Assembly: GCA_947465765.1 (NCBI GenBank)
Contig: CANIAP010000004.1
Location: 25,613 to 89,612, forward strand
Source of the DNA: a bacterium
GTDB taxonomy: Bacteria; Margulisbacteria; Marinamargulisbacteria; SXXA01
Length of the DNA stretch: 64,000 bases
Reading direction: 5' to 3'
In this document: positions 1 to 64,000 of the stretch, piece by piece
How the letters are laid out: every line of letters starts with the position of its first letter
Position numbering within the stretch: position 1 is the first letter of the stretch
Made by a program: the position numbers and the translations under genes
The notes under the pieces: generated by a model
Told to the model about the DNA's origin: nothing
Database searches by the model: none
Seen by the model: the letters and a program-made list of their open reading frames with translations, nothing else

Positions 1-1
1 C

Positions 2-205
2 GATCTGGCCGACAAAAACCACCCTGAAACTGACGACGAATCTGGGTTCGAAGACACCCCCGCTGCGGCCTGGCTCTTGGCCAATGCCCCCTCGCACGGG
101 TTTGAATTATCCTTCCCACAAGGCAACCGCCAAGGCGTCGGATATGAGCCGTGGCACTGGCGATTTTGTGGCGCCCCAACGGCTCGAAAGCGGTTTCACA
201 ATTAA
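2..205 (+). CDS. D-alanyl-D-alanine carboxypeptidase / peptidase M15 (VanY-like), C-terminal fragment; 5' end lies outside the window
   Basis: Frame 2 is open from the window edge to TAA 203-205. The translation ...SHGFELSFPQGNRQGVGYEPWHWRF... resembles the C-terminal zinc-peptidase block (EPWHWR-type) of VanY/M15B enzymes, recalled from memory. Confidence 0.55.
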   Translation, partial: DLADKNHPETDDESGFEDTPAAAWLLANAPSHGFELSFPQGNRQGVGYEPWHWRFCGAPTARKRFHN

Positions 206-268
206 GGACCAATCTGATACACTCTTACGACTTTATTGGTCGTGCCATTTTCTCAAAGGAGTGTCCAT

Positions 269-1450
269 TTGTCTTCTGACAGCTTAAAACAATTTGCAAA
301 TATTAAGGTCATGGGCGTGGGTGGTGGTGGCGGCAACGCAGTCAACCGTATGATAGGATCAGGAGTCCGTGGCGTCGAATTTTGTGTCATCAATACCGAT
401 ATTCAGTCACTGAATGTTTCCCTCGCTGAAAACAAGCTTCAGATCGGCACAAAACTAACCAAAGGATTGGGTGGCGGTGCCATACCAGCAGTCGGCGAAC
501 AAGCCGCGAAAGAAAGTAAAGAAGATATCGAAGCCGTATTACAAGGCGCGGACATGGTGTTTATCACCGCAGGGATGGGTGGCGGAACCGGAACCGGCGC
601 AGCCCCCGTTGTTGCAAAAATTGCAAAAGACTTAGGTGCGTTAACCATTGGCGTAGTCACCAAACCATTTCGGTTTGAAGGCCCTGTCCGTAACCGTCAG
701 GCCGACGAAGGATTAAAGCGACTACGGGAACAAGTCGACGCATTGATCGTGATTCCAAACGACAAATTGCTTCAGGTGGTCCAACGGATGACATCCATGT
801 TGGACGCGTTCAGAATCGCTGACGATGTATTGCGGCAAGGGGTGCAAGGAATTGCCGACTTAATCACCGTTCCTGGACTGATCAACTTGGACTTTGCCGA
901 CGTAAAAACAATCATGTTGAATTCAGGGTCTGCAATGATGGGCATCGGCCGAGCGAGCGGCGAAAATCGCGCCGTTGAAGCCGCCAACCAAGCCATTGCA
1001 TCCCCACTACTAGAAGAAACGATTCACGGCGCGACCGGTGTTATTCTAAACATTACCGGTGGCGAAGATTTGTCCTTACACGAAGTCCACAATGCGGCCG
1101 ATGTAATCTACGGCGCAGTGGACCCCGACGCCAATATCCTATTTGGATCGGTAATCGACGAAAACATGAAAGACTCCATCATGGTCACGGTCATCGCAAC
1201 TGGATTCCGTCGCCAAGCAACACCATTGAGCCGCGACGCAGACAATGCCGCGAGCACCCCCCCAATGGCCTCAGCTTCGGTAGACCTTTACAAAAACGAA
1301 GACGCCCCAGTCAGTGCCACGGATGCGCTTACGGTCTCTCCTGTGGAAGAAAAACGAGAAGAACGTAGCGGATCTTCGTTTTTCAAGTTCGATTCACGAG
1401 ATGAAGAGTACGATCTAGACGTCCCTTCATTCCTTCGAAACGTAAACTAA
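269..1450 (+). CDS. ftsZ: cell division GTPase FtsZ
   Basis: [17 protein letters not shown] and the tubulin signature [23 protein letters not shown]. The ORF opens at TTG 236. An in-frame TTG at 269 sits 7 nt after AGGAG (257-261) and gives a normal N-terminus ([14 protein letters not shown]), so I prefer 269. Confidence 0.93.
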
Positions 1451-1471
1451 TCTCACCAGGAGAGTTGATCT

Positions 1472-1501
1472 AAAAAAACCCACCCTACGGTGGGTTTTTT
1501 G
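1472..1501 (+). terminator. rho-independent terminator after ftsZ (A-tract/hairpin/T-tract, potentially bidirectional)
   Basis: aaaaaaa-CCCACC-ctac-GGTGGG-ttttttt. Perfect 6-bp stem 1479-1484/1489-1494, 4-nt loop, T-run 1495-1501, about 20 nt after the ftsZ stop. Confidence 0.7.
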
Positions 1502-1530
1502 TTCACCGCAATGATCACCAAGGAGTATCT

Positions 1531-2937
1531 GTGATGTCTAAATACACTTTATATGACACCTTGTGGGATTCCCACCGAGTCGCCACATTACCATCCGGCC
1601 AAGACCAGTTATTGATCGGGTTACATCTAATTCACGAAGTCACCACGCCCCAAGCGTTTGCCGCGTTACGGGAAAAGGGTCTCGCCGTTGCATTTCCAAA
1701 TCGCACATTTGCCACAATGGATCATATTATCCCTACGGACACGGTGGCGCGTCCGTATAAAGATTCTCAAGCAGAATCGATGGCCCAAGCGTTGGAAAAC
1801 AACGTTGCCGATTACGGGATTCCATTCTTTGGGCCCAGTAGCCAGCAACAGGGAATCGTTCACGTAGTTGGCCCCGAGCTCGGACTTACCCAGCCAGGAA
1901 TGACCATTGCCTGCGGAGATAGCCATACGAGCACCCATGGCGCATTTGGATCATTGGCGTTCGGGATCGGAACCACCGAAGTTCAACATGTATTGGAAAC
2001 TCAATCGTTGGCCTTGAGCCGGTTAAAAGTACGACGCATTACATTCGATGGACCATTGCCTCGGGGAACCTACGCCAAAGATGTCATCCTTAAAATCATC
2101 CAAACCTTGGGCGTTAAAGGCGGAATCGGTTACGCCTACGAATTTGGCGGCACCACGCTCGATGCCATGAGCATGGAAGAGCGGATGACCATATGCAATA
2201 TGAGTATCGAAGGCGGCGCACGAATCGGATACATTAACCCTGACGAAACAACCTATGCCTATATCAAAGGCAGACCCTACGCGCCCTCCGATGCGAATTG
2301 GGACAAAGCAGTAGCCTATTGGAATACCATCAAATCAACGGACCAATCCGAATACGATGACGTCGTCCACTTTAATGCCGCCGACCTTGAACCCATGGTT
2401 ACCTGGGGGATTACGCCTGGCCAATCCGTCAGTATCAGCCAATCCATCCCAACGCTTCAGGATATTTCGGGGTCCGATCAAAAAACCACCGAAGACGCGT
2501 ACGCCTATATGAAGATAACCCCCGGACAGCCAATCAAGGGATTGAAGGTCAATGTTGTTTTTATCGGTTCTTGTACCAACTCCCGGATCAGCGATCTTCG
2601 GGAAGCGGCTCGAATTCTGGAAGGAAAGACCGTTCAACCGACCGTTAAAACCATCATTGTTCCGGGTAGCCAGCAAGTCAAAGCCCAAGCCGAAGCCGAA
2701 GGATTAGACAAAATATTCCAAGCCGCCGGTGCTGAGTGGCGTAACGCAGGGTGTAGCATGTGTTTGGCCATGAATCCCGACCAACTCGTCGGTGACCAAG
2801 TATGTGCGTCCACCAGTAACCGAAACTTCATGGGCCGCCAAGGTAGCCCCACTGGACGTACATTATTGATGAGCCCGGCGATGGCCGCAGCCGCTGCAAT
2901 TGCAGGCTTCGTGACTGACGTTCGTGACATCGTCTAG
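1531..2937 (+). CDS. leuC: 3-isopropylmalate dehydratase large subunit
   Basis: Aconitase-family motifs [38 protein letters not shown] at 1521-1525. The start is GTG 1531 or ATG 1534. Confidence 0.95.
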
Positions 2938-2947
2938 GGAGACATAC

Positions 2948-3556
2948 ATGACACCAATCATTACAAAAATAGCAGGAACCGCCGTCCCGATCATGGGCAA
3001 CGACATCGACACAGACCGGATTATTCCCGCACGATTTTTGAAGGAAATCACCTTCGAGCACATGGGCGATTATTTATTTGCTGACGCACGGTTTGAACCC
3101 GACGGATCCCCCAAAGACCATCCGCTAAATACCGATGGATTCAAAAACGCGACCATCATGGTGGTCGGTCGCAATTTTGGATGCGGATCCTCCCGTGAAC
3201 ATGCGCCTCAATCCATCAAACGGTATGGCATCCGGGCACTCATCGGGGAGTCATTCTCCGAAATATTTTCAGGCAATTGCACCTCCATCGGCGTCCCCAC
3301 TGTCACCGCATCCGAGTCCACGATTCAGGCTCTACAAGAAATCATCACGGCCCATCCAACCACACCGATTACGATCGATCTCGATGCCCGGAAAGTGTCT
3401 GCCGGTGATCGCAAGTTCCCGATTACGCTTCCCGATTCCCGCCGACATTCCTTTGTCACTGGCACCTGGGATTCCGCCGCATTATTATTGAGCAACCTAG
3501 ACAAAGTCCGACACACCGCCAATCAGTTGCCCTACATGACGGGATTTAGCAACTAA
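2948..3556 (+). CDS. leuD: 3-isopropylmalate dehydratase small subunit
   Basis: GNDIDTDRIIPARFLK and GRNFGCGSSREHAP. I chose the internal ATG 2948 (after GGGAG) over the ORF-track start 2924, which would overlap leuC. It lies directly downstream of leuC. Confidence 0.9.
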   Translation: MTPIITKIAGTAVPIMGNDIDTDRIIPARFLKEITFEHMGDYLFADARFEPDGSPKDHPLNTDGFKNATIMVVGRNFGCGSSREHAPQSIKRYGIRALIGESFSEIFSGNCTSIGVPTVTASESTIQALQEIITAHPTTPITIDLDARKVSAGDRKFPITLPDSRRHSFVTGTWDSAALLLSNLDKVRHTANQLPYMTGFSN

Positions 3557-4975
3557 ATGATTCCTGTTGATCAGATCAAAAAAGTCCTGATCATCCGTCC
3601 CGACGCCATTGGGGACATGGTTCTTACGTTGCCCTGTATTCGGGCCATCAAGGCCCAATATCCCCATTGGCATATCGCGGTTCTGGCCTCTCCATATAAC
3701 GCGCGAATCATTCGGCATATCCCAGAAATCGACGAGATTATATTGGACTGGAAAAAAGACAATAAAATCCATTCCATTCTGGATCGACTCGCGTATATTC
3801 GATATCTCAAGAGTCAGAATTTCGACCTTGCCATCCATTTTTATTCTGAAACGGAGACCGTCTGGACCAGTGTGTTTGCGGGCATCCCCTATCACATTGG
3901 CGACACCGCAAAACTCGGTCTATGGCCGGTATTTCGAAAACATGGCACATTCCTCAAAACATTTGATCAAACCAAGCACGTCGTCGAATACAATTTCCAA
4001 CTCTTAAAGGGAATCGGCATCACCCTTGATGATACCCAACCGCTCAATCTCCCGGTACCCGATGACTACAAAACCAAGGGGAAGCGACTCCTCGATGCCG
4101 CTGGACGCCGTGACAATGTCCCGCTTATCGGGATCCAAATTGGAGTCGGGTTTGGAAATCGTGCCATCGAACCTGAGAAATATGCCGATTACATTAATCA
4201 GCTCCGATTAGAACGAGACGTCGACGTCTGTATCACGCCATTTTCAGAGAAGGAAAAAGTATTTTCAGCCCGATTTATAAACCGAGTAAACGGCCCCATC
4301 ATTACCATTCCCGACACGCCGATTACCGACCTGATGGGAATTATCTCTCACTATGATGTCTTTGTCAGCGTGGACACCGGCCCGTTTCACATCGGCGCAG
4401 GCATCGGAATTCCGATGTTGGCCATCTTCCCCTCTCGGAAAGTAAAACCGACCCGGTGGGCCCCTTGGCGGAACCCCCATTTTATTATTCGGGAAAGCCA
4501 AAGTTGCCCTCATTTCTGTCCCCACGAAGGCTGTATTCTCACCGTATGTTCAGATGCGATCCAAATTCAAGACATGGTCGACAAAACCAAGCAATTGCTA
4601 GCCGGAGATGGAATAGAAACTCCAGAGGCCCAATTCAAAGAATGGTTTGCTCGAAGCATGTCCGTACTCATTCTCGACTCACCACCCACAACCATGGCGG
4701 CTGCCCACTTCGAAACAATGCTTCATGCAAAAGGAATCCGAGTCATCCGGAAATCCATAAACACGCCCGGTTTACCCAAGACTCTCTTGGAAAACGACAT
4801 CACCATCATCCATAACTTCAGCAAACAAAAGAAGATCAAGCTCAGCGTTCTTGCACGAATTGCATCGTTGAAATTATTTAATCCGCCACTTATCATCAAC
4901 ATCCCATGGGACATACAAGACCAGCCCCCGATCGAACATCAATACCGCATCGCGTTTGAATCCAAATCATTTTAG
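3557..4975 (+). CDS. glycosyltransferase family 9 (ADP-heptose:LPS heptosyltransferase-like) with a ~130-aa C-terminal extension
   Basis: N-terminal KKVLIIRPDAIGDMVLTLPCIRAIK and C-terminal VSVDTGPFHIGAGIGIPMLAIF are typical GT9 blocks. The ATG abuts the leuD stop. Confidence 0.75.
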   Translation: MIPVDQIKKVLIIRPDAIGDMVLTLPCIRAIKAQYPHWHIAVLASPYNARIIRHIPEIDEIILDWKKDNKIHSILDRLAYIRYLKSQNFDLAIHFYSETETVWTSVFAGIPYHIGDTAKLGLWPVFRKHGTFLKTFDQTKHVVEYNFQLLKGIGITLDDTQPLNLPVPDDYKTKGKRLLDAAGRRDNVPLIGIQIGVGFGNRAIEPEKYADYINQLRLERDVDVCITPFSEKEKVFSARFINRVNGPIITIPDTPITDLMGIISHYDVFVSVDTGPFHIGAGIGIPMLAIFPSRKVKPTRWAPWRNPHFIIRESQSCPHFCPHEGCILTVCSDAIQIQDMVDKTKQLLAGDGIETPEAQFKEWFARSMSVLILDSPPTTMAAAHFETMLHAKGIRVIRKSINTPGLPKTLLENDITIIHNFSKQKKIKLSVLARIASLKLFNPPLIINIPWDIQDQPPIEHQYRIAFESKSF

Positions 4976-4982
4976 GACACCT

Positions 4983-5381
4983 ATGACCGAAATTCTTATC
5001 CCCGGATCTCCCGGCGAACTGGTTGATAAAATCACCATTTTGGAACTCAAATTAAACAATATTCAAGACGCAGAAAAGCGGACAAATATTGAATATGAAC
5101 TTCATCAACTGAACATGGTACTGGAGGATCACGTTCCCAATACCCCCCAATTAAATACGCTAAAAACAGCGTTAAAATCCGTCAACCAGCAGCTATGGAC
5201 CATCGAAGACGACATCCGAATTTGTGAACGCCACCAGGATTTTGGCCCACAATTTATCGCATTGGCCCGGGCCGTCTATATCACCAACGACCAACGCGCA
5301 ACTATCAAAAAAGATATCAATATTCAACTCAACTCTGCGATTGTCGAAGAAAAATCGTATCAATCTTATCGGCCTGTATGA
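4983..5381 (+). CDS. conserved hypothetical protein (132 aa, helical); family not assigned
   Basis: ORF with AGGA 6 nt upstream of ATG 4983. Its stop overlaps the trmH start (ATGA). The N-terminus MTEILIPGSPGELVDKITILELK resembles small proteins often found next to glycosyltransferases, but I cannot name the family with confidence. Confidence 0.5.
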   Translation: MTEILIPGSPGELVDKITILELKLNNIQDAEKRTNIEYELHQLNMVLEDHVPNTPQLNTLKTALKSVNQQLWTIEDDIRICERHQDFGPQFIALARAVYITNDQRATIKKDINIQLNSAIVEEKSYQSYRPV

Positions 5382-6049
5382 CCACCCCGATTACCAGTGA
5401 GCGACTCGAAAAGCTACGTCGCCTGGTACAAAATCGCCAGCGCGACGTGATTCTCGTCCTGGAAGATATCCACGACCCCCACAACGCTGAGGCGGCGTTC
5501 AGAACCTGTGATGCGTTTGGCATTCAAGCCGTGCATTTAATTTTCGAGCAGCAATCTCCCTTTAATCCCAGAAAGGTAGGTAAGGCAACCTCGTCATCCG
5601 CCAATAAATGGCTAGACTTTATCATCCACCGGTCCACACAATCCGCGATTGATCAGATTAAACAAGAGGGCTATACCTCGGTGGCCACCACGTTAAGAGA
5701 CGATGCAATCTCAATATTCGATATCGATTTTAAACCTGACAAATGGGCCATTTGGATTGGAAACGAACATCGAGGGCTCTCTGAGCCGGCCCAATTGCAA
5801 TGCGAAATGGCGATCAAAATCCCGATGGCGGGGTTGGTTCAAAGTCTCAATCTCTCAGTAACCGCCGCACTCCTGATGTATGAAATCACCCGACAACGCG
5901 TCGCCAGCGGTACGGACTTCAAACTCGTTCCTGACCAACAATCACTTCTATTAGAATCCATCATCACCAGAACACGTCGCGTAAAAACCCCACCCAAAAT
6001 ATCAGCAGGGTCAGTCCCCACTTTGGGGAAATTTGGATTGGACGAATAA
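5378..6049 (+). CDS. trmH: SpoU/TrmH-family tRNA/rRNA 2'-O-methyltransferase
   Basis: LEDIHDPHNAEAAFRTCDAFG, IWIGNEHRGLS and IPMAGLVQSLNLSV (SPOUT knot motifs). Confidence 0.8.
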   Translation: MTTPITSERLEKLRRLVQNRQRDVILVLEDIHDPHNAEAAFRTCDAFGIQAVHLIFEQQSPFNPRKVGKATSSSANKWLDFIIHRSTQSAIDQIKQEGYTSVATTLRDDAISIFDIDFKPDKWAIWIGNEHRGLSEPAQLQCEMAIKIPMAGLVQSLNLSVTAALLMYEITRQRVASGTDFKLVPDQQSLLLESIITRTRRVKTPPKISAGSVPTLGKFGLDE

Positions 6050-6128
6050 GCCAAAAACACCGAGCCGTCGCCTTGCAACAGTGTTCAAAACCGAGCACTA
6101 CTTAAACATCATTACCGGTCTCGACACT

Positions 6129-7085
6129 TTAGTCCCCGAAGATATTAAAGATTCCGCCCTTTCGGGTCGGTCGCTCGTACGGATGCTTGGCCAGCAACGG
6201 TTTAGCAACCGCCCGGAACGCCGCATTTCTCTTGGCCAACCGATGAATGGTCGGCAATATCGGTTCAGGCCCTATCATTTCGATCAAATAGATGAGCTTT
6301 TCCACCGGTGCCGATGGCTCCATAAGGCCTTTTACCAAGTACGTGAGCATCGGCTTCCCTAGTTTAAGAATCACTTGTTCCGCTGAAATACGCAGGCTCG
6401 GGCTTCCTTTTTTAAGTGCAGTAACGAGAACGGGAAATGCCCGTTTCTCCCCCATACGATTCAACGCCATAATCACGCACCGTTTAAGATGCGAGTTTTT
6501 ATACAGCCGAATCAATTGGGGAATTGATTTAATAACCTTGCCCTGACCCATCATAATCACAAGTGGCTTTTGGACATCTGCATTTGAGATCAAATCAAGC
6601 AAGACCTCGTCACGATCTTCCGCCCCGATTTCGTATACGGCGTACACAATACGGTTGGCGGACACCCAATCCCGCAACGCAAAATCCTTGACCATATAGG
6701 GAACCGCACGCTCACCGAAATGAGAAATAATTAACGAGATATGCCGGCGCACACTAAAATGAGGATGCGCAAACTGCGTCGCTAAATACGAACATACCTC
6801 CGGACCGAATTTAACTAACGCCTTTATCGCATTTTTACGGACGTGAAAGTCTCGGTCTTTAAGCAACCGAGTCAACGACGGAATGGCCGTAGGATTCTTC
6901 AATTCACCCAGCTTTTCAGCAACACACCATCGAATCACCCACTCACGATCCTCTAACAATCGGATCAAAAGAGGTGTGATCTCTGGCTCGTCCAGCAACT
7001 TCAATTCCAAGATAGCATCCCACCGAGTCTCCTCGGAGCGAAGCATCTTAATTAAGTGATTTAATTGAGATTCTAGTTCTTTCAT
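6129..7085 (-). CDS. HEAT-repeat (PBS-lyase-like) protein
   Basis: Reiterated ~31-aa units of the form D..W.VR..A...LG.L....A...L..LL.D (e.g. LEDREWVIRWCVAEKLGELKNPTAIPSLTRLLKDRDFHVRKNAIKAL). The start overlaps the radA stop (ATGA). Confidence 0.7.
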   Translation of the reverse strand: MKELESQLNHLIKMLRSEETRWDAILELKLLDEPEITPLLIRLLEDREWVIRWCVAEKLGELKNPTAIPSLTRLLKDRDFHVRKNAIKALVKFGPEVCSYLATQFAHPHFSVRRHISLIISHFGERAVPYMVKDFALRDWVSANRIVYAVYEIGAEDRDEVLLDLISNADVQKPLVIMMGQGKVIKSIPQLIRLYKNSHLKRCVIMALNRMGEKRAFPVLVTALKKGSPSLRISAEQVILKLGKPMLTYLVKGLMEPSAPVEKLIYLIEMIGPEPILPTIHRLAKRNAAFRAVAKPLLAKHPYERPTRKGGIFNIFGD

Positions 7086-8446
7086 GAATTTATACTTACT
7101 AACCGGCGTAATGCATCCTGAACAGACTCTACCGGAACCAAGGCAACTTTGCCAGACACCGCGCCGGTGATATTACGCTGGGGAACAATACATCCATCAA
7201 ATCCCAATTTTTCCAACTCCATTAACCGTCTCTCAAACTGAGGCACAGGCCTAATTTCACCCGTTAGCCCCACTTCACCAAGAACACCAATCCGCCCGGT
7301 AATCGGAAGATCTTGCGCCGAGGAAAACATCGCTAAAACGACCCCCAAATCAAGGGCAGGCTCACTGGTTTTATACCCCCCCACGATGTTAAGAATCACG
7401 TCTTTAGATGATAATTTAAGACCGACAATTTTTTCAACCGCCGCAATGAGTAAGTTTGCCCGATTTGTATCCACTCCCAGAATTGTCCGCCGCCCCATCC
7501 CATATCCGGTGTCCACAACCAAGGCTTGTACTTCAACCAAGAATATCCGGCTTCCCTCGGCAACGGGTACCACCATTGAGCCGGGATTTTTTAACGTCGT
7601 CTCGTCAATAAATAGGCCTGACGGGTTTGCCACTTCAACCAGCCCGTCTTCTTGCATCTCAAAAACGCCAATTTCACGGGTACCCGAATATCGATTTTTA
7701 AAGGACCGAAGCAAGCGATAGTGAAACCCGCTTTCACCTTCAAAATACAAAATAACGTCTACCAAATGTTCCAACACCTTGGGTCCCGCCAACGCTCCGT
7801 CCTTAGTAATATGCCCCACCACAATACCGGCAGCGCCCATGATTTTCAGTTTCTTGATTAGCTCGGATGCACAATAGCGCACCTGGTTTACAGTGCCGGA
7901 CACCGACGGGATCTCCGGATGAGCCACAACTTGAATAGAATCCAAGATAACCAAGTCCGGTTTAATCTCATCAATCGTGTTTAAGATACCGAGCATGTCG
8001 GTTTCGGATGACACATATAGCTGATCCGATAATGTCCCCAAGCGATCCGATCTCAATCGGACTTGGTTCAGAGATTCTTCACCCGTCACATACAAGACCC
8101 GATGCGCCAAAGCGACACGCGCCGCAATTTGTAGACAGATGGTCGACTTCCCTATTCCCGGCTCACCTCCCAACAGGATCACTGACCCCGCCACAAGGCC
8201 CTTACCGAGTACCCGATCAAATTCCTTAATCCCCGTTGGGATAATAGTATCCGCGTGAAATTCGACGCTGGATATCGGAACAGCACGCCCACCACTGAGA
8301 GGAAGTGCCCTCCGATCTCGTCGAACTACGACACTAGTTTCAGATAGCGTATTCCATTCTCCACAGTCGGCACACTGCCCGGCCCAACGGAGAAAGTGTG
8401 CCCCACATGACGTACAAACGTATTGAATAGCCGTGGACTTAGCCAC
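7082..8446 (-). CDS. radA: DNA repair protein RadA/Sms
   Basis: Zn finger YVCTSCGAHFLRWAGQCADCGEWNTL, Walker A GGEPGIGKST, a KNRYSGT (KNRFG-type) motif, and a Lon-like C-terminal domain. GTG 8446 gives the usual (M)AKS... N-terminus. The ORF track extends to TTG 8470. Confidence 0.93.
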   Translation of the reverse strand: MAKSTAIQYVCTSCGAHFLRWAGQCADCGEWNTLSETSVVVRRDRRALPLSGGRAVPISSVEFHADTIIPTGIKEFDRVLGKGLVAGSVILLGGEPGIGKSTICLQIAARVALAHRVLYVTGEESLNQVRLRSDRLGTLSDQLYVSSETDMLGILNTIDEIKPDLVILDSIQVVAHPEIPSVSGTVNQVRYCASELIKKLKIMGAAGIVVGHITKDGALAGPKVLEHLVDVILYFEGESGFHYRLLRSFKNRYSGTREIGVFEMQEDGLVEVANPSGLFIDETTLKNPGSMVVPVAEGSRIFLVEVQALVVDTGYGMGRRTILGVDTNRANLLIAAVEKIVGLKLSSKDVILNIVGGYKTSEPALDLGVVLAMFSSAQDLPITGRIGVLGEVGLTGEIRPVPQFERRLMELEKLGFDGCIVPQRNITGAVSGKVALVPVESVQDALRRLVSINS

Positions 8447-10925
8447 GCACCAATTCGGTCTCCGCCACAACCTCTACCGGAGTAACAAATTTAGGTAACG
8501 GTGGGATTTTTGTGATTACAAAATGAACCCCGTCTTTACGAAGACTTGCTTTCACCTCGATATCAGTACGAACATTTTCCTGAAGCAAGGCGTCCGCCAA
8601 CCGATCTTCAAAGTGCTCTTGAACCGAGCGACGTAACGGTCTAGCGCCTTGGCGAGTATCAAACCCCTTATCAACCAAATACGCTTTGACTCGTTTATCT
8701 ACCTTAATATGAATATTTTTTTCTTTGAGCCGCGTTTGAACATCGTCCAACATGATATTAACAATCCGAGAAATATGATCTTTTGTCAGTGTTTTAAAGA
8801 TCACAATATCATCAATGCGGTTCAAAAATTCAGGTTTGAATTCACGTCGAAGTTCGTCCTGCAACTTCGCCTTCATTCCCTCATATTGGATATTATCGAC
8901 ACGACTCTTATCAACAAACCCAAACGACGTTTCTTTTTCAATAAACTTACTTCCAACGTTGGACGTCATAATAATAATAGTATTCTTAAAATTAACTGTT
9001 TTACCGGTTGAATCCGTTAGTCGCCCATCATCAAGAATTTGAAGCAACACGTTGATGACATCCGGCGAGGCTTTTTCAAGCTCGTCAAACAAAACCACAC
9101 AATAGGGCTTGCGACGGACTGGCTCAGTTAATTGACCGCCTTCGTTAAACCCAACATATCCCGGAGGTGAGCCAATCAATCGAGACAAAGAATGCTTTTC
9201 CATGTACTCCGACATATCTACTCGAACCAAGGCATCCTTACTTCCAAATAAATACTCCGCAAGCGTTTTGGCCAATTCTGACTTCCCCACCCCTGTAGGC
9301 CCTAAGAACAAAAAGGATCCTGAGGGACGTCGAGGATCTTTCAATCCCACCTTCGCCCGCTTTACTGCCCGAACCAACGCCTTAACCGCATCATTTTGGC
9401 CGATAACTCGCGTCTCTAGCTCCGCCTCCATTTTAAGAAGCTTCGTCGATTCCTCTTGGGTTAACTTGGTTACTGGAATCCCTGTCCACGCCGCAACCAC
9501 CTCAGCGATAGTCACCTCAGAAACGACGCGATCCATCAAGGCCACTTGCGCCGCAGGAAACGCCTTCATTTGGTTTGCCAATTCATTTTCTTTAAGCACC
9601 AAAGCCGCCAACCCCGCCGCGTCATGCCGTTGAGTCGCTGCATCTTTTTCAATCTGAAGCCCCTCTAGTTCTTTTGCCAAAAGCTTCAGTTCCTCCGGAG
9701 CTGACGACACTCGCAACATCACCTTTGAAGCCGCTTCATCGATCAAATCCACCGCTTTATCTGGCAGAAATCGTTCGGTGATATACCGAGATGACAACTG
9801 AACAGCCTCTTGAATCGCTTCATCGGTAATGGTCACATTGTGAAAAATTTCATACTGTTTCTTGATGCCGCGAAGGATTTGAATCGCCTCTGCAGGCGAG
9901 GGCTCCTCGACTAACACCGACTGGAACCGACGCTCTAAGGCCCCGTCTCCCTCGATGTGTTTCCGATATTCATCCAGGGTTGTGGCACCGATACATTGAA
10001 GTTCACCCCGAGCCAAGGCCGGTTTAAACAGATTTGCCGCATCCAAACTACCTTCCGAACCACCCGTACCAATAATCGTATGGAGCTCATCAATAAACAG
10101 AATAACATTCTTCGCTTTACGAACTTCTTCCATGACCTTTTTGACACGATCTTCAAATTCACCGCGATATTTAGTGCCGGCCACCAACAGCCCAAGATCA
10201 AGCACCACCACACGCTTTTCACGAAGCCTTTCAGGGATATCTCCCTTCACAATCTTCTGAGCTAGCCCTTCAACAATGGCGGTCTTGCCAACACCAGGCT
10301 CACCCGTTAAAACCGGGTTATTCTTTGTGCGTCGGCTGATAATTTGAATGATTCGTCCAATCTCTTTTGTCCGTCCAACTACCGGATCTAGCCCGCCCTC
10401 AGCGGCTAATGACGTCAAGTCACGCCCATACAAATCCAGTGTAGGAGTCGCGACGGCGCTTTGGGACTTGGACGCCGCCGAGGCGACCTTGCTCCCTAAA
10501 ATCTTAAATAATTCATCTTTAAATGGACCAATACCGGCACCCAATTCGTTCAAAACACGGGCAGCGATATTAGTGGGGTCTCTAAATATGGACAAAAACA
10601 AATGCTCAACATTCACATAATTGTGCCCTAGTTTACGGGCTTCATCCCAAGCATAGGTCAATACTTGCTTGGCCTGCTGTGTAAATGGAATATTGCCGTA
10701 ATCGGAGGATAGCCCCCCAAATTCGAGTCGCTCTTCTACGGCATTGCGAATCTGTTCCGCAGTAAATCCTAAGTCAGACAGTACCTTGATAACGACATTA
10801 TCCCCTTCACCGATAATGCCCAACAAAATATGCTCCGTCCCAACGTAGCTATGGTGGAATTTTTTAGCCTCTTCTTGAGCTAACATAATGGCCTGGATCG
10901 CTTTTTCGGTGAATCGTGAAAACAT
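8439..10925 (-). CDS. clpC: ATP-dependent Clp protease ATP-binding subunit ClpC
   Basis: Duplicated Clp_N repeats at the N-terminus, two AAA+ modules (GEPGVGKTA; GPTGVGKSE), and a short middle domain. clpC-radA synteny. Confidence 0.95.
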   Translation of the reverse strand: MFSRFTEKAIQAIMLAQEEAKKFHHSYVGTEHILLGIIGEGDNVVIKVLSDLGFTAEQIRNAVEERLEFGGLSSDYGNIPFTQQAKQVLTYAWDEARKLGHNYVNVEHLFLSIFRDPTNIAARVLNELGAGIGPFKDELFKILGSKVASAASKSQSAVATPTLDLYGRDLTSLAAEGGLDPVVGRTKEIGRIIQIISRRTKNNPVLTGEPGVGKTAIVEGLAQKIVKGDIPERLREKRVVVLDLGLLVAGTKYRGEFEDRVKKVMEEVRKAKNVILFIDELHTIIGTGGSEGSLDAANLFKPALARGELQCIGATTLDEYRKHIEGDGALERRFQSVLVEEPSPAEAIQILRGIKKQYEIFHNVTITDEAIQEAVQLSSRYITERFLPDKAVDLIDEAASKVMLRVSSAPEELKLLAKELEGLQIEKDAATQRHDAAGLAALVLKENELANQMKAFPAAQVALMDRVVSEVTIAEVVAAWTGIPVTKLTQEESTKLLKMEAELETRVIGQNDAVKALVRAVKRAKVGLKDPRRPSGSFLFLGPTGVGKSELAKTLAEYLFGSKDALVRVDMSEYMEKHSLSRLIGSPPGYVGFNEGGQLTEPVRRKPYCVVLFDELEKASPDVINVLLQILDDGRLTDSTGKTVNFKNTIIIMTSNVGSKFIEKETSFGFVDKSRVDNIQYEGMKAKLQDELRREFKPEFLNRIDDIVIFKTLTKDHISRIVNIMLDDVQTRLKEKNIHIKVDKRVKAYLVDKGFDTRQGARPLRRSVQEHFEDRLADALLQENVRTDIEVKASLRKDGVHFVITKIPPLPKFVTPVEVVAETELVRG

Positions 10926-10978
10926 AGGCGAATAATAAACCAGGCGCTAGTTCAATACAAGCAAAACGGGAAACAAAA

Positions 10979-11845
10979 CTAGCCCGGGATCTTTTGAATT
11001 AACGCTGACAAAATACGATTGACGTCATCAATGACCCCCTGGATGGCCGTAAATCCCCGATTGAGGAGCGCCATATCCAAAGCAACCTTGGCCACGTCGA
11101 TATTCGATGATTCCAATCGCTCTCCCAAAATTTCGCCATAGCTCCCTCCGCCCGCCACGTTCGGCGTCAAAGGCTCACCCGACGCAGCAGTTGCCATATA
11201 TGCAGCCCCTTCGCCAATGACCAGGCCTTGTTTGTTCGCGAATGACGTCAATGCAATACGATAGATCGGTACTTCAGGAGGAACATTCGTAGAGCCGGCA
11301 GAAATCGCATCTTTATTCGCTTGAAATCCACGCACCAAAACCCCGCCATCGATAAACCCAATATCGGTATTCCCGTCCGTTTGAATAGGGACCAATTCCC
11401 CAGATTCAGACTCACCCGCCGAATTCAATTTGTATCCATACACTTTCCTGCCAAACGCATCCGTCAAATATTTATTTCCAAAATCGACCTGAAATCTCCC
11501 CGACCGAGAAAACACTTTCGAGGACCCCCCTTCGAATTCCTGTGCGGACCGGGATAACATAAAAAATCCCTCCCCCACAATGGATGCATCCAAAGCTGTG
11601 CCAAAGCCAATGTTTCCTTGGCTAAAATCAGTTGTCGTCGAGCCTAATGTCATCGAACCGGCGATGGTTATCGGATTCTTAGTATCAGTACCCGCAGACA
11701 CCTTAGTGTTAAATACTGTGGTAAAGGATGCGTAAGTATACTTAAAGCCCGGAGTATTAAAGTTATCCGCATTGGAAATTCCAATACGTAGCGCCTGGGT
11801 TAATCCCCCAATTGAATTTTGAATATTTTTATATAAATCAAACAT
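10979..11845 (-). CDS. flagellar basal-body rod / hook family protein (FlgE/F/G-like), divergent
   Basis: These segments follow the block order of E. coli FlgG as I recall it: N-terminal GLTQALRIGISNADNFNTPGFKY; SQGNIGFGTALDASIVGEGFFML; FSRSGRFQVDFGNKYLTDAFGRKVYGY; IYRIALTSFANKQGLVIGEGAAYMAT; C-terminal LESSNIDVAKVALDMALLNRGFTAIQGVIDDVNRIL. GGGAGAAG SD upstream. Confidence 0.8.
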   Translation of the reverse strand: MFDLYKNIQNSIGGLTQALRIGISNADNFNTPGFKYTYASFTTVFNTKVSAGTDTKNPITIAGSMTLGSTTTDFSQGNIGFGTALDASIVGEGFFMLSRSAQEFEGGSSKVFSRSGRFQVDFGNKYLTDAFGRKVYGYKLNSAGESESGELVPIQTDGNTDIGFIDGGVLVRGFQANKDAISAGSTNVPPEVPIYRIALTSFANKQGLVIGEGAAYMATAASGEPLTPNVAGGGSYGEILGERLESSNIDVAKVALDMALLNRGFTAIQGVIDDVNRILSALIQKIPG

Positions 11846-11944
11846 CAGATTTCACTTCTCCCATCGTGTTAAGATCCCCCAACCATACAGGCATTACAGT
11901 TCAATCGGCTACTTTCGGTATAAATAATGTATCGAAAAAACACA

Positions 11945-13747
11945 CTATGCCGCCTCAACAATCGCACCATCCGAACTATCAACGGCTCGCCGCGATTGAT
12001 CGGGCTTCACGTCTTCGGCAATGGACGACTCTTTCCTCAATCGCTGCAATATCCCCAATAGTTGCTTTCGTTTCTGGGACAACGCTTTATTTGACGGTGC
12101 ATTTTCAAGTATCGCATCTATTTTTAGAAACTCTTCTTTTACCACAGAAAACATCCCTCGATTGATTTGATCCCGCATCCCATTAAATTCGTCTTTTGGA
12201 ACCGAGGCATTGAGTCGCTTTAATCCGCGCAGGGCCTTTTTAAGCTTGGCACGAAGCAAATCAAATGCGGGACCTTCCAAAGCCGGAAGCGCCGCCCGTT
12301 CCTCCAATGATTCCCGCAGCAAATCGATTAATTTAATCTTGGCCAACGCCTCGCCTTCACGCTCAATGTCCGACAACTCGATATCCGTGATGCCGCCTCC
12401 CTTTTTGAGCTTTCCTCGAAGCCGAGCAATTTTATAACGAACCTCGATCGAACCCAGAATGTCCGTACGAATGGCACGCTGAATCACCAATCGACGCAAC
12501 TGGTCCGTCATGACATCGGGATCCAATTCCAAGGATTGCGGCTGCCCACCGCGACCTTGGCCCCGCGCATCCGTATCCATTTGCCCCCGAGTAGCCTCCG
12601 GTGGAACAAAATGGGACAACCCCAAATTGTCCATTTTTTTACCCAGTTCCTTCATGTATGTTCCTGCATCAAATTTTACAACCGCCGCCAATTCGTTAAA
12701 CTTATTAAAGGCCGCGACAAGATCCTTAAACGGGGCCCCTTTTGTTTTTTCACGAATCAAGGTGTGATCCAATTCATCCGCCACAAATGCACCCAGCTCC
12801 CGCTTTGACTGATCTTTGAGCGACCTAAGATCCTCCTCATCCGCCAAAATTCCCGTATCCAACCCCATCTCTTCCAACACCTTATACTGCTTACTACTCG
12901 CCAACAGTTCTGGGGTCAGTTTGTCTGAATACGACAAGGCAAATTGGGCAAATCCCTTTTTTATCTTTTCCTTCAAGTCACACCGAACAAAAGACGACAC
13001 CCGTGACTGGACTTCGGATAAGCGCTTATTGGACACCCCATACATTTGCAACCGTTCCCGCAGTTCTGCAACCTCCTGCTTTTTCCCGGGGGATTGCTGA
13101 ATCAGATCTTCTGAAAAGGCCGAGACATACTGACGCATCGTCTCATGAATTCGAGCATCCCGATCCGCCGATTTTGTTCCTTCCGCCATCCCGGACTGCT
13201 GAAGCTGTCCACTCGATGCCGCTGGGGACATGGGCCGGGATCCATTACTCAGCCGCTTCTCGATTCGATCCAAAACAGTTTCATCCTGTGGGTCCTTGGA
13301 CCCCATCTCTTGAAAGACATCTTTCGCCTTTGATGACGCCCGTTTAATTTCGTCCTTATTAAACACAGCGGTCGATGCCGACAACACCACGGTATCGGAT
13401 GACTTGTCTTCAAATTCCTGTTTAAACAATTTTTCAACATCGGCATTCAACCGTGACTGCACCTGCTGGCGATATTCCACTTGCTCCTTAAAATGTTTTG
13501 ATCCCGCCAATTTTTCGGCAAAATTCTCCAAAATATCCTTAGGCTCAGTCATTTCATTGATCAGGGAAATTGAGGTGGGAGTAGTGGACTTGTTGGCCTT
13601 TGCCGTTTCGTCTTTATTGCCGCGCTGCCCGCCTCCGCCGCCTTTGCCACGTTTAAGCCCGTCTTTAAGATAATTTTTTAGCGAATCTGGTTTATCCGCC
13701 ATCTGGCTTCGACCTGGAACCGCCCCTACATTATGTGCACCTAGCAT
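11945..13747 (-). CDS. hypothetical protein, 600 aa, charged and helical, no signal peptide or TM helix
   Basis: Long ORF with a strong SD (GGAGGTG, 4 nt before ATG 13747). Low-complexity N-terminus (KRGKGGGGGQRGNKDE). No family recognised. Confidence 0.6.
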   Translation of the reverse strand: MLGAHNVGAVPGRSQMADKPDSLKNYLKDGLKRGKGGGGGQRGNKDETAKANKSTTPTSISLINEMTEPKDILENFAEKLAGSKHFKEQVEYRQQVQSRLNADVEKLFKQEFEDKSSDTVVLSASTAVFNKDEIKRASSKAKDVFQEMGSKDPQDETVLDRIEKRLSNGSRPMSPAASSGQLQQSGMAEGTKSADRDARIHETMRQYVSAFSEDLIQQSPGKKQEVAELRERLQMYGVSNKRLSEVQSRVSSFVRCDLKEKIKKGFAQFALSYSDKLTPELLASSKQYKVLEEMGLDTGILADEEDLRSLKDQSKRELGAFVADELDHTLIREKTKGAPFKDLVAAFNKFNELAAVVKFDAGTYMKELGKKMDNLGLSHFVPPEATRGQMDTDARGQGRGGQPQSLELDPDVMTDQLRRLVIQRAIRTDILGSIEVRYKIARLRGKLKKGGGITDIELSDIEREGEALAKIKLIDLLRESLEERAALPALEGPAFDLLRAKLKKALRGLKRLNASVPKDEFNGMRDQINRGMFSVVKEEFLKIDAILENAPSNKALSQKRKQLLGILQRLRKESSIAEDVKPDQSRRAVDSSDGAIVEAA

Positions 13748-13785
13748 TTAACACCTCCATCACAATCGTCCGCCCGCTGAGGCGA

Positions 13786-14043
13786 CTACGCTTCGCTGCC
13801 CTTTGCTTTATCAGGATCAATTAATTGAACCCCAATTGCCAACAGCTTCTCTTCTTCTTCACTCATTCGCACTAATTTATCCAACTGTTTATTGCGTTTC
13901 TTCAATCGCAGTTCTGCTCGCCCAATATACGCATCCAATTTCCGAATCTTCTGCCCCAGCTCAAAAATATTAATCTGAGGGTCAAAGTCTGACGACGGCG
14001 CCCCTTCTGGATTAGCCATTGAGTGACTTAAAATAAAATTCAT
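13786..14043 (-). CDS. hypothetical small coiled-coil protein (85 aa; 77 aa if it starts at ATG 14019)
   Basis: ORF in operon context. ATG 14019 overlaps the upstream stop by 8 nt (ATGGCTAA); ATG 14043 overlaps by 32 nt. Heptad-like segment KIRKLDAYIGRAELRLKKRNKQLDKLVRMSEEEEKLL. The start is uncertain. Confidence 0.45.
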   Translation of the reverse strand: MNFILSHSMANPEGAPSSDFDPQINIFELGQKIRKLDAYIGRAELRLKKRNKQLDKLVRMSEEEEKLLAIGVQLIDPDKAKGSEA

Positions 14044-14857
14044 ACTGATACATCAAATTCTCACGTTCCTTTTGAAACTCTTCCTTAATTCGTCGTACCT
14101 GACGCACTTGTTCTTCATAAATCCGGCGATCATTCCAATACTCTTTTTGACCCAGCGCGCTCATTTGCCCCATGAGCTGACGTTGAATTTCCTTAAACAT
14201 CTTTAAATTTCGCCGATTCTTTTTCCCATTTCCGTAGACCAACTCCGTTAATTCCATGCTGTAGATGCTCTCTTCCATCAACTGGACATTCTCCGCCACC
14301 GCATCTTCAATCGCTTTCATCTGGATCGCCGACAACTCTTGGGGTTCCACCCCGAGCAACCCAAGCAATCGTACCAACATCCCCACCTTAAATTCGGCAT
14401 ACTTTGACACAAAAAAATTGGACGACCGTGATTGCACCACACTCTGCATTAGCGATTGCTTCATCTGCCCCAGTCGATCATTTAAATCAATTTTGTATCC
14501 AATAGCTCCCACTGAATCCACGTGGCGACTTTTGATATCTACCGTTGTTGGAATCGACGGCTCGACCTGGGACGACAATTCAAAGTCCCCAGAATTCCCA
14601 CGCTCCCATCGAAATGATCGAATGCTCACGGAATCGTTAAACCCAAGCTTGGGTGAGAACGACTCACCAGCGGCGCTTTTTGTCACCGCCACAACGCGAT
14701 GCTGATCTTCCACCACATCACGCTCACCGGGATCTTGACGCGCCACCGTCTGTGCCACCCGACGATCTTTAATATCGCGCTGTAGCTTTTGATAATATTC
14801 ATTGCCAAGTATTTGAGATACCTGGTCCGATTCATTTGCGCCGACCTGCTGTGTCAC
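14012..14857 (-). CDS. hypothetical protein, 281 aa, no signal peptide or TM helix
   Basis: GTG start at 14857, 29 nt after the upstream stop. C-terminal third is charged and helical (RRIYEEQVRQVRRIKEEFQKERENLMYQYEF). No family recognised. Confidence 0.55.
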   Translation of the reverse strand: MTQQVGANESDQVSQILGNEYYQKLQRDIKDRRVAQTVARQDPGERDVVEDQHRVVAVTKSAAGESFSPKLGFNDSVSIRSFRWERGNSGDFELSSQVEPSIPTTVDIKSRHVDSVGAIGYKIDLNDRLGQMKQSLMQSVVQSRSSNFFVSKYAEFKVGMLVRLLGLLGVEPQELSAIQMKAIEDAVAENVQLMEESIYSMELTELVYGNGKKNRRNLKMFKEIQRQLMGQMSALGQKEYWNDRRIYEEQVRQVRRIKEEFQKERENLMYQYEFYFKSLNG

Positions 14858-14886
14858 AATTTCACCACCGTTACCGCAAAATCAAG

Positions 14887-17334
14887 CTACTTTTTCGAAC
14901 CCGCTCTCTCTTGAGATTCCCTACGTGCACGCTCTTCTTGCATCCGCTTATTTGCTTCGGCTTCCTGACGCATTCGCTCTTCCCTTGCGCGTTGAATTTG
15001 GAGTTGTTCGTCTTGGCGGCGTTGATTTTGAGACTCAATTTCCTTGATTACCCGTTGAATTTCACTCAACTGATAATCGTCCTTCGCTACCTCATAGTCG
15101 TCCTTCTTTTGACGATGTTGATTACGTTCCATTGAGTTGGTCGCATTCCGACCAAACATTGCTACCGCAACAGTATGAATAACTTTACCCTGTAATTTAT
15201 CCGCCACAGATTTCCATTCCGGGCTGTCAAACAGTTGTCGATCATAAAGGGAATCAATGGACAGCCGATAATTAGAACTCTTATCGGTAATCATATTAAC
15301 CGAATCAGTGGACCCCGAATTATCAACCAACATCCGAAAAGGAACCCCCCCTTCTTTTTTAACATCCGGACCGAATGTCCCAACCACTGGCTCTAACAAC
15401 GCCATCAATACCCGAATCTGATCTTTAAATGCAGATGCATCTTTTGGCGTATCAAACGTCATTGTTACGGGCCCCTGTTTCTGGATCCATCCCGACTTAT
15501 TATCCCATTCCTTCCAAGACCCGTCCGACGACACCGTCACTTTCAGACGAGAGCCCTCCGTTCTCGTCACCACTTTGCCATTCGAATCATTACTCTTATC
15601 GAGTCCCGTCATGATCGAATGCATATCAAACAACGTGTTATAGACCATCTGCGCATTCTTCACTTGATCGTAAGGGGTATTCACACCTCTCAACATATCA
15701 ATCAATTCAGGCAATGTTCTCATCGACCCGTCCGCTGCGGGCACGCGAATATCCGACCGCTTAAGCCCCCCCACCAATGTCTTATCCTGAATATCCAAAC
15801 TAAACGCGCCCACCGCCGACTGACGCAACACATCTCGAACCCGCTTCTTTTCGCCCTCACTAAAATTAATCGCCAAATTAAATTTAGGGTCCGAAGGATC
15901 AAATTTAGACGTTAACTTACCGGAAGCATCCAAATACCCCTTGTCCTTTAAATCATTAAAAATAGACTGTCCCAACTTGGGATTTTCTGCCCCAATCAGG
16001 GCTGGCGTCACCCGGCTATCTCCTTGGAATTTGTTGAACACATAATTCTTTGTCGCATAATTAAGATACCCGCTAATCATCTGGTTCTTAAACCCAAACG
16101 AATCCCCTTGTTTGTTCAATTGAATCCGACCTTCAATCTGGTCCGCCCAATTGCCCCAATCTTTCATGGTTTGCATTAATGGAGTAAACGACGCCAACAA
16201 TCCAAAAGGAAGGACTTCAGCCTCATTCAACCCTTTTCCCACATTGCTCCACCACCGATCCACATTGTCCATCATTTTGGTGGTTCGCTTTGAATTGTCC
16301 GCCATCAAATCTACTGCCGATTTCCCTGAAACGGAATCGGAATTGGACGAAATAGGCGCATCGGACGCCTTTCCAACGACTTCACGAAGAACGTCATCCA
16401 CCCGAGTAGATGCTTCCCATAATCGATTGACGAATGAAAACATTTTGGAATCATCCCAAGTCGTCCACAACTGAGAGCTGACTATCGTGTGGAAATTCGC
16501 AGTGATATCAAATGTTTTGGATTTATTATCACTATACGGATCTGCGACACCCTCCCAATTGAGTCCAAAGTGATTTTTCCCATAGGGGTTTTTAAATTTA
16601 TTGAGTTGATCAAGGGGCAATGTGGACACATTGGTTCCTTCAATCGAAGTGACACCATCGTTAATCATCGACCAAAATTTAGGGTCTAATTTTTCCAAAA
16701 TATTTCGAGGCGTCATCGACTGATCGTGCAACGCACTAAAATAGGGGCTTTTTTGAAACCGTTGATAGTTGACGGTATCTCCCTCCTTAATGGGATTCGA
16801 ACCGATCCCATGAAATAAATTCAAATTGTGAGGAGATGTCGATTCCTTCCCGACATCCTCTCCGATCAAGTCATAAAACTGTTGCGAATACAACTGGTCC
16901 TCGATGGTCTGGACATCCTTTGACTGAGTGTATTGAGGCTTTAAAACCCCGGGTAAATACATATAATCAGAATCTTTAACCCGTTCAAAATTAAAGGTTG
17001 AATTCAGCTGGTCCGCATTTGCCAAAATATCTTGAGGCAACATACTAAGCCCCTCGTAAATTTTGGATACTTGCCGCTGCCCCATAATTTGGCGGCCTTT
17101 TTTTTCATTGTAATTGGCGATTTCCCCCGGAGTCATCCCCGACTGTTGAAGGTTAAAACTTCGACCTAGCGTTGAATTCACCTGTTTCGAAACATCTTGA
17201 AAACTCTGCCCTTGGCTTACCCCGTAGTAATGAGATCCGTCCTCGACGTCCAACAATTTCCTTGCTCGAGGATCAACTTGAGGAGGAAGCATCGTCGGCT
17301 TAATTTTTTCCTGGAATGGGTCGATATCAAACAT
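14887..17334 (-). CDS. hypothetical protein, 815 aa, with an SLH-reminiscent motif and an E/R/Q-rich C-terminal tail; no signal peptide or TM helix
   Basis: Uninterrupted ORF with SD GGGAGAGGTG 4 nt before ATG 17334. Residues 458-480, IFNDLKDKGYLDASGKLTSKFDP, match residues 778-800 of the giant protein. The last ~85 aa are almost entirely E/R/Q/K. Confidence 0.7.
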   Translation of the reverse strand: MFDIDPFQEKIKPTMLPPQVDPRARKLLDVEDGSHYYGVSQGQSFQDVSKQVNSTLGRSFNLQQSGMTPGEIANYNEKKGRQIMGQRQVSKIYEGLSMLPQDILANADQLNSTFNFERVKDSDYMYLPGVLKPQYTQSKDVQTIEDQLYSQQFYDLIGEDVGKESTSPHNLNLFHGIGSNPIKEGDTVNYQRFQKSPYFSALHDQSMTPRNILEKLDPKFWSMINDGVTSIEGTNVSTLPLDQLNKFKNPYGKNHFGLNWEGVADPYSDNKSKTFDITANFHTIVSSQLWTTWDDSKMFSFVNRLWEASTRVDDVLREVVGKASDAPISSNSDSVSGKSAVDLMADNSKRTTKMMDNVDRWWSNVGKGLNEAEVLPFGLLASFTPLMQTMKDWGNWADQIEGRIQLNKQGDSFGFKNQMISGYLNYATKNYVFNKFQGDSRVTPALIGAENPKLGQSIFNDLKDKGYLDASGKLTSKFDPSDPKFNLAINFSEGEKKRVRDVLRQSAVGAFSLDIQDKTLVGGLKRSDIRVPAADGSMRTLPELIDMLRGVNTPYDQVKNAQMVYNTLFDMHSIMTGLDKSNDSNGKVVTRTEGSRLKVTVSSDGSWKEWDNKSGWIQKQGPVTMTFDTPKDASAFKDQIRVLMALLEPVVGTFGPDVKKEGGVPFRMLVDNSGSTDSVNMITDKSSNYRLSIDSLYDRQLFDSPEWKSVADKLQGKVIHTVAVAMFGRNATNSMERNQHRQKKDDYEVAKDDYQLSEIQRVIKEIESQNQRRQDEQLQIQRAREERMRQEAEANKRMQEERARRESQERAGSKK

Positions 17335-17347
17335 GTAACACCTCTCC

Positions 17348-17674
17348 CTATTGTAATCCCCAAAGCTTCTTCTCGTTACCTAATCCTAATTTCGAAAGAC
17401 CACTCATGGATTCCTTACTTGTTTCCAAGGTTTCCATATAAATCTGAATCGCCAACAATCCCCCTGTGGAATCCAACGACGCGAGCTGACCCGTCTGCAG
17501 CCTCACTTTACCGCTATTAATTAATGAGCTTTGAACACGGGACATTTCATCATAAAAATCGCGCTGGGCCCGATACTCTCCATAAGGAAAATCATAAATC
17601 GTACTTACTTTATGCAGGTTAACCAGCGCCACCAACGACCGCCCCGCAAGCTCAAATTCCTGTAAAGCTACCAT
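17348..17674 (-). CDS. hypothetical small protein (108 aa), paralogue of the adjacent 112-aa gene
   Basis: AAGGAG 7 nt before the ATG. Shares YDFPYGEYRAQRDFYDEMSRVQ and LLAIQIYMETLETSKES with the upstream paralogue. Confidence 0.6.
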   Translation of the reverse strand: MVALQEFELAGRSLVALVNLHKVSTIYDFPYGEYRAQRDFYDEMSRVQSSLINSGKVRLQTGQLASLDSTGGLLAIQIYMETLETSKESMSGLSKLGLGNEKKLWGLQ

Positions 17675-17688
17675 AATTAGGCTCCTTT

Positions 17689-18027
17689 CTACTGACTATA
17701 CAAATTAGTCAGAGAACTATATTCCACTTTAAGACCTTTTCGCCCCAACCCAAGAACGCCCTCTTTGGCCCCTTCTAAACTCGACATATAGGTTTGCAAG
17801 GCCAACATATCGCCCGGCTTTTCCATCGACCAGATTTTGCCATTAACCTCGATTTCCTTGCCCGAAACAACGTCCTGCTGAATACGACTCAATTCAGAAT
17901 AAAAGCCGCGAGAGTAGAGATAATTGCCATACGCAAAATCATACCGAGGGGACGAAACATTTCCAGTCCCATAAAGGGCTAGAGTCCCTTGCTCTAACGA
18001 AATCTTAACGCCGCCTAAATCAGCCAT
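17689..18027 (-). CDS. hypothetical small protein (112 aa), paralogue of the adjacent 108-aa gene
   Basis: GAGG 8 nt before the ATG. YDFAYGNYLYSRGFYSELSRIQ and MLALQTYMSSLEGAKEG align with the downstream paralogue. Confidence 0.6.
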   Translation of the reverse strand: MADLGGVKISLEQGTLALYGTGNVSSPRYDFAYGNYLYSRGFYSELSRIQQDVVSGKEIEVNGKIWSMEKPGDMLALQTYMSSLEGAKEGVLGLGRKGLKVEYSSLTNLYSQ

Positions 18028-18046
18028 ACCACTCGCCTCTTTTCAG

Positions 18047-18075
18047 TATATAAAATCGAGGTTCAAATCTACCAA
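18047..18075 (-). promoter_or_regulatory. candidate sigma70-type promoter for the 112-aa gene and the operon behind it
   Basis: On the minus strand, TTGGTA (18075-18070), a 17-nt spacer, then TATATA (18052-18047). It lies between the 88-aa gene terminator and ATG 18027. The predicted leader would be very short, which lowers confidence. Confidence 0.3.
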
Positions 18076-18104
18076 CGCCCACGTCAGCACAATTGAACCG
18101 CGAG

Positions 18105-18141
18105 AAAAAAAAACCCCGCCACCGGGATCGGTGGCGGGGTT
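18105..18141 (-). terminator. strong rho-independent terminator of the 88-aa gene
   Basis: Minus-strand transcript: AACCCCGCCACC-gauccc-GGUGGCGGGGUU followed by U9. Perfect 10-bp GC-rich stem (18114-18123 / 18130-18139), 6-nt loop, starting 6 nt after stop 18147-18149. Confidence 0.85.
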
Positions 18142-18146
18142 GATCA

Positions 18147-18413
18147 CTAACCTGCCGCTTGCTTAACTGCTTGAGCTGCTGTTTTAACTGCTTTTGAAAC
18201 GTTGTTCGGAAGACCTTGCTTGACTTGGTACATTGTTTCCGCTTCAGTAATTTCTAACTGAGACTTAACCATTGTTCCTAGTGAAGTACCGGTGGAAGCG
18301 GCACCCGAATCAATCGTATCACGAATCTTTGTCATATCAGCGGTGTAATCGTTCCCCGCCGCTTGTGCTGCGGAAGTCCGGTCTGCTGAGGTTTCTAACT
18401 TTAGTGCTGCCAT
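18147..18413 (-). CDS. hypothetical 88-aa Ala/Thr/Gln-rich helical-hairpin protein (monocistronic)
   Basis: AAGGAG 8 nt before the ATG, and a dedicated terminator. No Cys, Trp, His or Phe, and one Pro. Two predicted helices flank a Gly/Ser/Thr turn (DSGAASTGTSLG). Confidence 0.65.
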   Translation of the reverse strand: MAALKLETSADRTSAAQAAGNDYTADMTKIRDTIDSGAASTGTSLGTMVKSQLEITEAETMYQVKQGLPNNVSKAVKTAAQAVKQAAG

Positions 18414-18466
18414 TTTATTTGCTCCTTTTAAATACGTCTTTCATATCCCGCTATCGAGGATTTCAA

Positions 18467-18478
18467 AGAGAGGTATTG
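18467..18478. promoter_or_regulatory. perfect 12-bp palindrome in the dapF / 88-aa-gene divergent intergenic region (possible operator)
   Basis: TGTATCGATACA is its own reverse complement. It lies 54-65 nt upstream of ATG 18413. Function is unknown. Confidence 0.25.
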
Positions 18479-18680
18479 TATCGATACATTGTGTTTTATG
18501 CCGAACCCAACCTCCTTTCACCGGGGCCGTGAGCCGAATTGGCATATTTCCACAAAGATACCGATTTCAAAGACCTCTTGCACGTTTTGTGCTGGATAGT
18601 ATTTTCCATCATTTCAATCCATTAAAACATCGAAGTTTTTAAATTTAAAAGAGAGACCAAAACACCTTATCCTAGGCCCA

Positions 18681-19502
18681 ATGAAACATACTCACACAAT
18701 TAAGTTCAGTAAGCTCCATGGACTCGGCAACGATTTCATCGTCATCGATGCGATCCATCAACCCCTCCCAGACCGACCGCTGGATACCCTCGCGCAGGCA
18801 TTATGTGACCGACATTTTGGAATTGGCGCAGACGGCCTCATCCTGGTAGAAAAATCCAATCACTCGGATCTCAAAATGAGGGTCATTAATTCGGATGGCT
18901 CCGAACCCCAAATGTGTGGCAACGGAATACGCTGCCTCGCCAAATTCGCCTATGAAAACAAACTCGTCACTAAAGAGGTGTTCTCGGTAGAAACGTTAGC
19001 GGGCGTTATTGTCCCTGCCGTCATTATTAATAATGGGATCGTCACTGCGATCGAAGTGGATATGGGGCCACCGTTTCTCAAAAATCTGGATTTTCCAATC
19101 ACGATTGATGGGCAAGCGTTCCGGATAACCACTATATCCATGGGGAACCCCCACGCAGTGCTATTTATGGACCGTCCGGAAGATATCGACATCGAAATAC
19201 TCGGACCTCAATTTGAACGCCACTCCCTATTTCCGGAGCGCATCAACACCGAATTTGTACGGATTGAATCTCGATCGGAGGCCACAATGAGGGTATGGGA
19301 ACGCGGTGCGGGCGAAACTCTCGCATGCGGAACCGGCGCATGCGCCGTTCTCGTTGCTGGCGTGTTAAATGGGCACCTGGATCGAAAAGCAACCATCCAC
19401 CTCCCCGGCGGGTCTCTTTTAATCGAATGGTTAACCCCCACCCAACATGTCATGATGACAGGCCCGGCAACATTGGTCTTTGAAGGCGAAATAGAAATTT
19501 AA
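18681..19502 (+). CDS. dapF: diaminopimelate epimerase
   Basis: HGLGNDFIVID, catalytic-Cys contexts MCGNGIRC and ACGTGACA, length 273 aa. Confidence 0.95.
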   Translation: MKHTHTIKFSKLHGLGNDFIVIDAIHQPLPDRPLDTLAQALCDRHFGIGADGLILVEKSNHSDLKMRVINSDGSEPQMCGNGIRCLAKFAYENKLVTKEVFSVETLAGVIVPAVIINNGIVTAIEVDMGPPFLKNLDFPITIDGQAFRITTISMGNPHAVLFMDRPEDIDIEILGPQFERHSLFPERINTEFVRIESRSEATMRVWERGAGETLACGTGACAVLVAGVLNGHLDRKATIHLPGGSLLIEWLTPTQHVMMTGPATLVFEGEIEI

Positions 19503-19521
19503 CCCCACAACGGAGAACCCC

Positions 19522-20694
19522 ATGCAACTTACCGAACGAATCAAGAAAATCCCGCCCTACCTATTTGCTTTAGTTGACAAGAAAAAAGCAGAAGCCCGAG
19601 CCAAAGGAATCGACATTATTGACCTAGGGATTGGCGATCCAGATCTTCCAACCCCTGATTTTATCGTCGAGGAAATGGTGAAGGCCGTACGAAATCCTCA
19701 GAACCACAACTACCCTCCCTATGATGGAACAGTGGCGTTTCGCACCGCGGTATCGCAATGGTTTAACCATCGATTCGGAGTGACCCTCGATCCGACGACC
19801 GAAGTTCTCTCCCTCATTGGATCTAAAGAAGGGATTGCCCACTCCTTTTTGACTTTTTTAGATGCTGGCGATATCGCGCTTTTGCCAGACCCGGGATACC
19901 CCGCATACCAAGTCAACGCACTCATTGCAGGTGCGATTCCTTACTCGGTTCCTGCAACCGAAGCCACAAATTACGAACCGGAACTCGAAAAGATTCCTGC
20001 AGATGTGGTATCAAAAGCGAAAATCCTATTTCTGAATTACCCAAGCAACCCTACCGGCGCAGTGGCCAGTGACGCTTTTTTTGAAACGGCCATCGCGTTC
20101 GCAAAACAGCATAATATTTTGATATGTATGGACTTAGCGTATTCCGAAGTCTATTTCGACGGGAACAAACCCAAAAGCATCCTCCAGTTTCCGGGGGGGA
20201 AAGACGTCGCGATCGAGTTTCATACCTTGTCCAAAACATTCAATATGACCGGCTGGCGAATCGGAATGGCCGTCGGGAATGCAGAAGCGGTGCAAGCACT
20301 CGGAAAGATTAAAACGAACATGGATTCTGGCATCTTTAAAGCCATTCAAGAAGCGGTAATCCCCGCACTTAAGGACTATCAACCGTTTGTGGATGCCCAA
20401 AACATCATCTACCAAAATCGACGTGACATCATCGTCGACGGTCTCAATTCGTTGGGATGGACACTCCAAAAACCCAAAGCCACGTTTTACATCTGGGCTC
20501 CCATCCCCAAAGGCACCACATCGGAGCAGTTCACCATCGATCTCCTTGAAAAAACGGGAATATTGGTCGTACCCGGAAGCGGCTACGGGCACTATGGAGA
20601 AGGCTATTTCAGAATCTCTATTACGACGCCTGAAGCACGGTTGCACGAAGCCATTGAGCGCCTTAAAACCCATAACATTCGGTACACTGCATAA
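19522..20694 (+). CDS. dapL: LL-diaminopimelate aminotransferase (class I aminotransferase, DapL-type)
   Basis: IPPYLFALVDKKK...IDLGIGDPDLPTP, NYPSNPTG and the PLP-lysine context SKTFNMTGWRIG. Adjacent to dapF. Confidence 0.8.
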   Translation: MQLTERIKKIPPYLFALVDKKKAEARAKGIDIIDLGIGDPDLPTPDFIVEEMVKAVRNPQNHNYPPYDGTVAFRTAVSQWFNHRFGVTLDPTTEVLSLIGSKEGIAHSFLTFLDAGDIALLPDPGYPAYQVNALIAGAIPYSVPATEATNYEPELEKIPADVVSKAKILFLNYPSNPTGAVASDAFFETAIAFAKQHNILICMDLAYSEVYFDGNKPKSILQFPGGKDVAIEFHTLSKTFNMTGWRIGMAVGNAEAVQALGKIKTNMDSGIFKAIQEAVIPALKDYQPFVDAQNIIYQNRRDIIVDGLNSLGWTLQKPKATFYIWAPIPKGTTSEQFTIDLLEKTGILVVPGSGYGHYGEGYFRISITTPEARLHEAIERLKTHNIRYTA

Positions 20695-20697
20695 AAG

Positions 20698-21768
20698 ATG
20701 AAGTATTGGGTCGTCGGATACTACGGGTACGGAAACACCGGAGACGACGACCTACTTACTCAAACCATTAAGGTGATCCGGTCGGCGGACACCGCCGCCA
20801 CAATCTCGATCGCATTTCCAATACATCCCCGATCCCCACTTCCCCAGGACACGCACCCGATTCACCGATTTTCCCCGTACCAGGTAATTCGTGCCGTATG
20901 GAACGCCGATGCGGTTATTTTTGGTGGGGGCGGAATATTTCAAGACCAAACATCAATCCAAAGCCTCTTGTACTACGTGAGTATCGTCATGTTGGCGGCC
21001 AGCCTACGCCGCCCAGTCTTTCTATTAGGACAAGGAATCAGTAAGCCCAAACGAAAAATAAGTGGCTACTTGATCAAACTAGCCCTGGCTCGATGCCATT
21101 GGATCGGATGCCGTGACCATGAATCGCTAGCAGAGCTCCGAAAAATGCTTACCCCCACGGCGGGAACGTTAACTGCAGACCTTGCGTTTGCTTTTCGGAC
21201 GGCGACCTTACATCCCGGGCACCGGCCCTATGTTGCACTATCGGTCCGGCACCCCAATCAGCCGCTCAATTGGGCCCCCCTTCAACACTTTATAAACCAT
21301 TCCAGCTATCCCATCATTGGACTTTCTTTTGAGGCCCCTCAAGATGATCTGGCGATCCAATACTTGTTTGACACCACAACAAAAACAGCCCCTTCCATCA
21401 TTGCCATTAACACCCAATTCCCCAAAGCCGACCTCGCCTCAGGAGTCCCCGAATTAGTCATCGCAATGCGATACCATGCGTGCGTCTGGGCGGCGTTAAA
21501 CGGGATCCCCTTTTTAGCGATTGCGTACGACGATAAGGTCATCGCAATTGCCCAAGAATTAGGCCAACCCGTTATGGATCTCCGCCACACTAATCCGCCA
21601 CCCAGCCTCTCGATAGCGGTTGCCGCAGCGATCCAAAATCAGGCCTCCCTTAAGGCACAATTGTGCCAGACCCTTCCGGGTCTCTCACGACGCGCCCTCA
21701 TCAACCAAGAGGGAATATCCGATTTCGTTAGAGACTCAGGTTGTCGCAACAAAAGGGAGCCCAACTGA
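20698..21768 (+). CDS. csaB: polysaccharide pyruvyl transferase CsaB
   Basis: MKYWVVGYYGYGNTGDDDLL, IFGGGGIFQDQTSIQSLLYY and LLGQGISKPK follow the CsaB pattern (GYYGxxNxGDE...GGGsLlQDxTS...qGiGP). Confidence 0.75.
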   Translation: MKYWVVGYYGYGNTGDDDLLTQTIKVIRSADTAATISIAFPIHPRSPLPQDTHPIHRFSPYQVIRAVWNADAVIFGGGGIFQDQTSIQSLLYYVSIVMLAASLRRPVFLLGQGISKPKRKISGYLIKLALARCHWIGCRDHESLAELRKMLTPTAGTLTADLAFAFRTATLHPGHRPYVALSVRHPNQPLNWAPLQHFINHSSYPIIGLSFEAPQDDLAIQYLFDTTTKTAPSIIAINTQFPKADLASGVPELVIAMRYHACVWAALNGIPFLAIAYDDKVIAIAQELGQPVMDLRHTNPPPSLSIAVAAAIQNQASLKAQLCQTLPGLSRRALINQEGISDFVRDSGCRNKREPN

Positions 21769-21779
21769 AGTGACGGTCT

Positions 21780-24700
21780 CTATTTGAGAGACCCTGCCAT
21801 TTTCAATTTTAATACGGCAATTTTATTCGCCCTGGCCTTGACCTTTGCCATCAAGTCTTTTTCTAACTCAGAGGTTTCTTCACGGTAGCCTGCGACCGAC
21901 ACCTTAATTGTCCCCAGAGTCGCCATCTGTTGTGCCGCCATCCGTTGTCTGAAGGGGAACCCGATCAAGGCCTTCACTTTTTTAACATCCGCTGACCGAG
22001 ACGACTCCCACGCCTGCCCAATTATGGAATCAGGAAGCGCTGCATTGACCGACGATATCGCCATCGCAGTCCCATCCGACCGCCCGGATGGAACCAAATA
22101 ATCACCGGCATTTACGGGGCCAATGACCTTGACAGGGACTTGGCCCATAAACGAAGTCAGTGCCATTTGGTCTAGACGATCCGCCTGCCAGTTCCCGGCT
22201 ACGACCGGCGCAGAACTAATCACCAACAACTTATGCCGACCGCTCGTTTGAAAGGACACCTTCCCAGTATCTACACTGACAACATCCCCAGGTTGAAACG
22301 AATCCGAGGCAACAAGCTTATCCACATACTCGGCGTAATCCGCCTCAGGGGAGGTGAACTGAACCCCACCGGACCCATCTCCTTCAATCGAACCAATGAC
22401 CTCCGGATCGTAGGTAGGATAGGCGGGATTACCGAACCGATCCTTATTGTTGGCGATAAAGGATACAAAATTAGAGTTAGTCGAATTTCCGAGATTTCTT
22501 ACCGCCACACCGTAAAGAGGATGGCTGATTGCGTTGCCCGTGACGGTCACCAGTACGGTGTGGTTACCTGTGGCATGAGCTGTTCCTGACGGATTACTTG
22601 TCGACACTACATGTAACGCCGCCTCAGGATTCGCAGTACCAATACCCACCCCGCCTTGAAGGGTATAAGTCACTTTACCCGCTTGAATAGCAAATGGATC
22701 ATCCGCCAGCTGGGTCCGTAGATTTTCAGGCGCAATATAGCCAGTCACTGCAACTGAGAAATTCGCCGTAATGCCTCCTTGGGTTACGCTTGGTTGAGTA
22801 TAACCCACCAACAATCGTGCATTGGGCTCCGCAGTATTCCCTTCCCCAACCGCCATACGCAATTCGCTCCAGCCACCAGACCCTGTGTCACCGTAGATGT
22901 TGTACCGCCCAATATACATCGGATCTTTATTATCACTGTCGATAGTACTCACAAACGTAGGTCCACCCGACAAATACACCCGAGAACCCCATCCTTCGGT
23001 TCCGGCAAACACTGAATTGGTAATAACCCCCAAGCGAACATCCCCACTGACATACAAGGCGTCATTCACAAGCACCGAACTCGTAGCCACCCCATTGTAG
23101 TAGGCACCGACAACGACCATGCCACTTGTGCTAGTCTTAGCCGACGTATTGGCGCTTACCTCCAACATCACTATCCCATACGTTTTTGTGGCGACCCCAT
23201 TACCATAATCCACTCTCAACTCGTACCCGGGCCTTGTATACTCTTTGAATGCGAGAACTGAGGGGGTACTCATGGCAAGTGCTACCCTATTAGACGAGGT
23301 AGATGGGTTCGCATACCGAGCGACAAACCGAATGACATCCGCAGACGCCACGTTCGTCGTTACCCCACGATAATCCATCGCCTGTATCAGCAGTGCCGCA
23401 GCGGTTGCAGATTTTGCATCGTCCGTGGACCCAATTGCAACTTGTCCACCGGTAAATAGCGCGGGATATTTCAAGCCTCCTTTGGACCCGCCGGGCGTAA
23501 TCGGATCGAATATATTCATCGAAGCTACATCGACGTTCACCCCAACCACATAACGTTTAATACCAGGAGCACCGACAGTCCCACCCGCCGAAGAGGTGAC
23601 GCCCAACGACATCCCAATAACGTTAAGGGGGAAATCGGCGTCAATCGTTAAATAATTCCGCTGAAGCTTCGCCTTGGTCGCGGATACACTTCCAGGCGCA
23701 GTCTGAGTCAACGTGAGCACCGGACGCCTCGCAGTCGTGTCGTTATCCGTCGCAACCAACTGATTGGTACTTACCGACGCTGCAACCAAACTGCCATAAT
23801 TCCCGTTGGATGAGGATATCCGAGCATTGCCGCTCACGACAAGAGCAAGAGTAGAATTAGAGGTGCCGATACCCACCCCAGCAGAATTCACGATAAAATA
23901 GGAGGGCCCACTCACCACTTTCAGAATCGGATCCGTACTTCCCGAGATGGTCAGTAACGCATCTGAAGTAACCGTTCCGATCGATACCCTATTTTGATAA
24001 AGCTGCATGTCAACCACGCCATTTTCGATAAACGAGACAGAGGACGTCGGAACGTTGAGCCAACTCAAAACACTGTCGGCCGACTGGCCATTCGTGGTGA
24101 CACCCACAAATAGATACCTATTTTCGGTCACCGCTAAAATTCCTGGTGAAAACGTCGCAGCCGTAGCGTTGTACAATGTCGGTGTAAGGGTACCTGGAAT
24201 GGTGACGCTACCAGTTCCCGCCCTCAACGCAACCCTCGCGAAGAATCCCGCATTCGTTGTCGTGCCGTATACACCTGCCTCGCCATTTCTAGAGACAATC
24301 AATACATTATTAACGCTGGCCACCAGAAATGGGAAGGTCGGTGACGCGACAGGCGGATTAAACGAGACGTCTAACGCGTACACGGGTGAAATCGTCCGAA
24401 TACCCACTCGCCCCGCCGAATCCACAAGGAATTTAGAATCAACGCCAAGGGCCGCGTTATCCGAAGTGATCTGCATTGCAAAACTTGATCCATCGCCGAG
24501 TATATGGAGCGTGGCTGACGGAACGTCCGTACCAATCCCTACCCTATTTTGACTGGATATCGACATAATATTACGGTTTGAACTGTCTTTAATATCTAAA
24601 ATCCCACCCGCCGAACTCGCTAACGCTTTAACGTGCAACGCCGCACTGGCCGGTGGCGTTCCAATAGACACTCTTGCGTCAGACGTGCCCACTACCAACA

Positions 24701-27700
24701 CATCCGATATCGAGCTCGAACCACCAACGGCAAACTTAACCGATTTAGATTTATCTCGAGGAGCAAAGTTACCCGCCGCTTGCGAGTTTGGGTTTTGACC
24801 CAGAGAATGGGCGGTACCACTATACAGATCGGATACATGGAGCACCGCGTTTGGATTAGCGGTGACGTAACTACTCCCAAAGTCCTTCAAAAATATCCCG
24901 ACGTTCCCTGTAGAATCTCCCGCGTTATCGACTAAGAATATAGCCGCCGCCTTTTGACCGAGAATTGAGAAATCCGACCCAAGGGGTAACTCTGTTGAGT
25001 TTTTTGCATATATTTTTGTCAAATCCACCCGAAGCCCAACGGCGATATCTTCTACACCCGCCTGTACCCTGGCGACATTGCCTGATGGAAACACAATCGA
25101 CATCCCTCCAAAATCATCCGTTGAGCCATTAGTCCGAGCACCAAAGTCCATTTTAATGAGTTCCCCAGTGAAAGACCCGTTGGTAGTTCCTATGTTGGAG
25201 GACACCGTCAAAACACGTTGGCCTACACCACTCGACGGATTATACGAGGTGGCAATTGCGTTGACTGACACGACCCTAACCAACCCGTTAACCGTCCAAT
25301 TTAATCCATTTGGAGATGACGTCAGCTGCGAGTCCGAACCGTAATACGGAAAAACATTCCCCGTGCCGGACATCGCCCGCGTGATATTGAGAGACACGGT
25401 TGGGCCCCCATTGTAGACGTACAGCAAGTCAAAAGAGGCCGTTTTCGCTACCGAAAGGACGCCATACCCAGACTTAAACGCCCCAATGCTTGCCGATGCA
25501 ATCAGCAGTGTCGACGCGGTCATATTCCCGGTCACGTTCACCGTCGGAGCCGTGAACCTAACCGTGGGCATTACCAAAACAAGGTCAGAATGTAATTCAT
25601 TGGTTGAAACCTGATTATTGGTAGAAATTGAACCATCAACCCACAAATTCCCCCCAATCGTCACAAGCCCATTACCCGACACCGCCAACGAATAAGAGCT
25701 ATTCACAGTCGCACTGCCAATTGCAATCCGATTCGCAGTAACCAGAGTTGCGATCAAATCGGACGTCACATTCAACGTTGCTGCTGGAGCCAGAACTTGC
25801 AGATTAATCGTTACCCCATTACCCGACCTGAACTGAAGGGTATTGGAAACGTTAATCTCTGGCCCAGCCGCTATATTATCAACAAATAACAACCCATTAA
25901 TACTCACGCCCTTGACCGATCCGGAGGCAACCAAACCATTTACCGTCACTCCATCAAGATCAAAATCCGCACTAGCCACCCATAAATTATTACCCGCCAA
26001 GGCGCCGGAAATATCTAGCACGGACGTCGGTAAGGTCGTCCCAATCCCGACGTTTCCCCCATTCAAAATCAGAGAGTTGGCACTGACATTCGTCGTCGGA
26101 GATATATAGATCCCAGTCAATACCCCATTGGACCCCAACGCCAATCCGCTTCCATCCACATTCATCCCCACCGCCGCGACACTCGCTCCGGTACCCCCAA
26201 AGGTCGCCAACGCTGCCGATGTAGCAACAAATTCCACGGCCGTTATATTTCCTGTTACCGACCCCGTCGTGTTTATACTCACGGTTTCCATCGTAAACGC
26301 CGCAGTTAAATTACCTGGCCTCAAAAACGATCGGCTCAATTCTAATTGCGCAGCAGGCGCCGTCGTTCCAATTCCGACATTACCTTCGGCCGTAACCACC
26401 AAGCCCCCATTACTTCCACTAATATCGATTGTCTTTGGAACAATTCCACCCGTTGCTTTCAACGTGGTCGCTTTTCCTTGTCCATTTACCCACAACCCGC
26501 TACTTGGCGCCGTCGTTCCCCCAATGACTACCCCTCGATTAGGGCCGACTATTATCCCAGCCCCGCCACTATTGTAGATTCCTAATGTATCCGTTGTGCC
26601 ATCTATCCCGTTCACTACCAACCGGGACGTCCCCATATTTACCGAACTGCCCACTCCCACCGATCCGTTGTTCGACACAATCAACAAATCCCTAAGCACA
26701 CTATTGACCGTACTTTGTACAACAAAGTCGCCGCGTCCGTTTACCGTCACTACCGTCGCGATATACAAATCCGCCAAACCTCTGATCGGGATATTCGGAC
26801 TCGTTACGATCACCACGTTCCCACTCGTCTGTTTTCCGCTCATAAACACCGCAGGTATCATACTTCCCGTTATTTTTTCTCCAAATCGATTCGTTACACT
26901 GCTTGATACGCCAGCAAACTCAACGATCACGCCCGCGGCGATATCGCCGGCACTCGTACTCAATTTATCCAGGCTATTTCCCATTTTCACTGACATTGCA
27001 TTAATCGTTGTCGCATTACTTGCACTTCTTGCGCCTACTTCAAGATCTACTGCATATACTGTCGTTCCACTCGCGGATATCGTCGGGATTTGTGTCATTG
27101 TCTTTAATATCGCCGATCCGCTCACTCTTTCCAGTGATGAAGCTGTACTACCCACTCTCAGCATCCCAATAGTGTTGTTAACCGTCACATCCATATACGC
27201 ATCCGAAGACAATTGTCTCGACGTATTAAAATACCCCATCCGATTCCCTGAACCGACCAATGTATTACTAATATTAGCCGTAACGCTCGCCACTCTGTTT
27301 ACATATATTAAATTGTTTTGACTTGCACTATCGACATACAAAAATGAGTCCATTGTCGGGGTCGCACTCGGCGCCGCGGTCGGTTTTAAACCCAACGTTT
27401 TCGCAGCCCACGCACCACTACTCACCACACGTCGATTCGTGGTTACAGCGCCGACAATATTGAGCTGACCCGACACACTAATCGTATTAACGGTCACTGC
27501 GCCGTTGATCGTTACAGCGTTCACAACCGCGGATCCGCTCACGATTAACGCGTTAGCGGTCCCCCCACTCCACAAATTCATATCCGCATTAAACGTCGGA
27601 ATCACCAATCGGTTAAACGTCGCTACCACCGACGACAAATCACCCACCGTTATGATCGGATACATTAAACTCCCCGGAATACTATTTACCAAATCGGCGC

Positions 27701-30700
27701 TAATCACCAACGTATTTACGGTAACGAGACCTCTATTCTCCAGCACGTCCATTACACCATCGCCACTCACAAACATTCGATTTGCCGTTACTTCTCCGAT
27801 CGACCAGTCAATTGGTGTCGTTAAGATGACGTTCCCACCACCCAGTGTTCCGCCCACTTCCAACGCCGCCTGTGGACTCGATATCCCAATCCCGACTCCG
27901 CCTCCCATAAATAGAGCGGACTTCATCTGGTTGTTTGAGGTGGCGACAGCAACCTTCACTCCATACAACACAGAATTTGAATGGAGATTAAGTCCAGACA
28001 AATCAATATTCAATCCAGACACCTTAACTGGCGTTCCAGCCTGACCAAAATTTCCCCCCGAATTCGATGTAACGACAATTTGAAGTCCGATTGAATCCAA
28101 CGGCACGTCACCCCCAAAATCACCCAAAGCTGTTTCGAAACGTGACGACATTAAAGAATAAGGGGCCGTCAAATCCGACGGCAAATTAAATGATTTTTTC
28201 AAATGATGCTGAGCAACAGGAACTGATGTCCCCATACCTACGTATCCATTGGATAGAACAACAAACAAATTGGAGGTCGTGATTCCGATGGTATCCGATG
28301 TCAGAAGACCGTTAATACTAGCGATTGCTGCATTTAGAGTCCCCACAACTTGAAGTTTGACACTCGGCTTAGATGTCCCTATTCCCACATTATCCGCCGG
28401 ATCGATATCAAAAAGTGGCAAGAGTTGCGCCGACATCACACTAACTCTTCGGTCTCCAGGTCGAGGCTCAATAGAAAGTGGGGCTACAGGCGATTCCGAA
28501 TTAATACCCACGTCCCCATTTCTACTCACGATTAGCTCATTATAAGTAGCGCCATCTGAATCGAGAATAGTAACCCGAAGAGCCGCCTGTCTTTCTTTGT
28601 TCAAAATATACATGTCGCCAACATTTGGAAGAGAGGCCAGCGAACTACTTGTCGCTACAATAAGAACATTTGAGCTGGAAGCGCCCGCAGTAAACACCGC
28701 CGCCATCTTGCGTCCGGTAATCACTTGCCCTGAGGGGGAATAAGTCAATGTTTTCAAGTCCGACGACACCCCCACCGATACGCCGACTACAACATCCTGA
28801 GCTGACACACCTGAAGTTGAAACCATCAATACATCGATACCCACAAACGTCGTCGACGACCCAGTAGTACGAGCCCCTAGTTCAACAGAGACGCCTTCTG
28901 CAGACACCGAGCTTTGAGGAGTAGTACTAGACACCCCGGATACCACCTGAAACATCTGTGTACCTGGAACAAATCCAAACGCACCAGTCTGCCCCATGGA
29001 CAATACATTTTGGGTTCCGGCACCCACTATCGAATCCCATTTTGCAAACAACGTCCCATTCAACACATTTTTTTCACTAAAAAAAGGAATCGACGGACTT
29101 GGTACCACTTCCCTCCTGCCGAAATTAGCGACCAAACTGGAACCATCTTGAAACGTCGCCAAATTAATATTGCCTGACGCGTTAGAAAATAATGAAAAAT
29201 TACCGGACGTCACGTTAAATGCCGCGATGGGTTTCATTGATAACTGCCGCAAGATCGCAATCCCGGAAAGACTCATTGTAGGCTGAACGTTGGTCGTCAC
29301 TTCAAAAGCAACAGACGTACCCACGACACTCGAGGTCAATAGCGCATTTGCGGATACCCGACCTGAAACCAGTAGCCCGCCATTTATAGCTAATCGGCCA
29401 TCCGGAATCGAGGTCCCTATCCCAAGATCCCCGTTACTCGTCAGCCGCATCCGCTCCATTGGCAATCCAGTGTCAGGATCCGTGATAAACAAAAGATGAT
29501 GAGACCGCTCTCGCTCCATACCACCGGAAACATCAACATCCCCCAACGCGACAACACCAGATCCGATGTTTTCTCCAAGTGATGTATCAGGAACCAATAA
29601 TACCCCCACCCCAACCCCGGCAACCGATGATGGATTTTGTGCAACGACGCCATTCCAAGTCTGGAATAAACTGGCGTCAAACCTATTGCCAGGGTTGGGA
29701 TCCTGGCCGTCGAACATTACCTGCAAAGGGGTCAGCGGATTTGAAACATTAACCCCAACACGCCCATTGCCCCCCACAACGAGATTAGAGGTATTCACTA
29801 CCAAAAGACCTGTATAGACGGCCCGATTTACCGTCACCGCCCCAACAATCATCCCGCCCACCACACCCAATGGATTGCTCCCGCCCAATTGTCCTACTCC
29901 GAGCGTATTAAACGTCGCCGTATTGATAGTAGAAATGCCAATGGACACCATATCCACACTTTTAATCATATTCACCGAGACTGTATTAAGTATCGCCTCA
30001 CCAGATACATTTAGCGTAGTCGTCCCCAACTCAATGGCATTTAATGCGATGAGGTTATCCAACCGCACATCATTCGTTACAACCATCGCAGCAGCGATAA
30101 CATCATTTAAAACCAATAAGCCCCTGGGAACAATCAATCGATTAAACGAAGCCACGTTAATCTGCTGCAAGAAGTTGGCTGAAGGTGCATCTGTACCAAA
30201 GATCGTTCCCTTAACCTCTAACGGCGAAGTAGGGTTGGAAACACCAATTCCGACGTTTCCCCCGATAAATACAGTCGCATTGCGAGATGACCTCGAGTCA
30301 GATACTTTGACATCAATACCGACTGCAGTTCCGGTAGGAGTCAACGCCAACCCCGTTAAATTCAATCTAATACCATAGCCTTTTGCCGCAACGGTGTCTG
30401 ACCCCAGTCGATTACCAAAGGTTGTGGAGCCAGAATTCACCGCATTCAACGTAATTCCAACCCCAGTTACCGGAACCACCACAGGTCCGTTATTGCCAGT
30501 CGATATAATTTCAACGTTATAAAAAGAATAAGGTCCCACAATAGGATCCCCAAATTGGCGATACAAATCAAACAAGGCAACGGGTGTCGACAAACCGACG
30601 CCCACCAATCCAGTATTCGTTACAACGAGCCCGCCGGAGGTAGTATTCAAAAACTGCGCAATGACCCCTCGGGATGAACGGGCACCAACACTTGAAATGG

Positions 30701-33700
30701 AACCGACTACTTCAAGCGGCACGGAGGGATTAGAGAGGCCAATTCCCACACGATTCGGCGAATAAATCGACATCCCATTATTCTCCACATTAATGGTGCT
30801 GATTATTAATCCGTTAGATATTTTAAAAAAATTAGATATAACCGTGCCTCGAACCTCAAGTTCTACACTTGGAGTCGCACCTATCCCTACACCGGCCCCT
30901 GCTCCCGCCATAAAAATCGCAGGAAACCGATATCCTCTGTCGCCGACGTCCTGAACCGTCACATTAGAAACATCAACAGAGAGCCCATAGGCTGTCCCAT
31001 TTTTAGTAAATAAAGTCGACTGAGATCCAACCCTAGAATTACGAAGAACAATGTCCTGACCCTTGATTACGAACGGCCGATCTGTTGGGCCTACATTATC
31101 GTTCCAATCTTGTGCGCCGTTGGGCCATCGGTCGATAACACCGTATATTCCAACAGAATTAAATGCGCCTGACCGAGAAATATCTTCATCGTAAGTTCCG
31201 TGAGACACCACTCCCAGTGCCCGAGATCCATCCAAGGGCATCACACTCCAATTATGACTCACCGTGTAAGTCGAAGCTGAGATTTTGGCGCCCAATGCAA
31301 CCGGTGCAGTAACCACCAAATAACCGGCAACAGCCCCAACCGGGGAGACCCAAAGCAGAGGGGCTTCTGCCAAAATAGTCAGCGTATTAGATGCCCCAAT
31401 CGCCCACTCAGCAAGAAACCCCTTCGGGCCACTCCCTGAAGTTAACACTTTCGAAATATTGATAGTTTGCCCCAATGAATCGTCCATTACGAGATCATTT
31501 CGGTCGACATAAAGCTTAATGTCACTCTGCGCAACCGAATCCCTCAAATAATGATAGTACTCCGTCAACCCATTTTCTAATCTAAATTCATCCGAAATAA
31601 TAAACGAATTACCCCCGCCAGCCACGACGTTAATGGTCCCCGCCACATCCAACGCATATTCAGGAACCGTCTGCCCAATGCCTACAAAACTGCTGGCATC
31701 TCCAACGACAGTGTTCCAGTAAATATCGGTTCGTCCATTGCCTCTATCTAGACTTGGCCATCCATATATCGATCCCCGAACGGCCAACGCCCCAGCACTC
31801 ATTTTGCTTACGCCAACCGTATGTGTAGGTGCTGACTCAAATCCTTTAATCCGAACCTGCCCAGAAATAGCCGTTTTTCCTGAGTTCTCTAACTCAGCAC
31901 GGGGACGAGTAGTCCGAATACCAACGTACCGATTGTAAATAGATAGTGGCGGAATTGAGGAAATCGATGACTCCCCACCCGGAAATATCCTTAGGACATC
32001 CGTATCAAACCGAGACACCCCAATACTAAATAGGTCAATATTATTAAGATCATATGTCAGTACGGGACTAATAAAGGGACCACCTGGGGATAATAGGCTG
32101 CTTCTATTAGACAGCTCCAATGTGAAATTAGGGGACGTTGTTCCCACGCCGACGTTGCCTACTGCCGCTATCCGACCATCAGAAAGGACATTTGCAGAAG
32201 GAAAAAAAATGTTGGGCGTGGTTCGCTCCCATTGCCACACTTCGGGCGAATTACGAGTCGGCAAGGTTTGTCCATCTGGAAAACTAAATACGTTGGTATA
32301 AATTTTGCCTTCTACATCTAGAAACCACGCCACGCTTGGAGGGGTGCCTACCAACTGAGAATTGGTTGCGCCACGCGCCGCAAGGTCTGGAAACCGACCG
32401 ATACCAATATTCGAGGATGCACTCACCATCATTGATGGAGACGCTAGTTTTGAACGATTAAAATATACCGCCAACAGATCACTCGTCACCCGAGATTGCA
32501 TCGCAAGAATCGCAGAACCGGCAGGCGAATTTACCGACATATTTCTAGACACTAACAACCCTATAGACCGAGACGGTTGCATTCCAATCCCAACGCCACC
32601 GGCATTACTCACGGCAAAATACGATCGATCCCCAATAAAATTAAATATTAGTGAATAATAAGTCGATTCCAGCATCTTCCGAATCGCCAGCTCAAACCCC
32701 GACGACGACGCCCCAGAGGCAAAAACAAGAGGAATACCGGGTCTAAATTTCGAGGAAAGTATACCCGATGAATCGATATACCCTGCAGCAACCAAGTCAT
32801 TAAAAACCCTCACAGAAGCGGACCAATCAATCGAGTCCCAATTCGCAGAATAGAAATAGTCACTATTCGTACCCACACCGGAATACCCTAAAATCGATGT
32901 GGGGGTAATACGAAGGCCGGCAACGGTTAACGCCGAGTACCGTATCTCACTACCAAACTCCCAAAATGTGGACGAGGTTCCAATCCCGACGCCCTTGGTC
33001 GCTCGAATCAAGACTTGGTTCTCTGTAACGGACGAAAAACCCAGCGGTGAGCTCCCATCCGCCCAGACCCATACCCCATGATGAAGCGCTAACGCCCCCC
33101 GCCCCATGGCCAAAGAAAAGTCTCCCTGCGCCTTATTAAGCTGCCCACCGATAATCGTTGAATAGGCGCCAGAGGCCTGGTTACGATCACCTCCGATAAC
33201 AGCAGAAAAATTTCCGCCCGCAAAGGGGTTAAGTCCCATCGCAACGGAATAGAGCCCAATATTAGAGTCATTCCATTCCGCCCCACCCATAGGGGAGTCG
33301 ACCGTAATACTCCCTGCACGAAACGCCGCTTCTCCGGGATGAAACGTCAGCCTCGTCCCCGCCCCGGCAACGTCAACCGTCACACCGGACTCAACCGCCC
33401 CCGACAAAATCAATCCAGAATCACCTTGAACATGTAAATTTGCTTTTGGATTACGAAGCCCCACACCAAATCGGTCATCAAACGCGACAAACAATGGGGT
33501 CGCACTCCCTATAGAGGTTCCTCGTTCCACCCGAAAAACTTCGTCATCTTTAGCGCTAATCCCTAACGTATAACTGGATTGCCCCGAAAGCCCCAAGCGG
33601 GACGTAAAGGTAACCGCTGGATTTTTAGTTGGCTCATCCGCATCTCGGTTCGGAGCAGCAATATCAAGAAGCGTCATCGGATCCGGCCGCCCAAGCCCAA

Positions 33701-35126
33701 CGTTACCATACAAATAATACAAATCGTTGACGTTATTACGTAACCAAAATGTTCCCTTGGAGATACTCAGCCGAATCGGAGTTCCATTCACATACAAATC
33801 CTGGGCGTTCATAACACCGCCCACAGAGAGCCGGGACGACGGCGCATTGGTCCACACTCCGATATCCCCGGAACCAACAATACTAAACAGAGGCTGATTT
33901 AGCGTCGATACCACATTAAAATACGGCGCGACGACCGCCGTCGGCCCCGAAATTTCTAGGAGCGTTTTTGCTGGCCCCCCAACGCCCAAAAATCCACTTT
34001 CCTTTGTATAAAAAATGGGCGCCGCATTGGCCACTCCTGGCCGAATCCCTTGCGGCATAAACACAGCCAATCGACCCGGACGGCCGTCGGATTTAAAGCC
34101 AGTCAATGACACCCAATTCCGAGTCGTGATTCCAGACTCGCCCCCAATATCTGTATACCCCTGAAAATCTTTGCCTGATTCAACAGACGCGAATCGAATC
34201 GTTCCTGGAACCGTTTTATCTGTGATATCGATCCGAACACCGCCTCGAATTTCCAGTGCTTCCGCAGGAACCGCAGTACCGATACCAACGCGACCCGACC
34301 GATTCAAATAAATATTGGCCGTACTAGCAGAACTTTTCAACCAATCTTGGGATGCCGATAATTTTCGGCCATTTAGTAAAAACCCATATGCATTCAATGT
34401 CGTTGAAACATTAAGCGCGAATACCGAAAAATCAGACCCCACCGCCACCGCAGGGTACACCGTGTAAATATTATTGGGACTTCCCGGAGATACCCGCCAC
34501 GGTAGCCGATCGCGAATATCCACGCCGGCCGCAGTAAATTGAGTTGCGTTAATATATCCATCCACATCTAGGGGAAATAAAGGCGCCTGATTCAAAATCC
34601 CCACCCGGCCAGTGGTACTCTGAACATAAAGCGCATTTTTTGAAGTTACATTCAGAGATCCATTGATGATAAAAGGACCTTTAAACGTTCCCTTTATTGA
34701 ATTACCTTCCACCTTTTTAGCATAACTCGCGATGTCGGTATGAATGGAAAACGGAGTCGCTGAAATGGGAAATGTCGCGACATCCCCGGCAGCAGCAATC
34801 TGAAGAATCAATGGCGCGTTTGAAAACACCGATGATGGGATCACCGCCGATGGGATCTCAATCGCAAACTGTCCTCCCGAAAATTTTACAGAAGAAGTCG
34901 GCGAATACGTCCAAACGACCGTATTGCTAGTAGGAACAATTAAGCTGGCCGTCACAATAAACGCCCCCTCCAGAAGACGCCCGTGTGACACAAAATAGTC
35001 TGAAAACTGTACCGGAGCCGCACCAACAAAGCCGCTAAAACATAACGCGATTGCCAGAATACAAGAACTTAAATGAATCCGACGCGTATTAAATCGCGAT
35101 TTAACGTACGCAATAAGTGGATGCAT
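21780..35126 (-). CDS. giant (4448 aa) secreted tail-fibre-like / beta-solenoid fibril protein with a reiterated GxVGIGT..P...L.V.G motif
   Basis: Single uninterrupted frame. ATG 35126 is preceded by GAGGAG (4-nt spacer); the ORF track begins at in-frame GTG 35138. The N-terminus has a basic stretch plus hydrophobic core (SSCILAIALCFSGFVGAAP), consistent with a signal peptide. About 29 copies by eye of G(N/R)VGIGT..P...L(E/D/H)V.G, a YadA-head-like SxAxG segment, and a conserved C-terminal ADYAEY...GDVV...GQVPVKV...GDYL domain. Confidence 0.9.
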   Translation of the reverse strand: MHPLIAYVKSRFNTRRIHLSSCILAIALCFSGFVGAAPVQFSDYFVSHGRLLEGAFIVTASLIVPTSNTVVWTYSPTSSVKFSGGQFAIEIPSAVIPSSVFSNAPLILQIAAAGDVATFPISATPFSIHTDIASYAKKVEGNSIKGTFKGPFIINGSLNVTSKNALYVQSTTGRVGILNQAPLFPLDVDGYINATQFTAAGVDIRDRLPWRVSPGSPNNIYTVYPAVAVGSDFSVFALNVSTTLNAYGFLLNGRKLSASQDWLKSSASTANIYLNRSGRVGIGTAVPAEALEIRGGVRIDITDKTVPGTIRFASVESGKDFQGYTDIGGESGITTRNWVSLTGFKSDGRPGRLAVFMPQGIRPGVANAAPIFYTKESGFLGVGGPAKTLLEISGPTAVVAPYFNVVSTLNQPLFSIVGSGDIGVWTNAPSSRLSVGGVMNAQDLYVNGTPIRLSISKGTFWLRNNVNDLYYLYGNVGLGRPDPMTLLDIAAPNRDADEPTKNPAVTFTSRLGLSGQSSYTLGISAKDDEVFRVERGTSIGSATPLFVAFDDRFGVGLRNPKANLHVQGDSGLILSGAVESGVTVDVAGAGTRLTFHPGEAAFRAGSITVDSPMGGAEWNDSNIGLYSVAMGLNPFAGGNFSAVIGGDRNQASGAYSTIIGGQLNKAQGDFSLAMGRGALALHHGVWVWADGSSPLGFSSVTENQVLIRATKGVGIGTSSTFWEFGSEIRYSALTVAGLRITPTSILGYSGVGTNSDYFYSANWDSIDWSASVRVFNDLVAAGYIDSSGILSSKFRPGIPLVFASGASSSGFELAIRKMLESTYYSLIFNFIGDRSYFAVSNAGGVGIGMQPSRSIGLLVSRNMSVNSPAGSAILAMQSRVTSDLLAVYFNRSKLASPSMMVSASSNIGIGRFPDLAARGATNSQLVGTPPSVAWFLDVEGKIYTNVFSFPDGQTLPTRNSPEVWQWERTTPNIFFPSANVLSDGRIAAVGNVGVGTTSPNFTLELSNRSSLLSPGGPFISPVLTYDLNNIDLFSIGVSRFDTDVLRIFPGGESSISSIPPLSIYNRYVGIRTTRPRAELENSGKTAISGQVRIKGFESAPTHTVGVSKMSAGALAVRGSIYGWPSLDRGNGRTDIYWNTVVGDASSFVGIGQTVPEYALDVAGTINVVAGGGNSFIISDEFRLENGLTEYYHYLRDSVAQSDIKLYVDRNDLVMDDSLGQTINISKVLTSGSGPKGFLAEWAIGASNTLTILAEAPLLWVSPVGAVAGYLVVTAPVALGAKISASTYTVSHNWSVMPLDGSRALGVVSHGTYDEDISRSGAFNSVGIYGVIDRWPNGAQDWNDNVGPTDRPFVIKGQDIVLRNSRVGSQSTLFTKNGTAYGLSVDVSNVTVQDVGDRGYRFPAIFMAGAGAGVGIGATPSVELEVRGTVISNFFKISNGLIISTINVENNGMSIYSPNRVGIGLSNPSVPLEVVGSISSVGARSSRGVIAQFLNTTSGGLVVTNTGLVGVGLSTPVALFDLYRQFGDPIVGPYSFYNVEIISTGNNGPVVVPVTGVGITLNAVNSGSTTFGNRLGSDTVAAKGYGIRLNLTGLALTPTGTAVGIDVKVSDSRSSRNATVFIGGNVGIGVSNPTSPLEVKGTIFGTDAPSANFLQQINVASFNRLIVPRGLLVLNDVIAAAMVVTNDVRLDNLIALNAIELGTTTLNVSGEAILNTVSVNMIKSVDMVSIGISTINTATFNTLGVGQLGGSNPLGVVGGMIVGAVTVNRAVYTGLLVVNTSNLVVGGNGRVGVNVSNPLTPLQVMFDGQDPNPGNRFDASLFQTWNGVVAQNPSSVAGVGVGVLLVPDTSLGENIGSGVVALGDVDVSGGMERERSHHLLFITDPDTGLPMERMRLTSNGDLGIGTSIPDGRLAINGGLLVSGRVSANALLTSSVVGTSVAFEVTTNVQPTMSLSGIAILRQLSMKPIAAFNVTSGNFSLFSNASGNINLATFQDGSSLVANFGRREVVPSPSIPFFSEKNVLNGTLFAKWDSIVGAGTQNVLSMGQTGAFGFVPGTQMFQVVSGVSSTTPQSSVSAEGVSVELGARTTGSSTTFVGIDVLMVSTSGVSAQDVVVGVSVGVSSDLKTLTYSPSGQVITGRKMAAVFTAGASSSNVLIVATSSSLASLPNVGDMYILNKERQAALRVTILDSDGATYNELIVSRNGDVGINSESPVAPLSIEPRPGDRRVSVMSAQLLPLFDIDPADNVGIGTSKPSVKLQVVGTLNAAIASINGLLTSDTIGITTSNLFVVLSNGYVGMGTSVPVAQHHLKKSFNLPSDLTAPYSLMSSRFETALGDFGGDVPLDSIGLQIVVTSNSGGNFGQAGTPVKVSGLNIDLSGLNLHSNSVLYGVKVAVATSNNQMKSALFMGGGVGIGISSPQAALEVGGTLGGGNVILTTPIDWSIGEVTANRMFVSGDGVMDVLENRGLVTVNTLVISADLVNSIPGSLMYPIITVGDLSSVVATFNRLVIPTFNADMNLWSGGTANALIVSGSAVVNAVTINGAVTVNTISVSGQLNIVGAVTTNRRVVSSGAWAAKTLGLKPTAAPSATPTMDSFLYVDSASQNNLIYVNRVASVTANISNTLVGSGNRMGYFNTSRQLSSDAYMDVTVNNTIGMLRVGSTASSLERVSGSAILKTMTQIPTISASGTTVYAVDLEVGARSASNATTINAMSVKMGNSLDKLSTSAGDIAAGVIVEFAGVSSSVTNRFGEKITGSMIPAVFMSGKQTSGNVVIVTSPNIPIRGLADLYIATVVTVNGRGDFVVQSTVNSVLRDLLIVSNNGSVGVGSSVNMGTSRLVVNGIDGTTDTLGIYNSGGAGIIVGPNRGVVIGGTTAPSSGLWVNGQGKATTLKATGGIVPKTIDISGSNGGLVVTAEGNVGIGTTAPAAQLELSRSFLRPGNLTAAFTMETVSINTTGSVTGNITAVEFVATSAALATFGGTGASVAAVGMNVDGSGLALGSNGVLTGIYISPTTNVSANSLILNGGNVGIGTTLPTSVLDISGALAGNNLWVASADFDLDGVTVNGLVASGSVKGVSINGLLFVDNIAAGPEINVSNTLQFRSGNGVTINLQVLAPAATLNVTSDLIATLVTANRIAIGSATVNSSYSLAVSGNGLVTIGGNLWVDGSISTNNQVSTNELHSDLVLVMPTVRFTAPTVNVTGNMTASTLLIASASIGAFKSGYGVLSVAKTASFDLLYVYNGGPTVSLNITRAMSGTGNVFPYYGSDSQLTSSPNGLNWTVNGLVRVVSVNAIATSYNPSSGVGQRVLTVSSNIGTTNGSFTGELIKMDFGARTNGSTDDFGGMSIVFPSGNVARVQAGVEDIAVGLRVDLTKIYAKNSTELPLGSDFSILGQKAAAIFLVDNAGDSTGNVGIFLKDFGSSYVTANPNAVLHVSDLYSGTAHSLGQNPNSQAAGNFAPRDKSKSVKFAVGGSSSISDVLVVGTSDARVSIGTPPASAALHVKALASSAGGILDIKDSSNRNIMSISSQNRVGIGTDVPSATLHILGDGSSFAMQITSDNAALGVDSKFLVDSAGRVGIRTISPVYALDVSFNPPVASPTFPFLVASVNNVLIVSRNGEAGVYGTTTNAGFFARVALRAGTGSVTIPGTLTPTLYNATAATFSPGILAVTENRYLFVGVTTNGQSADSVLSWLNVPTSSVSFIENGVVDMQLYQNRVSIGTVTSDALLTISGSTDPILKVVSGPSYFIVNSAGVGIGTSNSTLALVVSGNARISSSNGNYGSLVAASVSTNQLVATDNDTTARRPVLTLTQTAPGSVSATKAKLQRNYLTIDADFPLNVIGMSLGVTSSAGGTVGAPGIKRYVVGVNVDVASMNIFDPITPGGSKGGLKYPALFTGGQVAIGSTDDAKSATAAALLIQAMDYRGVTTNVASADVIRFVARYANPSTSSNRVALAMSTPSVLAFKEYTRPGYELRVDYGNGVATKTYGIVMLEVSANTSAKTSTSGMVVVGAYYNGVATSSVLVNDALYVSGDVRLGVITNSVFAGTEGWGSRVYLSGGPTFVSTIDSDNKDPMYIGRYNIYGDTGSGGWSELRMAVGEGNTAEPNARLLVGYTQPSVTQGGITANFSVAVTGYIAPENLRTQLADDPFAIQAGKVTYTLQGGVGIGTANPEAALHVVSTSNPSGTAHATGNHTVLVTVTGNAISHPLYGVAVRNLGNSTNSNFVSFIANNKDRFGNPAYPTYDPEVIGSIEGDGSGGVQFTSPEADYAEYVDKLVASDSFQPGDVVSVDTGKVSFQTSGRHKLLVISSAPVVAGNWQADRLDQMALTSFMGQVPVKVIGPVNAGDYLVPSGRSDGTAMAISSVNAALPDSIIGQAWESSRSADVKKVKALIGFPFRQRMAAQQMATLGTIKVSVAGYREETSELEKDLMAKVKARANKIAVLKLKMAGSLK

Positions 35127-35149
35127 CTGACTCCTCACTCAACAAATGA

Positions 35150-36079
35150 TCAAAAATTAAGCGCAAGGGAAAAATAGTGGATACCACTATACTCGGGATG
35201 ATCACTATGTTCATACGCATAATCAAATTGATTTCCGAAAACATCAATTCCAAGCCCCATCGAAACTTTACCCCTAATTGCGCTCAAAACAGGAAACTCC
35301 TTGTAGCCCCCTGACACACGGATAAATGGAATGAAGGACGGAGTATAAATGAGGGCAGCGCTTTTAGCCAGCCTCTTTGAGCTCCCTAGAATCTTAATTT
35401 GCCCCATCACATCCACATCGCCAATCGCAAACCGGGTACCGACTATCGTCTCTAGCGGCAAATTTTCAGTCATCCCATTGGAGTATTGAACCTTTAAACC
35501 TGTCGCAACATTCCTAAGCAATAACGAAACCCCGACACCATCAGCGTCGTACAACACCCCCGCATCAAAATTAACGCCTGTCCCCGTCACGGAATCAATG
35601 ACTGTACTATAATAAGTGGCCGCAACCCCCAGATGAATCCGCTCGGATTGCGAAATAGAATATCCAATTTTATACACTGACTTTGTTAAAGAAAACGAGC
35701 CATCCTCCACCAACCGCTCCAAAGTTGACCCCGCATTAACAAGGCGCGCCCTTGGAATATCTGCAACGCCCACCGTATTAAACCCAATTCCAAAACTCCC
35801 CATGGCAGTCGACATCCCCACCGCGCCGTTGGTGTAAGGAACCTCTCCCATCAAATTAGTAGAAAATAATGAGAGAGATGACGATTGAATACGAAACAAC
35901 GCCGCGGGATTCTCAAATACGCTGTCCCCATTAGAAGAAAAACCCTCAATCCCGCCAACCCGAATACCACGGGCAGAAGATCCGATTTCAGTCCCCATAA
36001 AATAGTCCGCATCCGCAAACACAGAACCGCTCACCATCATGACGCAAACCACAACCCATAATCCGAAGAAAGTTTTCAT
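35150..36079 (-). CDS. outer-membrane beta-barrel protein (PorV / UPF0164 / PorP-SprF-like)
   Basis: Signal peptide MKTFFGLWVVVCVMMVSGSVFA|DA, an ENPAAL motif near the N-terminus, alternating-hydrophobic strands throughout, and a C-terminal ...YFSLALNF ending in Phe (beta-signal). The start overlaps the upstream stop (ATGA). Confidence 0.7.
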   Translation of the reverse strand: MKTFFGLWVVVCVMMVSGSVFADADYFMGTEIGSSARGIRVGGIEGFSSNGDSVFENPAALFRIQSSSLSLFSTNLMGEVPYTNGAVGMSTAMGSFGIGFNTVGVADIPRARLVNAGSTLERLVEDGSFSLTKSVYKIGYSISQSERIHLGVAATYYSTVIDSVTGTGVNFDAGVLYDADGVGVSLLLRNVATGLKVQYSNGMTENLPLETIVGTRFAIGDVDVMGQIKILGSSKRLAKSAALIYTPSFIPFIRVSGGYKEFPVLSAIRGKVSMGLGIDVFGNQFDYAYEHSDHPEYSGIHYFSLALNF

Positions 36080-36702
36080 GGAATAATCGCCACCTTTCCC
36101 TTACCCATTACCTTGCCTTCATGCATGATGAGCACAAAGTAAACCCCGGCCGACAACTGAAACTGATCAAATGAATTATTGGAAAACATCAACCAATTCA
36201 CCCCTGACTTGCCCCCTTGACTCCCTGCGGAAAACTGGGTCTTTAGAATCATGTTTGCCAACATGTCGTAAACACGAATCTCAACATCCATATTTTTCGA
36301 AAGCACATATGAGAGCTTTGGACTCTCCGCTTGGCGGGCAGGATTTGGGTAAAACAAGGGCTTTCCGACAACTTCGGCAACCACCCCAGCCTCTTCTTGC
36401 AACTGGGCATCCACCACTACTTTGCCCGCCAAATCCGACTGCACAGTATTCTTAAAACTCACCCCCAAGACCGCAATTTGATTCGCGCCACCTTTCAAAT
36501 CAGACGCCGCACTTGACCCCGCACCGGAAAAATCTCCATTAAGATAAAGAAGTGAATTATAAGCAACCGACTCCACGGTAATAGCCCCGAATGCAGGGGT
36601 TGCAAAAAACGCCACCACGGTCACCAAGCCAAAAATGGCCAGCGCAACTACTAGCTGTTTCTTCCACAATCTATTGAAATTGAAACCTTGAAACAATTTC
36701 AT
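36076..36702 (-). CDS. small exported protein with a T9SS-type / FlgD-Ig-like C-terminal beta-sandwich domain
   Basis: Start taken at ATG 36702 (GGGGGA upstream), giving MKLFQGFNFNRLWKKQLVVALAIFGLVTVVAFFATPAFG (signal or anchor). C-terminus LFYPNPA...VEIRVYDMLANMI...LSAGVYFVLIMHEGKVMGKGKVAIIP matches the Por_Secre_tail/FlgD_ig pattern (yPNPa...i.iyd..G..v...l.aGvYf..i). Confidence 0.65.
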   Translation of the reverse strand: MKLFQGFNFNRLWKKQLVVALAIFGLVTVVAFFATPAFGAITVESVAYNSLLYLNGDFSGAGSSAASDLKGGANQIAVLGVSFKNTVQSDLAGKVVVDAQLQEEAGVVAEVVGKPLFYPNPARQAESPKLSYVLSKNMDVEIRVYDMLANMILKTQFSAGSQGGKSGVNWLMFSNNSFDQFQLSAGVYFVLIMHEGKVMGKGKVAIIP

Positions 36703-36803
36703 TGATTTCCCCCAAAGCCGAAGCTTGGCCTCCCTGGATAGTCTGTGCGGGCTTGGAACACCACGCTCTAACAGGCCCTGTATCGTAGAACCTTTATAAA
36801 AAC

Positions 36804-36831
36804 TTGCATCCGAATTTTTATACGCTACAAT
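36804..36831 (+). promoter_or_regulatory. candidate sigma70 promoter of yggS (very short leader)
   Basis: TTGCAT (36804-36809), a 16-nt spacer, then TACAAT (36826-36831). ATG 36844 is only ~6 nt beyond the expected TSS and has no SD. Confidence 0.4.
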
Positions 36832-36843
36832 CCATCCCTCAAG

Positions 36844-37545
36844 ATGCATCCAATTTCAAAAGATATTATTGACGTACAGAGTGCACGATGGACGGCCTTA
36901 ACGGCGAAGGTGAACCGCTATACGCAGGACAAATCCCGCCCCATATCGATCCTCGCCGCCACTAAATACGGAACCGCCGAAGACGCCGCCGGACTGATCC
37001 TTGCGGGCGCAACCCTTATTGGGGAAAACCGCATTTCCGATGCCGAGCACCGGTTACACGAACTTGCCGCACACCCACTCCCCTCATTTGCCGCCCATTT
37101 TATTGGCACACTTCAACGCAACAAGGTTAAACGGGCCCTCACGTTGTTCTCCTGTATCCAATCAATGGACCGAGACGCCCTCTTCACGGAAGTTCAAAAC
37201 GAATGCCATGCACAAGGCCGATCGATCGACGTTATGCTGCAAATCAATACCGGCGATGAGCCCTCCAAATCGGGGTACTCCATTCCCGATGTACGTATCA
37301 GACACCCTCATTTGTTTGCGTTTCCAAATATTAAAATCATCGGTATAATGGCCGTCACTCCGTTTTCCCCGAATTCCGAGGAAGTACGGCCTTTTTTCAA
37401 ATCCGCTCATCGCCTCTTCTGTGAATTGCAACCGCTTTACCCCGAATTGATTCATCTCAGCATGGGAATGAGTCAGGACTATCAAGTTGCAATTCAGGAA
37501 GGGGCCACAATAATTCGTATCGGCAGTGTCCTTTACGGACGATAG
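36844..37545 (+). CDS. yggS: YggS-family pyridoxal-phosphate homeostasis protein
   Basis: ILAATKYG (PLP Lys), HFIGTLQRNK, LSMGMSQDYQVAIQEGATIIRIGS. Confidence 0.9.
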   Translation: MHPISKDIIDVQSARWTALTAKVNRYTQDKSRPISILAATKYGTAEDAAGLILAGATLIGENRISDAEHRLHELAAHPLPSFAAHFIGTLQRNKVKRALTLFSCIQSMDRDALFTEVQNECHAQGRSIDVMLQINTGDEPSKSGYSIPDVRIRHPHLFAFPNIKIIGIMAVTPFSPNSEEVRPFFKSAHRLFCELQPLYPELIHLSMGMSQDYQVAIQEGATIIRIGSVLYGR

Positions 37546-37554
37546 GAGGCCCCA

Positions 37555-38010
37555 ATGTCATTCGGTAGTAAACTAAAAGATTTTTTTGGATTTTCAGAAG
37601 ATGATGAATTCGAATCTGGGAACAGAAGTGAATCCGTATCCGTTCCAGCGCCCCACCGCACTATCAAAACCTCCCCGCCGTCTAACACGGGAAGGGGGTC
37701 TGGCCCCTCAGAGATCAAGGTTGAAGAACCTCGAATCTACGAAGATTCCCTCAACATTGCGACTTATCTCAGAGAGGGTAAGCCCGTCATCATCAATTTA
37801 CGGCACCTCGACGCCAATTCAGGGAAACGGCTCATTGATTTTGTATGTGGCACCGCTTACGCCATCAATGGGCACATGATGAAAATTGGGGATAATATTT
37901 TTTTATTTACACCTTCCAACGTATTGATTGAATCTGGAGAAAAATCCCCGCTGGAAAAGGGGCTCGAAAACGAGGATAGAGAAAATTTCTTCCGCCGAAA
38001 TCCAATTTAG
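37555..38010 (+). CDS. sepF: cell division protein SepF
   Basis: Disordered N-terminus, then EPRIYEDSLNIATYLREGKPVIINLRHLDANSGKRLIDFVCGTAYAINGHMMKIGDNIFLFTP. AGGAGG SD. yggS-sepF synteny. Confidence 0.9.
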   Translation: MSFGSKLKDFFGFSEDDEFESGNRSESVSVPAPHRTIKTSPPSNTGRGSGPSEIKVEEPRIYEDSLNIATYLREGKPVIINLRHLDANSGKRLIDFVCGTAYAINGHMMKIGDNIFLFTPSNVLIESGEKSPLEKGLENEDRENFFRRNPI

Positions 38011-38012
38011 AG

Positions 38013-38798
38013 ATGTCGGCCTCCGACGCTTTTACTGAATTTGTTCAGATCGTAACGACTCTCCGTGGCCCAGATGGTTGCCCGTGGGATCGGGAACAAA
38101 CATTTGCCTCTTTGGCGCCCTACATTATTGAAGAGGCCTACGAATTAGTGGACGCGATGACTACCGAAAACGCGTCCAATTTAAGCGAAGAAATTGGAGA
38201 CGTACTTCTCCATGTCGTCATGTTGTCCTTGATGGCGGAAGACCAATGCCTATTTACGTTAGATGCGACAATTCGAGGGATATCAGACAAAATGATTCGT
38301 CGACATCCTCACGTATTCGGCAACGTATCCGTGGAATCATCAGATGACGTCGTTCATAATTGGGAAGCGATCAAGATAGAGGAATCCAAATCATCCCAAA
38401 AGGGACTTCTTGATTCTATCCCTAAACACCTTCCCGCCACGATGCAGGCACAGAAACTCCAAAACAAAACCGCCCGGGTTGGGTTTGATTTCCCGGATAC
38501 TCAGGGCGCTACAGATAAGATTGCTGAAGAACTGGCGGAGCTCACAACCGCAATTAACGACGGAAACCTCCCGGCCATTCATTCCGAATTTGGGGATCTG
38601 CTGTTTTCTATAATCAATGTCGGGAGAAAACTAGGAATTGACTGCGAAGACGCGCTGCAATCCACTAACAAGAAATTCAGGAATCGATTTAAGGAAATGG
38701 AGAAGTCAGCGTCCGCACAAGGCCACCCAGTACAAACCCTATCACTAACACAATTAGACACGCTTTGGAACAATGCAAAAAAAGGATTACAGCAATGA
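38013..38798 (+). CDS. mazG: nucleoside triphosphate pyrophosphohydrolase MazG
   Basis: CPWDREQTF, EEAYELVDA, EIGDVLLHVV, and a second EXXE-type half (ELAEL...EFGDLLFSIIN). Confidence 0.9.
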   Translation: MSASDAFTEFVQIVTTLRGPDGCPWDREQTFASLAPYIIEEAYELVDAMTTENASNLSEEIGDVLLHVVMLSLMAEDQCLFTLDATIRGISDKMIRRHPHVFGNVSVESSDDVVHNWEAIKIEESKSSQKGLLDSIPKHLPATMQAQKLQNKTARVGFDFPDTQGATDKIAEELAELTTAINDGNLPAIHSEFGDLLFSIINVGRKLGIDCEDALQSTNKKFRNRFKEMEKSASAQGHPVQTLSLTQLDTLWNNAKKGLQQ

Positions 38799-39865
38799 GT
38801 TTTATTATTACTATTTTCGCGCTCAGTATCGTTATTTTTATCCACGAATTAGGCCATCTGATCGCCGCAAAATGGGCTAAAATTGGGGTATACGAGTTTG
38901 CCATTGGAATGGGTCCGAAATTAATTGGGCGCAAATGGGGCGAAACCGAATATACAATCCGACTACTACCGATTGGGGGATTTGTTAAATTGGCCGGAAT
39001 GGACGATGCTCCCGAAAACGCCCACGTTTCAACAGATCAAGATCTTTACTCCAAAAAACCATTCCCCAGGTTTGTTACAATTAGCGCAGGATCCGTATTT
39101 AATATACTTTTGGGGTTCATTATATTCGTTGTGATCTACACTGGTTTTGGGGTTCATTTACCCTCAACTGTCATTGATTCCGTCGTCACCAACACGCCTG
39201 CATCCGGTGTAGATATTCGACCCGGCGACCAAATCGTTAGCCTCAACAACCTCCAGATAAACAATAATGGCGCCCGCTTTATGGACGAACTTCAGAAATT
39301 GCCCCCAGGCCAAGTGGGGATCCAAATTAAACGAGGGGGAGATATTCTCGACGTTCATATTGCCCCAATCCAACAGAATCATCGACGGGTTATTGGCGTA
39401 ATGTTCAAGCTGTCGGATACGCCGACCCATTTTGGCCCAATTAACGCGGTGAAATGGGGACTAAAAACAACAATGGCCAGTGTCGAGATGGTATTTTACA
39501 GTGTCAAAATGATGGCAACAGGTGGCGTAAAACCCAAAGAAATGGCCGGCGTAGTCGGAATCGTTCAAATGGCCTCCTTCGGATATCACCAAGGATTCGA
39601 TAGTTTCTTAAAATTTATTGCAATGATTAGCATTAGCCTTGGCGTATTTAATTTATTTCCTTTACCGGCATTAGATGGTGGCCACCTGGCATTTTTAGCG
39701 ATCGAAGTGGTCCGAGGAAAGCCGTTAAATCGAAAATGGGAGACCCTCGTCACCAATACGGGTTTTGCCTTACTGATGGCTTTAATGGTATTTATTTTGG
39801 TGAACGACATTATTCATTGGACCGACCGCAACAAGGCTCTTCACACCACTTCTTCCCCCAGGTGA
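38795..39865 (+). CDS. rseP: RIP site-2 metalloprotease RseP (M50)
   Basis: HELGHLIAAK (HExxH) in TM1, a PDZ-like middle, NLFPLPALDGGH. Start taken at ATG 38795, overlapping the mazG stop (ATGA). Confidence 0.85.
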   Translation: MSFIITIFALSIVIFIHELGHLIAAKWAKIGVYEFAIGMGPKLIGRKWGETEYTIRLLPIGGFVKLAGMDDAPENAHVSTDQDLYSKKPFPRFVTISAGSVFNILLGFIIFVVIYTGFGVHLPSTVIDSVVTNTPASGVDIRPGDQIVSLNNLQINNNGARFMDELQKLPPGQVGIQIKRGGDILDVHIAPIQQNHRRVIGVMFKLSDTPTHFGPINAVKWGLKTTMASVEMVFYSVKMMATGGVKPKEMAGVVGIVQMASFGYHQGFDSFLKFIAMISISLGVFNLFPLPALDGGHLAFLAIEVVRGKPLNRKWETLVTNTGFALLMALMVFILVNDIIHWTDRNKALHTTSSPR

Positions 39866-39868
39866 TTC

Positions 39869-41785
39869 ATGCAAACAGTATCAACAACCCCATTGACCGT
39901 CGTTGCCAACACAATTCGTGGATTGGCATTAGATGCAATTGACGCATGCAATTCCGGACACCCTGGACTTCCATTAGGCTGTGCTGAAATCTTCGCTGTC
40001 CTCTACGGACGTTTCTTAAACCACAATCCTTTAAATCCAAAATGGGCCGGTAGAGACCGATTCATTCTATCCGCTGGGCATGGCTCTATGGGACTCTACG
40101 CCAGCCTCCATATCGCCGGATTCGAGGTTAACCTCGATGATCTCAAGGCATTCCGAACACTCCATTCCATTACACCAGGGCATCCGGAATGCCGTGAAAC
40201 CCCCGGGGTTGAAACCACCACTGGACCACTAGGACAAGGAGTCGCCACCGCAGTCGGAATGGCATTAGCCGCAAAACATCTTGGTGCACGCCTCCATTCC
40301 CCCAGTGCGCATCAAGTCGTGGCCCTCGCGGGGGATGGCTGCATGATGGAGGGCATTTGTAGTGAAGCGTCCTCCCTGGCAGGTCACCTAAAATTAGATA
40401 ACCTAATCCTCATATACGACTCCAACGATATTTGCCTTGATGGCCCAACAACCGAATGTTTCACAGAAGATGTCGGTGCACGATATCGCGCCTACGGATG
40501 GAACGTTACCCTTATTGATGGCCATAATATTGACCAAATCGAACAAGCATTAGAATCCGCACGCTCCCAAACCGAAAAACCGAGCCTCATTATTGCCAAA
40601 ACTACCATTGGAAAAGGAAGCCCTACCTATCAAGGATCTAGTGAAGCGCACGGAAAAGCCTTTGGCAAAGAAGAAAGTAGTGCGACCAAATCCGCTTTGG
40701 GACTTCCGTCTGATGCGCTGTTCTTTGTACCAGATGAGGTAAAAACTTTTTTTTCAAATCGGATAAAAATCCAAACAAATCGTCCGCCAGAATCCTCTAA
40801 CCACCTCCAAAACACGATGTCCGAGGAAACCCTCAATACAATACGAATCACTGAGGTTAAGCCTGGACTCGCGACACGCGCCATATCCCAAGCGCTACTC
40901 CAAGTGATCCATGATCACTGTCCGTCAGTCATCGGTGGATCTGCCGACTTATCCTGTTCCGATAGCACATTGATGAAAACCGGCGGGATATTATCGGCTG
41001 ACAATTACGGTGCCAGAAACATTAAATACGGGGTGCGGGAATTTGCGATGGCCGCAGCGTCCTCAGGGCTGGCATTAGAAGGATTAAGACCCTTCTGTGG
41101 TACCTTTCTCGTATTTTCCGATTATATGAAAAATGCAGTACGACTGGCGGCATTGATGCGATTGCCGGTCATCTATCAGTTCACGCATGATAGCTTCCTA
41201 CTCGGTGAAGATGGCCCGACCCACCAACCAGTTGAACATTTGGCCGCATTACGGGCAATGCCCACGTTGACTGTTTTTCGACCGGCTGACACGAACGAAA
41301 CCAAGGCCGCATGGATCGCGGCGCTAAGCGCAAACTCCCCCACAGCGTTAGTTCTCACTCGACAAGGGATTAACGATACGTTGACGACATCGATCGATGG
41401 CGCACTCAAAGGCGGCTATATCGTGATAAGAGAATCCGATGGCCCATTGGACTATTCACTGATCGCCACTGGATCGGAATTATCCCTTGCGGTGGGTTGT
41501 GCCGCTGCACTTACTGCCAAAGGTCACAATTGCCGGGTAATTTCGCTCCCTTCATTTGAAGTATTCGATGCGCAATCAAAAGAGTATCAAAATGAAGTAC
41601 TGGGTAACGCGGCGCAGACAGTATCGATCGAAGCGCAAAGTTCGTTCGGCTGGCACAAGTATATCGGCCGCGAAGGCATTGCGATTTCGATCGACCGATT
41701 TGGCCTCAGTGCGCCAGCCAAAGATCTGGCCCAACATTTTGGATTTACAGTACCCGCCATTTTGAATCGTTTAGGAGTGTCGTAA
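39869..41785 (+). CDS. tkt: transketolase
   Basis: NSGHPGLPLG, GDGCMMEGI (ThDP motif), THDSFLLGEDGPTHQPVEHL. Confidence 0.95.
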   Translation: MQTVSTTPLTVVANTIRGLALDAIDACNSGHPGLPLGCAEIFAVLYGRFLNHNPLNPKWAGRDRFILSAGHGSMGLYASLHIAGFEVNLDDLKAFRTLHSITPGHPECRETPGVETTTGPLGQGVATAVGMALAAKHLGARLHSPSAHQVVALAGDGCMMEGICSEASSLAGHLKLDNLILIYDSNDICLDGPTTECFTEDVGARYRAYGWNVTLIDGHNIDQIEQALESARSQTEKPSLIIAKTTIGKGSPTYQGSSEAHGKAFGKEESSATKSALGLPSDALFFVPDEVKTFFSNRIKIQTNRPPESSNHLQNTMSEETLNTIRITEVKPGLATRAISQALLQVIHDHCPSVIGGSADLSCSDSTLMKTGGILSADNYGARNIKYGVREFAMAAASSGLALEGLRPFCGTFLVFSDYMKNAVRLAALMRLPVIYQFTHDSFLLGEDGPTHQPVEHLAALRAMPTLTVFRPADTNETKAAWIAALSANSPTALVLTRQGINDTLTTSIDGALKGGYIVIRESDGPLDYSLIATGSELSLAVGCAAALTAKGHNCRVISLPSFEVFDAQSKEYQNEVLGNAAQTVSIEAQSSFGWHKYIGREGIAISIDRFGLSAPAKDLAQHFGFTVPAILNRLGVS

Positions 41786-41791
41786 AAATAA

Positions 41792-42472
41792 ATGATTCGG
41801 GTCAAAAACGTTCGAAAAGTATACCCCAATGGATTTGTCGCACTCGACGGTATTGACCTTCACATCAGCCGGAATGAATTTGTGTACCTTGTCGGTCAGT
41901 CAGGTGCGGGGAAATCGACACTACTCAACATGCTCTACAAGGCGGAAACGCCAACATCCGGTGACATTTACATCGACAACATATCGCTCAGCGGTTTGGC
42001 CCCAAAACAAGTGCCCTACCTACGACGAAGTATTGGGGTCATTTTTCAGGACTACAAATTATTGCCTCGACGCACGGTCTATGAAAATGTCGCTTTTGCA
42101 CTTCGCGTTATGCATTTTAGCCGCTTCCGCATTCGACGCCAGGTTGCCCAAGTTCTCGAGCTGGTCGGGCTTCAACAAAAAATGCACAATTACCCCTCTG
42201 AGCTGTCGGGAGGGGAACAGCAGCGGATTTGCATTGCAAGGGCCATCGTGAACAACCCGCCAGTGCTCTTGGCGGATGAGCCCACGGGCAGCTTGGATCC
42301 GGACACCTCATGGGAAATTATGCAGTTACTGAGTAAAATCAATGCCCGTCAGACGACCGTTATCGTTGCAACCCATAACAAAGCGATCGTCGATGACATA
42401 CGAAAACGAGTAGTCGCTGTCGAAAACGGCCGCATTATTCGTGATGAACAACTCGGACTATACAACCCATGA
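41792..42472 (+). CDS. ftsE: cell division ATP-binding protein FtsE
   Basis: Walker A GQSGAGKST, signature LSGGEQQR, Walker B VLLADEPTG. Followed by ftsX. Confidence 0.9.
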   Translation: MIRVKNVRKVYPNGFVALDGIDLHISRNEFVYLVGQSGAGKSTLLNMLYKAETPTSGDIYIDNISLSGLAPKQVPYLRRSIGVIFQDYKLLPRRTVYENVAFALRVMHFSRFRIRRQVAQVLELVGLQQKMHNYPSELSGGEQQRICIARAIVNNPPVLLADEPTGSLDPDTSWEIMQLLSKINARQTTVIVATHNKAIVDDIRKRVVAVENGRIIRDEQLGLYNP

Positions 42473-43353
42473 TTCGAGATTTTTTATTCTTCACATCGGA
42501 AGCCCTCATCAGTATCCGGAGATCTGGAATTATGATGATCATATCAATCGCGACGATCACTGTGTCGTTGATTGTATTCGGGATATTCTTACTGATATCA
42601 GCGAACATTTCAAACCTAACCAACTACTTTTCATCGAAACTCGAAATTCGGGTTTATCTTAAGGACAGTACAAAACAAGACGAAATCGACGCGCTCAAGC
42701 TGCGATTTGAGGCAATGCCAGCGGTTCGCAAAGTCGAATTCATTGAAAAAGCAGCCGCTTGGGCAGAATTCAAGAAAAATTACCCTAAAATAGAACTCAG
42801 TACCCTGGTGTCTGACAATCCCCTACCCAACGCGTTCCGAATCGGATTGAGTGATAGCGCCAAAATAACCAGTATCGCCACTCACCTAAAAGGGTTTGAA
42901 GCCGTTGAAGATGTAGGTGACATGGGCGCAATTGCCGATCGAATTACTGCTTTTTCCAGATACACTCGAATCGCAGGCATTATCTTAGTAAGTTTATTAA
43001 CGTTTGCGACTCTACTGATAATCGTAAATACGATTCGTCTAACCGTCATTGCCCGCCAAGACGAAATTACGATCATGCAACTGGTCGGGGCCACGATATC
43101 CTTTATCCGATGGCCGTTTATTATCGAAGGCCTATTAATTGGAATTATCGGCGGTGTTTTTGCAATTGTATTCCTTGTTTTTGGGTACTCGTTTTTTGTA
43201 ATGCGATTCCAAGAAAACATCCCATTCTTCCCCCTTGTATATGATCACATGACGCTAAATTTAATCTACTTGGGAATATTGTTAGTGGGAACTTCCTTGG
43301 GTATTTTTGGCGCCTATTTATCCGTTTCCCGAACTGTAAAAAACAACTACTAA
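42469..43353 (+). CDS. ftsX: cell division permease-like protein FtsX
   Basis: An N-terminal TM helix, a periplasmic domain, and 3 C-terminal TM helices. Start overlaps the ftsE stop (ATGA). Confidence 0.85.
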   Translation: MIRDFLFFTSEALISIRRSGIMMIISIATITVSLIVFGIFLLISANISNLTNYFSSKLEIRVYLKDSTKQDEIDALKLRFEAMPAVRKVEFIEKAAAWAEFKKNYPKIELSTLVSDNPLPNAFRIGLSDSAKITSIATHLKGFEAVEDVGDMGAIADRITAFSRYTRIAGIILVSLLTFATLLIIVNTIRLTVIARQDEITIMQLVGATISFIRWPFIIEGLLIGIIGGVFAIVFLVFGYSFFVMRFQENIPFFPLVYDHMTLNLIYLGILLVGTSLGIFGAYLSVSRTVKNNY

Positions 43354-43364
43354 GGAGTCCTAAG

Positions 43365-44831
43365 ATGCTGGTATTTTTAAGGAAAAAAGCGGGAGTTATT
43401 TCCGCTGTTGTCGTCGGATCCATGGTCCTCACATTGTTTGCAGGCACCCTATTTTTAGGAGGGAACACCTCCAAAACCAATCGAATTAATCCTGAAGATA
43501 TAATTGCAACCGTCGGGGATACCGTTATTTCCACAACCAAATACAACGAAATTTTAAACCAATATATCGTCAGGTACCGAATTGGTAGCGACCAAAAACA
43601 AGATCCCGATTTTATTGAATTGTTACAATACACTGCATTTGAGCAGGCGTTGCAATCCACAATTCTGCTAGATGCCGCTAAAGCGGCAGGCGTTAAGCCC
43701 AGAAATGCAGACCTCGATGCAGCGATGCAGGGCGTTTTGGTTCAATATGATTTGAAAGATGAGTCGCAACTGAAAGACAAGCTAAAAGAAGCCAATTATC
43801 CTTGGGACACCTTCAAGGAAAATATAGAAAACGATGTAAAAGTACAATTATTTTCGAATTACCTACAAAACAGCGCCAAAGTTACTAACCAAGATGTCAA
43901 CAATCATTACGTACGGGTAAATGTACAACAAATCCTTATTCGTGTGACTCCTGGCGACAAAACCGCTGAAGAAGTCGGCAAAAAAAAAGCTGAAGATCTA
44001 TTTTTTCAACTTCAAAAAGGCGCCGATTTTGGCTCTTTAGCTAAGGCCCATTCCCAAGACCTTCAATCCAAAGATAATGGGGGGAACCTCGGATGGATTG
44101 AGTATGGAAGTACCGTCCCTGAATTTGAAACCGTGATGTACGCCCTCGACACAGGAGAGATATCCCACCCGATCCGAACCCCATTTGGGTTCCAAATTAT
44201 TAAAGTATTAGAGAAAAAAACAACCAATAAACCAGCCAATATCAATTATGAATCCGAAAAAACAAAACTACTTCAGCTGAAGCAACAAAATGCAATCGCC
44301 AACTATATTCGTGGCACCATTAGTCAATCCAAATTAGATATCCGGAACCCTTATATCCGTGCGTATTACTATAAGGTCACGGGGGAAGACAGCGGCGCGT
44401 TAGGTGCCTATCAAGCACAAGAATCCATCAATACATACGATCCTCGACCTCATTATTTTTCTGCAAAACTGTATAAAACAATGGGAGACAGTAAGAATCA
44501 GCTCCTCGAATTAAAACGAGCGGTCCTTAAAGGCGAATTGGCCCAACAAGCCGATATCCCATTGGCTCATATCGAGTTGGGGAAACTATTAGGCGCCCAA
44601 GGCAACATCGCGTCCAAAAATGCGGAATTTGATAAAGCCATGACATCCGCAAAAGGGCACCTCGTCGTGATGAAGACCGTCGAACAAGCACTTAAAACCG
44701 CAGGCGACCCTCATCGCGCAGGGATCATTGCGGGAGAGATTATGCACGTTGAGGCAATGATTAAGCAGGCGAATGCAACCCCAAATACCACTGGGGGAAC
44801 ACCTCCGGCTGCAGCAACATTGAAATTATAG
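43365..44831 (+). CDS. parvulin-type peptidyl-prolyl isomerase (SurA/PpiD/PrsA-like) with an N-terminal anchor
   Basis: N-terminal hydrophobic helix. Parvulin core VNVQQILIRV...GGNLGWIEYGSTVPEFETVMYAL..GEISHPIRTPFGFQIIKV. AAGGAG SD. Confidence 0.75.
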   Translation: MLVFLRKKAGVISAVVVGSMVLTLFAGTLFLGGNTSKTNRINPEDIIATVGDTVISTTKYNEILNQYIVRYRIGSDQKQDPDFIELLQYTAFEQALQSTILLDAAKAAGVKPRNADLDAAMQGVLVQYDLKDESQLKDKLKEANYPWDTFKENIENDVKVQLFSNYLQNSAKVTNQDVNNHYVRVNVQQILIRVTPGDKTAEEVGKKKAEDLFFQLQKGADFGSLAKAHSQDLQSKDNGGNLGWIEYGSTVPEFETVMYALDTGEISHPIRTPFGFQIIKVLEKKTTNKPANINYESEKTKLLQLKQQNAIANYIRGTISQSKLDIRNPYIRAYYYKVTGEDSGALGAYQAQESINTYDPRPHYFSAKLYKTMGDSKNQLLELKRAVLKGELAQQADIPLAHIELGKLLGAQGNIASKNAEFDKAMTSAKGHLVVMKTVEQALKTAGDPHRAGIIAGEIMHVEAMIKQANATPNTTGGTPPAAATLKL

Positions 44832-44887
44832 TAAGGAATTGATACGATTGCGCGTTCAATATTTTGGCTCATTATGAGGTACATTTC

Positions 44888-45133
44888 ATGAATCAACCGG
44901 CAGCTCAGGCTCAAAAGACAAAAAAACAAAAGGCATCCGCCCCTAAGACCTTTACTTACAAGGAGACCATAATTTCCTGCGCGTGTGGAGCTGAATACCT
45001 TTCAGGCTCTACTATGGACTCAATTCGGGTAGACATTTGTGCTAATTGCCACCCTTTCTTCACTGGGGAAAGTCGAGTTCTAGACACTGAAGGTCGTATC
45101 GAAAAGTTCAAAAAACGCTACAACATGAAATAG
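44888..45133 (+). CDS. rpmE: 50S ribosomal protein L31 (with a ~20-aa K/Q/A-rich N-terminal extension)
   Basis: SCACGAEY...VDICANCHPFFTGESRVLDTEGRIEKFKKRY. ATG 44888 sits 7 nt after GAGGT. Confidence 0.85.
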   Translation: MNQPAAQAQKTKKQKASAPKTFTYKETIISCACGAEYLSGSTMDSIRVDICANCHPFFTGESRVLDTEGRIEKFKKRYNMK

Positions 45134-45151
45134 TTCGAATTCACTCCGGAC

Positions 45152-54235: not shown

Positions 54236-55105
54236 ATGGCTAAATCATTTCAAGAAATTATTCTGACCCTCCAGCAATTTTGGAGCGACAACGGCTGCCT
54301 CATTTTGCAGCCGTATGACACCGAAAAAGGGGCCGGGACCATGAGCCCCCATACGTTTTTACGGGTGTTAGGCCCTGCCCCGTGGAACGTCGCGTATGTG
54401 GAGCCTTCACGCCGCCCAACGGACGGCCGTTACGCCGAAAACCCCAATCGACTTCAACATTATTTTCAATTCCAGGTTATTCTCAAACCGTCCCCATTAG
54501 AGGTCCAAGATCTCTACATTGCCAGCCTGGAAGCCCTCGGGATTTCCCGCCACGACCATGACATCCGGTTCGTTGAGGATAACTGGGAAAGTCCCACCCT
54601 CGGCGCATGGGGCGTGGGCTGGGAAGTCTGGCTGGATGGAATGGAAGTCACCCAATTTACCTATTTTCAACAATGCGGCGGAATCGACCTCTCCCCGATA
54701 TCCGTGGAAGTCACCTACGGACTTGAGCGGCTGGCCATGTTCATCCAACAAAAATCCAACGTCTATGATCTCATCTGGCAGGAAAGCCGAACCGGAACCG
54801 TGACTTATGGCGACATCTACAAAAGATCCGAAATTGAATACTGTCACCACAATTTTACCCATGCCTCCGTCGAACGGTTGTTTGCGATGTTCGACACCTA
54901 CGAAGCCGAATGTCGGGATTTGATCACAAAAAATCTGGTTTCTCCGGCTTATGACTACTGTTTAAAATGCTCCCACACGTTTAATCTTCTGGATGCCCGT
55001 GGTGCAATCTCAGTCACAGAACGAATGACGTATATCCTGAGAATTCGAAAATTGGCAAAGGCCTGCGCGGAACGGTATTTGGCGCCGGAGGAAGGGCAAT
55101 CATGA
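54236..55105 (+). CDS. glyQ: glycine--tRNA ligase alpha subunit
   Basis: [77 protein letters not shown]. Confidence 0.95.
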
Positions 55106-57099
55106 CCACCTATCTCCTCGAAATCGGGCTAGAAGAAGTCCCTGCACGATTTATGCCCGGAATTTTATCCGATCTTAAAACCCGTTGGGAAACGGCTTTG
55201 GGCACTCACCGAATTGATTTTACCTCGGTCGAAACAACGGGAACGTATCGCAGACTAACGACGATCATAGACGAAATAGCACTGGCATCTCGCCCTGATC
55301 GAACCCGAATCCGTGGCCCGATTACCAGCATCGCTATTGGTCCCGACGGATCGTTGACCCCCGCTGGTAACGGGTTTCTAAAGAAAAACAACCTCACTAC
55401 CTACGCCATCGAAACCGAAGGTGGCAAAGAAAACATTGTCGGATATATCGATCTCCCTGCACAAAACACCATTGAGATTTTAGGCAAAATTGCGACGGAG
55501 GTTAGTTTGGGCATCTCTCTACCCATCGCCATGACATGGGGGATTGGAATCGGTCCGTTTATTCGACCCATTCATTGGATTTTGAGCTTACTCGATTCAA
55601 CCCACATCCCTGTTCAACTATTTGATATCCATTCAGGCACCACCACTCGGGGGCATCGATTTTTAGGAATACAAGACCCATTGGCCGTCCCCACAGCCAA
55701 AGACTACATCGATACATTACGACAGTCCTCCGTCACCGTGACTCATACAGAACGCCATGATTACATCGTCTCCCAACTCCAAATCATCATGGGCCCCAAT
55801 GGCGAATGGGGTGCCGATCTGGTCGAAGAAGTTACCTTCCTCACCGAATATCCAATCGCACTCGTCGGAGAGATTGATCCGATCTACATGAACCTCCCGC
55901 AAGAAGCCATCATCGAGTGTATTCAAAAAAACCAAAAATATTTCCCCGTGATTCAAGAAGGCAAATTGACATCCCGATACATTGTCATCGCAGATTCTGT
56001 TTCAGACGCAAATAAAGCCACCATCCTCCACGGCAATCATTCGGTTATTCGTGCCCGGTTGGAAGACGTCAGATATTTCTGGGAAGAAGATCTCAAAAGT
56101 CCATTGGCCGCCAATTTAGATAAACTGAAATCCATCGTTTACCAAAAAGGTCTCGGATCCGTCTGGGACAAAACCCAACGAATCATGGTCATTGCAAAAG
56201 AAATAGCCACATTAATCGATTGCAAAGATACCCACTCCGTCACTCGTGGAGCGGCGCTTTGCAAAGCAGACTTGGTCAGCCAAATGGTATTGGAAATGCC
56301 CACACTCCAAGGTGTCATGGGCGGGATTTATGCTCAAAAAAGTGGCGAATCCGCAGCTGTAGCCGATGCGATCTCCTCAGTGTATAAGCCCGAAATAAAC
56401 ACAGAAAATGCGGTCAGTACCGCCGTCGCGATGGCCGATCGCCTCGATACGGTCGTGAGTTGCTTCGCCAACGGGCTCGTCCCAACCGGTTCCCAAGATC
56501 CTTGGGGCGTCCGCCGTGCCGCATTGGCCGTCGTCCGAGCCGCCAGAGACCTGAGGCTGACAATATCGCTGTCTGACTTGGTTCGTATTGGATATTCCGC
56601 GCTCGATAAACCCGACAATCCAAACCAAACAAAATGCATCGATTTCATGACGGACCGCCTTAAGTATGTATTGGAAACCGACGGTGCAATGAATGACTTA
56701 GTCCTTTGCGTTTTAGAGTCCGCCACCCCAACCATTGATAATATTCTGACATTCTTAACCCAACTCGAAGCCAATAAATCCACACCAGAATTTAAAGTGA
56801 TTGTCGAAACCGCGATCCGTATTAAACGCCTGGGCACTGCCGCAACGACCGACTTCAATCCGACACTACTAACCTCGGAAGAACATGAAATTATTAGCCC
56901 ATTGCTTCCATTTTTAGAAATCGAGATCGTTGACCTCGATCAACTGATTCCGGTCGCCGAAATCATGCCCCGCTATTTCGACAAAATTCTAGTGATGGAC
57001 TTAGATATGACCATTCGCAACAATCGACTCGGGCTTTTAAGAAATTTGAATATAAAATTCGCAAAAATCGGAAACTTTGAGCGTATACTACTTATTTAG
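55102..57099 (+). CDS. glyS: glycine--tRNA ligase beta subunit
   Basis: [15 protein letters not shown]-terminus, length 665 aa. Overlaps the glyQ stop (ATGA). Confidence 0.9.
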
Positions 57100-58854
<1,755 letters not shown>

Positions 58855-58903
58855 ATAGGTACGGGATAGTGTACCCGAAATTTCATCAACGACTGAGGCA
58901 ACT

Positions 58904-60121
58904 ATGACCGTACTTGTTCAAAAATTTGGTGGCAGTTCTCTAGGCTCTACCGAACGGATTCGGGCCGTCGCCAGTCGCGTTATCGAATCAAAGCTAAAAC
59001 ATCAGGATATCGTCGTCGTTGTATCGGCAATGGGAGACACCACCGACGATCTCATCAAATTGGCCAGAGAAGTGTCTGACCATCCATCGCCGCGTGAATA
59101 TGACGCACTGATATCAACGGGCGAGAATATTGCCGCCGCCTTGGTTGCAATGGCGATCGAAGCGCAGGGCGTTCCCGCGGTTTCTCTCACGGGTCCCCAA
59201 GCTGGGATCTATACTGAGAACCTTTACTCTAAAGCCAAAATCACAAAAGTGGACCCCTCCCGAATCATGTCAGAACTGGATGCGGGTAAGGTCGTCGTTG
59301 TCACCGGTTTTCAAGGGATCAACGATCTTAACGATGTAACGACCATCGGACGCGGCGGCTCAGATACTTCCGCAGTAGTCCTTGCCGCAACATTGGGCGC
59401 ACCCGTCTGCGAAATCTATACCGACGTCGATGGGGTTTACACCACCGACCCCAGAATTGTTCCTGAAGCTTGCAAATTGGAAGAGATCTCCTATGACGAG
59501 ATGCTGGAACTCGCCTCTCTCGGAGCCAAAGTACTTCACCCCCGTTCGGTGGAGTGCGCGAAAGAAAATCGTGTTCAAATTCATGTGCGATCATCGTTCA
59601 AGCCCGACACAGGCACAATAGTAAAGGAGGACAGTCAAATGGAAGTGAATCGTCCCGTCACCGGAGCCACACTTAACGAAGAAGAAGCCTTGATCACCAT
59701 TCAGAAACTACAGGATCGTCCCGGAGTTGCCGGACAGGTATTTACCCGACTGGCGGAATCATCGATTAACGTCGACATGATCATCCAGAGCGCTGAAGAA
59801 GATCAGGTGAATGACATCACATTTACCGTCCACCAAAATGACCTCAAGGCGGCCACGCTTATTTCGCAAGAAGTGGCCCGAGACCTCGGCGCAAAAGCCG
59901 TCAAGTTTGATGAGTCCATTGCGAAAGTATCCATTGTCGGCGTCGGAATGATTTCAAAGCCAGGAATCGCCGCAAAGATGTTTCGGGTTTTGGCCGAAAA
60001 TTCAATCAATATCAAGCTAATTTCAACATCAGAAATCAAAATATCGTGTGCCATTGACCAAAAAGATGCACGCCGCGCGCTCCGACTGCTCCATCACGCA
60101 TTCGAACTCGACAAACACTAG
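58904..60121 (+). CDS. lysC: aspartate kinase (with two ACT domains)
   Basis: VQKFGGSSLGS, VVVVSAMGDTTD, GRGGSDTSAV, C-terminal ACT repeats. Confidence 0.9.
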   Translation: MTVLVQKFGGSSLGSTERIRAVASRVIESKLKHQDIVVVVSAMGDTTDDLIKLAREVSDHPSPREYDALISTGENIAAALVAMAIEAQGVPAVSLTGPQAGIYTENLYSKAKITKVDPSRIMSELDAGKVVVVTGFQGINDLNDVTTIGRGGSDTSAVVLAATLGAPVCEIYTDVDGVYTTDPRIVPEACKLEEISYDEMLELASLGAKVLHPRSVECAKENRVQIHVRSSFKPDTGTIVKEDSQMEVNRPVTGATLNEEEALITIQKLQDRPGVAGQVFTRLAESSINVDMIIQSAEEDQVNDITFTVHQNDLKAATLISQEVARDLGAKAVKFDESIAKVSIVGVGMISKPGIAAKMFRVLAENSINIKLISTSEIKISCAIDQKDARRALRLLHHAFELDKH

Positions 60122-60124
60122 GCA

Positions 60125-60724
60125 GTGCCACAAGGAACCATTTGGCTGATTTGGGTGGCGCTCTTTGTGGGCGCCTCTGTACCACTCAATCGGCTGTTAC
60201 CTTGGATCGCCGGTTCACTTCAGGAATTAGATTCCACTCTCGATAAACCCCGATCAAAGGCAATCCGAGGCTGGTCCCCGATAGTATCCGGATGGGTCAT
60301 TGTGTTGTCGGTATTTAAAGGATGGCTCGCGTGGACCATTGCGAGTGGTTATGGAATGCCAGATTGGGCACAAGCCACCACGTTAGCGGTGGTTATCGTC
60401 GGCCACAGTTGGACCATTTTTTCGGACGATCACCCCACCCCATTCTGGGTGCTTATTGGCGTCTTTTTGGCGATGTCTCCCCCACTGATGCTTTTGTTTT
60501 TGGGGGCCTTCGGACTGACCTCATTGCTTCTGAATCTGCCGCATTTAGCAATCGTCTTATCGGTCGCTATCACCGCGTACAGCGCAATGTCAGCGGGAAC
60601 CTTACCGTCAATCGGATTGCCAGTGATTATCGGCATTACCCTGCTTACGGTTACCCCTAAAATTGCAGAGATGTTTGATGACCTTCCCCCAACGTTATGG
60701 GGACTTTTCGTTAAGCGCCGGTAG
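60125..60724 (+). CDS. polytopic membrane protein, PlsY-like topology but lacking PlsY catalytic motifs
   Basis: GTG start 3 nt after the lysC stop. About 6 TM helices. VFKGWL and VGHSWTIF align with PlsY (DvLKG / LGHiwPvF), but the GSGNxGATN and GGKGVAT motifs are absent. Confidence 0.4.
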   Translation: MPQGTIWLIWVALFVGASVPLNRLLPWIAGSLQELDSTLDKPRSKAIRGWSPIVSGWVIVLSVFKGWLAWTIASGYGMPDWAQATTLAVVIVGHSWTIFSDDHPTPFWVLIGVFLAMSPPLMLLFLGAFGLTSLLLNLPHLAIVLSVAITAYSAMSAGTLPSIGLPVIIGITLLTVTPKIAEMFDDLPPTLWGLFVKRR

Positions 60725-60761
60725 CCTTTTTTTTACGACTTAAATGGTTACTAAAGGCCAC

Positions 60762-62117
60762 TTAGGTTACTTTTTTCCATCGATAATCGGTCTTGGTATC
60801 TTCCACCAGGATATGAAAGCGTTCCAACAATTCAATCCGTACCCGATCCGCCGTTGCAAAATCGCGATTCTGTTTGGCGCCCCAACGGATACTCATCATT
60901 TCCACCGCTTCCTGGGGGATACTTTCCTCTATTACCGTTGATTCCAACCCCAGAATTCCCATCAATGCCCCCAACGCACCCGACGATACTTCTGACGTAT
61001 TAATCAGACGGCTTAAATCAAATAAGACCCCAATCGCTTCAGAAAAATTAAAATCATCACTGATCGCCTGCCAAAATCGAGTTTTTAACGCCTCAATCGA
61101 ATTCAAGGCCACGCCAAACGCCTCGGGATGATCCCGGTGGATGTTGACCGTATTGACCAGCTTATCTAAGGCAACCTTGGCCTCTTTCACTCCATCAAGG
61201 GAATAATGAAGCGGGGTGCGATAATGGGATCTCAATAAAAAAAATCGAAGGGCCTGTCCGCTTACTTGGGATAGGACATCCCGAATGGTAAAAAAGTTAC
61301 CCACCGATTTCGACATTTTTTCGTTGTCGATTGTGACAAATCCATTATGGACCCAGTATCGAACGAAGGGTTTGTGGGTCACGGCTTCCGACTGGCAAAT
61401 CTCATTTTCGTGGTGAGGAAAAATCAAGTCCTCGCCCCCGGCGTGAATATCGATGGTTTCCCCGAGTTCCTGGCGAGCCATCGCCGAACATTCGATGTGC
61501 CACCCCGGCCGGCCGGGTCCCCAAGGACTCTCCCAGGTGGGTTCGCCCGGTTTCGCAGACTTCCACAACACAAAATCGCTTGAATGCCGTTTTCCATCCA
61601 TAAGGTCGGCCCGAACCCCGGCAATGAGATCATCTCTTTTTTTCCGGGACAACCGCCCATACCCCTCAAAGGAATCGACGGAATACCAAACATCCCCGGT
61701 ATCCGCCACGTAGGCATGGCCCGACGCCACCAAGGATTCAATCATTTCGATCATGTGAGGGAGATACTCCGTCGCGCGAGGATAACAATCCGCAACCGCC
61801 ACACCCAACTGCCCCATATCCTCCATATAGGCATCAACAAAGCGCTGAGTTAGCGTGTGATATTCAATTCCGGCGTCCGCTGAGCGCTGAATAATCTTGT
61901 CATCAATATCTGTAAAGTTTTGAACATACCGAACCGAATATCCTGCCGCAGTAAGGACCCGACGCATCGTATCGGTCGTGACATAGACCCGTGCATGGCC
62001 AATATGACAATAGTCATACACCGTAACGCCACAGGTATAAAAGGAAACCTGTCCCGGTACCAACGGATCAAATCGTCGCTTTTGGCGGGTAAGGGTGTCG
62101 TAAATGAGGAGTTCCAT
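60762..62117 (-). CDS. cysS: cysteine--tRNA ligase
   Basis: CGVTVYDYCHIGHAR (HIGH) and KMSKSVGNF (KMSKS). Confidence 0.95.
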   Translation of the reverse strand: MELLIYDTLTRQKRRFDPLVPGQVSFYTCGVTVYDYCHIGHARVYVTTDTMRRVLTAAGYSVRYVQNFTDIDDKIIQRSADAGIEYHTLTQRFVDAYMEDMGQLGVAVADCYPRATEYLPHMIEMIESLVASGHAYVADTGDVWYSVDSFEGYGRLSRKKRDDLIAGVRADLMDGKRHSSDFVLWKSAKPGEPTWESPWGPGRPGWHIECSAMARQELGETIDIHAGGEDLIFPHHENEICQSEAVTHKPFVRYWVHNGFVTIDNEKMSKSVGNFFTIRDVLSQVSGQALRFFLLRSHYRTPLHYSLDGVKEAKVALDKLVNTVNIHRDHPEAFGVALNSIEALKTRFWQAISDDFNFSEAIGVLFDLSRLINTSEVSSGALGALMGILGLESTVIEESIPQEAVEMMSIRWGAKQNRDFATADRVRIELLERFHILVEDTKTDYRWKKVT

Positions 62118-62917
62118 TAGTAACTGTTCTCCGGACCTGGAAATTGACCCGTTTCGATATCTTGGCGATACCGAGTTAATGCGCCGGTAATGACGGTCCG
62201 AAGATCGGCGTATCGTTTTACGAATTTAGGGGAACTTTCGGTCAATCCCACCAAATCATGAAATACCAATATCTGCCCGTCACAATCGGGGCCCGCACCA
62301 ATCCCTATTGTAGGAATCGACACCGCCGCTCGAATCCGACTAGCCACTGCGGGAGGAACCATTTCTAATACCACCGAAAAGGCCCCGGCCTGCGCCACTT
62401 TTTCAGCAAGCTCCACAAGCGCGGTCGCATCGACATCTGTTTTACCTTGGACCTTATATCCGCCCAATTGAAACATCGTTTGAGGTGTAAATCCGATATG
62501 GGCCATGACGGGAATCCCCATATCAACGATCGCCCGAAGCGTATCAATCTGTGACGGGAGAATTTCAAGTTTTACGGCGGCTACGCCCGCTTCTTTAACC
62601 AGTCGCCCCGCGTTTTTCCGTGCTTGGGCGATCGATTTCTGGTAGCTCATAAACGGCATATCTGCCACAACCAACGCGCGCCGACTGCCCCGAACCACCG
62701 CTTGGCTATGATAAACAATCTGATCCATCGTTACCGGCAAGGTCGTTGAGTAGCCCGCCACCACATTGCCACAGGAATCCCCAACCAACAAAATATCGAT
62801 ATGGGCATCATCCGCAAGTTGGGCGGAGAGAACATCGTAAGCTGTCACCGCCGAAATCGGAGAATGCGTCTGTTTCTTTTTTACAATATCCAATGGTAAT
62901 AAGCGTGAGAATTTCAT
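62117..62917 (-). CDS. panB: 3-methyl-2-oxobutanoate hydroxymethyltransferase
   Basis: ISAVTAYD, LVGDSCGNVV, VKLE, GHIGFTPQ. ATG 62917 overlaps the cdaA stop (ATGA). Confidence 0.9.
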   Translation of the reverse strand: MKFSRLLPLDIVKKKQTHSPISAVTAYDVLSAQLADDAHIDILLVGDSCGNVVAGYSTTLPVTMDQIVYHSQAVVRGSRRALVVADMPFMSYQKSIAQARKNAGRLVKEAGVAAVKLEILPSQIDTLRAIVDMGIPVMAHIGFTPQTMFQLGGYKVQGKTDVDATALVELAEKVAQAGAFSVVLEMVPPAVASRIRAAVSIPTIGIGAGPDCDGQILVFHDLVGLTESSPKFVKRYADLRTVITGALTRYRQDIETGQFPGPENSY

Positions 62918-63756
62918 GAGGGTCGTTTTCCGAACCACGGTAAAAAATCAAACAGACTGGAGGCTCCGGGTTGTTCTTCCCGATACAAATCAAACAATCG
63001 GGCTTCCAGAGCTTCTCGGGTTAAATACCGGGTCAAGCTTCCCCCTTCAGCCAACGAAATGGTCCCCGTTTCCTCCGACACGACAATCACGACAGCATCC
63101 GATATTTCAGACATCCCCAGTGCCGCGCGATGCCGAGTCCCCAACCGCCGATCCTGAATCGTCGAATCGCTCAGAGGCAACAAACATCCTGCCGCCGCAA
63201 TTTCTTGATCCCGAATGATAACCGCGCCATCGTGAGTCGGTGATTTGGACCAAAACAAGGCCGCCAATAATTCCGTCGAAATGGTCGCATTGACCTCAAT
63301 TCCAGATCGGATATATTCGCTTAAGTTGGCCCCGGTTTCTATTACGATCAAGGCGCCCACTTTCTCCTTCGACAACAATTCCACCGACCGAAGGATATGT
63401 TTGATCACCGCAATTCCCTGAGAGCTCCCCTCCAACACAAATGGGGAGAATAATTTCCCCGATCCAATTCGCTCTAAAAATCGCCGCAGTTCCGGCTGGA
63501 AAATAACAATCACCAAGACCACCAAAATCGTCGCAAATTTTTCAAGCAGCCAATTCAGAGTCGCCAAGCCCAACACGTGACTCCCGACATACACGACGAG
63601 AATAACCAATAATCCGCGCACCAAACTTTCAACGTGGGTATCCATAATCCACACCATCATCCGGTACACCATCGTGTAGACGATCAGAAAATCAACGGCA
63701 ATGGCAATCCAACTATAGGTCGATAAACTGGGCAGTAGGGATTCGAGTAACTGCAT
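62914..63756 (-). CDS. cdaA: diadenylate cyclase CdaA (DisA_N domain, 3 N-terminal TM helices)
   Basis: GALIVIE, HDGAVIIRD, LGTRHRAALGMSEISDAVVIVVSEETGTISLA. Confidence 0.9.
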   Translation of the reverse strand: MQLLESLLPSLSTYSWIAIAVDFLIVYTMVYRMMVWIMDTHVESLVRGLLVILVVYVGSHVLGLATLNWLLEKFATILVVLVIVIFQPELRRFLERIGSGKLFSPFVLEGSSQGIAVIKHILRSVELLSKEKVGALIVIETGANLSEYIRSGIEVNATISTELLAALFWSKSPTHDGAVIIRDQEIAAAGCLLPLSDSTIQDRRLGTRHRAALGMSEISDAVVIVVSEETGTISLAEGGSLTRYLTREALEARLFDLYREEQPGASSLFDFLPWFGKRPS

Positions 63757-64000
63757 CTAATAGCGGTCGTTTCGAATCAAATCATCCAAGGTCTCTCGCT
63801 CAACCCACACCCGGGACTGGCCACTTTTGACGACTACCATCGCGGGACGGGGCGCCCGATTGTAATTGGATGACATCGCATAATTATAGGCCCCGGTATC
63901 AAATACGATGACGACATCACCGACTTCGGCTTCAGGCAATGTCACGCTATGGGTCAGGACATCCCCAGACTCACAAAATTTACCGGCCACAGCGTAGGTC
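63757..64000 (-). CDS. lysA: diaminopimelate decarboxylase, C-terminal fragment (5' end outside the window)
   Basis: ...GKFCESGDVL...VFDTGAYNYAMSSNYNRAPRPAMVVV... The frame is open to the window edge. Confidence 0.85.
   Translation of the reverse strand, partial: TYAVAGKFCESGDVLTHSVTLPEAEVGDVVIVFDTGAYNYAMSSNYNRAPRPAMVVVKSGQSRVWVERETLDDLIRNDRY

Follow-up and report, generated by a model that had tools for sequence, protein, structure and literature searches.

The window, a 64-kb stretch of bacterial DNA, contains a cluster of eight open reading frames, all on the minus strand. These frames had been described in a sequence-only reading, and all of them were found at the same positions and with the same lengths. 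In the direction of transcription, the first gene (18147..18413) encodes F88, a small, Ala/Thr-rich and cysteine-free protein of 88 aa that is a candidate major (high-copy) subunit. It is followed by two paralogues of the F110 family, one of 112 aa (17689..18027), a duplicate limited to the freshwater sub-lineage, and one of 108 aa (17348..17674), which represents the conserved ancestral type. F815 (14887..17334) is an 815-aa orphan protein and F281 (14012..14857) a 281-aa orphan with a C-terminal half rich in coiled coil. For the next gene, the 85-aa frame (13786-14043) does exist, but orthologues and public gene calls favour the start at 14019. The likelier product is therefore a helical protein of 77 aa (F77, 13786..14019), with an 8-nt overlap. 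The cluster ends with F600 (11945..13747), a basic protein of 600 aa, and F288 (10979..11845), a minimal FlgE/F/G-family axial protein of 288 aa. The GC content of the cluster (0.44-0.48) is only slightly lower than that of its flanks (0.47-0.52).

Signals for expression were then located. The AAGGAG Shine-Dalgarno sequence of F88 and the terminator downstream of it proved to be real. In the terminator, or attenuator (18103..18141, minus strand), a stem of 13 bp, 10 of them G-C, precedes a T9 run, the two spanning 18112-18141. A stable hairpin follows F88 in most freshwater-type loci and its position is conserved. The sequence TTGGTA-N17-TATATA, also pointed out earlier, is present but fails the criteria of a sigma-70 scan. 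A different promoter-like bipartite motif, TTCGATACA-N19±1-CGAT(a/t), with a consensus drawn from 33 instances, precedes F88 and F288, including F288 genes that stand alone. In the window, the exact form TCGATACA-N18-21-CGAT has two matches where 0.03 are expected. Both are on the minus strand and have the form TCGATACA-N20-CGAT, one upstream of F88 (18453..18484) and the other upstream of F288 (11904..11935), where the downstream half reads GCCGAT. Among related loci, a relaxed version of the motif was found upstream of F88 in 15 of 20 and upstream of F288 in 18 of the 21 with an intergenic region, as compared to 0.019 expected per region. Using the strict version, 36 of 46 matches in the loci and the window lie directly upstream of one of these two genes. 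The downstream half resembles the -10 element of sigma-28 promoters. However, the upstream half (TTCGATACA) differs from the TAAA of sigma-28 promoters and the spacer exceeds theirs by 2-3 nt, so that any assignment of the motif to a sigma factor would be tentative.

The conservation of the gene set was investigated in related loci. The order F88-F110(×1-2)-F815-F281-F77-F600-F288 is kept in over 25 independent loci from metagenomes, with identities for F288 going down to 44%. The few named records among the loci bearing the genes are all Margulisbacteria. In these more than 25 loci, the genes flanking the set differ from one locus to another, showing that it is a lineage-wide module and not a horizontally acquired island. 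The idea of an island, if this word implies acquisition of the DNA, is thus unsupported; the cluster is vertically conserved in many genomic contexts. Overall, the eight genes make up a module that is conserved, co-regulated and specific to one Margulisbacteria lineage. Large proteins with signal peptides recurrently adjoin it.

Some variations are observed. F288 is not linked to the rest of the module in L003, L009, L010, L019 and L022, and stand-alone F288 genes have housekeeping genes as neighbours, but F600 lies directly upstream of F288 in every locus where both are linked. Three copies of F88 occur in L005, each with its own promoter-like motif. In marine loci, only one F110 gene is present, and its product is of the 108-aa type. 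Natural fusions of F281 with F77 occur in L003 and L012, which argues that F77 is a functional partner of F281. In a collection of 1.84 billion representatives, the F815 family is restricted to about 94 clusters (50% identity). In alignments of F600, the N-terminal ~200 aa are of low complexity and poorly conserved, in contrast to the conserved C-terminal ~400 aa, which finish with the invariant (I/V)VE(A/S)A.

F288 is the best-conserved member of the module. As proposed from the sequence, it is a genuine axial protein of the FlgE/F/G family, with a score of 90.2 bits against TIGR03506 (FlgEFG_subfam; curated cut-off, 70.25 bits). The family profile matches solved FlgE and FlgG structures (5e-28 to 1e-14), and the architecture is D0-Dc-D1, without D2, with very strongly conserved termini. 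F288 aligns end to end with E. coli FlgG (25% identity over 273 aa) and is devoid of cysteine, as are flagellar FlgG, FlgF and FlgE (Pfam Flg_bb_rod, LlgE_F_G_D1, Flg_bbr_C). It differs from these proteins in that the Pfam terminal-domain models remain below their cut-offs in the window protein, and in that its gene never adjoins flgB/C/D/F/G/K or fliK; its neighbours are the seven orphan families or housekeeping genes. The F288 clade, about 115 clusters of 282-293 aa, is distinct from canonical FlgE/G, the score falling sharply between the weakest fragment of the clade (about 127 bits) and the closest canonical relative (62 bits).

The seven other proteins, which the earlier reading could not place, had no match in Pfam, NCBIfam, PHROGs, PADLOC or PDB sequences, and no module protein matched phage or defence families. 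AlphaFold modelling and fold searches covered two of the orphan families, both modelled with moderate confidence. In the F815 model (pLDDT 63.9), the first ~283 residues are conserved yet not confidently modelled, and are followed by an alpha/beta middle and a charged C-terminal helix of ~108 residues; no fold match was found in PDB or BFVD. The 108-aa F110 model (pLDDT 71.9) shows a disordered N-terminus, then a helix, a beta-hairpin and a long helix, and its fold matches were not significant (best E 2.5). For these two families, the structural check that had been suggested was carried out, and it connected neither of them with the fold of an axial protein. No likeness of the orphans to axial, needle, cap, ruler or chaperone proteins was seen in sequences and profiles, or in the folds of F815 and F110.

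The best fold matches of the 108-aa model, EsxOP and EsxB (E 2.5-9), raise the question of whether F88 and the F110 pair could be helical hairpins of the WXG100/Esx type, exported by a type VII-like pathway, with the large proteins as partners. Small size (~90-110 aa), lack of signal peptides and the tandem paralogues would agree with this. However, besides the non-significance of the fold matches, the WXG100 Pfam family was not matched even at E<=10 in 31 members and no FtsK/EssC-type ATPase occurs in any locus. Moreover, such a pathway would not explain why these genes are linked and co-regulated with that of a FlgE/F/G protein. We regard this possibility as highly improbable. F88 (88 aa) and F110 (~105-115 aa) are also similar in size and helical-hairpin character to the needle and inner-rod proteins SctF and SctI of injectisomes, and the trio of 88, 112 and 108 aa is similar in size to YscF/YscE/YscG. 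Like F88 and F110, the injectisome proteins SctF and SctI and the needle chaperones SctE/SctG lack signal peptides. Nevertheless, the T3SS_needle_F and Sct families were not matched by F88 or F110 even at E<=10. In addition, injectisomes have no FlgE/F/G homologue, unlike the module, and the ATPase partners found in the relatives are of the flagellar FliH/FliJ type.

Signatures of export were also considered. In agreement with the earlier reading, no transmembrane helix or signal-peptide core was found in the module proteins (maximal 19-residue Kyte-Doolittle mean, 1.29). Cysteine is absent from the F88 family (0 in 2320 residues) and very rare in F110 (0.09%), F815 (0.05%) and F288 (0.05%), as compared to 0.90% in the other proteins of the window. 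For reference, the 14 E. coli substrates of the flagellar type III secretion system (fT3SS) together have no cysteine in 4135 residues. F281, F77 and F600 are depleted only in part, with F281 (0.36%) and F77 the least depleted families. Cysteine depletion likewise fits any extracellular protein, since a Sec-type giant protein of the window has 0.04%. The motif reported to be common to the 815-aa protein and the 4452-aa giant protein is real (giant residues 776-826). It belongs to a ~55-aa domain of F815 (15820..15972, minus strand; approximately residues 455-505, ...FNDLKDKGYLDASGKLTSKFDP...). Other proteins with this domain are a TPS-domain exoprotein, which has 7 copies, an SLT-domain protein, which has 2, and the hook-cap protein FlgD encoded within the canonical fla operon of L055/L056.

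Apart from F288, the window is indeed without a recognisable flagellar or T3SS gene. FlhA, FlhB, FliPQR, MS/C-ring, stator, flagellin and sigma-28 genes were seen neither there nor in ~0.7 Mb of related loci. Components of the T3SS ATPase complex were found in relatives that have the module or F288. In L019, genes for FliH (PF02108, 77 bits), FliI (T3SS_ATPase_C; 47% identity with the E. coli protein) and FliJ (PF02050, 36 bits) terminate at the stop codon of F288. In L040, FliI-FliJ share a contig of 11.8 kb with the module and lie upstream of it, at a distance of 2.8 kb. In L009, a 'FliG-like' protein is encoded near the module, but its gene shares an operon with KaiC-like ATPases and its product is perhaps not part of a rotor.

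Since the FliH/I/J proteins of these relatives are ordinary flagellar-type proteins, the genomes could encode a canonical flagellar set (flagellin, FlgB/C/K/L, FliD) elsewhere. The module would then be a lineage-specific accessory set, for example of extra rod/hook-associated, sheath, collar or regulatory proteins, with F288 as one of several FlgE/F/G paralogues. The complete canonical fla operon of L055/L056, with a FliI 62% identical to that of L019 and a FlgD carrying the F815-type domain, could be in line with such an arrangement. Flagellin and FlgV homologues have been reported in some Margulisbacteria (PMC7018530, PMC11607428). On the other hand, canonical axial or filament genes were not seen in about 50 related loci or the window, the conserved sigma-28-like motif is at F288 and F88 and not at any canonical gene, and the expression architecture of F88 is more in keeping with a major subunit than with an accessory factor. 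We consider the accessory-set explanation unlikely, though worth retaining.

One may also imagine that the module is unrelated to type III export, with F288 as the relic of an axial protein, exapted to form a self-assembling tube or scaffold. Its seven partners would build an unrelated structure, cytoplasmic or exported otherwise, perhaps tied to the nearby giant surface proteins. The export gate unseen in the window and related loci, the orphans without T3SS-related homology, the recurrent neighbours with signal peptides and the sharing of the F815 domain with Sec/TPS-type exoproteins point in this direction. However, to our knowledge, all FlgE/F/G-family proteins characterised so far are cargo of the fT3SS. 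In addition, FliH/I/J persist in these lineages, adjoining F288 or the module, the module proteins have no signal peptides, and the termini of F288 are very strongly conserved. Exaptation therefore appears to us quite improbable.

The explanation we prefer, while giving it an even chance, is that the module encodes axial and accessory proteins that are exported by the type III route and belong to a highly divergent apparatus derived from a flagellum. The earlier proposal of an exported structural set for a divergent flagellum or T3SS gains from synteny, the promoter-like motif, cysteine depletion and the nearby FliH/I/J, and loses from the gate unseen in the window and in ~0.7 Mb of related loci and from the lack of a fold tie for the two modelled orphan families. 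In size and order (small, small, large, medium, ruler-sized, hook-type gene), the module is similar to late flagellar operons such as flgM-flgN-flgK-flgL of Bacillus or fliK-flgD-flgE as in L055. A CGAT(A)-type -10-like promoter element, as in sigma-28 promoters, and a small, presumably highly expressed first gene followed by a terminator add to the likeness. Unlike these operons, the module, F288 aside, has no homology to FlgM, FlgN, FlgK, FlgL, FliD, FliK, FlgD, FliS or flagellin.

In such an apparatus, a T3SS basal body encoded elsewhere would export the module proteins, and F288 would polymerise via its D0/D1 helices into a short rod/hook-like tube. F88 could be the major distal subunit, a needle-like or drastically reduced filament protein, because it is small, helical, present in one to three copies and endowed with its own strong Shine-Dalgarno sequence and, downstream, with an attenuator expected to increase its stoichiometry. 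With its disordered N-terminus followed by a helical hairpin, F110 may be a minor axial or adaptor protein, or a substrate-specific chaperone. In view of the recurrence of its domain in the FlgD hook cap and in giant exoproteins, F815 would be a large component of the distal part, the cap or the tip. F600 might act as a secreted ruler/switch or cap, given its FliK position, variable low-complexity N-terminus and conserved C-terminus. F281 and F77, which are fused in some genomes and show the weakest cysteine depletion, would be a cytoplasmic pair of chaperones or regulators. The apparatus would either rotate, for motility, or merely secrete or attach, and, if this reading is true, it would be a flagellum-type secretion machine not described before.

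Orphan flagellar genes exist in non-motile bacteria, for instance chlamydial FliI, FlhA and FliF. As in the present case, they are small units scattered among housekeeping genes, with no single regulon. In contrast to the chlamydial type, an exported axial protein is kept here and is strongly conserved, within a dedicated multi-gene module having its own promoter type.

All eight minus-strand open reading frames put forward in the sequence-only reading were recovered as listed (10979-18413). They are designated here by length (F88, F110, F815, F281, F77, F600 and F288), with F110 represented by two paralogues of 112 and 108 residues. F88 has the predicted Shine-Dalgarno sequence AAAAGGAG and is directly followed by the predicted terminator (13-bp stem with 10 G-C pairs, T9 run). 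After this terminator region the genes overlap or are 13-38 nt apart, except for a 99-nt gap before the last one, F288. The internal promoter TTGGTA-N17-TATATA that had also been proposed did not meet the criteria of the promoter scan. In the eight proteins, 19-residue windows peak at a Kyte-Doolittle mean of 1.29, too low for a transmembrane helix or a signal core, as had been claimed. The remaining genes of the window are housekeeping genes (ftsZ, aconitase, radA, clpC, dapF, transketolase, prfA, mreB, glyQS and pyrG among others). A scan with E. coli flagellar proteins matched only the 288-aa gene, in agreement with the reported lack of any other flagellar gene in the window. Scanning the window against Rfam and for tRNAs gave no hits. 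Searches of PHROGs (phage), PADLOC (defence) and, for F815 only, BFVD viral folds gave no significant match that would mark the module as phage-derived or as a defence system.

The assignment of the 288-aa product to the FlgE/F/G family was verified with TIGR03506 (FlgEFG_subfam), which scored 90.2 bits against a cut-off of 70.25, the alignment spanning residues 27-140. A 39-sequence F288 profile matched solved FlgE and FlgG structures at 5e-28 to 1e-14, with positions 12-153 aligning to Campylobacter FlgE (5jxl) at 70 bits. The N-terminal D0/Dc segment with its rod motif (..SNN.aN.nT.GyK..) is present, and the motif ISNADNFNTPGFKY is nearly invariant in the 39 sequences. The Pfam model Flg_bb_rod did not match F288, and Flg_bbr_C scored 15.8 bits, below its cut-off of 23. 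The C-terminal D1/D0 helix is also present: profile positions 189-284 match FlgE C-termini at 36 bits, FlgG is matched as well, and BLAST alignments to E. coli FlgE/FlgG cover residues 174-284. E. coli FlgG aligns with F288 from end to end. More generally, F288 aligns over its full length with FlgF and FlgG, whereas only its termini align with FlgE. No FlgE_D2 domain was found in F288, which is therefore of rod type in architecture. The F288 clade comprises about 115 clusters, nearly all of 282-293 aa and 44-91% identical to the window protein, and its few named members are 'Candidatus Margulisiibacteriota' or 'Marinamargulisbacteria'. Outside the clade the score falls from about 127 bits, for its weakest fragment, to 62 bits for canonical FlgG/FlgE.

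Few bacterial protein families are recognised as readily as the flagellar axial proteins. When the eight proteins were scanned against Pfam, NCBIfam, PHROGs and PADLOC, F288 was the only one matched, and the seven orphans gave no match in Pfam and NCBIfam even at E<=1. As the sequence-only reading had it, none of them resembled flagellin, FlgK, FlgL, FliD, FliK, FlgD, FliS or FlgM in Pfam, NCBIfam or PDB profiles; profiles of the FlgN, FliE, FlgB and FlgC families gave no significant match among the seven either. The profiles of five orphan families matched no PDB sequence, and when the F88, F110, F815, F281 and F600 profiles were compared by hhalign to flagellar proteins of E. coli, the probability stayed below 3%, in a test of low sensitivity since the templates were single sequences. 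An exhaustive HMMER search of 1.84 billion representatives with the F815 profile retrieved about 94 clusters, all of the same family, and no annotated distant relative except through a domain of about 55 residues. F815 was modelled by AlphaFold at a pLDDT of 63.9, with no confident fold over the conserved first 283 residues and a 108-residue helix at the C-terminal end; Foldseek found no fold neighbour in PDB or BFVD. The model of the 108-aa F110 paralogue, F108 (pLDDT 71.9), starts with a disordered stretch, after which two helices (29-53 and 70-107) flank a beta-hairpin; it has no significant Foldseek neighbour. The profile searches proposed earlier left the seven orphans unplaced, and the structure searches did so for the two proteins modelled.

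The small proteins were compared with known secreted subunits. The injectisome needle SctF and inner rod SctI (T3SS_needle_F etc.) had no Pfam or PDB sequence match with F88 or F110, and Pfam scans of every member of these two families (31 sequences, E<=10) detected no flagellar, T3SS or WXG100 family. We consider it highly improbable that F88 and F110 belong to an Esx-like system. Esx folds did appear among the matches of the F108 model, at non-significant E-values (2.5-9); WXG100 or type VII substrate identity was rejected on these values and the lack of a Pfam match, and no FtsK/EssC-type ATPase was found in any locus compared.

Related loci came from look-ups of identical proteins, from a scan of species-representative genomes and from a scan of metagenomes, and synteny was called by iterated HMM searches over their open reading frames. 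The order F88-F110 (one or two copies)-F815-F281-F77-F600-F288 is kept in more than 25 loci with variable flanking genes, which answers positively the synteny question raised by the sequence-only reading. That reading had spoken of an island; the gene cluster itself stands, and the island does not, the set being a conserved module with differing flanks and a GC content only slightly below theirs. Locus L014 shares the module order with an F288 of no more than 44% identity. Of all members F288 is conserved best, with 75% identity between the window and locus L002 as compared to 40-46% for F815, F281 and F600. The 112-aa gene is a duplicate limited to a freshwater sub-lineage, the single F110 of marine loci being of the 108-aa type. 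Two loci (L003, L012) encode F281 and F77 as a fusion, showing that they work together. Another locus, L005, carries three F88 genes (3310-5479), of which two lie on the opposite strand. No F288 adjoins the module in L003, L009 and L010. Elsewhere F288 stands apart from the module, downstream of an ACIII/cytochrome oxidase operon in L019, L022 and L058, or, unlinked, upstream of clpC-radA in L024, L026 and L027. On a Margulisiibacteriota contig (L057, 11256-14721, minus strand), orphans of 806 and 118 aa, a CheY-like receiver and an Hpt protein are encoded after the module, on its strand; the last two hint at phosphorelay control.

Upstream regions of F88 that are otherwise unalignable between loci share a bipartite element, also found upstream of F288, with the consensus AAAtTTCgATACAtt-N19±1-CGAT(a/t) over 33 instances. 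In the 64-kb window, the exact form TCGATACA-N18-21-CGAT occurs twice, as compared to 0.03 expected, before F88 (18453-18484) and before F288 (11904-11935). The relaxed motif was detected in 15 of 20 F88 and 18 of 21 F288 upstream regions, stand-alone F288 genes included, against 0.019 expected per region. Over all loci and the window, 36 of the 46 strict matches lie directly upstream of F88 or F288. Additional strict matches before other open reading frames fall mostly within coding sequence and were taken as chance. In L005, each of the three F88 paralogues has its own upstream TTCGATACA-N19/20-CGAT. As the same motif precedes both genes, F88 and F288 form one regulon even when physically apart. 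Sigma-28 (FliA) promoters have the consensus TAAA-N15-GCCGATAA. The downstream half of the motif, CGAT(a/t) in the 33 compiled instances, some reading GCCGAT, resembles their -10 element GCCGATAA; however, the upstream half is TTCGATACA instead of TAAA and the spacing also differs (19±1 from ATACA to CGAT). Because of these two differences the motif was assigned to no particular sigma factor or regulator; no sigma factor gene was identified. In the window and in the nearest relative, though not in the loci generally, the F88 motif has its upstream half within a perfect 12-bp palindrome, TGTATCGATACA (18475-18486), which could thus double as the operator of a dimeric regulator. A strong hairpin lies 3′ of F88 in most freshwater-type loci, conserved in position and not in sequence, which fits with a higher output of F88 than of the genes downstream.

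The composition of the proteins was examined with respect to export. Cysteine accounts for 0% of residues in F88, 0.09% in F110, 0.05% in F815 and 0.05% in F288, against 0.90% in the other window proteins, with intermediate values for F600 (0.20%), F281 (0.36%) and F77 (0.63%). Fourteen E. coli flagellar export substrates contain no cysteine in 4135 residues. This depletion is suggestive only, because the Sec-type giant protein nearby in the window is equally depleted. The N-termini of the F108 and F815 models have low pLDDT. Taken with the lack of signal and transmembrane segments and the low cysteine content, these N-termini are compatible with T3SS export, without being specific to it.

The scan of all loci with E. 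coli flagellar proteins detected FliI twice. In L019, whose F288 is 65% identical to that of the window, a fliH-fliI-fliJ operon (10848-15229, minus strand) runs convergently towards F288, as far as the F288 stop codon. FliH (PF02108) scored 77 bits and FliJ (PF02050) 36 bits; FliI carries T3SS_ATPase_C and is 47% identical to E. coli FliI. The 11.8-kb contig of L040 carries FliI-FliJ (1-1167, plus strand) 2.8 kb upstream of the module. The position of these genes near F288 or the module shows that lineages with F288 and the module keep the T3SS ATPase complex, for which we know of no role outside type III export. We therefore doubt that F288 was exapted into a structure unrelated to type III export and rate this explanation as quite unlikely, while noting that it would suit the lack of export gate genes: FlhA, FlhB and FliPQR were found neither in the window nor in about 0.7 Mb of related loci, where FliH, FliI and FliJ were the only components, in L019 and L040. 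The 566-aa gene after fliJ in L019 encodes a polytopic membrane protein, by eye like a PMT/ArnT-type glycosyltransferase, and is not an F600 relative. A 498-aa protein encoded 7 kb from the module in L009 (1369-2865, identical to L059 10001-11497) has an N-terminal signal or transmembrane segment, a second transmembrane segment and C-terminal FliG_M/FliG_C domains. This unusual protein was dismissed as a FliF-FliG fusion, and not counted as evidence of a rotor, because in its operon it follows the genes of two KaiC-like ATPases, one with a receiver domain, and of a TPR protein.

A motif common to the 815-aa protein and the giant surface protein had been noticed from sequence, and it proved to be a domain of about 55 residues with the pattern ..[WF]n[ED]L..kGY[LI]D..G.[IL]t.KF.P..., for which Pfam has no model. 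It occupies residues ~455-505 of F815 (..FNDLKDKGYLDASGKLTSKFDP..; window 15820-15972) and residues 776-826 of the 4452-aa protein. Further carriers (P0309, P0317, P0318) are a TPS-domain exoprotein (7 copies), an SLT-domain protein (2 copies) and a FlgD hook cap, in which it replaces the usual C-terminal domains. This newly defined domain unites a hook cap, giant adhesin-like proteins and F815. The flgD gene belongs to a complete canonical fla operon recovered from aquifer metagenomes (L055/L056), with flgB, flgC, fliF, fliG, fliH, fliI, fliJ, an SLT gene, fliK, flgD and flgE, then fliL, a FliM/N-type gene (FliMN_C), fliO, fliP, fliQ, fliR, flhB and flhA. The FliI of this operon is 62% identical to that of L019, and its FlgD has the F815-type domain. 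Such an operon bears on the explanation in which the module is an accessory set within an otherwise canonical flagellar genome. Flagellin and FlgV, reported for some Margulisbacteria (PMC7018530, PMC11607428), speak in its favour; we regard this explanation as unlikely, with a chance that is nonetheless real.

The best-supported explanation, at about even odds on the window and some 0.7 Mb of related loci, is that the module encodes axial and accessory proteins that leave the cell by type III export and belong to a highly divergent apparatus of flagellar type. For such an apparatus we infer the following roles. F288 would build a rod/hook-like tube, F88 would be an abundant distal subunit and F110 a minor axial protein or a chaperone. 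F815 may act as a distal, cap or tip protein, and F281 with F77 as a cytoplasmic helper pair. F600 would take a FliK-like part, given its FliK-like position and layout, with a variable N-terminus, a conserved C-terminus and the invariant C-terminal VE(A/S)A. This extreme C-terminus (window 11945-11960) reads (I/V)(V/I)E(A/S)A in 10 of 10 aligned orthologues, a sequence invariance which suggests a tag that is recognised by, for instance, a protease, a chaperone or an export switch.

A lineage that retains a T3SS ATPase complex and only one minimal rod/hook protein, set among seven conserved orphan families, would have either a flagellum more divergent than any known or a novel machine derived from the flagellum, the latter on a par with the rise of the injectisome. 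Should the canonical axial genes truly be missing, the machine would be a newly derived type III one. A bolder version, which we hold to be unlikely, is that pelagic and host-associated Margulisbacteria remodelled an ancestral flagellum into a new type III nanomachine, keeping the FliH/I/J engine and one minimal rod protein and replacing the other axial parts with non-homologous proteins. In their place, an 88-aa needle-like protein would serve as the major subunit and a helical-hairpin protein as an adaptor, alongside distal proteins of about 800 and 600 aa. By such remodelling a needle/injectisome-like or adhesive organelle would have arisen a second time, separately from the known injectisome, and possibly cooperates with the neighbouring giant surface proteins. 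No mention of the module was found in the literature searched on Margulisbacteria flagella, T3SS and motility. For this uncultured phylum with symbiotic and planktonic members, the eight gene families, the promoter motif of a small regulon and a candidate major subunit for imaging or antibodies provide handles.

The giant 4452-aa protein (window 21780-36849, minus strand) has a signal-peptide-like N-terminus, 0.04% cysteine and many VGIGT-type repeats. It is preceded by two genes, of 257 aa (weak Por_Secre_tail match) and 309 aa. In L058 (10915-14410), homologues of both, plus a 672-aa repeat protein, directly follow F288, so that the module and the giant-protein operon recur as loose neighbours. 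At the left ends of marine loci L021, L031, L037, L038, L042-L044 and L051 (minus strand), the divergent neighbour of the module encodes a signal-peptide protein of at least 1000 aa, and a 7055-aa gene occupies the same divergent position in the locus of P0122; no relationship was detectable between these large proteins and the giant protein of the window. Elsewhere in the window, a 304-aa protein (51929-52843, plus strand) has a C-terminal match to OTU-like cysteine proteases (31 bits, above cut-off); in bacteria, OTU deubiquitinase-like domains are typical of effectors acting on eukaryotic hosts.

Follow-up and report, generated by a model that had tools for sequence, protein, structure and literature searches.

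S-layer-homology (SLH) domains typically occur in three copies and carry a conserved (I/V)TRAE-type motif after an F.P element. Giant bacterial surface proteins and multidomain enzymes also contain small mobile modules, among them DUF-type repeats such as FIVAR. For Margulisbacteria, outer-membrane tethering through OmpM-SLH already accounts for the presence of csaB. The stretch of Margulisbacteria DNA that was analysed here (64,000 nucleotides, hereafter the window) encodes two large proteins sharing a short motif, which a preliminary description had taken for a possible SLH-like, wall- or polymer-binding unit linked to the neighbouring csaB. Our analysis shows that the module containing this motif is not SLH and is not tied to csaB. 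With a probability that we put at about 70%, the motif is the core of a mobile mini-domain of about 55 residues, most likely a connector or adaptor, which marks neither a shared destination of the two proteins nor a coupling of their gene clusters.

The first copy lies in an 815-aa protein (14887-17334, minus strand) that has about 20 orthologues, all of them in uncultured Margulisbacteria-type bacteria, and that has no signal peptide and no TM-like segment. The whole protein matches no Pfam or NCBIfam family, its comparison with PDB sequences returned noise only (E>0.4), and a Foldseek search of the PDB with the whole-protein model gave a meaningless best match (E 0.34, TM below 0.1). Synteny places its gene in a conserved eight-gene island, the last gene of which (10979-11845, minus strand) encodes a 288-aa protein of the FlgE/F/G family (NCBIfam TIGR03506, 90 bits; phmmer E 8.5e-9 against a Margulisbacteria FlgE). 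The second copy lies in a giant fibre-like protein (21780-35138, minus strand) that is 4452 aa long from its GTG start, or 4448 aa if the ATG at 35126 is used; its N-terminus is hydrophobic and signal-peptide-like. Pfam and NCBIfam searches with both whole proteins returned nothing relevant. A csaB-like polysaccharide pyruvyl transferase gene (20698-21768, plus strand; Pfam PF04230, E 3e-23) is convergent with the giant gene and 11 nt from its stop. Directly upstream of the giant gene is a gene for a PorV/PorQ-like outer-membrane barrel (35150-36079, minus strand; NCBIfam NF033709, E 1e-13), and neighbours of the same size are found beside two other giants, P0025 and P0030.

The motif core corresponds to residues 458-480 of the 815-aa protein (IFNDLKDKGYLDASGKLTSKFDP; 15895-15963, minus strand) and to residues 778-800 of the giant in the numbering of the 4452-aa ORF (VFNDLVAAGYIDSSGILSSKFRP; 32739-32807, minus strand). 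Both peptides are encoded where the preliminary description had placed them, the strand being minus; plus-strand translations at both positions are full of stops. The two cores are identical at 14 of 23 positions, one more than first counted, and the four conservative positions stand. Comparison of the whole proteins by BLASTP gave a single significant alignment (residues 458-506 with 778-826, 19/49 identical, E 4e-6), so that the looser tail described after the core is borne out over an alignment of 49 aa. No second similar segment was found below E 5, in agreement with the earlier remark that the two proteins share no other similarity.

The full module is about 55 aa long and consists, in order, of a helix, a tight beta turn, a loop and a second helix. 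Consensus and information content were computed over 211 module instances. The consensus reads S..IW..L...GY(I/L)D..G.(I/V)...F.P....F.L.......I..L., and the columns of highest information (S10, I13, W14, L17, G21, Y22, I23, D24, G27, I29, F33, F40, L42, I55 and L59) are core or turn positions. In the 815-aa protein the module spans residues 452-508 (15811-15981, minus strand), as delimited by AlphaFold2 and a profile envelope of 449-519. The AlphaFold2 model, built from the family alignment (A3), has a pLDDT of 80-90 across 451-510, with a helix at 452-464, a beta bridge at 468/474, a loop and a helix at 493-508. In the giant the module spans residues 769-829 (32652-32834, minus strand), as delimited by AlphaFold2 and a match at 775-827 of a profile built with the giants left out, and it stands at 17% of the protein's length, after a YadA-head-like block. 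The model of residues 766-841 (mean pLDDT 82.8) has a helix at 772-785, a beta bridge at 788/794, a loop and a helix from about 815. The helix, bridge, loop and helix follow one another identically and at the same aligned positions in both copies, in two AlphaFold models from different alignments that are not fully independent because the second alignment included some rows from the 815-aa family. Taken together, the data show that the module is real and recurrent and that both window copies share a predicted topology.

In the 815-aa family L462 and G472 are invariant and G466 is near-invariant, and the conserved charged residues (DPSDP, SEGEK and RVR.VLRQ) suggest an interface particular to this family rather than a passive spacer. 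Among orthologues of the giant, the module is conserved in position, the helix-2 tail E..IR..L included. An arginine in helix 2 is present in 22/31 instances in the 815-aa family and 5/11 in the giants, against 11/169 elsewhere, and could reflect a common lineage-specific function of the two families.

When 1.84 billion proteins were searched exhaustively, 147 representative carriers were identified at E<=1e-3, and the common pattern is obvious in them. The carriers, 66-7394 aa long, span several phyla and have up to 11 copies of the module each, either as single modules or in tandem arrays with a period of 70-95 aa. Among them are giants from Margulisbacteria and Omnitrophota, histidine kinases with the module between HisKA and HATPase_c and without a TM segment between them, Type III restriction Res subunits with the module in linkers (partner domains ResIII and RE_endonuc), signal peptidase I (S26) with the module in the cytoplasmic N-terminus ahead of the membrane anchor, FliP, and the flagellar hook-cap protein FlgD, which carries it at the C-terminus within complete canonical Margulisbacteria flagellar operons. 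Further partner domains are SLT, MucBP, neuraminidase and GH26. In the giant-fibre family of Margulisbacteria about one member in three carries a single module, always within the N-terminal quarter, and members of the 815-aa family have one module each. In EcoP15I Res, for which an experimental structure was sought, the module falls in a region that does not align. Alignment of the two window proteins over only ~50 aa, together with the many unrelated architectures in which the module occurs, upholds the initial view of a shared module as opposed to common descent of whole proteins. Modules of unrelated proteins (58% and 54%) are at least as close to the giant's module as the 815-aa copy is (54%), and outside its own family the 815-aa module is nearest to the FlgD module of Margulisbacteria (58%). 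In these sequence comparisons the two window copies are not each other's privileged partners. Nor are they nearest neighbours, a relation that would have indicated intragenomic exchange.

Searches of Pfam 2025, NCBIfam 2026, PDB sequences, PDB folds and BFVD folds gave no match to the module, and Foldseek searches of the PDB and BFVD with the module model returned nothing below E 0.7. The FlgD module weakly matches Pfam Tla3_N (20 bits, below the cut-off of 24.7), and in PHROGs 3/71 instances touch one family of unknown function and no other. The module is a distinct sequence family with no description in any of Pfam, NCBIfam and the PDB.

Several other explanations of the shared motif were weighed against this reading. 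In favour of a chance similarity or a compositional artefact between two large proteins are the shortness of the motif and the great size and repetitiveness of the giant. We nevertheless regard such an origin as extremely improbable and reject it on the BLASTP result, the shuffled controls, the conservation of the motif in orthologues of both families and the 147 significant carriers across the database. A profile made from the 815-aa family alone matches the giant at 777-800 with 12.2 bits (maximum in 180-300 shuffled giants, 0.9-3.6 bits), and the leave-giants-out profile (64 sequences) matches 775-827 with 29.3 bits (shuffle maximum 6.1); overall, independent profiles reach 12-29 bits, with no more than 6 bits seen in 300 shuffles. 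The concern raised at the outset that the motif might be common low-complexity sequence is not supported: it is not of low complexity, it is locally uncommon, and a six-frame search found no third copy in the window. The motif search envisaged for the proteome and related genomes was run on 297 kb (the window and related loci), where it found only orthologues of both proteins and FlgD. Another alternative is a divergent SLH-type or other wall-polymer-binding unit, which would tether the two proteins to the pyruvylated polymer that the neighbouring CsaB produces. The pattern L...G..D..G...F.P followed by a helix is loosely alike, csaB adjoins the giant gene, the giant is secreted to judge from its signal-peptide-like N-terminus, and CsaB and SLH are in use in Margulisbacteria. 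We consider this reading very unlikely nonetheless, since sequence, fold and genomic context all speak against it. PF00395 does not match the whole proteins (E<=1), and the HMMER check at relaxed thresholds that had been suggested gave no match at E<=10 on the 94-aa segments or on 16 instances, a negative qualified by the HMMER filters, which drop most matches above about E 0.1. SLH is absent from the Pfam families listed for 71 module instances, no SLH-bearing chain was found at E<=10 when module profiles A2 and A6 were searched against all PDB chains, and no SLH entry is among the listed Foldseek PDB matches of the module model with pLDDT 82.8 (best E 2.1). The predicted structures of both segments are alike in topology, no SLH fold match was found, and the consensus of the 211 instances has no conserved TRAE-type motif. 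Wall or polymer binding also sits badly with the cytoplasmic placement of the module in kinases, Res subunits and signal peptidase I, and with the 815-aa protein having no signal peptide. Among the loci compared, the window and a close relative (L001) are the only ones with csaB beside the giant. Neither giant P0025 nor giant P0030 has csaB next to it, the 815-aa island of L002 has none in its flanks, and the adjacency on which the link to csaB had been built is therefore not conserved in the loci of other module-bearing giants. Nor does the module mark a common envelope destination or a coupling of the two clusters, as the idea of delivery to the same envelope layer had implied.

A further conceivable reading makes the module a specific docking element in Margulisbacteria. 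FlgD, the 815-aa protein and the giant would then share a partner and belong to a single pathway of assembly or export, either flagellar-type or hook-derived. The C-terminal module of FlgD lies inside complete flagellar operons of flagellated Margulisbacteria, and against such a complete operon only the module of the 815-aa protein aligns by phmmer, with FlgD (P0097, E 9e-10). The 815-aa gene belongs to the island that ends with the FlgE/F/G-like gene, fusions with FliP and SLT occur, and the helix-2 arginine is common to the 815-aa and giant families. However, the N-terminus of the giant is Sec-type, unlike those of type III substrates, most carriers are non-flagellar (kinases, restriction enzymes, glycosidases), no other island protein resembles flagellar proteins, the 815-aa protein outside its module matches no flagellar family in Pfam or NCBIfam, the island and the giant locus are unlinked in L002, and the copy-to-copy similarity is within the general range of the family. 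On balance this reading is unlikely, and slightly less probable still is its more specific form, in which docking through the module, with the helix-2 arginine marking the interface, would bring FlgD, the 815-aa protein and the giant to a single envelope structure derived from the flagellum, on which they would be assembled or to which they would be handed. The occurrence of the module on FlgD of flagellated Margulisbacteria is a concrete, testable lead on an otherwise opaque eight-gene island with a FlgE-like end. As improbable as the wall-binding proposal, in our estimate, is descent from or relationship to a nucleic-acid-binding fold, either the helix-strand unit of LAGLIDADG or the helix and wing of a winged helix. 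The best PDB sequence matches, none of them significant, are the LAGLIDADG motifs of I-CreI (AGFVDSDGSI, E 0.11-1.1), 1/71 instances touches Pfam LAGLIDADG_WhiA (E 0.12), Foldseek superposes 21-25 columns locally on the winged helix of DEAH/Ski2 helicases at 0.5-1.1 A, and Type III Res enzymes carry the module. None of these matches, though, reaches E 0.1 in sequence or E 2 in fold, the position just ahead of the turn glycine varies and holds no conserved acid, and DNA binding would be senseless in the extracellular fibres that make up many of the carriers. A LAGLIDADG domain is also well larger than about 55 aa, the module being half its size.

The connector or adaptor reading agrees best with the architecture and conservation of the module. 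Almost all conserved positions belong to the hydrophobic core or the turn, and the module is placed between domains or in bead-like arrays, which makes a structural connector or adaptor most likely. The module would be a small, autonomously folding unit of about 55 residues. Its N-terminal amphipathic helix (S..IW..L...GY) would lead through a tight turn with a beta bridge ((I/L)D..G.(I/V)) into a loop that carries F.P and a short hydrophobic segment (F.L), and from there into a second helix (I..(I)L). It would be evolutionarily mobile, inserted singly or in tandem into proteins of unrelated kinds on either side of the membrane. Its role would be structural, that of a connector or adaptor that possibly makes protein-protein contacts and is neither catalytic nor wall-polymer-binding. 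Against this reading, the conserved aromatics W14 and Y22 could provide a binding surface, and the charged residues of the 815-aa family and the helix-2 arginine also count against it.

These results free two large proteins, from a phylum without cultured members, of a tempting but mistaken annotation, that of an SLH-like wall anchor coupled to csaB. They also define a new and easily recognised domain family, that of a 'GY(I/L)D' helix-turn-helix-like mini-domain, with at least 147 representative carriers. The family could enter domain databases, where it would help to annotate Margulisbacteria and Omnitrophota giants, Type III restriction enzymes and a distinctive class of 7TM histidine kinases. 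Compared with known systems, the likeness to the DEAH/Ski2 winged helix is confined to a helix and beta-hairpin substructure, a fragment that superposes locally (E>2, TM 0.2-0.38) while the remaining fold is missing. With LAGLIDADG (I-CreI) the module shares a local L..aG(F/Y)(I/V)D..G.(I/V) pattern at which a helix end passes into the start of a beta strand, but it lacks a conserved catalytic acid and occurs in extracellular fibres. As in SLH, a short module combines a helix, a Gly-rich turn, an F.P element and a second helix and occurs on surface proteins that are secreted, the phylum being one with CsaB/SLH tethering; the spacing differs, however, the module is usually in single copy, it is also found in cytoplasmic proteins, and its linkage to csaB is not conserved. 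Like FIVAR-type modules it is promiscuous and short, single or in tandem, and found in giants or between catalytic domains, whereas it differs from them in being a separate sequence family with an unusually wide range of cellular locations.

Translation places the motif core at residues 458-480 (IFNDLKDKGYLDASGKLTSKFDP; window 15895-15963) of the 815-aa protein (ORF 14887-17334, minus strand) and at residues 778-800 (VFNDLVAAGYIDSSGILSSKFRP; window 32739-32807) of the giant fibre-like protein (ORF 21780-35138, minus strand; a 4452-aa ORF, or 4448 aa counted from the first ATG). These positions agree with the preliminary description; the encoding strand is minus, and plus-strand translations are interrupted by stops. 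The cores are identical at 14 of 23 positions, one more than the 13 originally counted, and the four conservative pairs stand. BLASTP between the full-length proteins aligns only one stretch significantly (458-506 against 778-826; 19/49 identical, E 4e-6), which confirms the looser tail after the core, and all remaining segments have E>5. The earlier view that the two proteins share a module and nothing else significant, rather than common descent along their length, was therefore right.

This resemblance is more than chance. A profile built from 16 orthologues of the 815-aa protein, and no other family, scores 12.2 bits on giant residues 777-800 (best of 180-300 shuffled giants, 0.9-3.6 bits), and a 64-sequence profile without any giant sequence matches giant residues 775-827 with 29.3 bits (shuffle maximum 6.1). 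Among 815-aa orthologues, L462 and G472 never vary, G466 hardly does, and GYLD..G.(V/L)T.KFD is kept by most. Giant orthologues conserve the module tail, F.P...L.F......(L/F)E..IR..L, as well as the module position, after a YadA-head-like block (HG.FVWGD...NQFLIRA.GGVGINT) and before the next GVGIGT repeat.

The module is about 55 residues long. An AlphaFold2 model of the whole 815-aa protein, computed from its own family alignment, has a moderate mean pLDDT (67.6), with 80-90 for residues 451-510, where it predicts a helix (452-464), a beta bridge (468/474), a loop and a second helix (493-508). A model of giant segment 766-841 (mean pLDDT 82.8), computed from a 71-sequence alignment of diverse module instances, places helices at 7-20 and from position 50 onwards, with a bridge (23/29) and a loop between them. 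The predicted elements are identical at equivalent aligned positions in the two models, which are not fully independent because the giant-segment alignment included some 815-family rows. In Foldseek searches with the giant module model, no match is better than E 2 in the PDB or E 0.7 in BFVD, and the sole recurring local likeness is to the helix and hairpin within helicase winged-helix domains. For the full 815-aa model, the PDB holds no fold neighbour (Foldseek, best E 0.34); its charged C-terminus (residues 705-811; window 14887-15222, minus strand) is predicted as one uninterrupted helix of about 105 residues.

We searched 1.84 billion representative proteins exhaustively with the module profile (HMMER) and obtained 147 carriers at E<=1e-3, 18 of them at E<=1e-10, ranging from 66 to 7394 aa with up to 11 matched stretches per protein and the common pattern S..(I/L)W..L...GY(I/L)D..G.(I/V)...F.P....F.L.......I..(I)L. 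Named carriers belong to Margulisiibacteriota, Omnitrophota and the alphaproteobacterium Candidatus Hepatincola. When 93 of the smaller carriers are scanned with Pfam, a wide range of partners emerges: HATPase_c, HisKA and HisKA_7TM kinases (14 proteins, with the module or modules between phospho-acceptor and ATPase domains), Type III restriction subunits with ResIII and RE_endonuc (9 proteins) and FlgD (3 proteins), and further FliP, signal peptidase I, SLT, MucBP, neuraminidase, GH26 and LamG. In the 7TM-type histidine kinases (P0063, P0060, P0070 and about 11 others), an insertion of about 235 aa separates HisKA from HATPase_c, an unusual site inside the kinase core; it holds two modules in most and one in P0146. 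The Res subunits P0125 (residues 620-686), P0111 and P0118 carry one module in the helicase-endonuclease linker; in a module-bearing Res protein, the alignment to EcoP15I Res (4ZCF) covers just the helicase and the nuclease, leaving the module in the unaligned linker with no experimental structure there. In signal peptidase I P0091, three tandem modules (residues 20-137) precede the membrane anchor and face the cytoplasm. Three of 71 aligned module instances match phrog_11902 (function unknown; best E 2.5e-4), so phage proteins may carry the module too. Locally it is rare: across all six frames of the window and twelve related loci (297 kb, 2213 ORFs), its carriers are confined to 815-aa orthologues, FlgD and giants. 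Ten of 30 giant-family members have it, mostly one copy each (more in one giant), the main copy lying at 12-22% of the length.

The module, real, mobile and with a common predicted fold, is found on either side of the membrane. By hydropathy, the kinases lack a transmembrane segment from HisKA to HATPase_c, and the modules of signal peptidase precede the anchor, so both are cytoplasmic, whereas the signal-peptide-like N-terminus of the giants places theirs outside the cell. In the 295-aa membrane protein P0182, probably a FliP fusion (the Pfam match to FliP is not tied to an individual member), hydropathy places the module in a loop between transmembrane segments, and by analogy with the TM2-TM3 periplasmic domain of FliP this loop is probably periplasmic.

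The motif had been compared with an S-layer-homology (SLH) domain, and this likeness does not hold up. Pfam SLH has no match on the whole 815-aa protein and giant, on the 94-aa segments at a relaxed threshold (E<=10) or on 16 instances, and does not appear in the family listing for 71 instances. No SLH protein is retrieved when module profiles are run against all PDB chains (E<=10), where the top matches, not significant, are LAGLIDADG motifs of I-CreI; the listed Foldseek matches of the confident module model include no SLH entry, and the TRAE-like polar motif is missing from the consensus. Pfam, PDB-profile, Foldseek and consensus tests all speak against an SLH identity. The argument from csaB (20698-21768, plus strand; PF04230, E 3e-23) fares no better: it adjoins the giant only in the window and in a 61%-identical relative (L001), and two other module-bearing giants keep the trio of small protein, PorV-like barrel and giant with no csaB nearby. 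According to the literature, csaB has an ordinary role in the phylum: Margulisbacteria have OmpM homologues, and throughout diderm Terrabacteria CsaB is found together with SLH as the outer-membrane tether (bioRxiv 10.1101/2021.05.31.446380). Because the module is found in cytoplasmic enzymes, it is not a dedicated wall-polymer anchor, and delivery of both proteins to the same envelope layer is not supported. We consider it very probable that the module is real, undescribed and not SLH.

Directly upstream of the module, giant residues of about 640-745 (window 32900-33220, minus strand) form a YadA-head/Hep_Hag-like block with S.A.G..N.A.G repeats, HG.W.W.D and NQ.LIRA. The window giant itself has no Pfam match; precomputed matches to PF05658 (YadA head) or PF11962 (Peptidase_G2 autocleavage) exist for some family members. 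The gene of the module-bearing giant P0030 is closely followed, downstream, by a second giant gene (L003:24101-32525; >3323 aa, extending past the locus end), with an integrase and an M50-like gene between.

Strong conservation falls on hydrophobic-core and turn positions, and the module either separates functional domains or forms tandem arrays, like beads, that repeat every 70-95 aa; on these grounds a self-folding connector or adaptor appears the most likely role, at roughly even odds. The module might mediate protein-protein contacts, with specificity in its variable surface, and family-specific conserved charges suggest such an interface in the 815-aa family. The overall reading, an undescribed mobile module with a common predicted fold that is not SLH and acts as connector or adaptor, we put at about 0.7. 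The outcome is a widespread, unnamed mini-domain of modest interest.

The names of relatives point to an uncultured Margulisbacteria-type bacterium as the source of the window. The 815-aa gene is the fourth in an island of eight co-oriented genes (10979-18413, minus strand; 88, 112, 108, 815, 281, 85, 600 and 288 aa), ending in a FlgE/F/G-family gene (10979-11845; TIGR03506, 90 bits). Relatives at 61% and 46% identity (L001, L002) keep gene order and sizes. In L002 an AAA gene is inserted before the FlgE-like gene and the flanks are completely different (dnaB upstream, nucleotidyl-transferase downstream); the island moves as a unit. The other island proteins have no match among all proteins of a complete Margulisbacteria flagellar operon.

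By core identity, the two window copies are not specially related: over 26 residues the giant copy matches modules of two unrelated proteins at 58% and 54% identity, and the 815-aa copy at 54% (median over 202 instances, 37%). Beyond its own family, the 815-aa module is closest to the module at the C-terminus of a Candidatus Margulisbacteria FlgD (58%; phmmer E 9e-10, module only). An Arg in the second helix (15811-15858 and 32652-32696, minus strand), within (I/V)R..L, occurs in 22/31 815-family modules and 5/11 giant modules but is rare in others (11/169) and may mark a Margulisbacteria-specific subgroup; together with the FlgD likeness it hints at lineage-specific kinship. This gives a lead, a connection between the island's 815-aa protein and FlgD of flagellated relatives. 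In these Candidatus Margulisbacteria the module is a C-terminal appendage of FlgD (219-223 aa; L010:10001-10660, also L011 and L012), encoded inside a complete canonical operon, flgBC-fliFGHIJ-SLT-fliK-flgD-flbD-flgE-fliLNOPQR-flhBA.

What the first reader, a model, noticed from the sequence alone, without database searches (positions are those of the whole stretch)
21780..36702. Three-gene operon: T9SS/FlgD-Ig-type CTD protein, a PorV-like OM barrel, and a 4448-aa fibril protein
The genes are translationally coupled. The first stop and second start overlap as ATGA at 36076-36079. A 23-nt gap carrying GAGGAG precedes ATG 35126.

- Gene 1 (208 aa): a signal or anchor, a ~80-aa region, and a C-terminal beta-sandwich matching the Por_Secre_tail/FlgD-Ig pattern.
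- Gene 2 (309 aa): a signal-peptide-bearing barrel with an ENPAAL motif and a terminal Phe, like PorV/UPF0164/PorP-SprF proteins.
- Gene 3: one of the largest genes expected in a bacterial genome (13.3 kb, about 21% of this window), with a Sec-type N-terminus but no recognisable CTD, LPXTG, autotransporter barrel or TPS domain of its own.

The arrangement suggests a dedicated mini-system in which the barrel, and possibly the CTD protein, export or anchor the fibre. I know of no described secretion or anchoring pathway with this composition. Giant genes in uncultured lineages have been linked to attachment or predation.
Basis: partly seen in the sequence, partly recalled or inferred. Interest (0 to 1): 0.8.

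Follow-up and report, generated by a model that had tools for sequence, protein, structure and literature searches.

The report
Giant surface fibre with PorV-like dock
An uncultured Margulisbacteria-type bacterium encodes a 4,448-residue phage-tail-fibre-like surface fibre together with its own outer-membrane barrel and a small partner protein borrowed from the type IX secretion toolkit, a conserved three-gene set that has not been described and may show how such fibres are fixed to the cell.

Summary
Three co-oriented, tightly coupled genes lie at 21780-36702 on the minus strand.

- **Gene 1 (208 aa):** it carries a type A T9SS sorting domain. It scores 29.1 bits against TIGR04183 (cutoff 23), and 13 of 13 homologs match.
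- **Gene 2 (309 aa):** it is a roughly 14-stranded barrel. Its best structural matches in the PDB are the two PorV chains (TM 0.73-0.74). It is too divergent to pass the PorV/PorQ family cutoff (51.6 bits against 90).
- **Gene 3 (4,448 aa):** this is not an orphan. It is a very large member of the trimeric, phage-tail-fibre-like fibres known from Bdellovibrio MAT proteins. It has UspA1/YadA-like beta-roll repeats and at least 20 "GxVGIGTxxPxxxLxV" motifs.

The triad recurs in at least 15 loci of Marinamargulisbacteria and related genomes, in different neighbourhoods, and twice in one genome. About 50 representative clusters (one per 50%-identity cluster) of complete giants (2,859-5,651 aa) share the architecture.

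My best reading is that the CTD protein and the barrel form a dedicated outer-membrane dock for the fibre, comparable to PorZ-PorQ. How the fibre crosses the outer membrane, and whether a full T9SS exists in these genomes, could not be tested. I rate it a new variant of known kinds, of moderately high interest.

The parts
36076..36702 (-). Gene 1: 208-aa secreted or membrane-anchored adaptor protein with a C-terminal T9SS type A sorting domain
   Evidence: ORF. The start is supported by homologs. TIGR04183 scores 29.1 bits against a cutoff of 23, and 13 of 13 homologs match it.
36586..36702 (-). Gene 1 N-terminal signal peptide or signal anchor (residues 1-39, ...ATPAFG|A)
   Evidence: Read from the sequence. 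AF2 predicts a helix at residues 9-33. Cleavage is inferred, not shown.
36079..36375 (-). Gene 1 CTD (residues ~110-208). It is a seven-strand beta-sandwich in the model. It has YPNP, GVYF and a terminal GKGKVAIIP; most of these residues are invariant across the 13 homologs.
   Evidence: The Pfam PF18962 match is 24.3 bits, just under its cutoff of 27.
35150..36079 (-). Gene 2: 309-aa PorV/PorQ-like outer-membrane barrel of about 14 strands, with a signal peptide (VFA|DAD), an ENPAAL motif and a terminal Phe
   Evidence: NF033709 E 1e-13, 51.6 bits against a cutoff of 90. 31 of 32 homologs match it. AF2 pLDDT 87.2. Foldseek's top two hits are PorV chains 8gl6_F and 6h3i_F, TM 0.74 and 0.73.
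36076..36079 (-). ATGA stop/start overlap coupling gene 1 to gene 2
   Evidence: The gene calls at L001, L003 and L005 show the same 4-nt overlap.
35127..35149 (-). 23-nt spacer with the GAGGAG ribosome-binding site ahead of the giant gene
21780..35126 (-). Gene 3: 4,448-aa giant fibre protein, including its stop codon
   Evidence: It is collinear with orthologs. About 60 representative clusters of giants match from their own N-terminus.
35019..35126 (-). Giant: Sec-type signal peptide (residues 1-36)
   Evidence: Read from the sequence. Orthologs have typical signal peptides.
33552..35018 (-). Giant: N-terminal region (residues 37-525) that is specific to this family. It is the candidate cell-proximal or docking end.
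   Evidence: Only giants, or fragments of them, match this part. Comparison with other fibres' N-termini gave no significant match. The role is inferred.
32967..33551 (-). Giant: widely shared fibre module (residues 526-720) containing UspA1/YadA-head-like beta-roll repeats, followed by the WVWADG...VGIGT motif
   Evidence: Thousands of fibres match this stretch. PDB UspA1 3pr7 matches at E 9e-8.
25134..29279 (-). Giant: tandem super-modules of about 616 aa (residues ~1950-3331), 25-35% identical to one another
   Evidence: Windowed self-BLAST shows offsets of 615-617 residues.
22341..22679 (-). Giant: last GGVGIGT motif and the conserved pre-cleavage module (residues 4150-4262)
   Evidence: Alignment A1.
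21783..22340 (-). Giant: C-terminal Peptidase_G2 / phi29-gp12-type auto-chaperone (from D4263 of DYAEY) plus a helical tail. The predicted self-cleavage site is A4262|D4263.
   Evidence: Homologs carry PF11962. The profile hits the chaperone domains of Dpo31 (E 4e-4) and phi29 gp12 (E 0.016). D, A and E of DYAE are invariant. About 50 giant orthologs have the domain. The window protein alone scores only 15.1 bits. Cleavage is inferred.

Best explanation
**What it is.** The locus encodes a lineage-specific cell-surface fibre system.

**The fibre (gene 3).**
- It is exported by Sec.
- It folds into a very long homotrimeric fibre rich in beta-helix and beta-roll, of the phage-tail-fibre / Bdellovibrio-MAT type.
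- Trimerisation is nucleated by its C-terminal gp12-type (Peptidase_G2) auto-chaperone. That domain then cuts itself off at about A4262|D4263 and exposes the distal tip.
- The fibre has grown by tandem duplication of ~616-aa super-modules.

**The dock (genes 1 and 2).**
- They form a dedicated outer-membrane dock. The type A CTD of the small protein binds the PorV/PorQ-like barrel, as cargo CTDs bind PorV and PorZ binds PorQ in type IX secretion.
- The N-terminal half of the small protein holds the fibre's family-specific N-terminal region.
- This supplies in trans the C-terminal sorting and anchoring domain. The fibre cannot carry that domain itself, because its own C-terminus is a chaperone that is discarded.

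**Likely use.** Attachment to particles, hosts or other cells.

**Shown:** gene structure, the domain and fold assignments, and conservation of the triad.

**Inferred:** trimerisation, self-cleavage, CTD-barrel binding, adaptor-fibre binding, surface location and adhesive role. The route across the outer membrane is unresolved.
For: **Gene structure and coupling:**

**CTD protein:**
- TIGR04183 passes its cutoff.
- All 13 homologs match it.
- The CTD is the most conserved part of the protein.

**Barrel:**
- 31 of 32 family members match PorV/PorQ HMMs.
- The AF2 model is confident, at pLDDT 87.2.
- Its two best PDB matches are PorV in the SprA translocon complexes, one of them CTD-bound.

**Fibre:**
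- The profile matches Bdellovibrio Bd2133 (8ond, E 7e-6) and the Dpo31 and phi29 gp12 chaperone domains.
- 17 of 22 C-terminal homologs match PF11962.
- D, A and E of DYAE are invariant.
- There are UspA1-like repeats and at least 20 GxVGIGT motifs.
- About 50 complete orthologs of 2,859-5,651 aa share the N-terminal region, the G2 chaperone and a coiled-coil tail.

**Functional linkage:**
- CTD protein, barrel and giant are found together in L001-L013, L015, L019, L024, L025 and one further contig. Neighbourhoods differ, and one genome has two copies.
- No other ORF with this CTD occurs in about 465 kb of related DNA.
- A short G2-chaperone fibre in another lineage has no such partners.

**Literature:**
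- The cell-surface partner of the MAT fibre N-terminal domain is unknown (PMC10769870).
- The gp12-type D4 domain acts as an auto-chaperone and is cleaved off (PMC13317679).
- Fimbriae-like tubes are seen on the one imaged Marinamargulisbacteria member (PMC6784892).
Against: - No physical interaction was tested. Co-folding was not available.
- The gene 1 model is poor (pLDDT 57.1), and its Foldseek matches are generic Ig-like folds.
- The barrel fails the curated PorV/PorQ cutoff (51.6 against 90 bits). The family profile finds no PorV by sequence in the PDB.
- The window's own C-terminal domain is below the Pfam cutoff (15.1 against 25 bits). It has no tblastn match in the phage collection.
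- A dock does not explain how a fibre of about 450 kDa per chain crosses the outer membrane.
- A stand-alone barrel paralog exists without a fibre or a CTD gene.
- One complete ortholog (L015) lacks the G2 domain.
Confidence: 0.5

Rival explanations
1. This is a cargo set for a complete T9SS encoded elsewhere. The genome would have SprA/Sov and a PorKLMN-type machine. Gene 1 would supply a CTD in trans so that the CTD-less fibre is exported by piggy-backing. The barrel would be a dedicated PorV-like shuttle that takes the complex from the translocon.
For: - The CTD passes the curated type A model.
- The barrel's best structural matches are PorV bound to the SprA translocon.
- A second, stand-alone PorV/PorP-like paralog in relatives hints at a wider system.
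- This reading would explain how the fibre crosses the outer membrane.
Against: - T9SS is regarded as confined to the Fibrobacterota-Chlorobiota-Bacteroidota group (my own knowledge, not tested here).
- No paper in the library links Margulisbacteria to T9SS.
- No other CTD-bearing ORF and no SprA-sized ORF occurs in about 465 kb of related DNA. This is weak evidence, because the sample is biased and the HMM is narrow.
- Piggy-back export of a trimeric fibre through SprA has no precedent that I know of.
Confidence: 0.22
2. This is a self-contained export pathway. The barrel itself would be the outer-membrane conduit for the unfolded fibre, and the CTD protein would act as a plug, usher or initiator. 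No other machinery would be needed.
For: - The three-gene unit is strictly conserved, and the neighbours are always unrelated housekeeping genes.
- No other secretion genes lie nearby.
- The system sits outside the phyla known to have T9SS.
Against: - A 14-strand FadL/PorV-type barrel, with N-terminal helical segments predicted ahead of the first strand, is not a known protein-conducting channel.
- The closest structures are a shuttle protein and small-molecule transporters.
- No energy source or POTRA-like domain is present.
Confidence: 0.1
3. The association is incidental or regulatory. Genes 1 and 2 would be general envelope components, for example a PorQ/PorZ-like pair serving other substrates, that merely share an operon with a highly expressed surface protein. 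Alternatively the giant forms an S-layer-like coat rather than discrete fibres.
For: - A barrel paralog exists away from any fibre gene.
- The fibre's shared modules occur in thousands of proteins without such partners.
Against: - CTD protein, barrel and giant are adjacent at about 15 distinct loci with barrel identity down to about 34%, across changing neighbourhoods.
- The whole triad, not the fibre alone, is duplicated within one genome.
- The stop/start overlap is conserved.
Confidence: 0.08

Closest known systems
PorV-cargo CTD and PorQ-PorZ pairs of the type IX secretion system (Flavobacterium johnsoniae, Porphyromonas gingivalis)
   Same: - A FadL-like barrel of about 14 strands is paired with a protein that bears a type A Ig-like C-terminal domain.
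- The barrel's best structural matches are PorV chains.
- The HMM matches are to PorV/PorQ families.
- The CTD passes TIGR04183.
   Different: - The pair is translationally coupled and dedicated to one neighbouring gene.
- The CTD protein has almost no passenger, only about 70 residues.
- The barrel is below the family cutoff.
- The host lineage is Margulisbacteria-related, not Bacteroidota.
- The presence of SprA, PorKLMN or PorU is unknown.
SprB-SprF (and other type B CTD / PorP-SprF pairs) in Flavobacterium gliding motility
   Same: A giant surface adhesin is encoded next to its own cognate T9SS-family outer-membrane barrel. A barrel paralog in relatives passes the Pfam PorP_SprF cutoff.
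   Different: - The giant here has no type B or type A CTD. The CTD sits on a separate small protein.
- The barrel lies upstream of the giant.
- The window barrel itself does not match PF11751.
- The fibre is of the trimeric phage-fibre type, not SprB-like.
Bdellovibrio bacteriovorus MAT (mosaic adhesive trimer) fibres, e.g. Bd2133 and Bd3182 (PMC10769870)
   Same: - A signal peptide and a trimeric fibre with recurring GxxGIGTxxPxxxLHV capping motifs. The profile hits 8ond at E 7e-6.
- A C-terminal self-cleaving chaperone or an alternative tip.
- A proposed N-terminal cell-proximal domain whose partner is unknown.
   Different: - It is about four to five times longer (4,448 aa against about 1,000).
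- The chaperone is G2 / gp12-type rather than S74.
- The N-terminal region is specific to this family.
- It is accompanied by a dedicated barrel and CTD protein, which are not reported for MATs.
Phage phi29 gp12 pre-neck appendage and phage tail-spike Dpo31 (C-terminal auto-chaperone, MEROPS/Pfam Peptidase_G2)
   Same: - A C-terminal domain beginning at the Asp of DYAE.
- The profile matches 28nb (E 4e-4) and 3gqh (E 0.016).
- Homologs carry PF11962.
- The domain follows a beta-helical trimer-forming region.
   Different: - This is a cellular, Sec-exported protein with no phage genes nearby.
- It has no direct match to phage records.
- The window protein is below the Pfam cutoff.
Trimeric autotransporter adhesins (YadA, UspA1)
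   Same: UspA1-head-like left-handed beta-roll repeats, and a long trimeric surface fibre.
   Different: There is no C-terminal membrane-anchor barrel domain and no Pfam autotransporter hit. The barrel is a separate protein from a different family.

Membership tests
T9SS type A C-terminal sorting domain (TIGR04183 / PF18962) | Match to the curated HMM at or above its cutoff | tested here: met
   TIGR04183 scores 29.1 bits against a cutoff of 23. 13 of 13 homologs match. Pfam PF18962 scores 24.3, just under its cutoff of 27, for the window protein. Several homologs carry a precomputed PF18962 hit.
T9SS type A C-terminal sorting domain (TIGR04183 / PF18962) | The domain sits at the extreme C-terminus of a protein that has an N-terminal Sec signal | tested here: met
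   The domain spans residues ~110-208 of 208. The N-terminal segment is hydrophobic.
T9SS type A C-terminal sorting domain (TIGR04183 / PF18962) | Seven-strand Ig-like beta-sandwich fold resembling solved CTDs | tested here: inconclusive
   AF2 gives seven strands in the C-terminal part, but at pLDDT 57. Foldseek matches are generic Ig-like folds, with PorU at rank 6. The profile finds nothing in PDB sequences.
T9SS type A C-terminal sorting domain (TIGR04183 / PF18962) | The genome encodes the T9SS core (SprA/Sov, PorK/L/M/N, PorU) that recognises and removes the CTD | not testable with these tools
   Only 64 kb of this genome and about 400 kb of related loci were available. No such genes were seen there.
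PorV/PorQ family (NF033709, NF033711) | Match to the curated HMM at or above its cutoff | tested here: not met
   NF033709 scores 51.6 bits against a cutoff of 90 (E 1e-13), and covers profile positions 9-207 of 326. PorQ scores 38.8 against 220. 31 of 32 homologs match below the cutoff, with a best E of 3.4e-18.
PorV/PorQ family (NF033709, NF033711) | 14-strand FadL-type outer-membrane barrel that is closest in structure to PorV | tested here: met
   AF2 pLDDT 87.2, about 14 strands. The top Foldseek hits are 8gl6_F and 6h3i_F, at E 2e-11 and 4.5e-9 and TM 0.74 and 0.73. FadL and TodX follow at TM 0.5-0.6.
PorV/PorQ family (NF033709, NF033711) | Binds the CTD of a partner protein | not testable with these tools
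   Only genetic evidence is available. The barrel gene is translationally coupled to a CTD-protein gene in at least 15 loci.
PorP/SprF family with a type B CTD cargo (PF11751 / TIGR04131) | The barrel matches PF11751, and the neighbouring giant carries a type B CTD | tested here: not met
   The window barrel has no PF11751 hit. The giant has no NCBIfam or Pfam hit. Only the stand-alone paralog in L018 matches PF11751, at 34.1 bits against a cutoff of 22.3.
Peptidase_G2 / phi29 gp12-type C-terminal auto-chaperone (PF11962) | Match to the Pfam model at or above its cutoff | tested here: not met
   The window C-terminus scores 15.1 bits against a cutoff of 25, E 0.016. Membership rests on transitive homology. 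17 of 22 homologs match PF11962 at E below 0.01.
Peptidase_G2 / phi29 gp12-type C-terminal auto-chaperone (PF11962) | Homology to the solved chaperone domains, and conservation of the Asp/Glu at the cleavage site (D-x-x-E at the start of the released domain; the residue roles are from my own knowledge) | tested here: met
   Profile A1 hits 28nb_A (Dpo31 D4) at E 4e-4 and 3gqh_A (gp12) at E 0.016. Residue 1 of 3gqh_A aligns two profile columns after the G of GSDYAEY in the 28nb_A alignment, i.e. at the Asp of DYAE. D155, A157 and E158 are invariant in 22 sequences. Dpo31 D4 begins at Asp664 (PMC13317679).
Peptidase_G2 / phi29 gp12-type C-terminal auto-chaperone (PF11962) | Autoproteolytic release after trimerisation | not testable with these tools
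   This needs protein expression and mass spectrometry.
Bdellovibrio MAT fibre family | Signal peptide plus a trimeric beta-helical fibre with the recurring capping-loop motif | tested here: met
   A signal peptide is present. There are at least 20 motifs. The profile hits three stretches of Bd2133 8ond_A, each on the GxVGIGTxxPxxxLHV motif, at E 7e-6.
Bdellovibrio MAT fibre family | The conserved ~130-aa N-terminal beta-rich domain shared by all 21 MATs | not tested
   No full-length MAT sequence was available. The giant's residues 37-525 matched only its own giant family.
Bdellovibrio MAT fibre family | C-terminal S74 chaperone (SDxxxK), or one of the described alternative tips | tested here: not met
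   There is no S74 hit. The C-terminus is G2-type instead.

The most novel reading that the evidence does not exclude
The CTD-PorV/PorQ interaction would be a portable outer-membrane docking or sorting module that works without a type IX translocon. In this cyanobacteria-related lineage it would form a self-sufficient three-gene pathway that exports and/or anchors a trimeric fibre roughly 170 nm long. That length is inferred by scaling from the Bd2133 crystal structure. The sorting domain would be supplied in trans because the fibre's own C-terminus is a disposable chaperone. If so, this would be a previously unrecognised envelope pathway. It would also be a lead to the unknown anchor of MAT-type and tail-fibre-like fibres in other bacteria.
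Probability: 0.2. Interest if true: 0.85.

Novelty: new variant of a known kind. Interest (0 to 1): 0.62.

Why it matters
- **An open anchoring problem.** Thousands of bacterial proteins share this fibre's modules (7,547 representatives at E up to 1e-3). For the best-studied examples, the Bdellovibrio MAT fibres, the authors state that the surface element holding the N-terminal domain is unknown (PMC10769870). A fibre family that always travels with a specific barrel and adaptor gives a concrete, testable candidate for how such fibres are mounted.
- **T9SS parts in an unexpected lineage.** A bona fide type A CTD and a PorV-like barrel occur in a Margulisbacteria-related lineage. To my knowledge this is outside the group where type IX secretion is known. 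Either the range of T9SS is wider than thought, or its CTD-barrel recognition pair is an older, separable module.
- **Biology of an uncultured group.** The genes take up 13-17 kb in genomes of about 0.5-2 Mb (genome sizes from PMC6784892), and sometimes occur twice. That suggests attachment is central to the biology of this group, whose known relatives include an intracellular animal symbiont with fimbria-like tubes.

Tried and rejected
- **Whole-protein homolog search with the 4,448-aa giant:** it timed out. I replaced it with a search using the C-terminal 340 aa and a representatives search using residues 1-1200.
- **Genome scan with the 32-sequence barrel alignment:** I repeated it with 10 closer sequences.
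- **PDB sequence searches:**
  - The raw C-terminus gave only a chance hit.
  - The barrel profile found no PorV, only E 0.46 chance hits.
  - The gene 1 profile found nothing.
- **Gene 1 structure:** the model was too poor (pLDDT 57.1) for a meaningful fold search.
- **tblastn of the C-terminus against phage genomes:** no match. I rejected a prophage or tailocin origin for the locus for this reason. The neighbours are also housekeeping genes, and all three proteins have signal peptides.
- **PHROGs:** only weak hits to families of unknown function.
- **N-terminal comparison:** the giant's first 170 residues against other fibres' N-terminal domains gave no significant match.
- **Other scans:**
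  - Sigma-70 promoter and terminator scans were uninformative.
  - No tRNA or Rfam features were found in the window.
  - Literature searches linking Margulisbacteria or intramolecular chaperones to T9SS found nothing relevant.
- **Assembly artefact:** rejected.
- **Autotransporter, TPS, LPXTG or a CTD on the giant:** rejected.

Full report
**1. Observation**

The three ORFs exist as described.
- The giant ORF runs 21780..35138 on the minus strand. It is 4452 aa from a GTG and 4448 aa from ATG 35126.
- The barrel is 35150..36079, 309 aa.
- The longest ORF for the first gene is 36076..36849, 257 aa.
- Homologs of gene 1 begin at MKLFQGFNF and are 203-222 aa long. It leaves a 141-bp divergent intergenic region before the YggS-like gene at 36844.
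- The ATGA overlap at 36076-36079 and the 23-nt spacer containing GAGGAG before ATG 35126 are both present.

The surrounding genes are housekeeping genes: dapF, an aminotransferase, a polysaccharide pyruvyl transferase, a YggS-like gene, sepF, mazG, rseP and transketolase. No tRNA or Rfam element lies in the window.

**2. The giant ORF is real**
- The gene has no direct DNA repeats of 30 nt or more that could cause mis-assembly.
- The exact 4448-aa product is on record on a 109,988-bp NCBI contig. A variant of at least 90% identity (4455 aa) lies on a 110,128-bp ENA contig.
- The exact barrel sequence is on at least 23 contigs, listed in 33 blocks of the collection, 16 of which hold contigs of 50-200 kb.
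- Orthologs from other assemblies align collinearly: 56% identity over 3,335 residues with L001, and 27-33% over the N-terminal, central and C-terminal thirds with L003.

**3. Gene 1**
- It matches the NCBIfam type A T9SS sorting domain above the curated cutoff: TIGR04183, 29.1 bits against 23.
- The Pfam Por_Secre_tail match is just below its cutoff: 24.3 bits against 27.
- All 13 homologs match TIGR04183. One is named a T9SS C-terminal target domain protein by NCBI.
- The last ~95 residues are by far the most conserved part. They contain YPNP, GVYF and a terminal GKGKVAIIP, and most of these residues are invariant across the 13 homologs.
- The AF2 model is weak (pLDDT 57.1). It shows an N-terminal helix, a disordered stretch, a helix at 87-106, and a seven-strand C-terminal sandwich.
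- The fold search returned only generic Ig-like matches, so it is inconclusive.

**4. Gene 2**
- It matches the PorV/PorQ family model at E 1e-13, but at 51.6 bits it is well under the cutoff of 90. It also matches PorQ and 'PorV2' more weakly.
- 31 of 32 homologs match PorV_fam, and 29 match PorQ.
- With the 32-sequence alignment, AF2 gives a confident barrel of about 14 strands (pLDDT 87.2, pTM 0.80).
- Its two best matches among 350,542 PDB chains are chain F of 8GL6 and of 6H3I, at TM 0.74 and 0.73 and E 2e-11 and 4.5e-9. I recall chain F to be PorV in the F. johnsoniae SprA translocon complexes. One of the two entries has a bound RemA CTD.
- FadL and TodX follow at TM 0.5-0.6.
- A sequence profile of the family does not reach any PDB PorV.
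- It is therefore a structurally clear but sequence-divergent relative of PorV/PorQ.

**5. Gene 3**

As a whole it has no Pfam or NCBIfam match, but it is not an orphan.
- *Composition and motifs.* It is rich in Gly, Ser, Val, Ala and Thr and nearly free of Cys. It carries at least 20 copies of the motif G-x-[VIL]-G-[IV]-G-T-x-x-P-x-x-x-L-x-V.
- *C-terminal homologs.* A search with the last 340 residues found 22 relatives, several with the precomputed Pfam domain PF11962 (Peptidase_G2, IMC autoproteolytic cleavage domain). Scanned individually, 17 of 22 match PF11962. The window protein alone scores only 15.1 bits.
- *PDB profile hits.*
  - Bdellovibrio fibre Bd2133 (8ond, E 7e-6), through the repeated motif.
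  - The auto-chaperone domain D4 of tail-spike Dpo31 (28nb, E 4e-4).
  - A second Bdellovibrio fibre entry (8ojn, E 1.3e-3).
  - The C-terminal domain of the phi29 pre-neck appendage gp12 (3gqh, E 0.016).
- *Cleavage site.* The gp12 fragment starts at the profile column that corresponds to D4263 of DYAEY. D, A and E of DYAE are invariant in the alignment. Dpo31 D4 likewise begins at an Asp and is shed (PMC13317679). I therefore predict self-cleavage at A4262|D4263. This is inference.
- *Shared fibre module.* Residues 526-720 contain UspA1-head-like beta-roll repeats (PDB 3pr7, E 9e-8). This is the part shared with thousands of other fibres: 7,547 representatives at E up to 1e-3 and 1,689 at E up to 1e-10. 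Examples I read end in S74-type SDxRxK chaperones.
- *Family-specific N-terminus.* About 60 representative clusters match the query from their own N-terminus across residues ~20-720. All are 2,300-5,651 aa long, or are fragments.
- *Orthologs.* About 50 complete ones have the G2-type domain about 55 residues before the C-terminus, followed by a helical tail.
- *Internal duplication.* Residues ~1950-3331 are tandem copies of a ~616-aa super-module at 25-35% identity. This probably accounts for much of the size range among orthologs.

**6. Conservation of the triad**
- Contigs carrying barrel homologs at 76%, 43%, 39%, 34%, 43% and 35% identity all show a small protein (178-215 aa), then the barrel (309-352 aa), then a giant (2,489 to over 4,400 aa). 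Their neighbourhoods differ.
- A scan of species-representative genomes found 19 loci. Most carrying a taxon label are Candidatus Marinamargulisbacteria or Margulisiibacteriota. The rest are labelled only 'bacterium' or 'uncultured bacterium', and one is labelled Actinomycetota, which I suspect is mis-binned.
- Local HMM scans show the full triad in L001-L013, L015, L019, L024 and L025. One genome, GCA_042577605.1, carries two triads.
- Seven loci instead hold a stand-alone barrel between RNase T-like and fdhD/SpoIIE genes. These form one clade in a neighbour-joining tree. One of them passes the Pfam PorP_SprF cutoff.
- No other ORF in about 465 kb of held sequence carries this CTD.
- A short G2-chaperone fibre from another lineage has no barrel or CTD neighbour.

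**7. Mechanism**

*Shown:* the parts list and its conservation.

*Inferred:*
- The fibre is Sec-exported. Its C-terminal auto-chaperone trimerises it and is then shed.
- The fibre projects from the cell, with its N-terminus proximal as proposed for MAT fibres (PMC10769870).
- The gene 1 CTD binds the barrel as CTDs bind PorV and PorZ binds PorQ. That comparison rests on established T9SS knowledge, not on a test here.
- The rest of gene 1 holds the fibre base.
- Putting the CTD on a separate protein makes sense because the fibre's own C-terminus is discarded.
- I favour docking over the barrel acting as a conduit, because the fold is that of a shuttle or small-molecule transporter, with helical segments predicted ahead of the first strand.
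- Scaling from the 142-150 Å length of Bd2133 residues 662-1031 (PMC10769870) gives very roughly 170 nm for about 4,200 residues.
- Fimbria-like tubes were seen on the only imaged Marinamargulisbacteria member (PMC6784892). That is suggestive only.

*Unresolved:* how the fibre crosses the outer membrane, and whether a T9SS core exists elsewhere in these genomes.

**8. Comparison and novelty**
- Each part is a divergent member or relative of a known kind: type A CTD, PorV/PorQ barrel, MAT / tail-fibre-like fibre, gp12-type auto-chaperone.
- The combination is what is new. A CTD supplied in trans with a cognate barrel serves a CTD-less giant fibre, in a lineage outside those known for T9SS.
- I found no description of it in the paper library.
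- I rate it a new variant of a known kind, with interest 0.62. There is about a 0.2 chance that it represents a T9SS-independent pathway of much higher interest.

Noticed in passing
window 10979-18413 (-): This looks like an operon of unknown genes. It holds an 88-aa ORF (18147-18413) and two paralogous ORFs of about 110 aa (17689-18027 and 17348-17674). The 815-aa (14887-17334), 281-aa (14012-14857) and 600-aa (11945-13747) proteins have no NCBIfam hit; the 815- and 600-aa proteins were also scanned against Pfam without a hit. The three small ORFs were not scanned. The run ends in a lone 288-aa FlgE/F/G-family protein (10979-11845; TIGR03506, 90.2 bits against a cutoff of 70.25). No other flagellar genes are in the window.
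   Followed up: partly
L014, L016, L017, L018, L020, L022, L023 (e.g. L018:2422-3381): Relatives carry a monophyletic, stand-alone paralog of the barrel. Where I looked (L017, L018) it lies among housekeeping genes (def, dcd, an RNase T-like gene, then the barrel, then fdhD and SpoIIE). None of the seven loci has a CTD gene or a giant next to it. The L018 copy passes the Pfam PorP_SprF cutoff. Its substrate is unknown.
   Followed up: partly
L005:4070-15595 and L006:5427-14525 (both GCA_042577605.1): One single-cell genome carries two complete, diverged triads. The whole three-gene unit has duplicated, not only the fibre gene.
   Followed up: partly
L015:10930-20538: This giant ortholog is apparently complete (3,203 aa). 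It lacks the G2-type chaperone and ends in a different sequence. It is either an alternative tip, as in Bdellovibrio 'NS74' fibres, or a frameshift, since a 153-aa ORF overlaps its end.
   Followed up: no
L002:10954-20930 versus L001:10954-20930: Both contigs encode the identical barrel protein. The giant is split into two overlapping ORFs in the JGI contig but is continuous in the Logan contig. This is either a sequencing frameshift or a real pseudogenised or phase-variable copy.
   Followed up: no
window 25134-29279 (-): The giant contains tandem super-modules of about 616 aa at 25-35% identity, with offsets of 615-617 residues. Fibre length appears to have evolved by duplication of whole modules.
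   Followed up: yes
window 6129-7085 (-): This is a HEAT-repeat protein. Its best named matches are the cyanobacterial NblB and CpcE/F phycobilisome lyase and degradation families, all far below their cutoffs. That is curious in a non-photosynthetic sister lineage of Cyanobacteria.
   Followed up: no
window 1-64000: GC skew on the + strand is negative in every 2-kb bin of the window. This includes the stretches where genes lie on the + strand. It is strongest across the giant gene.
   Followed up: no
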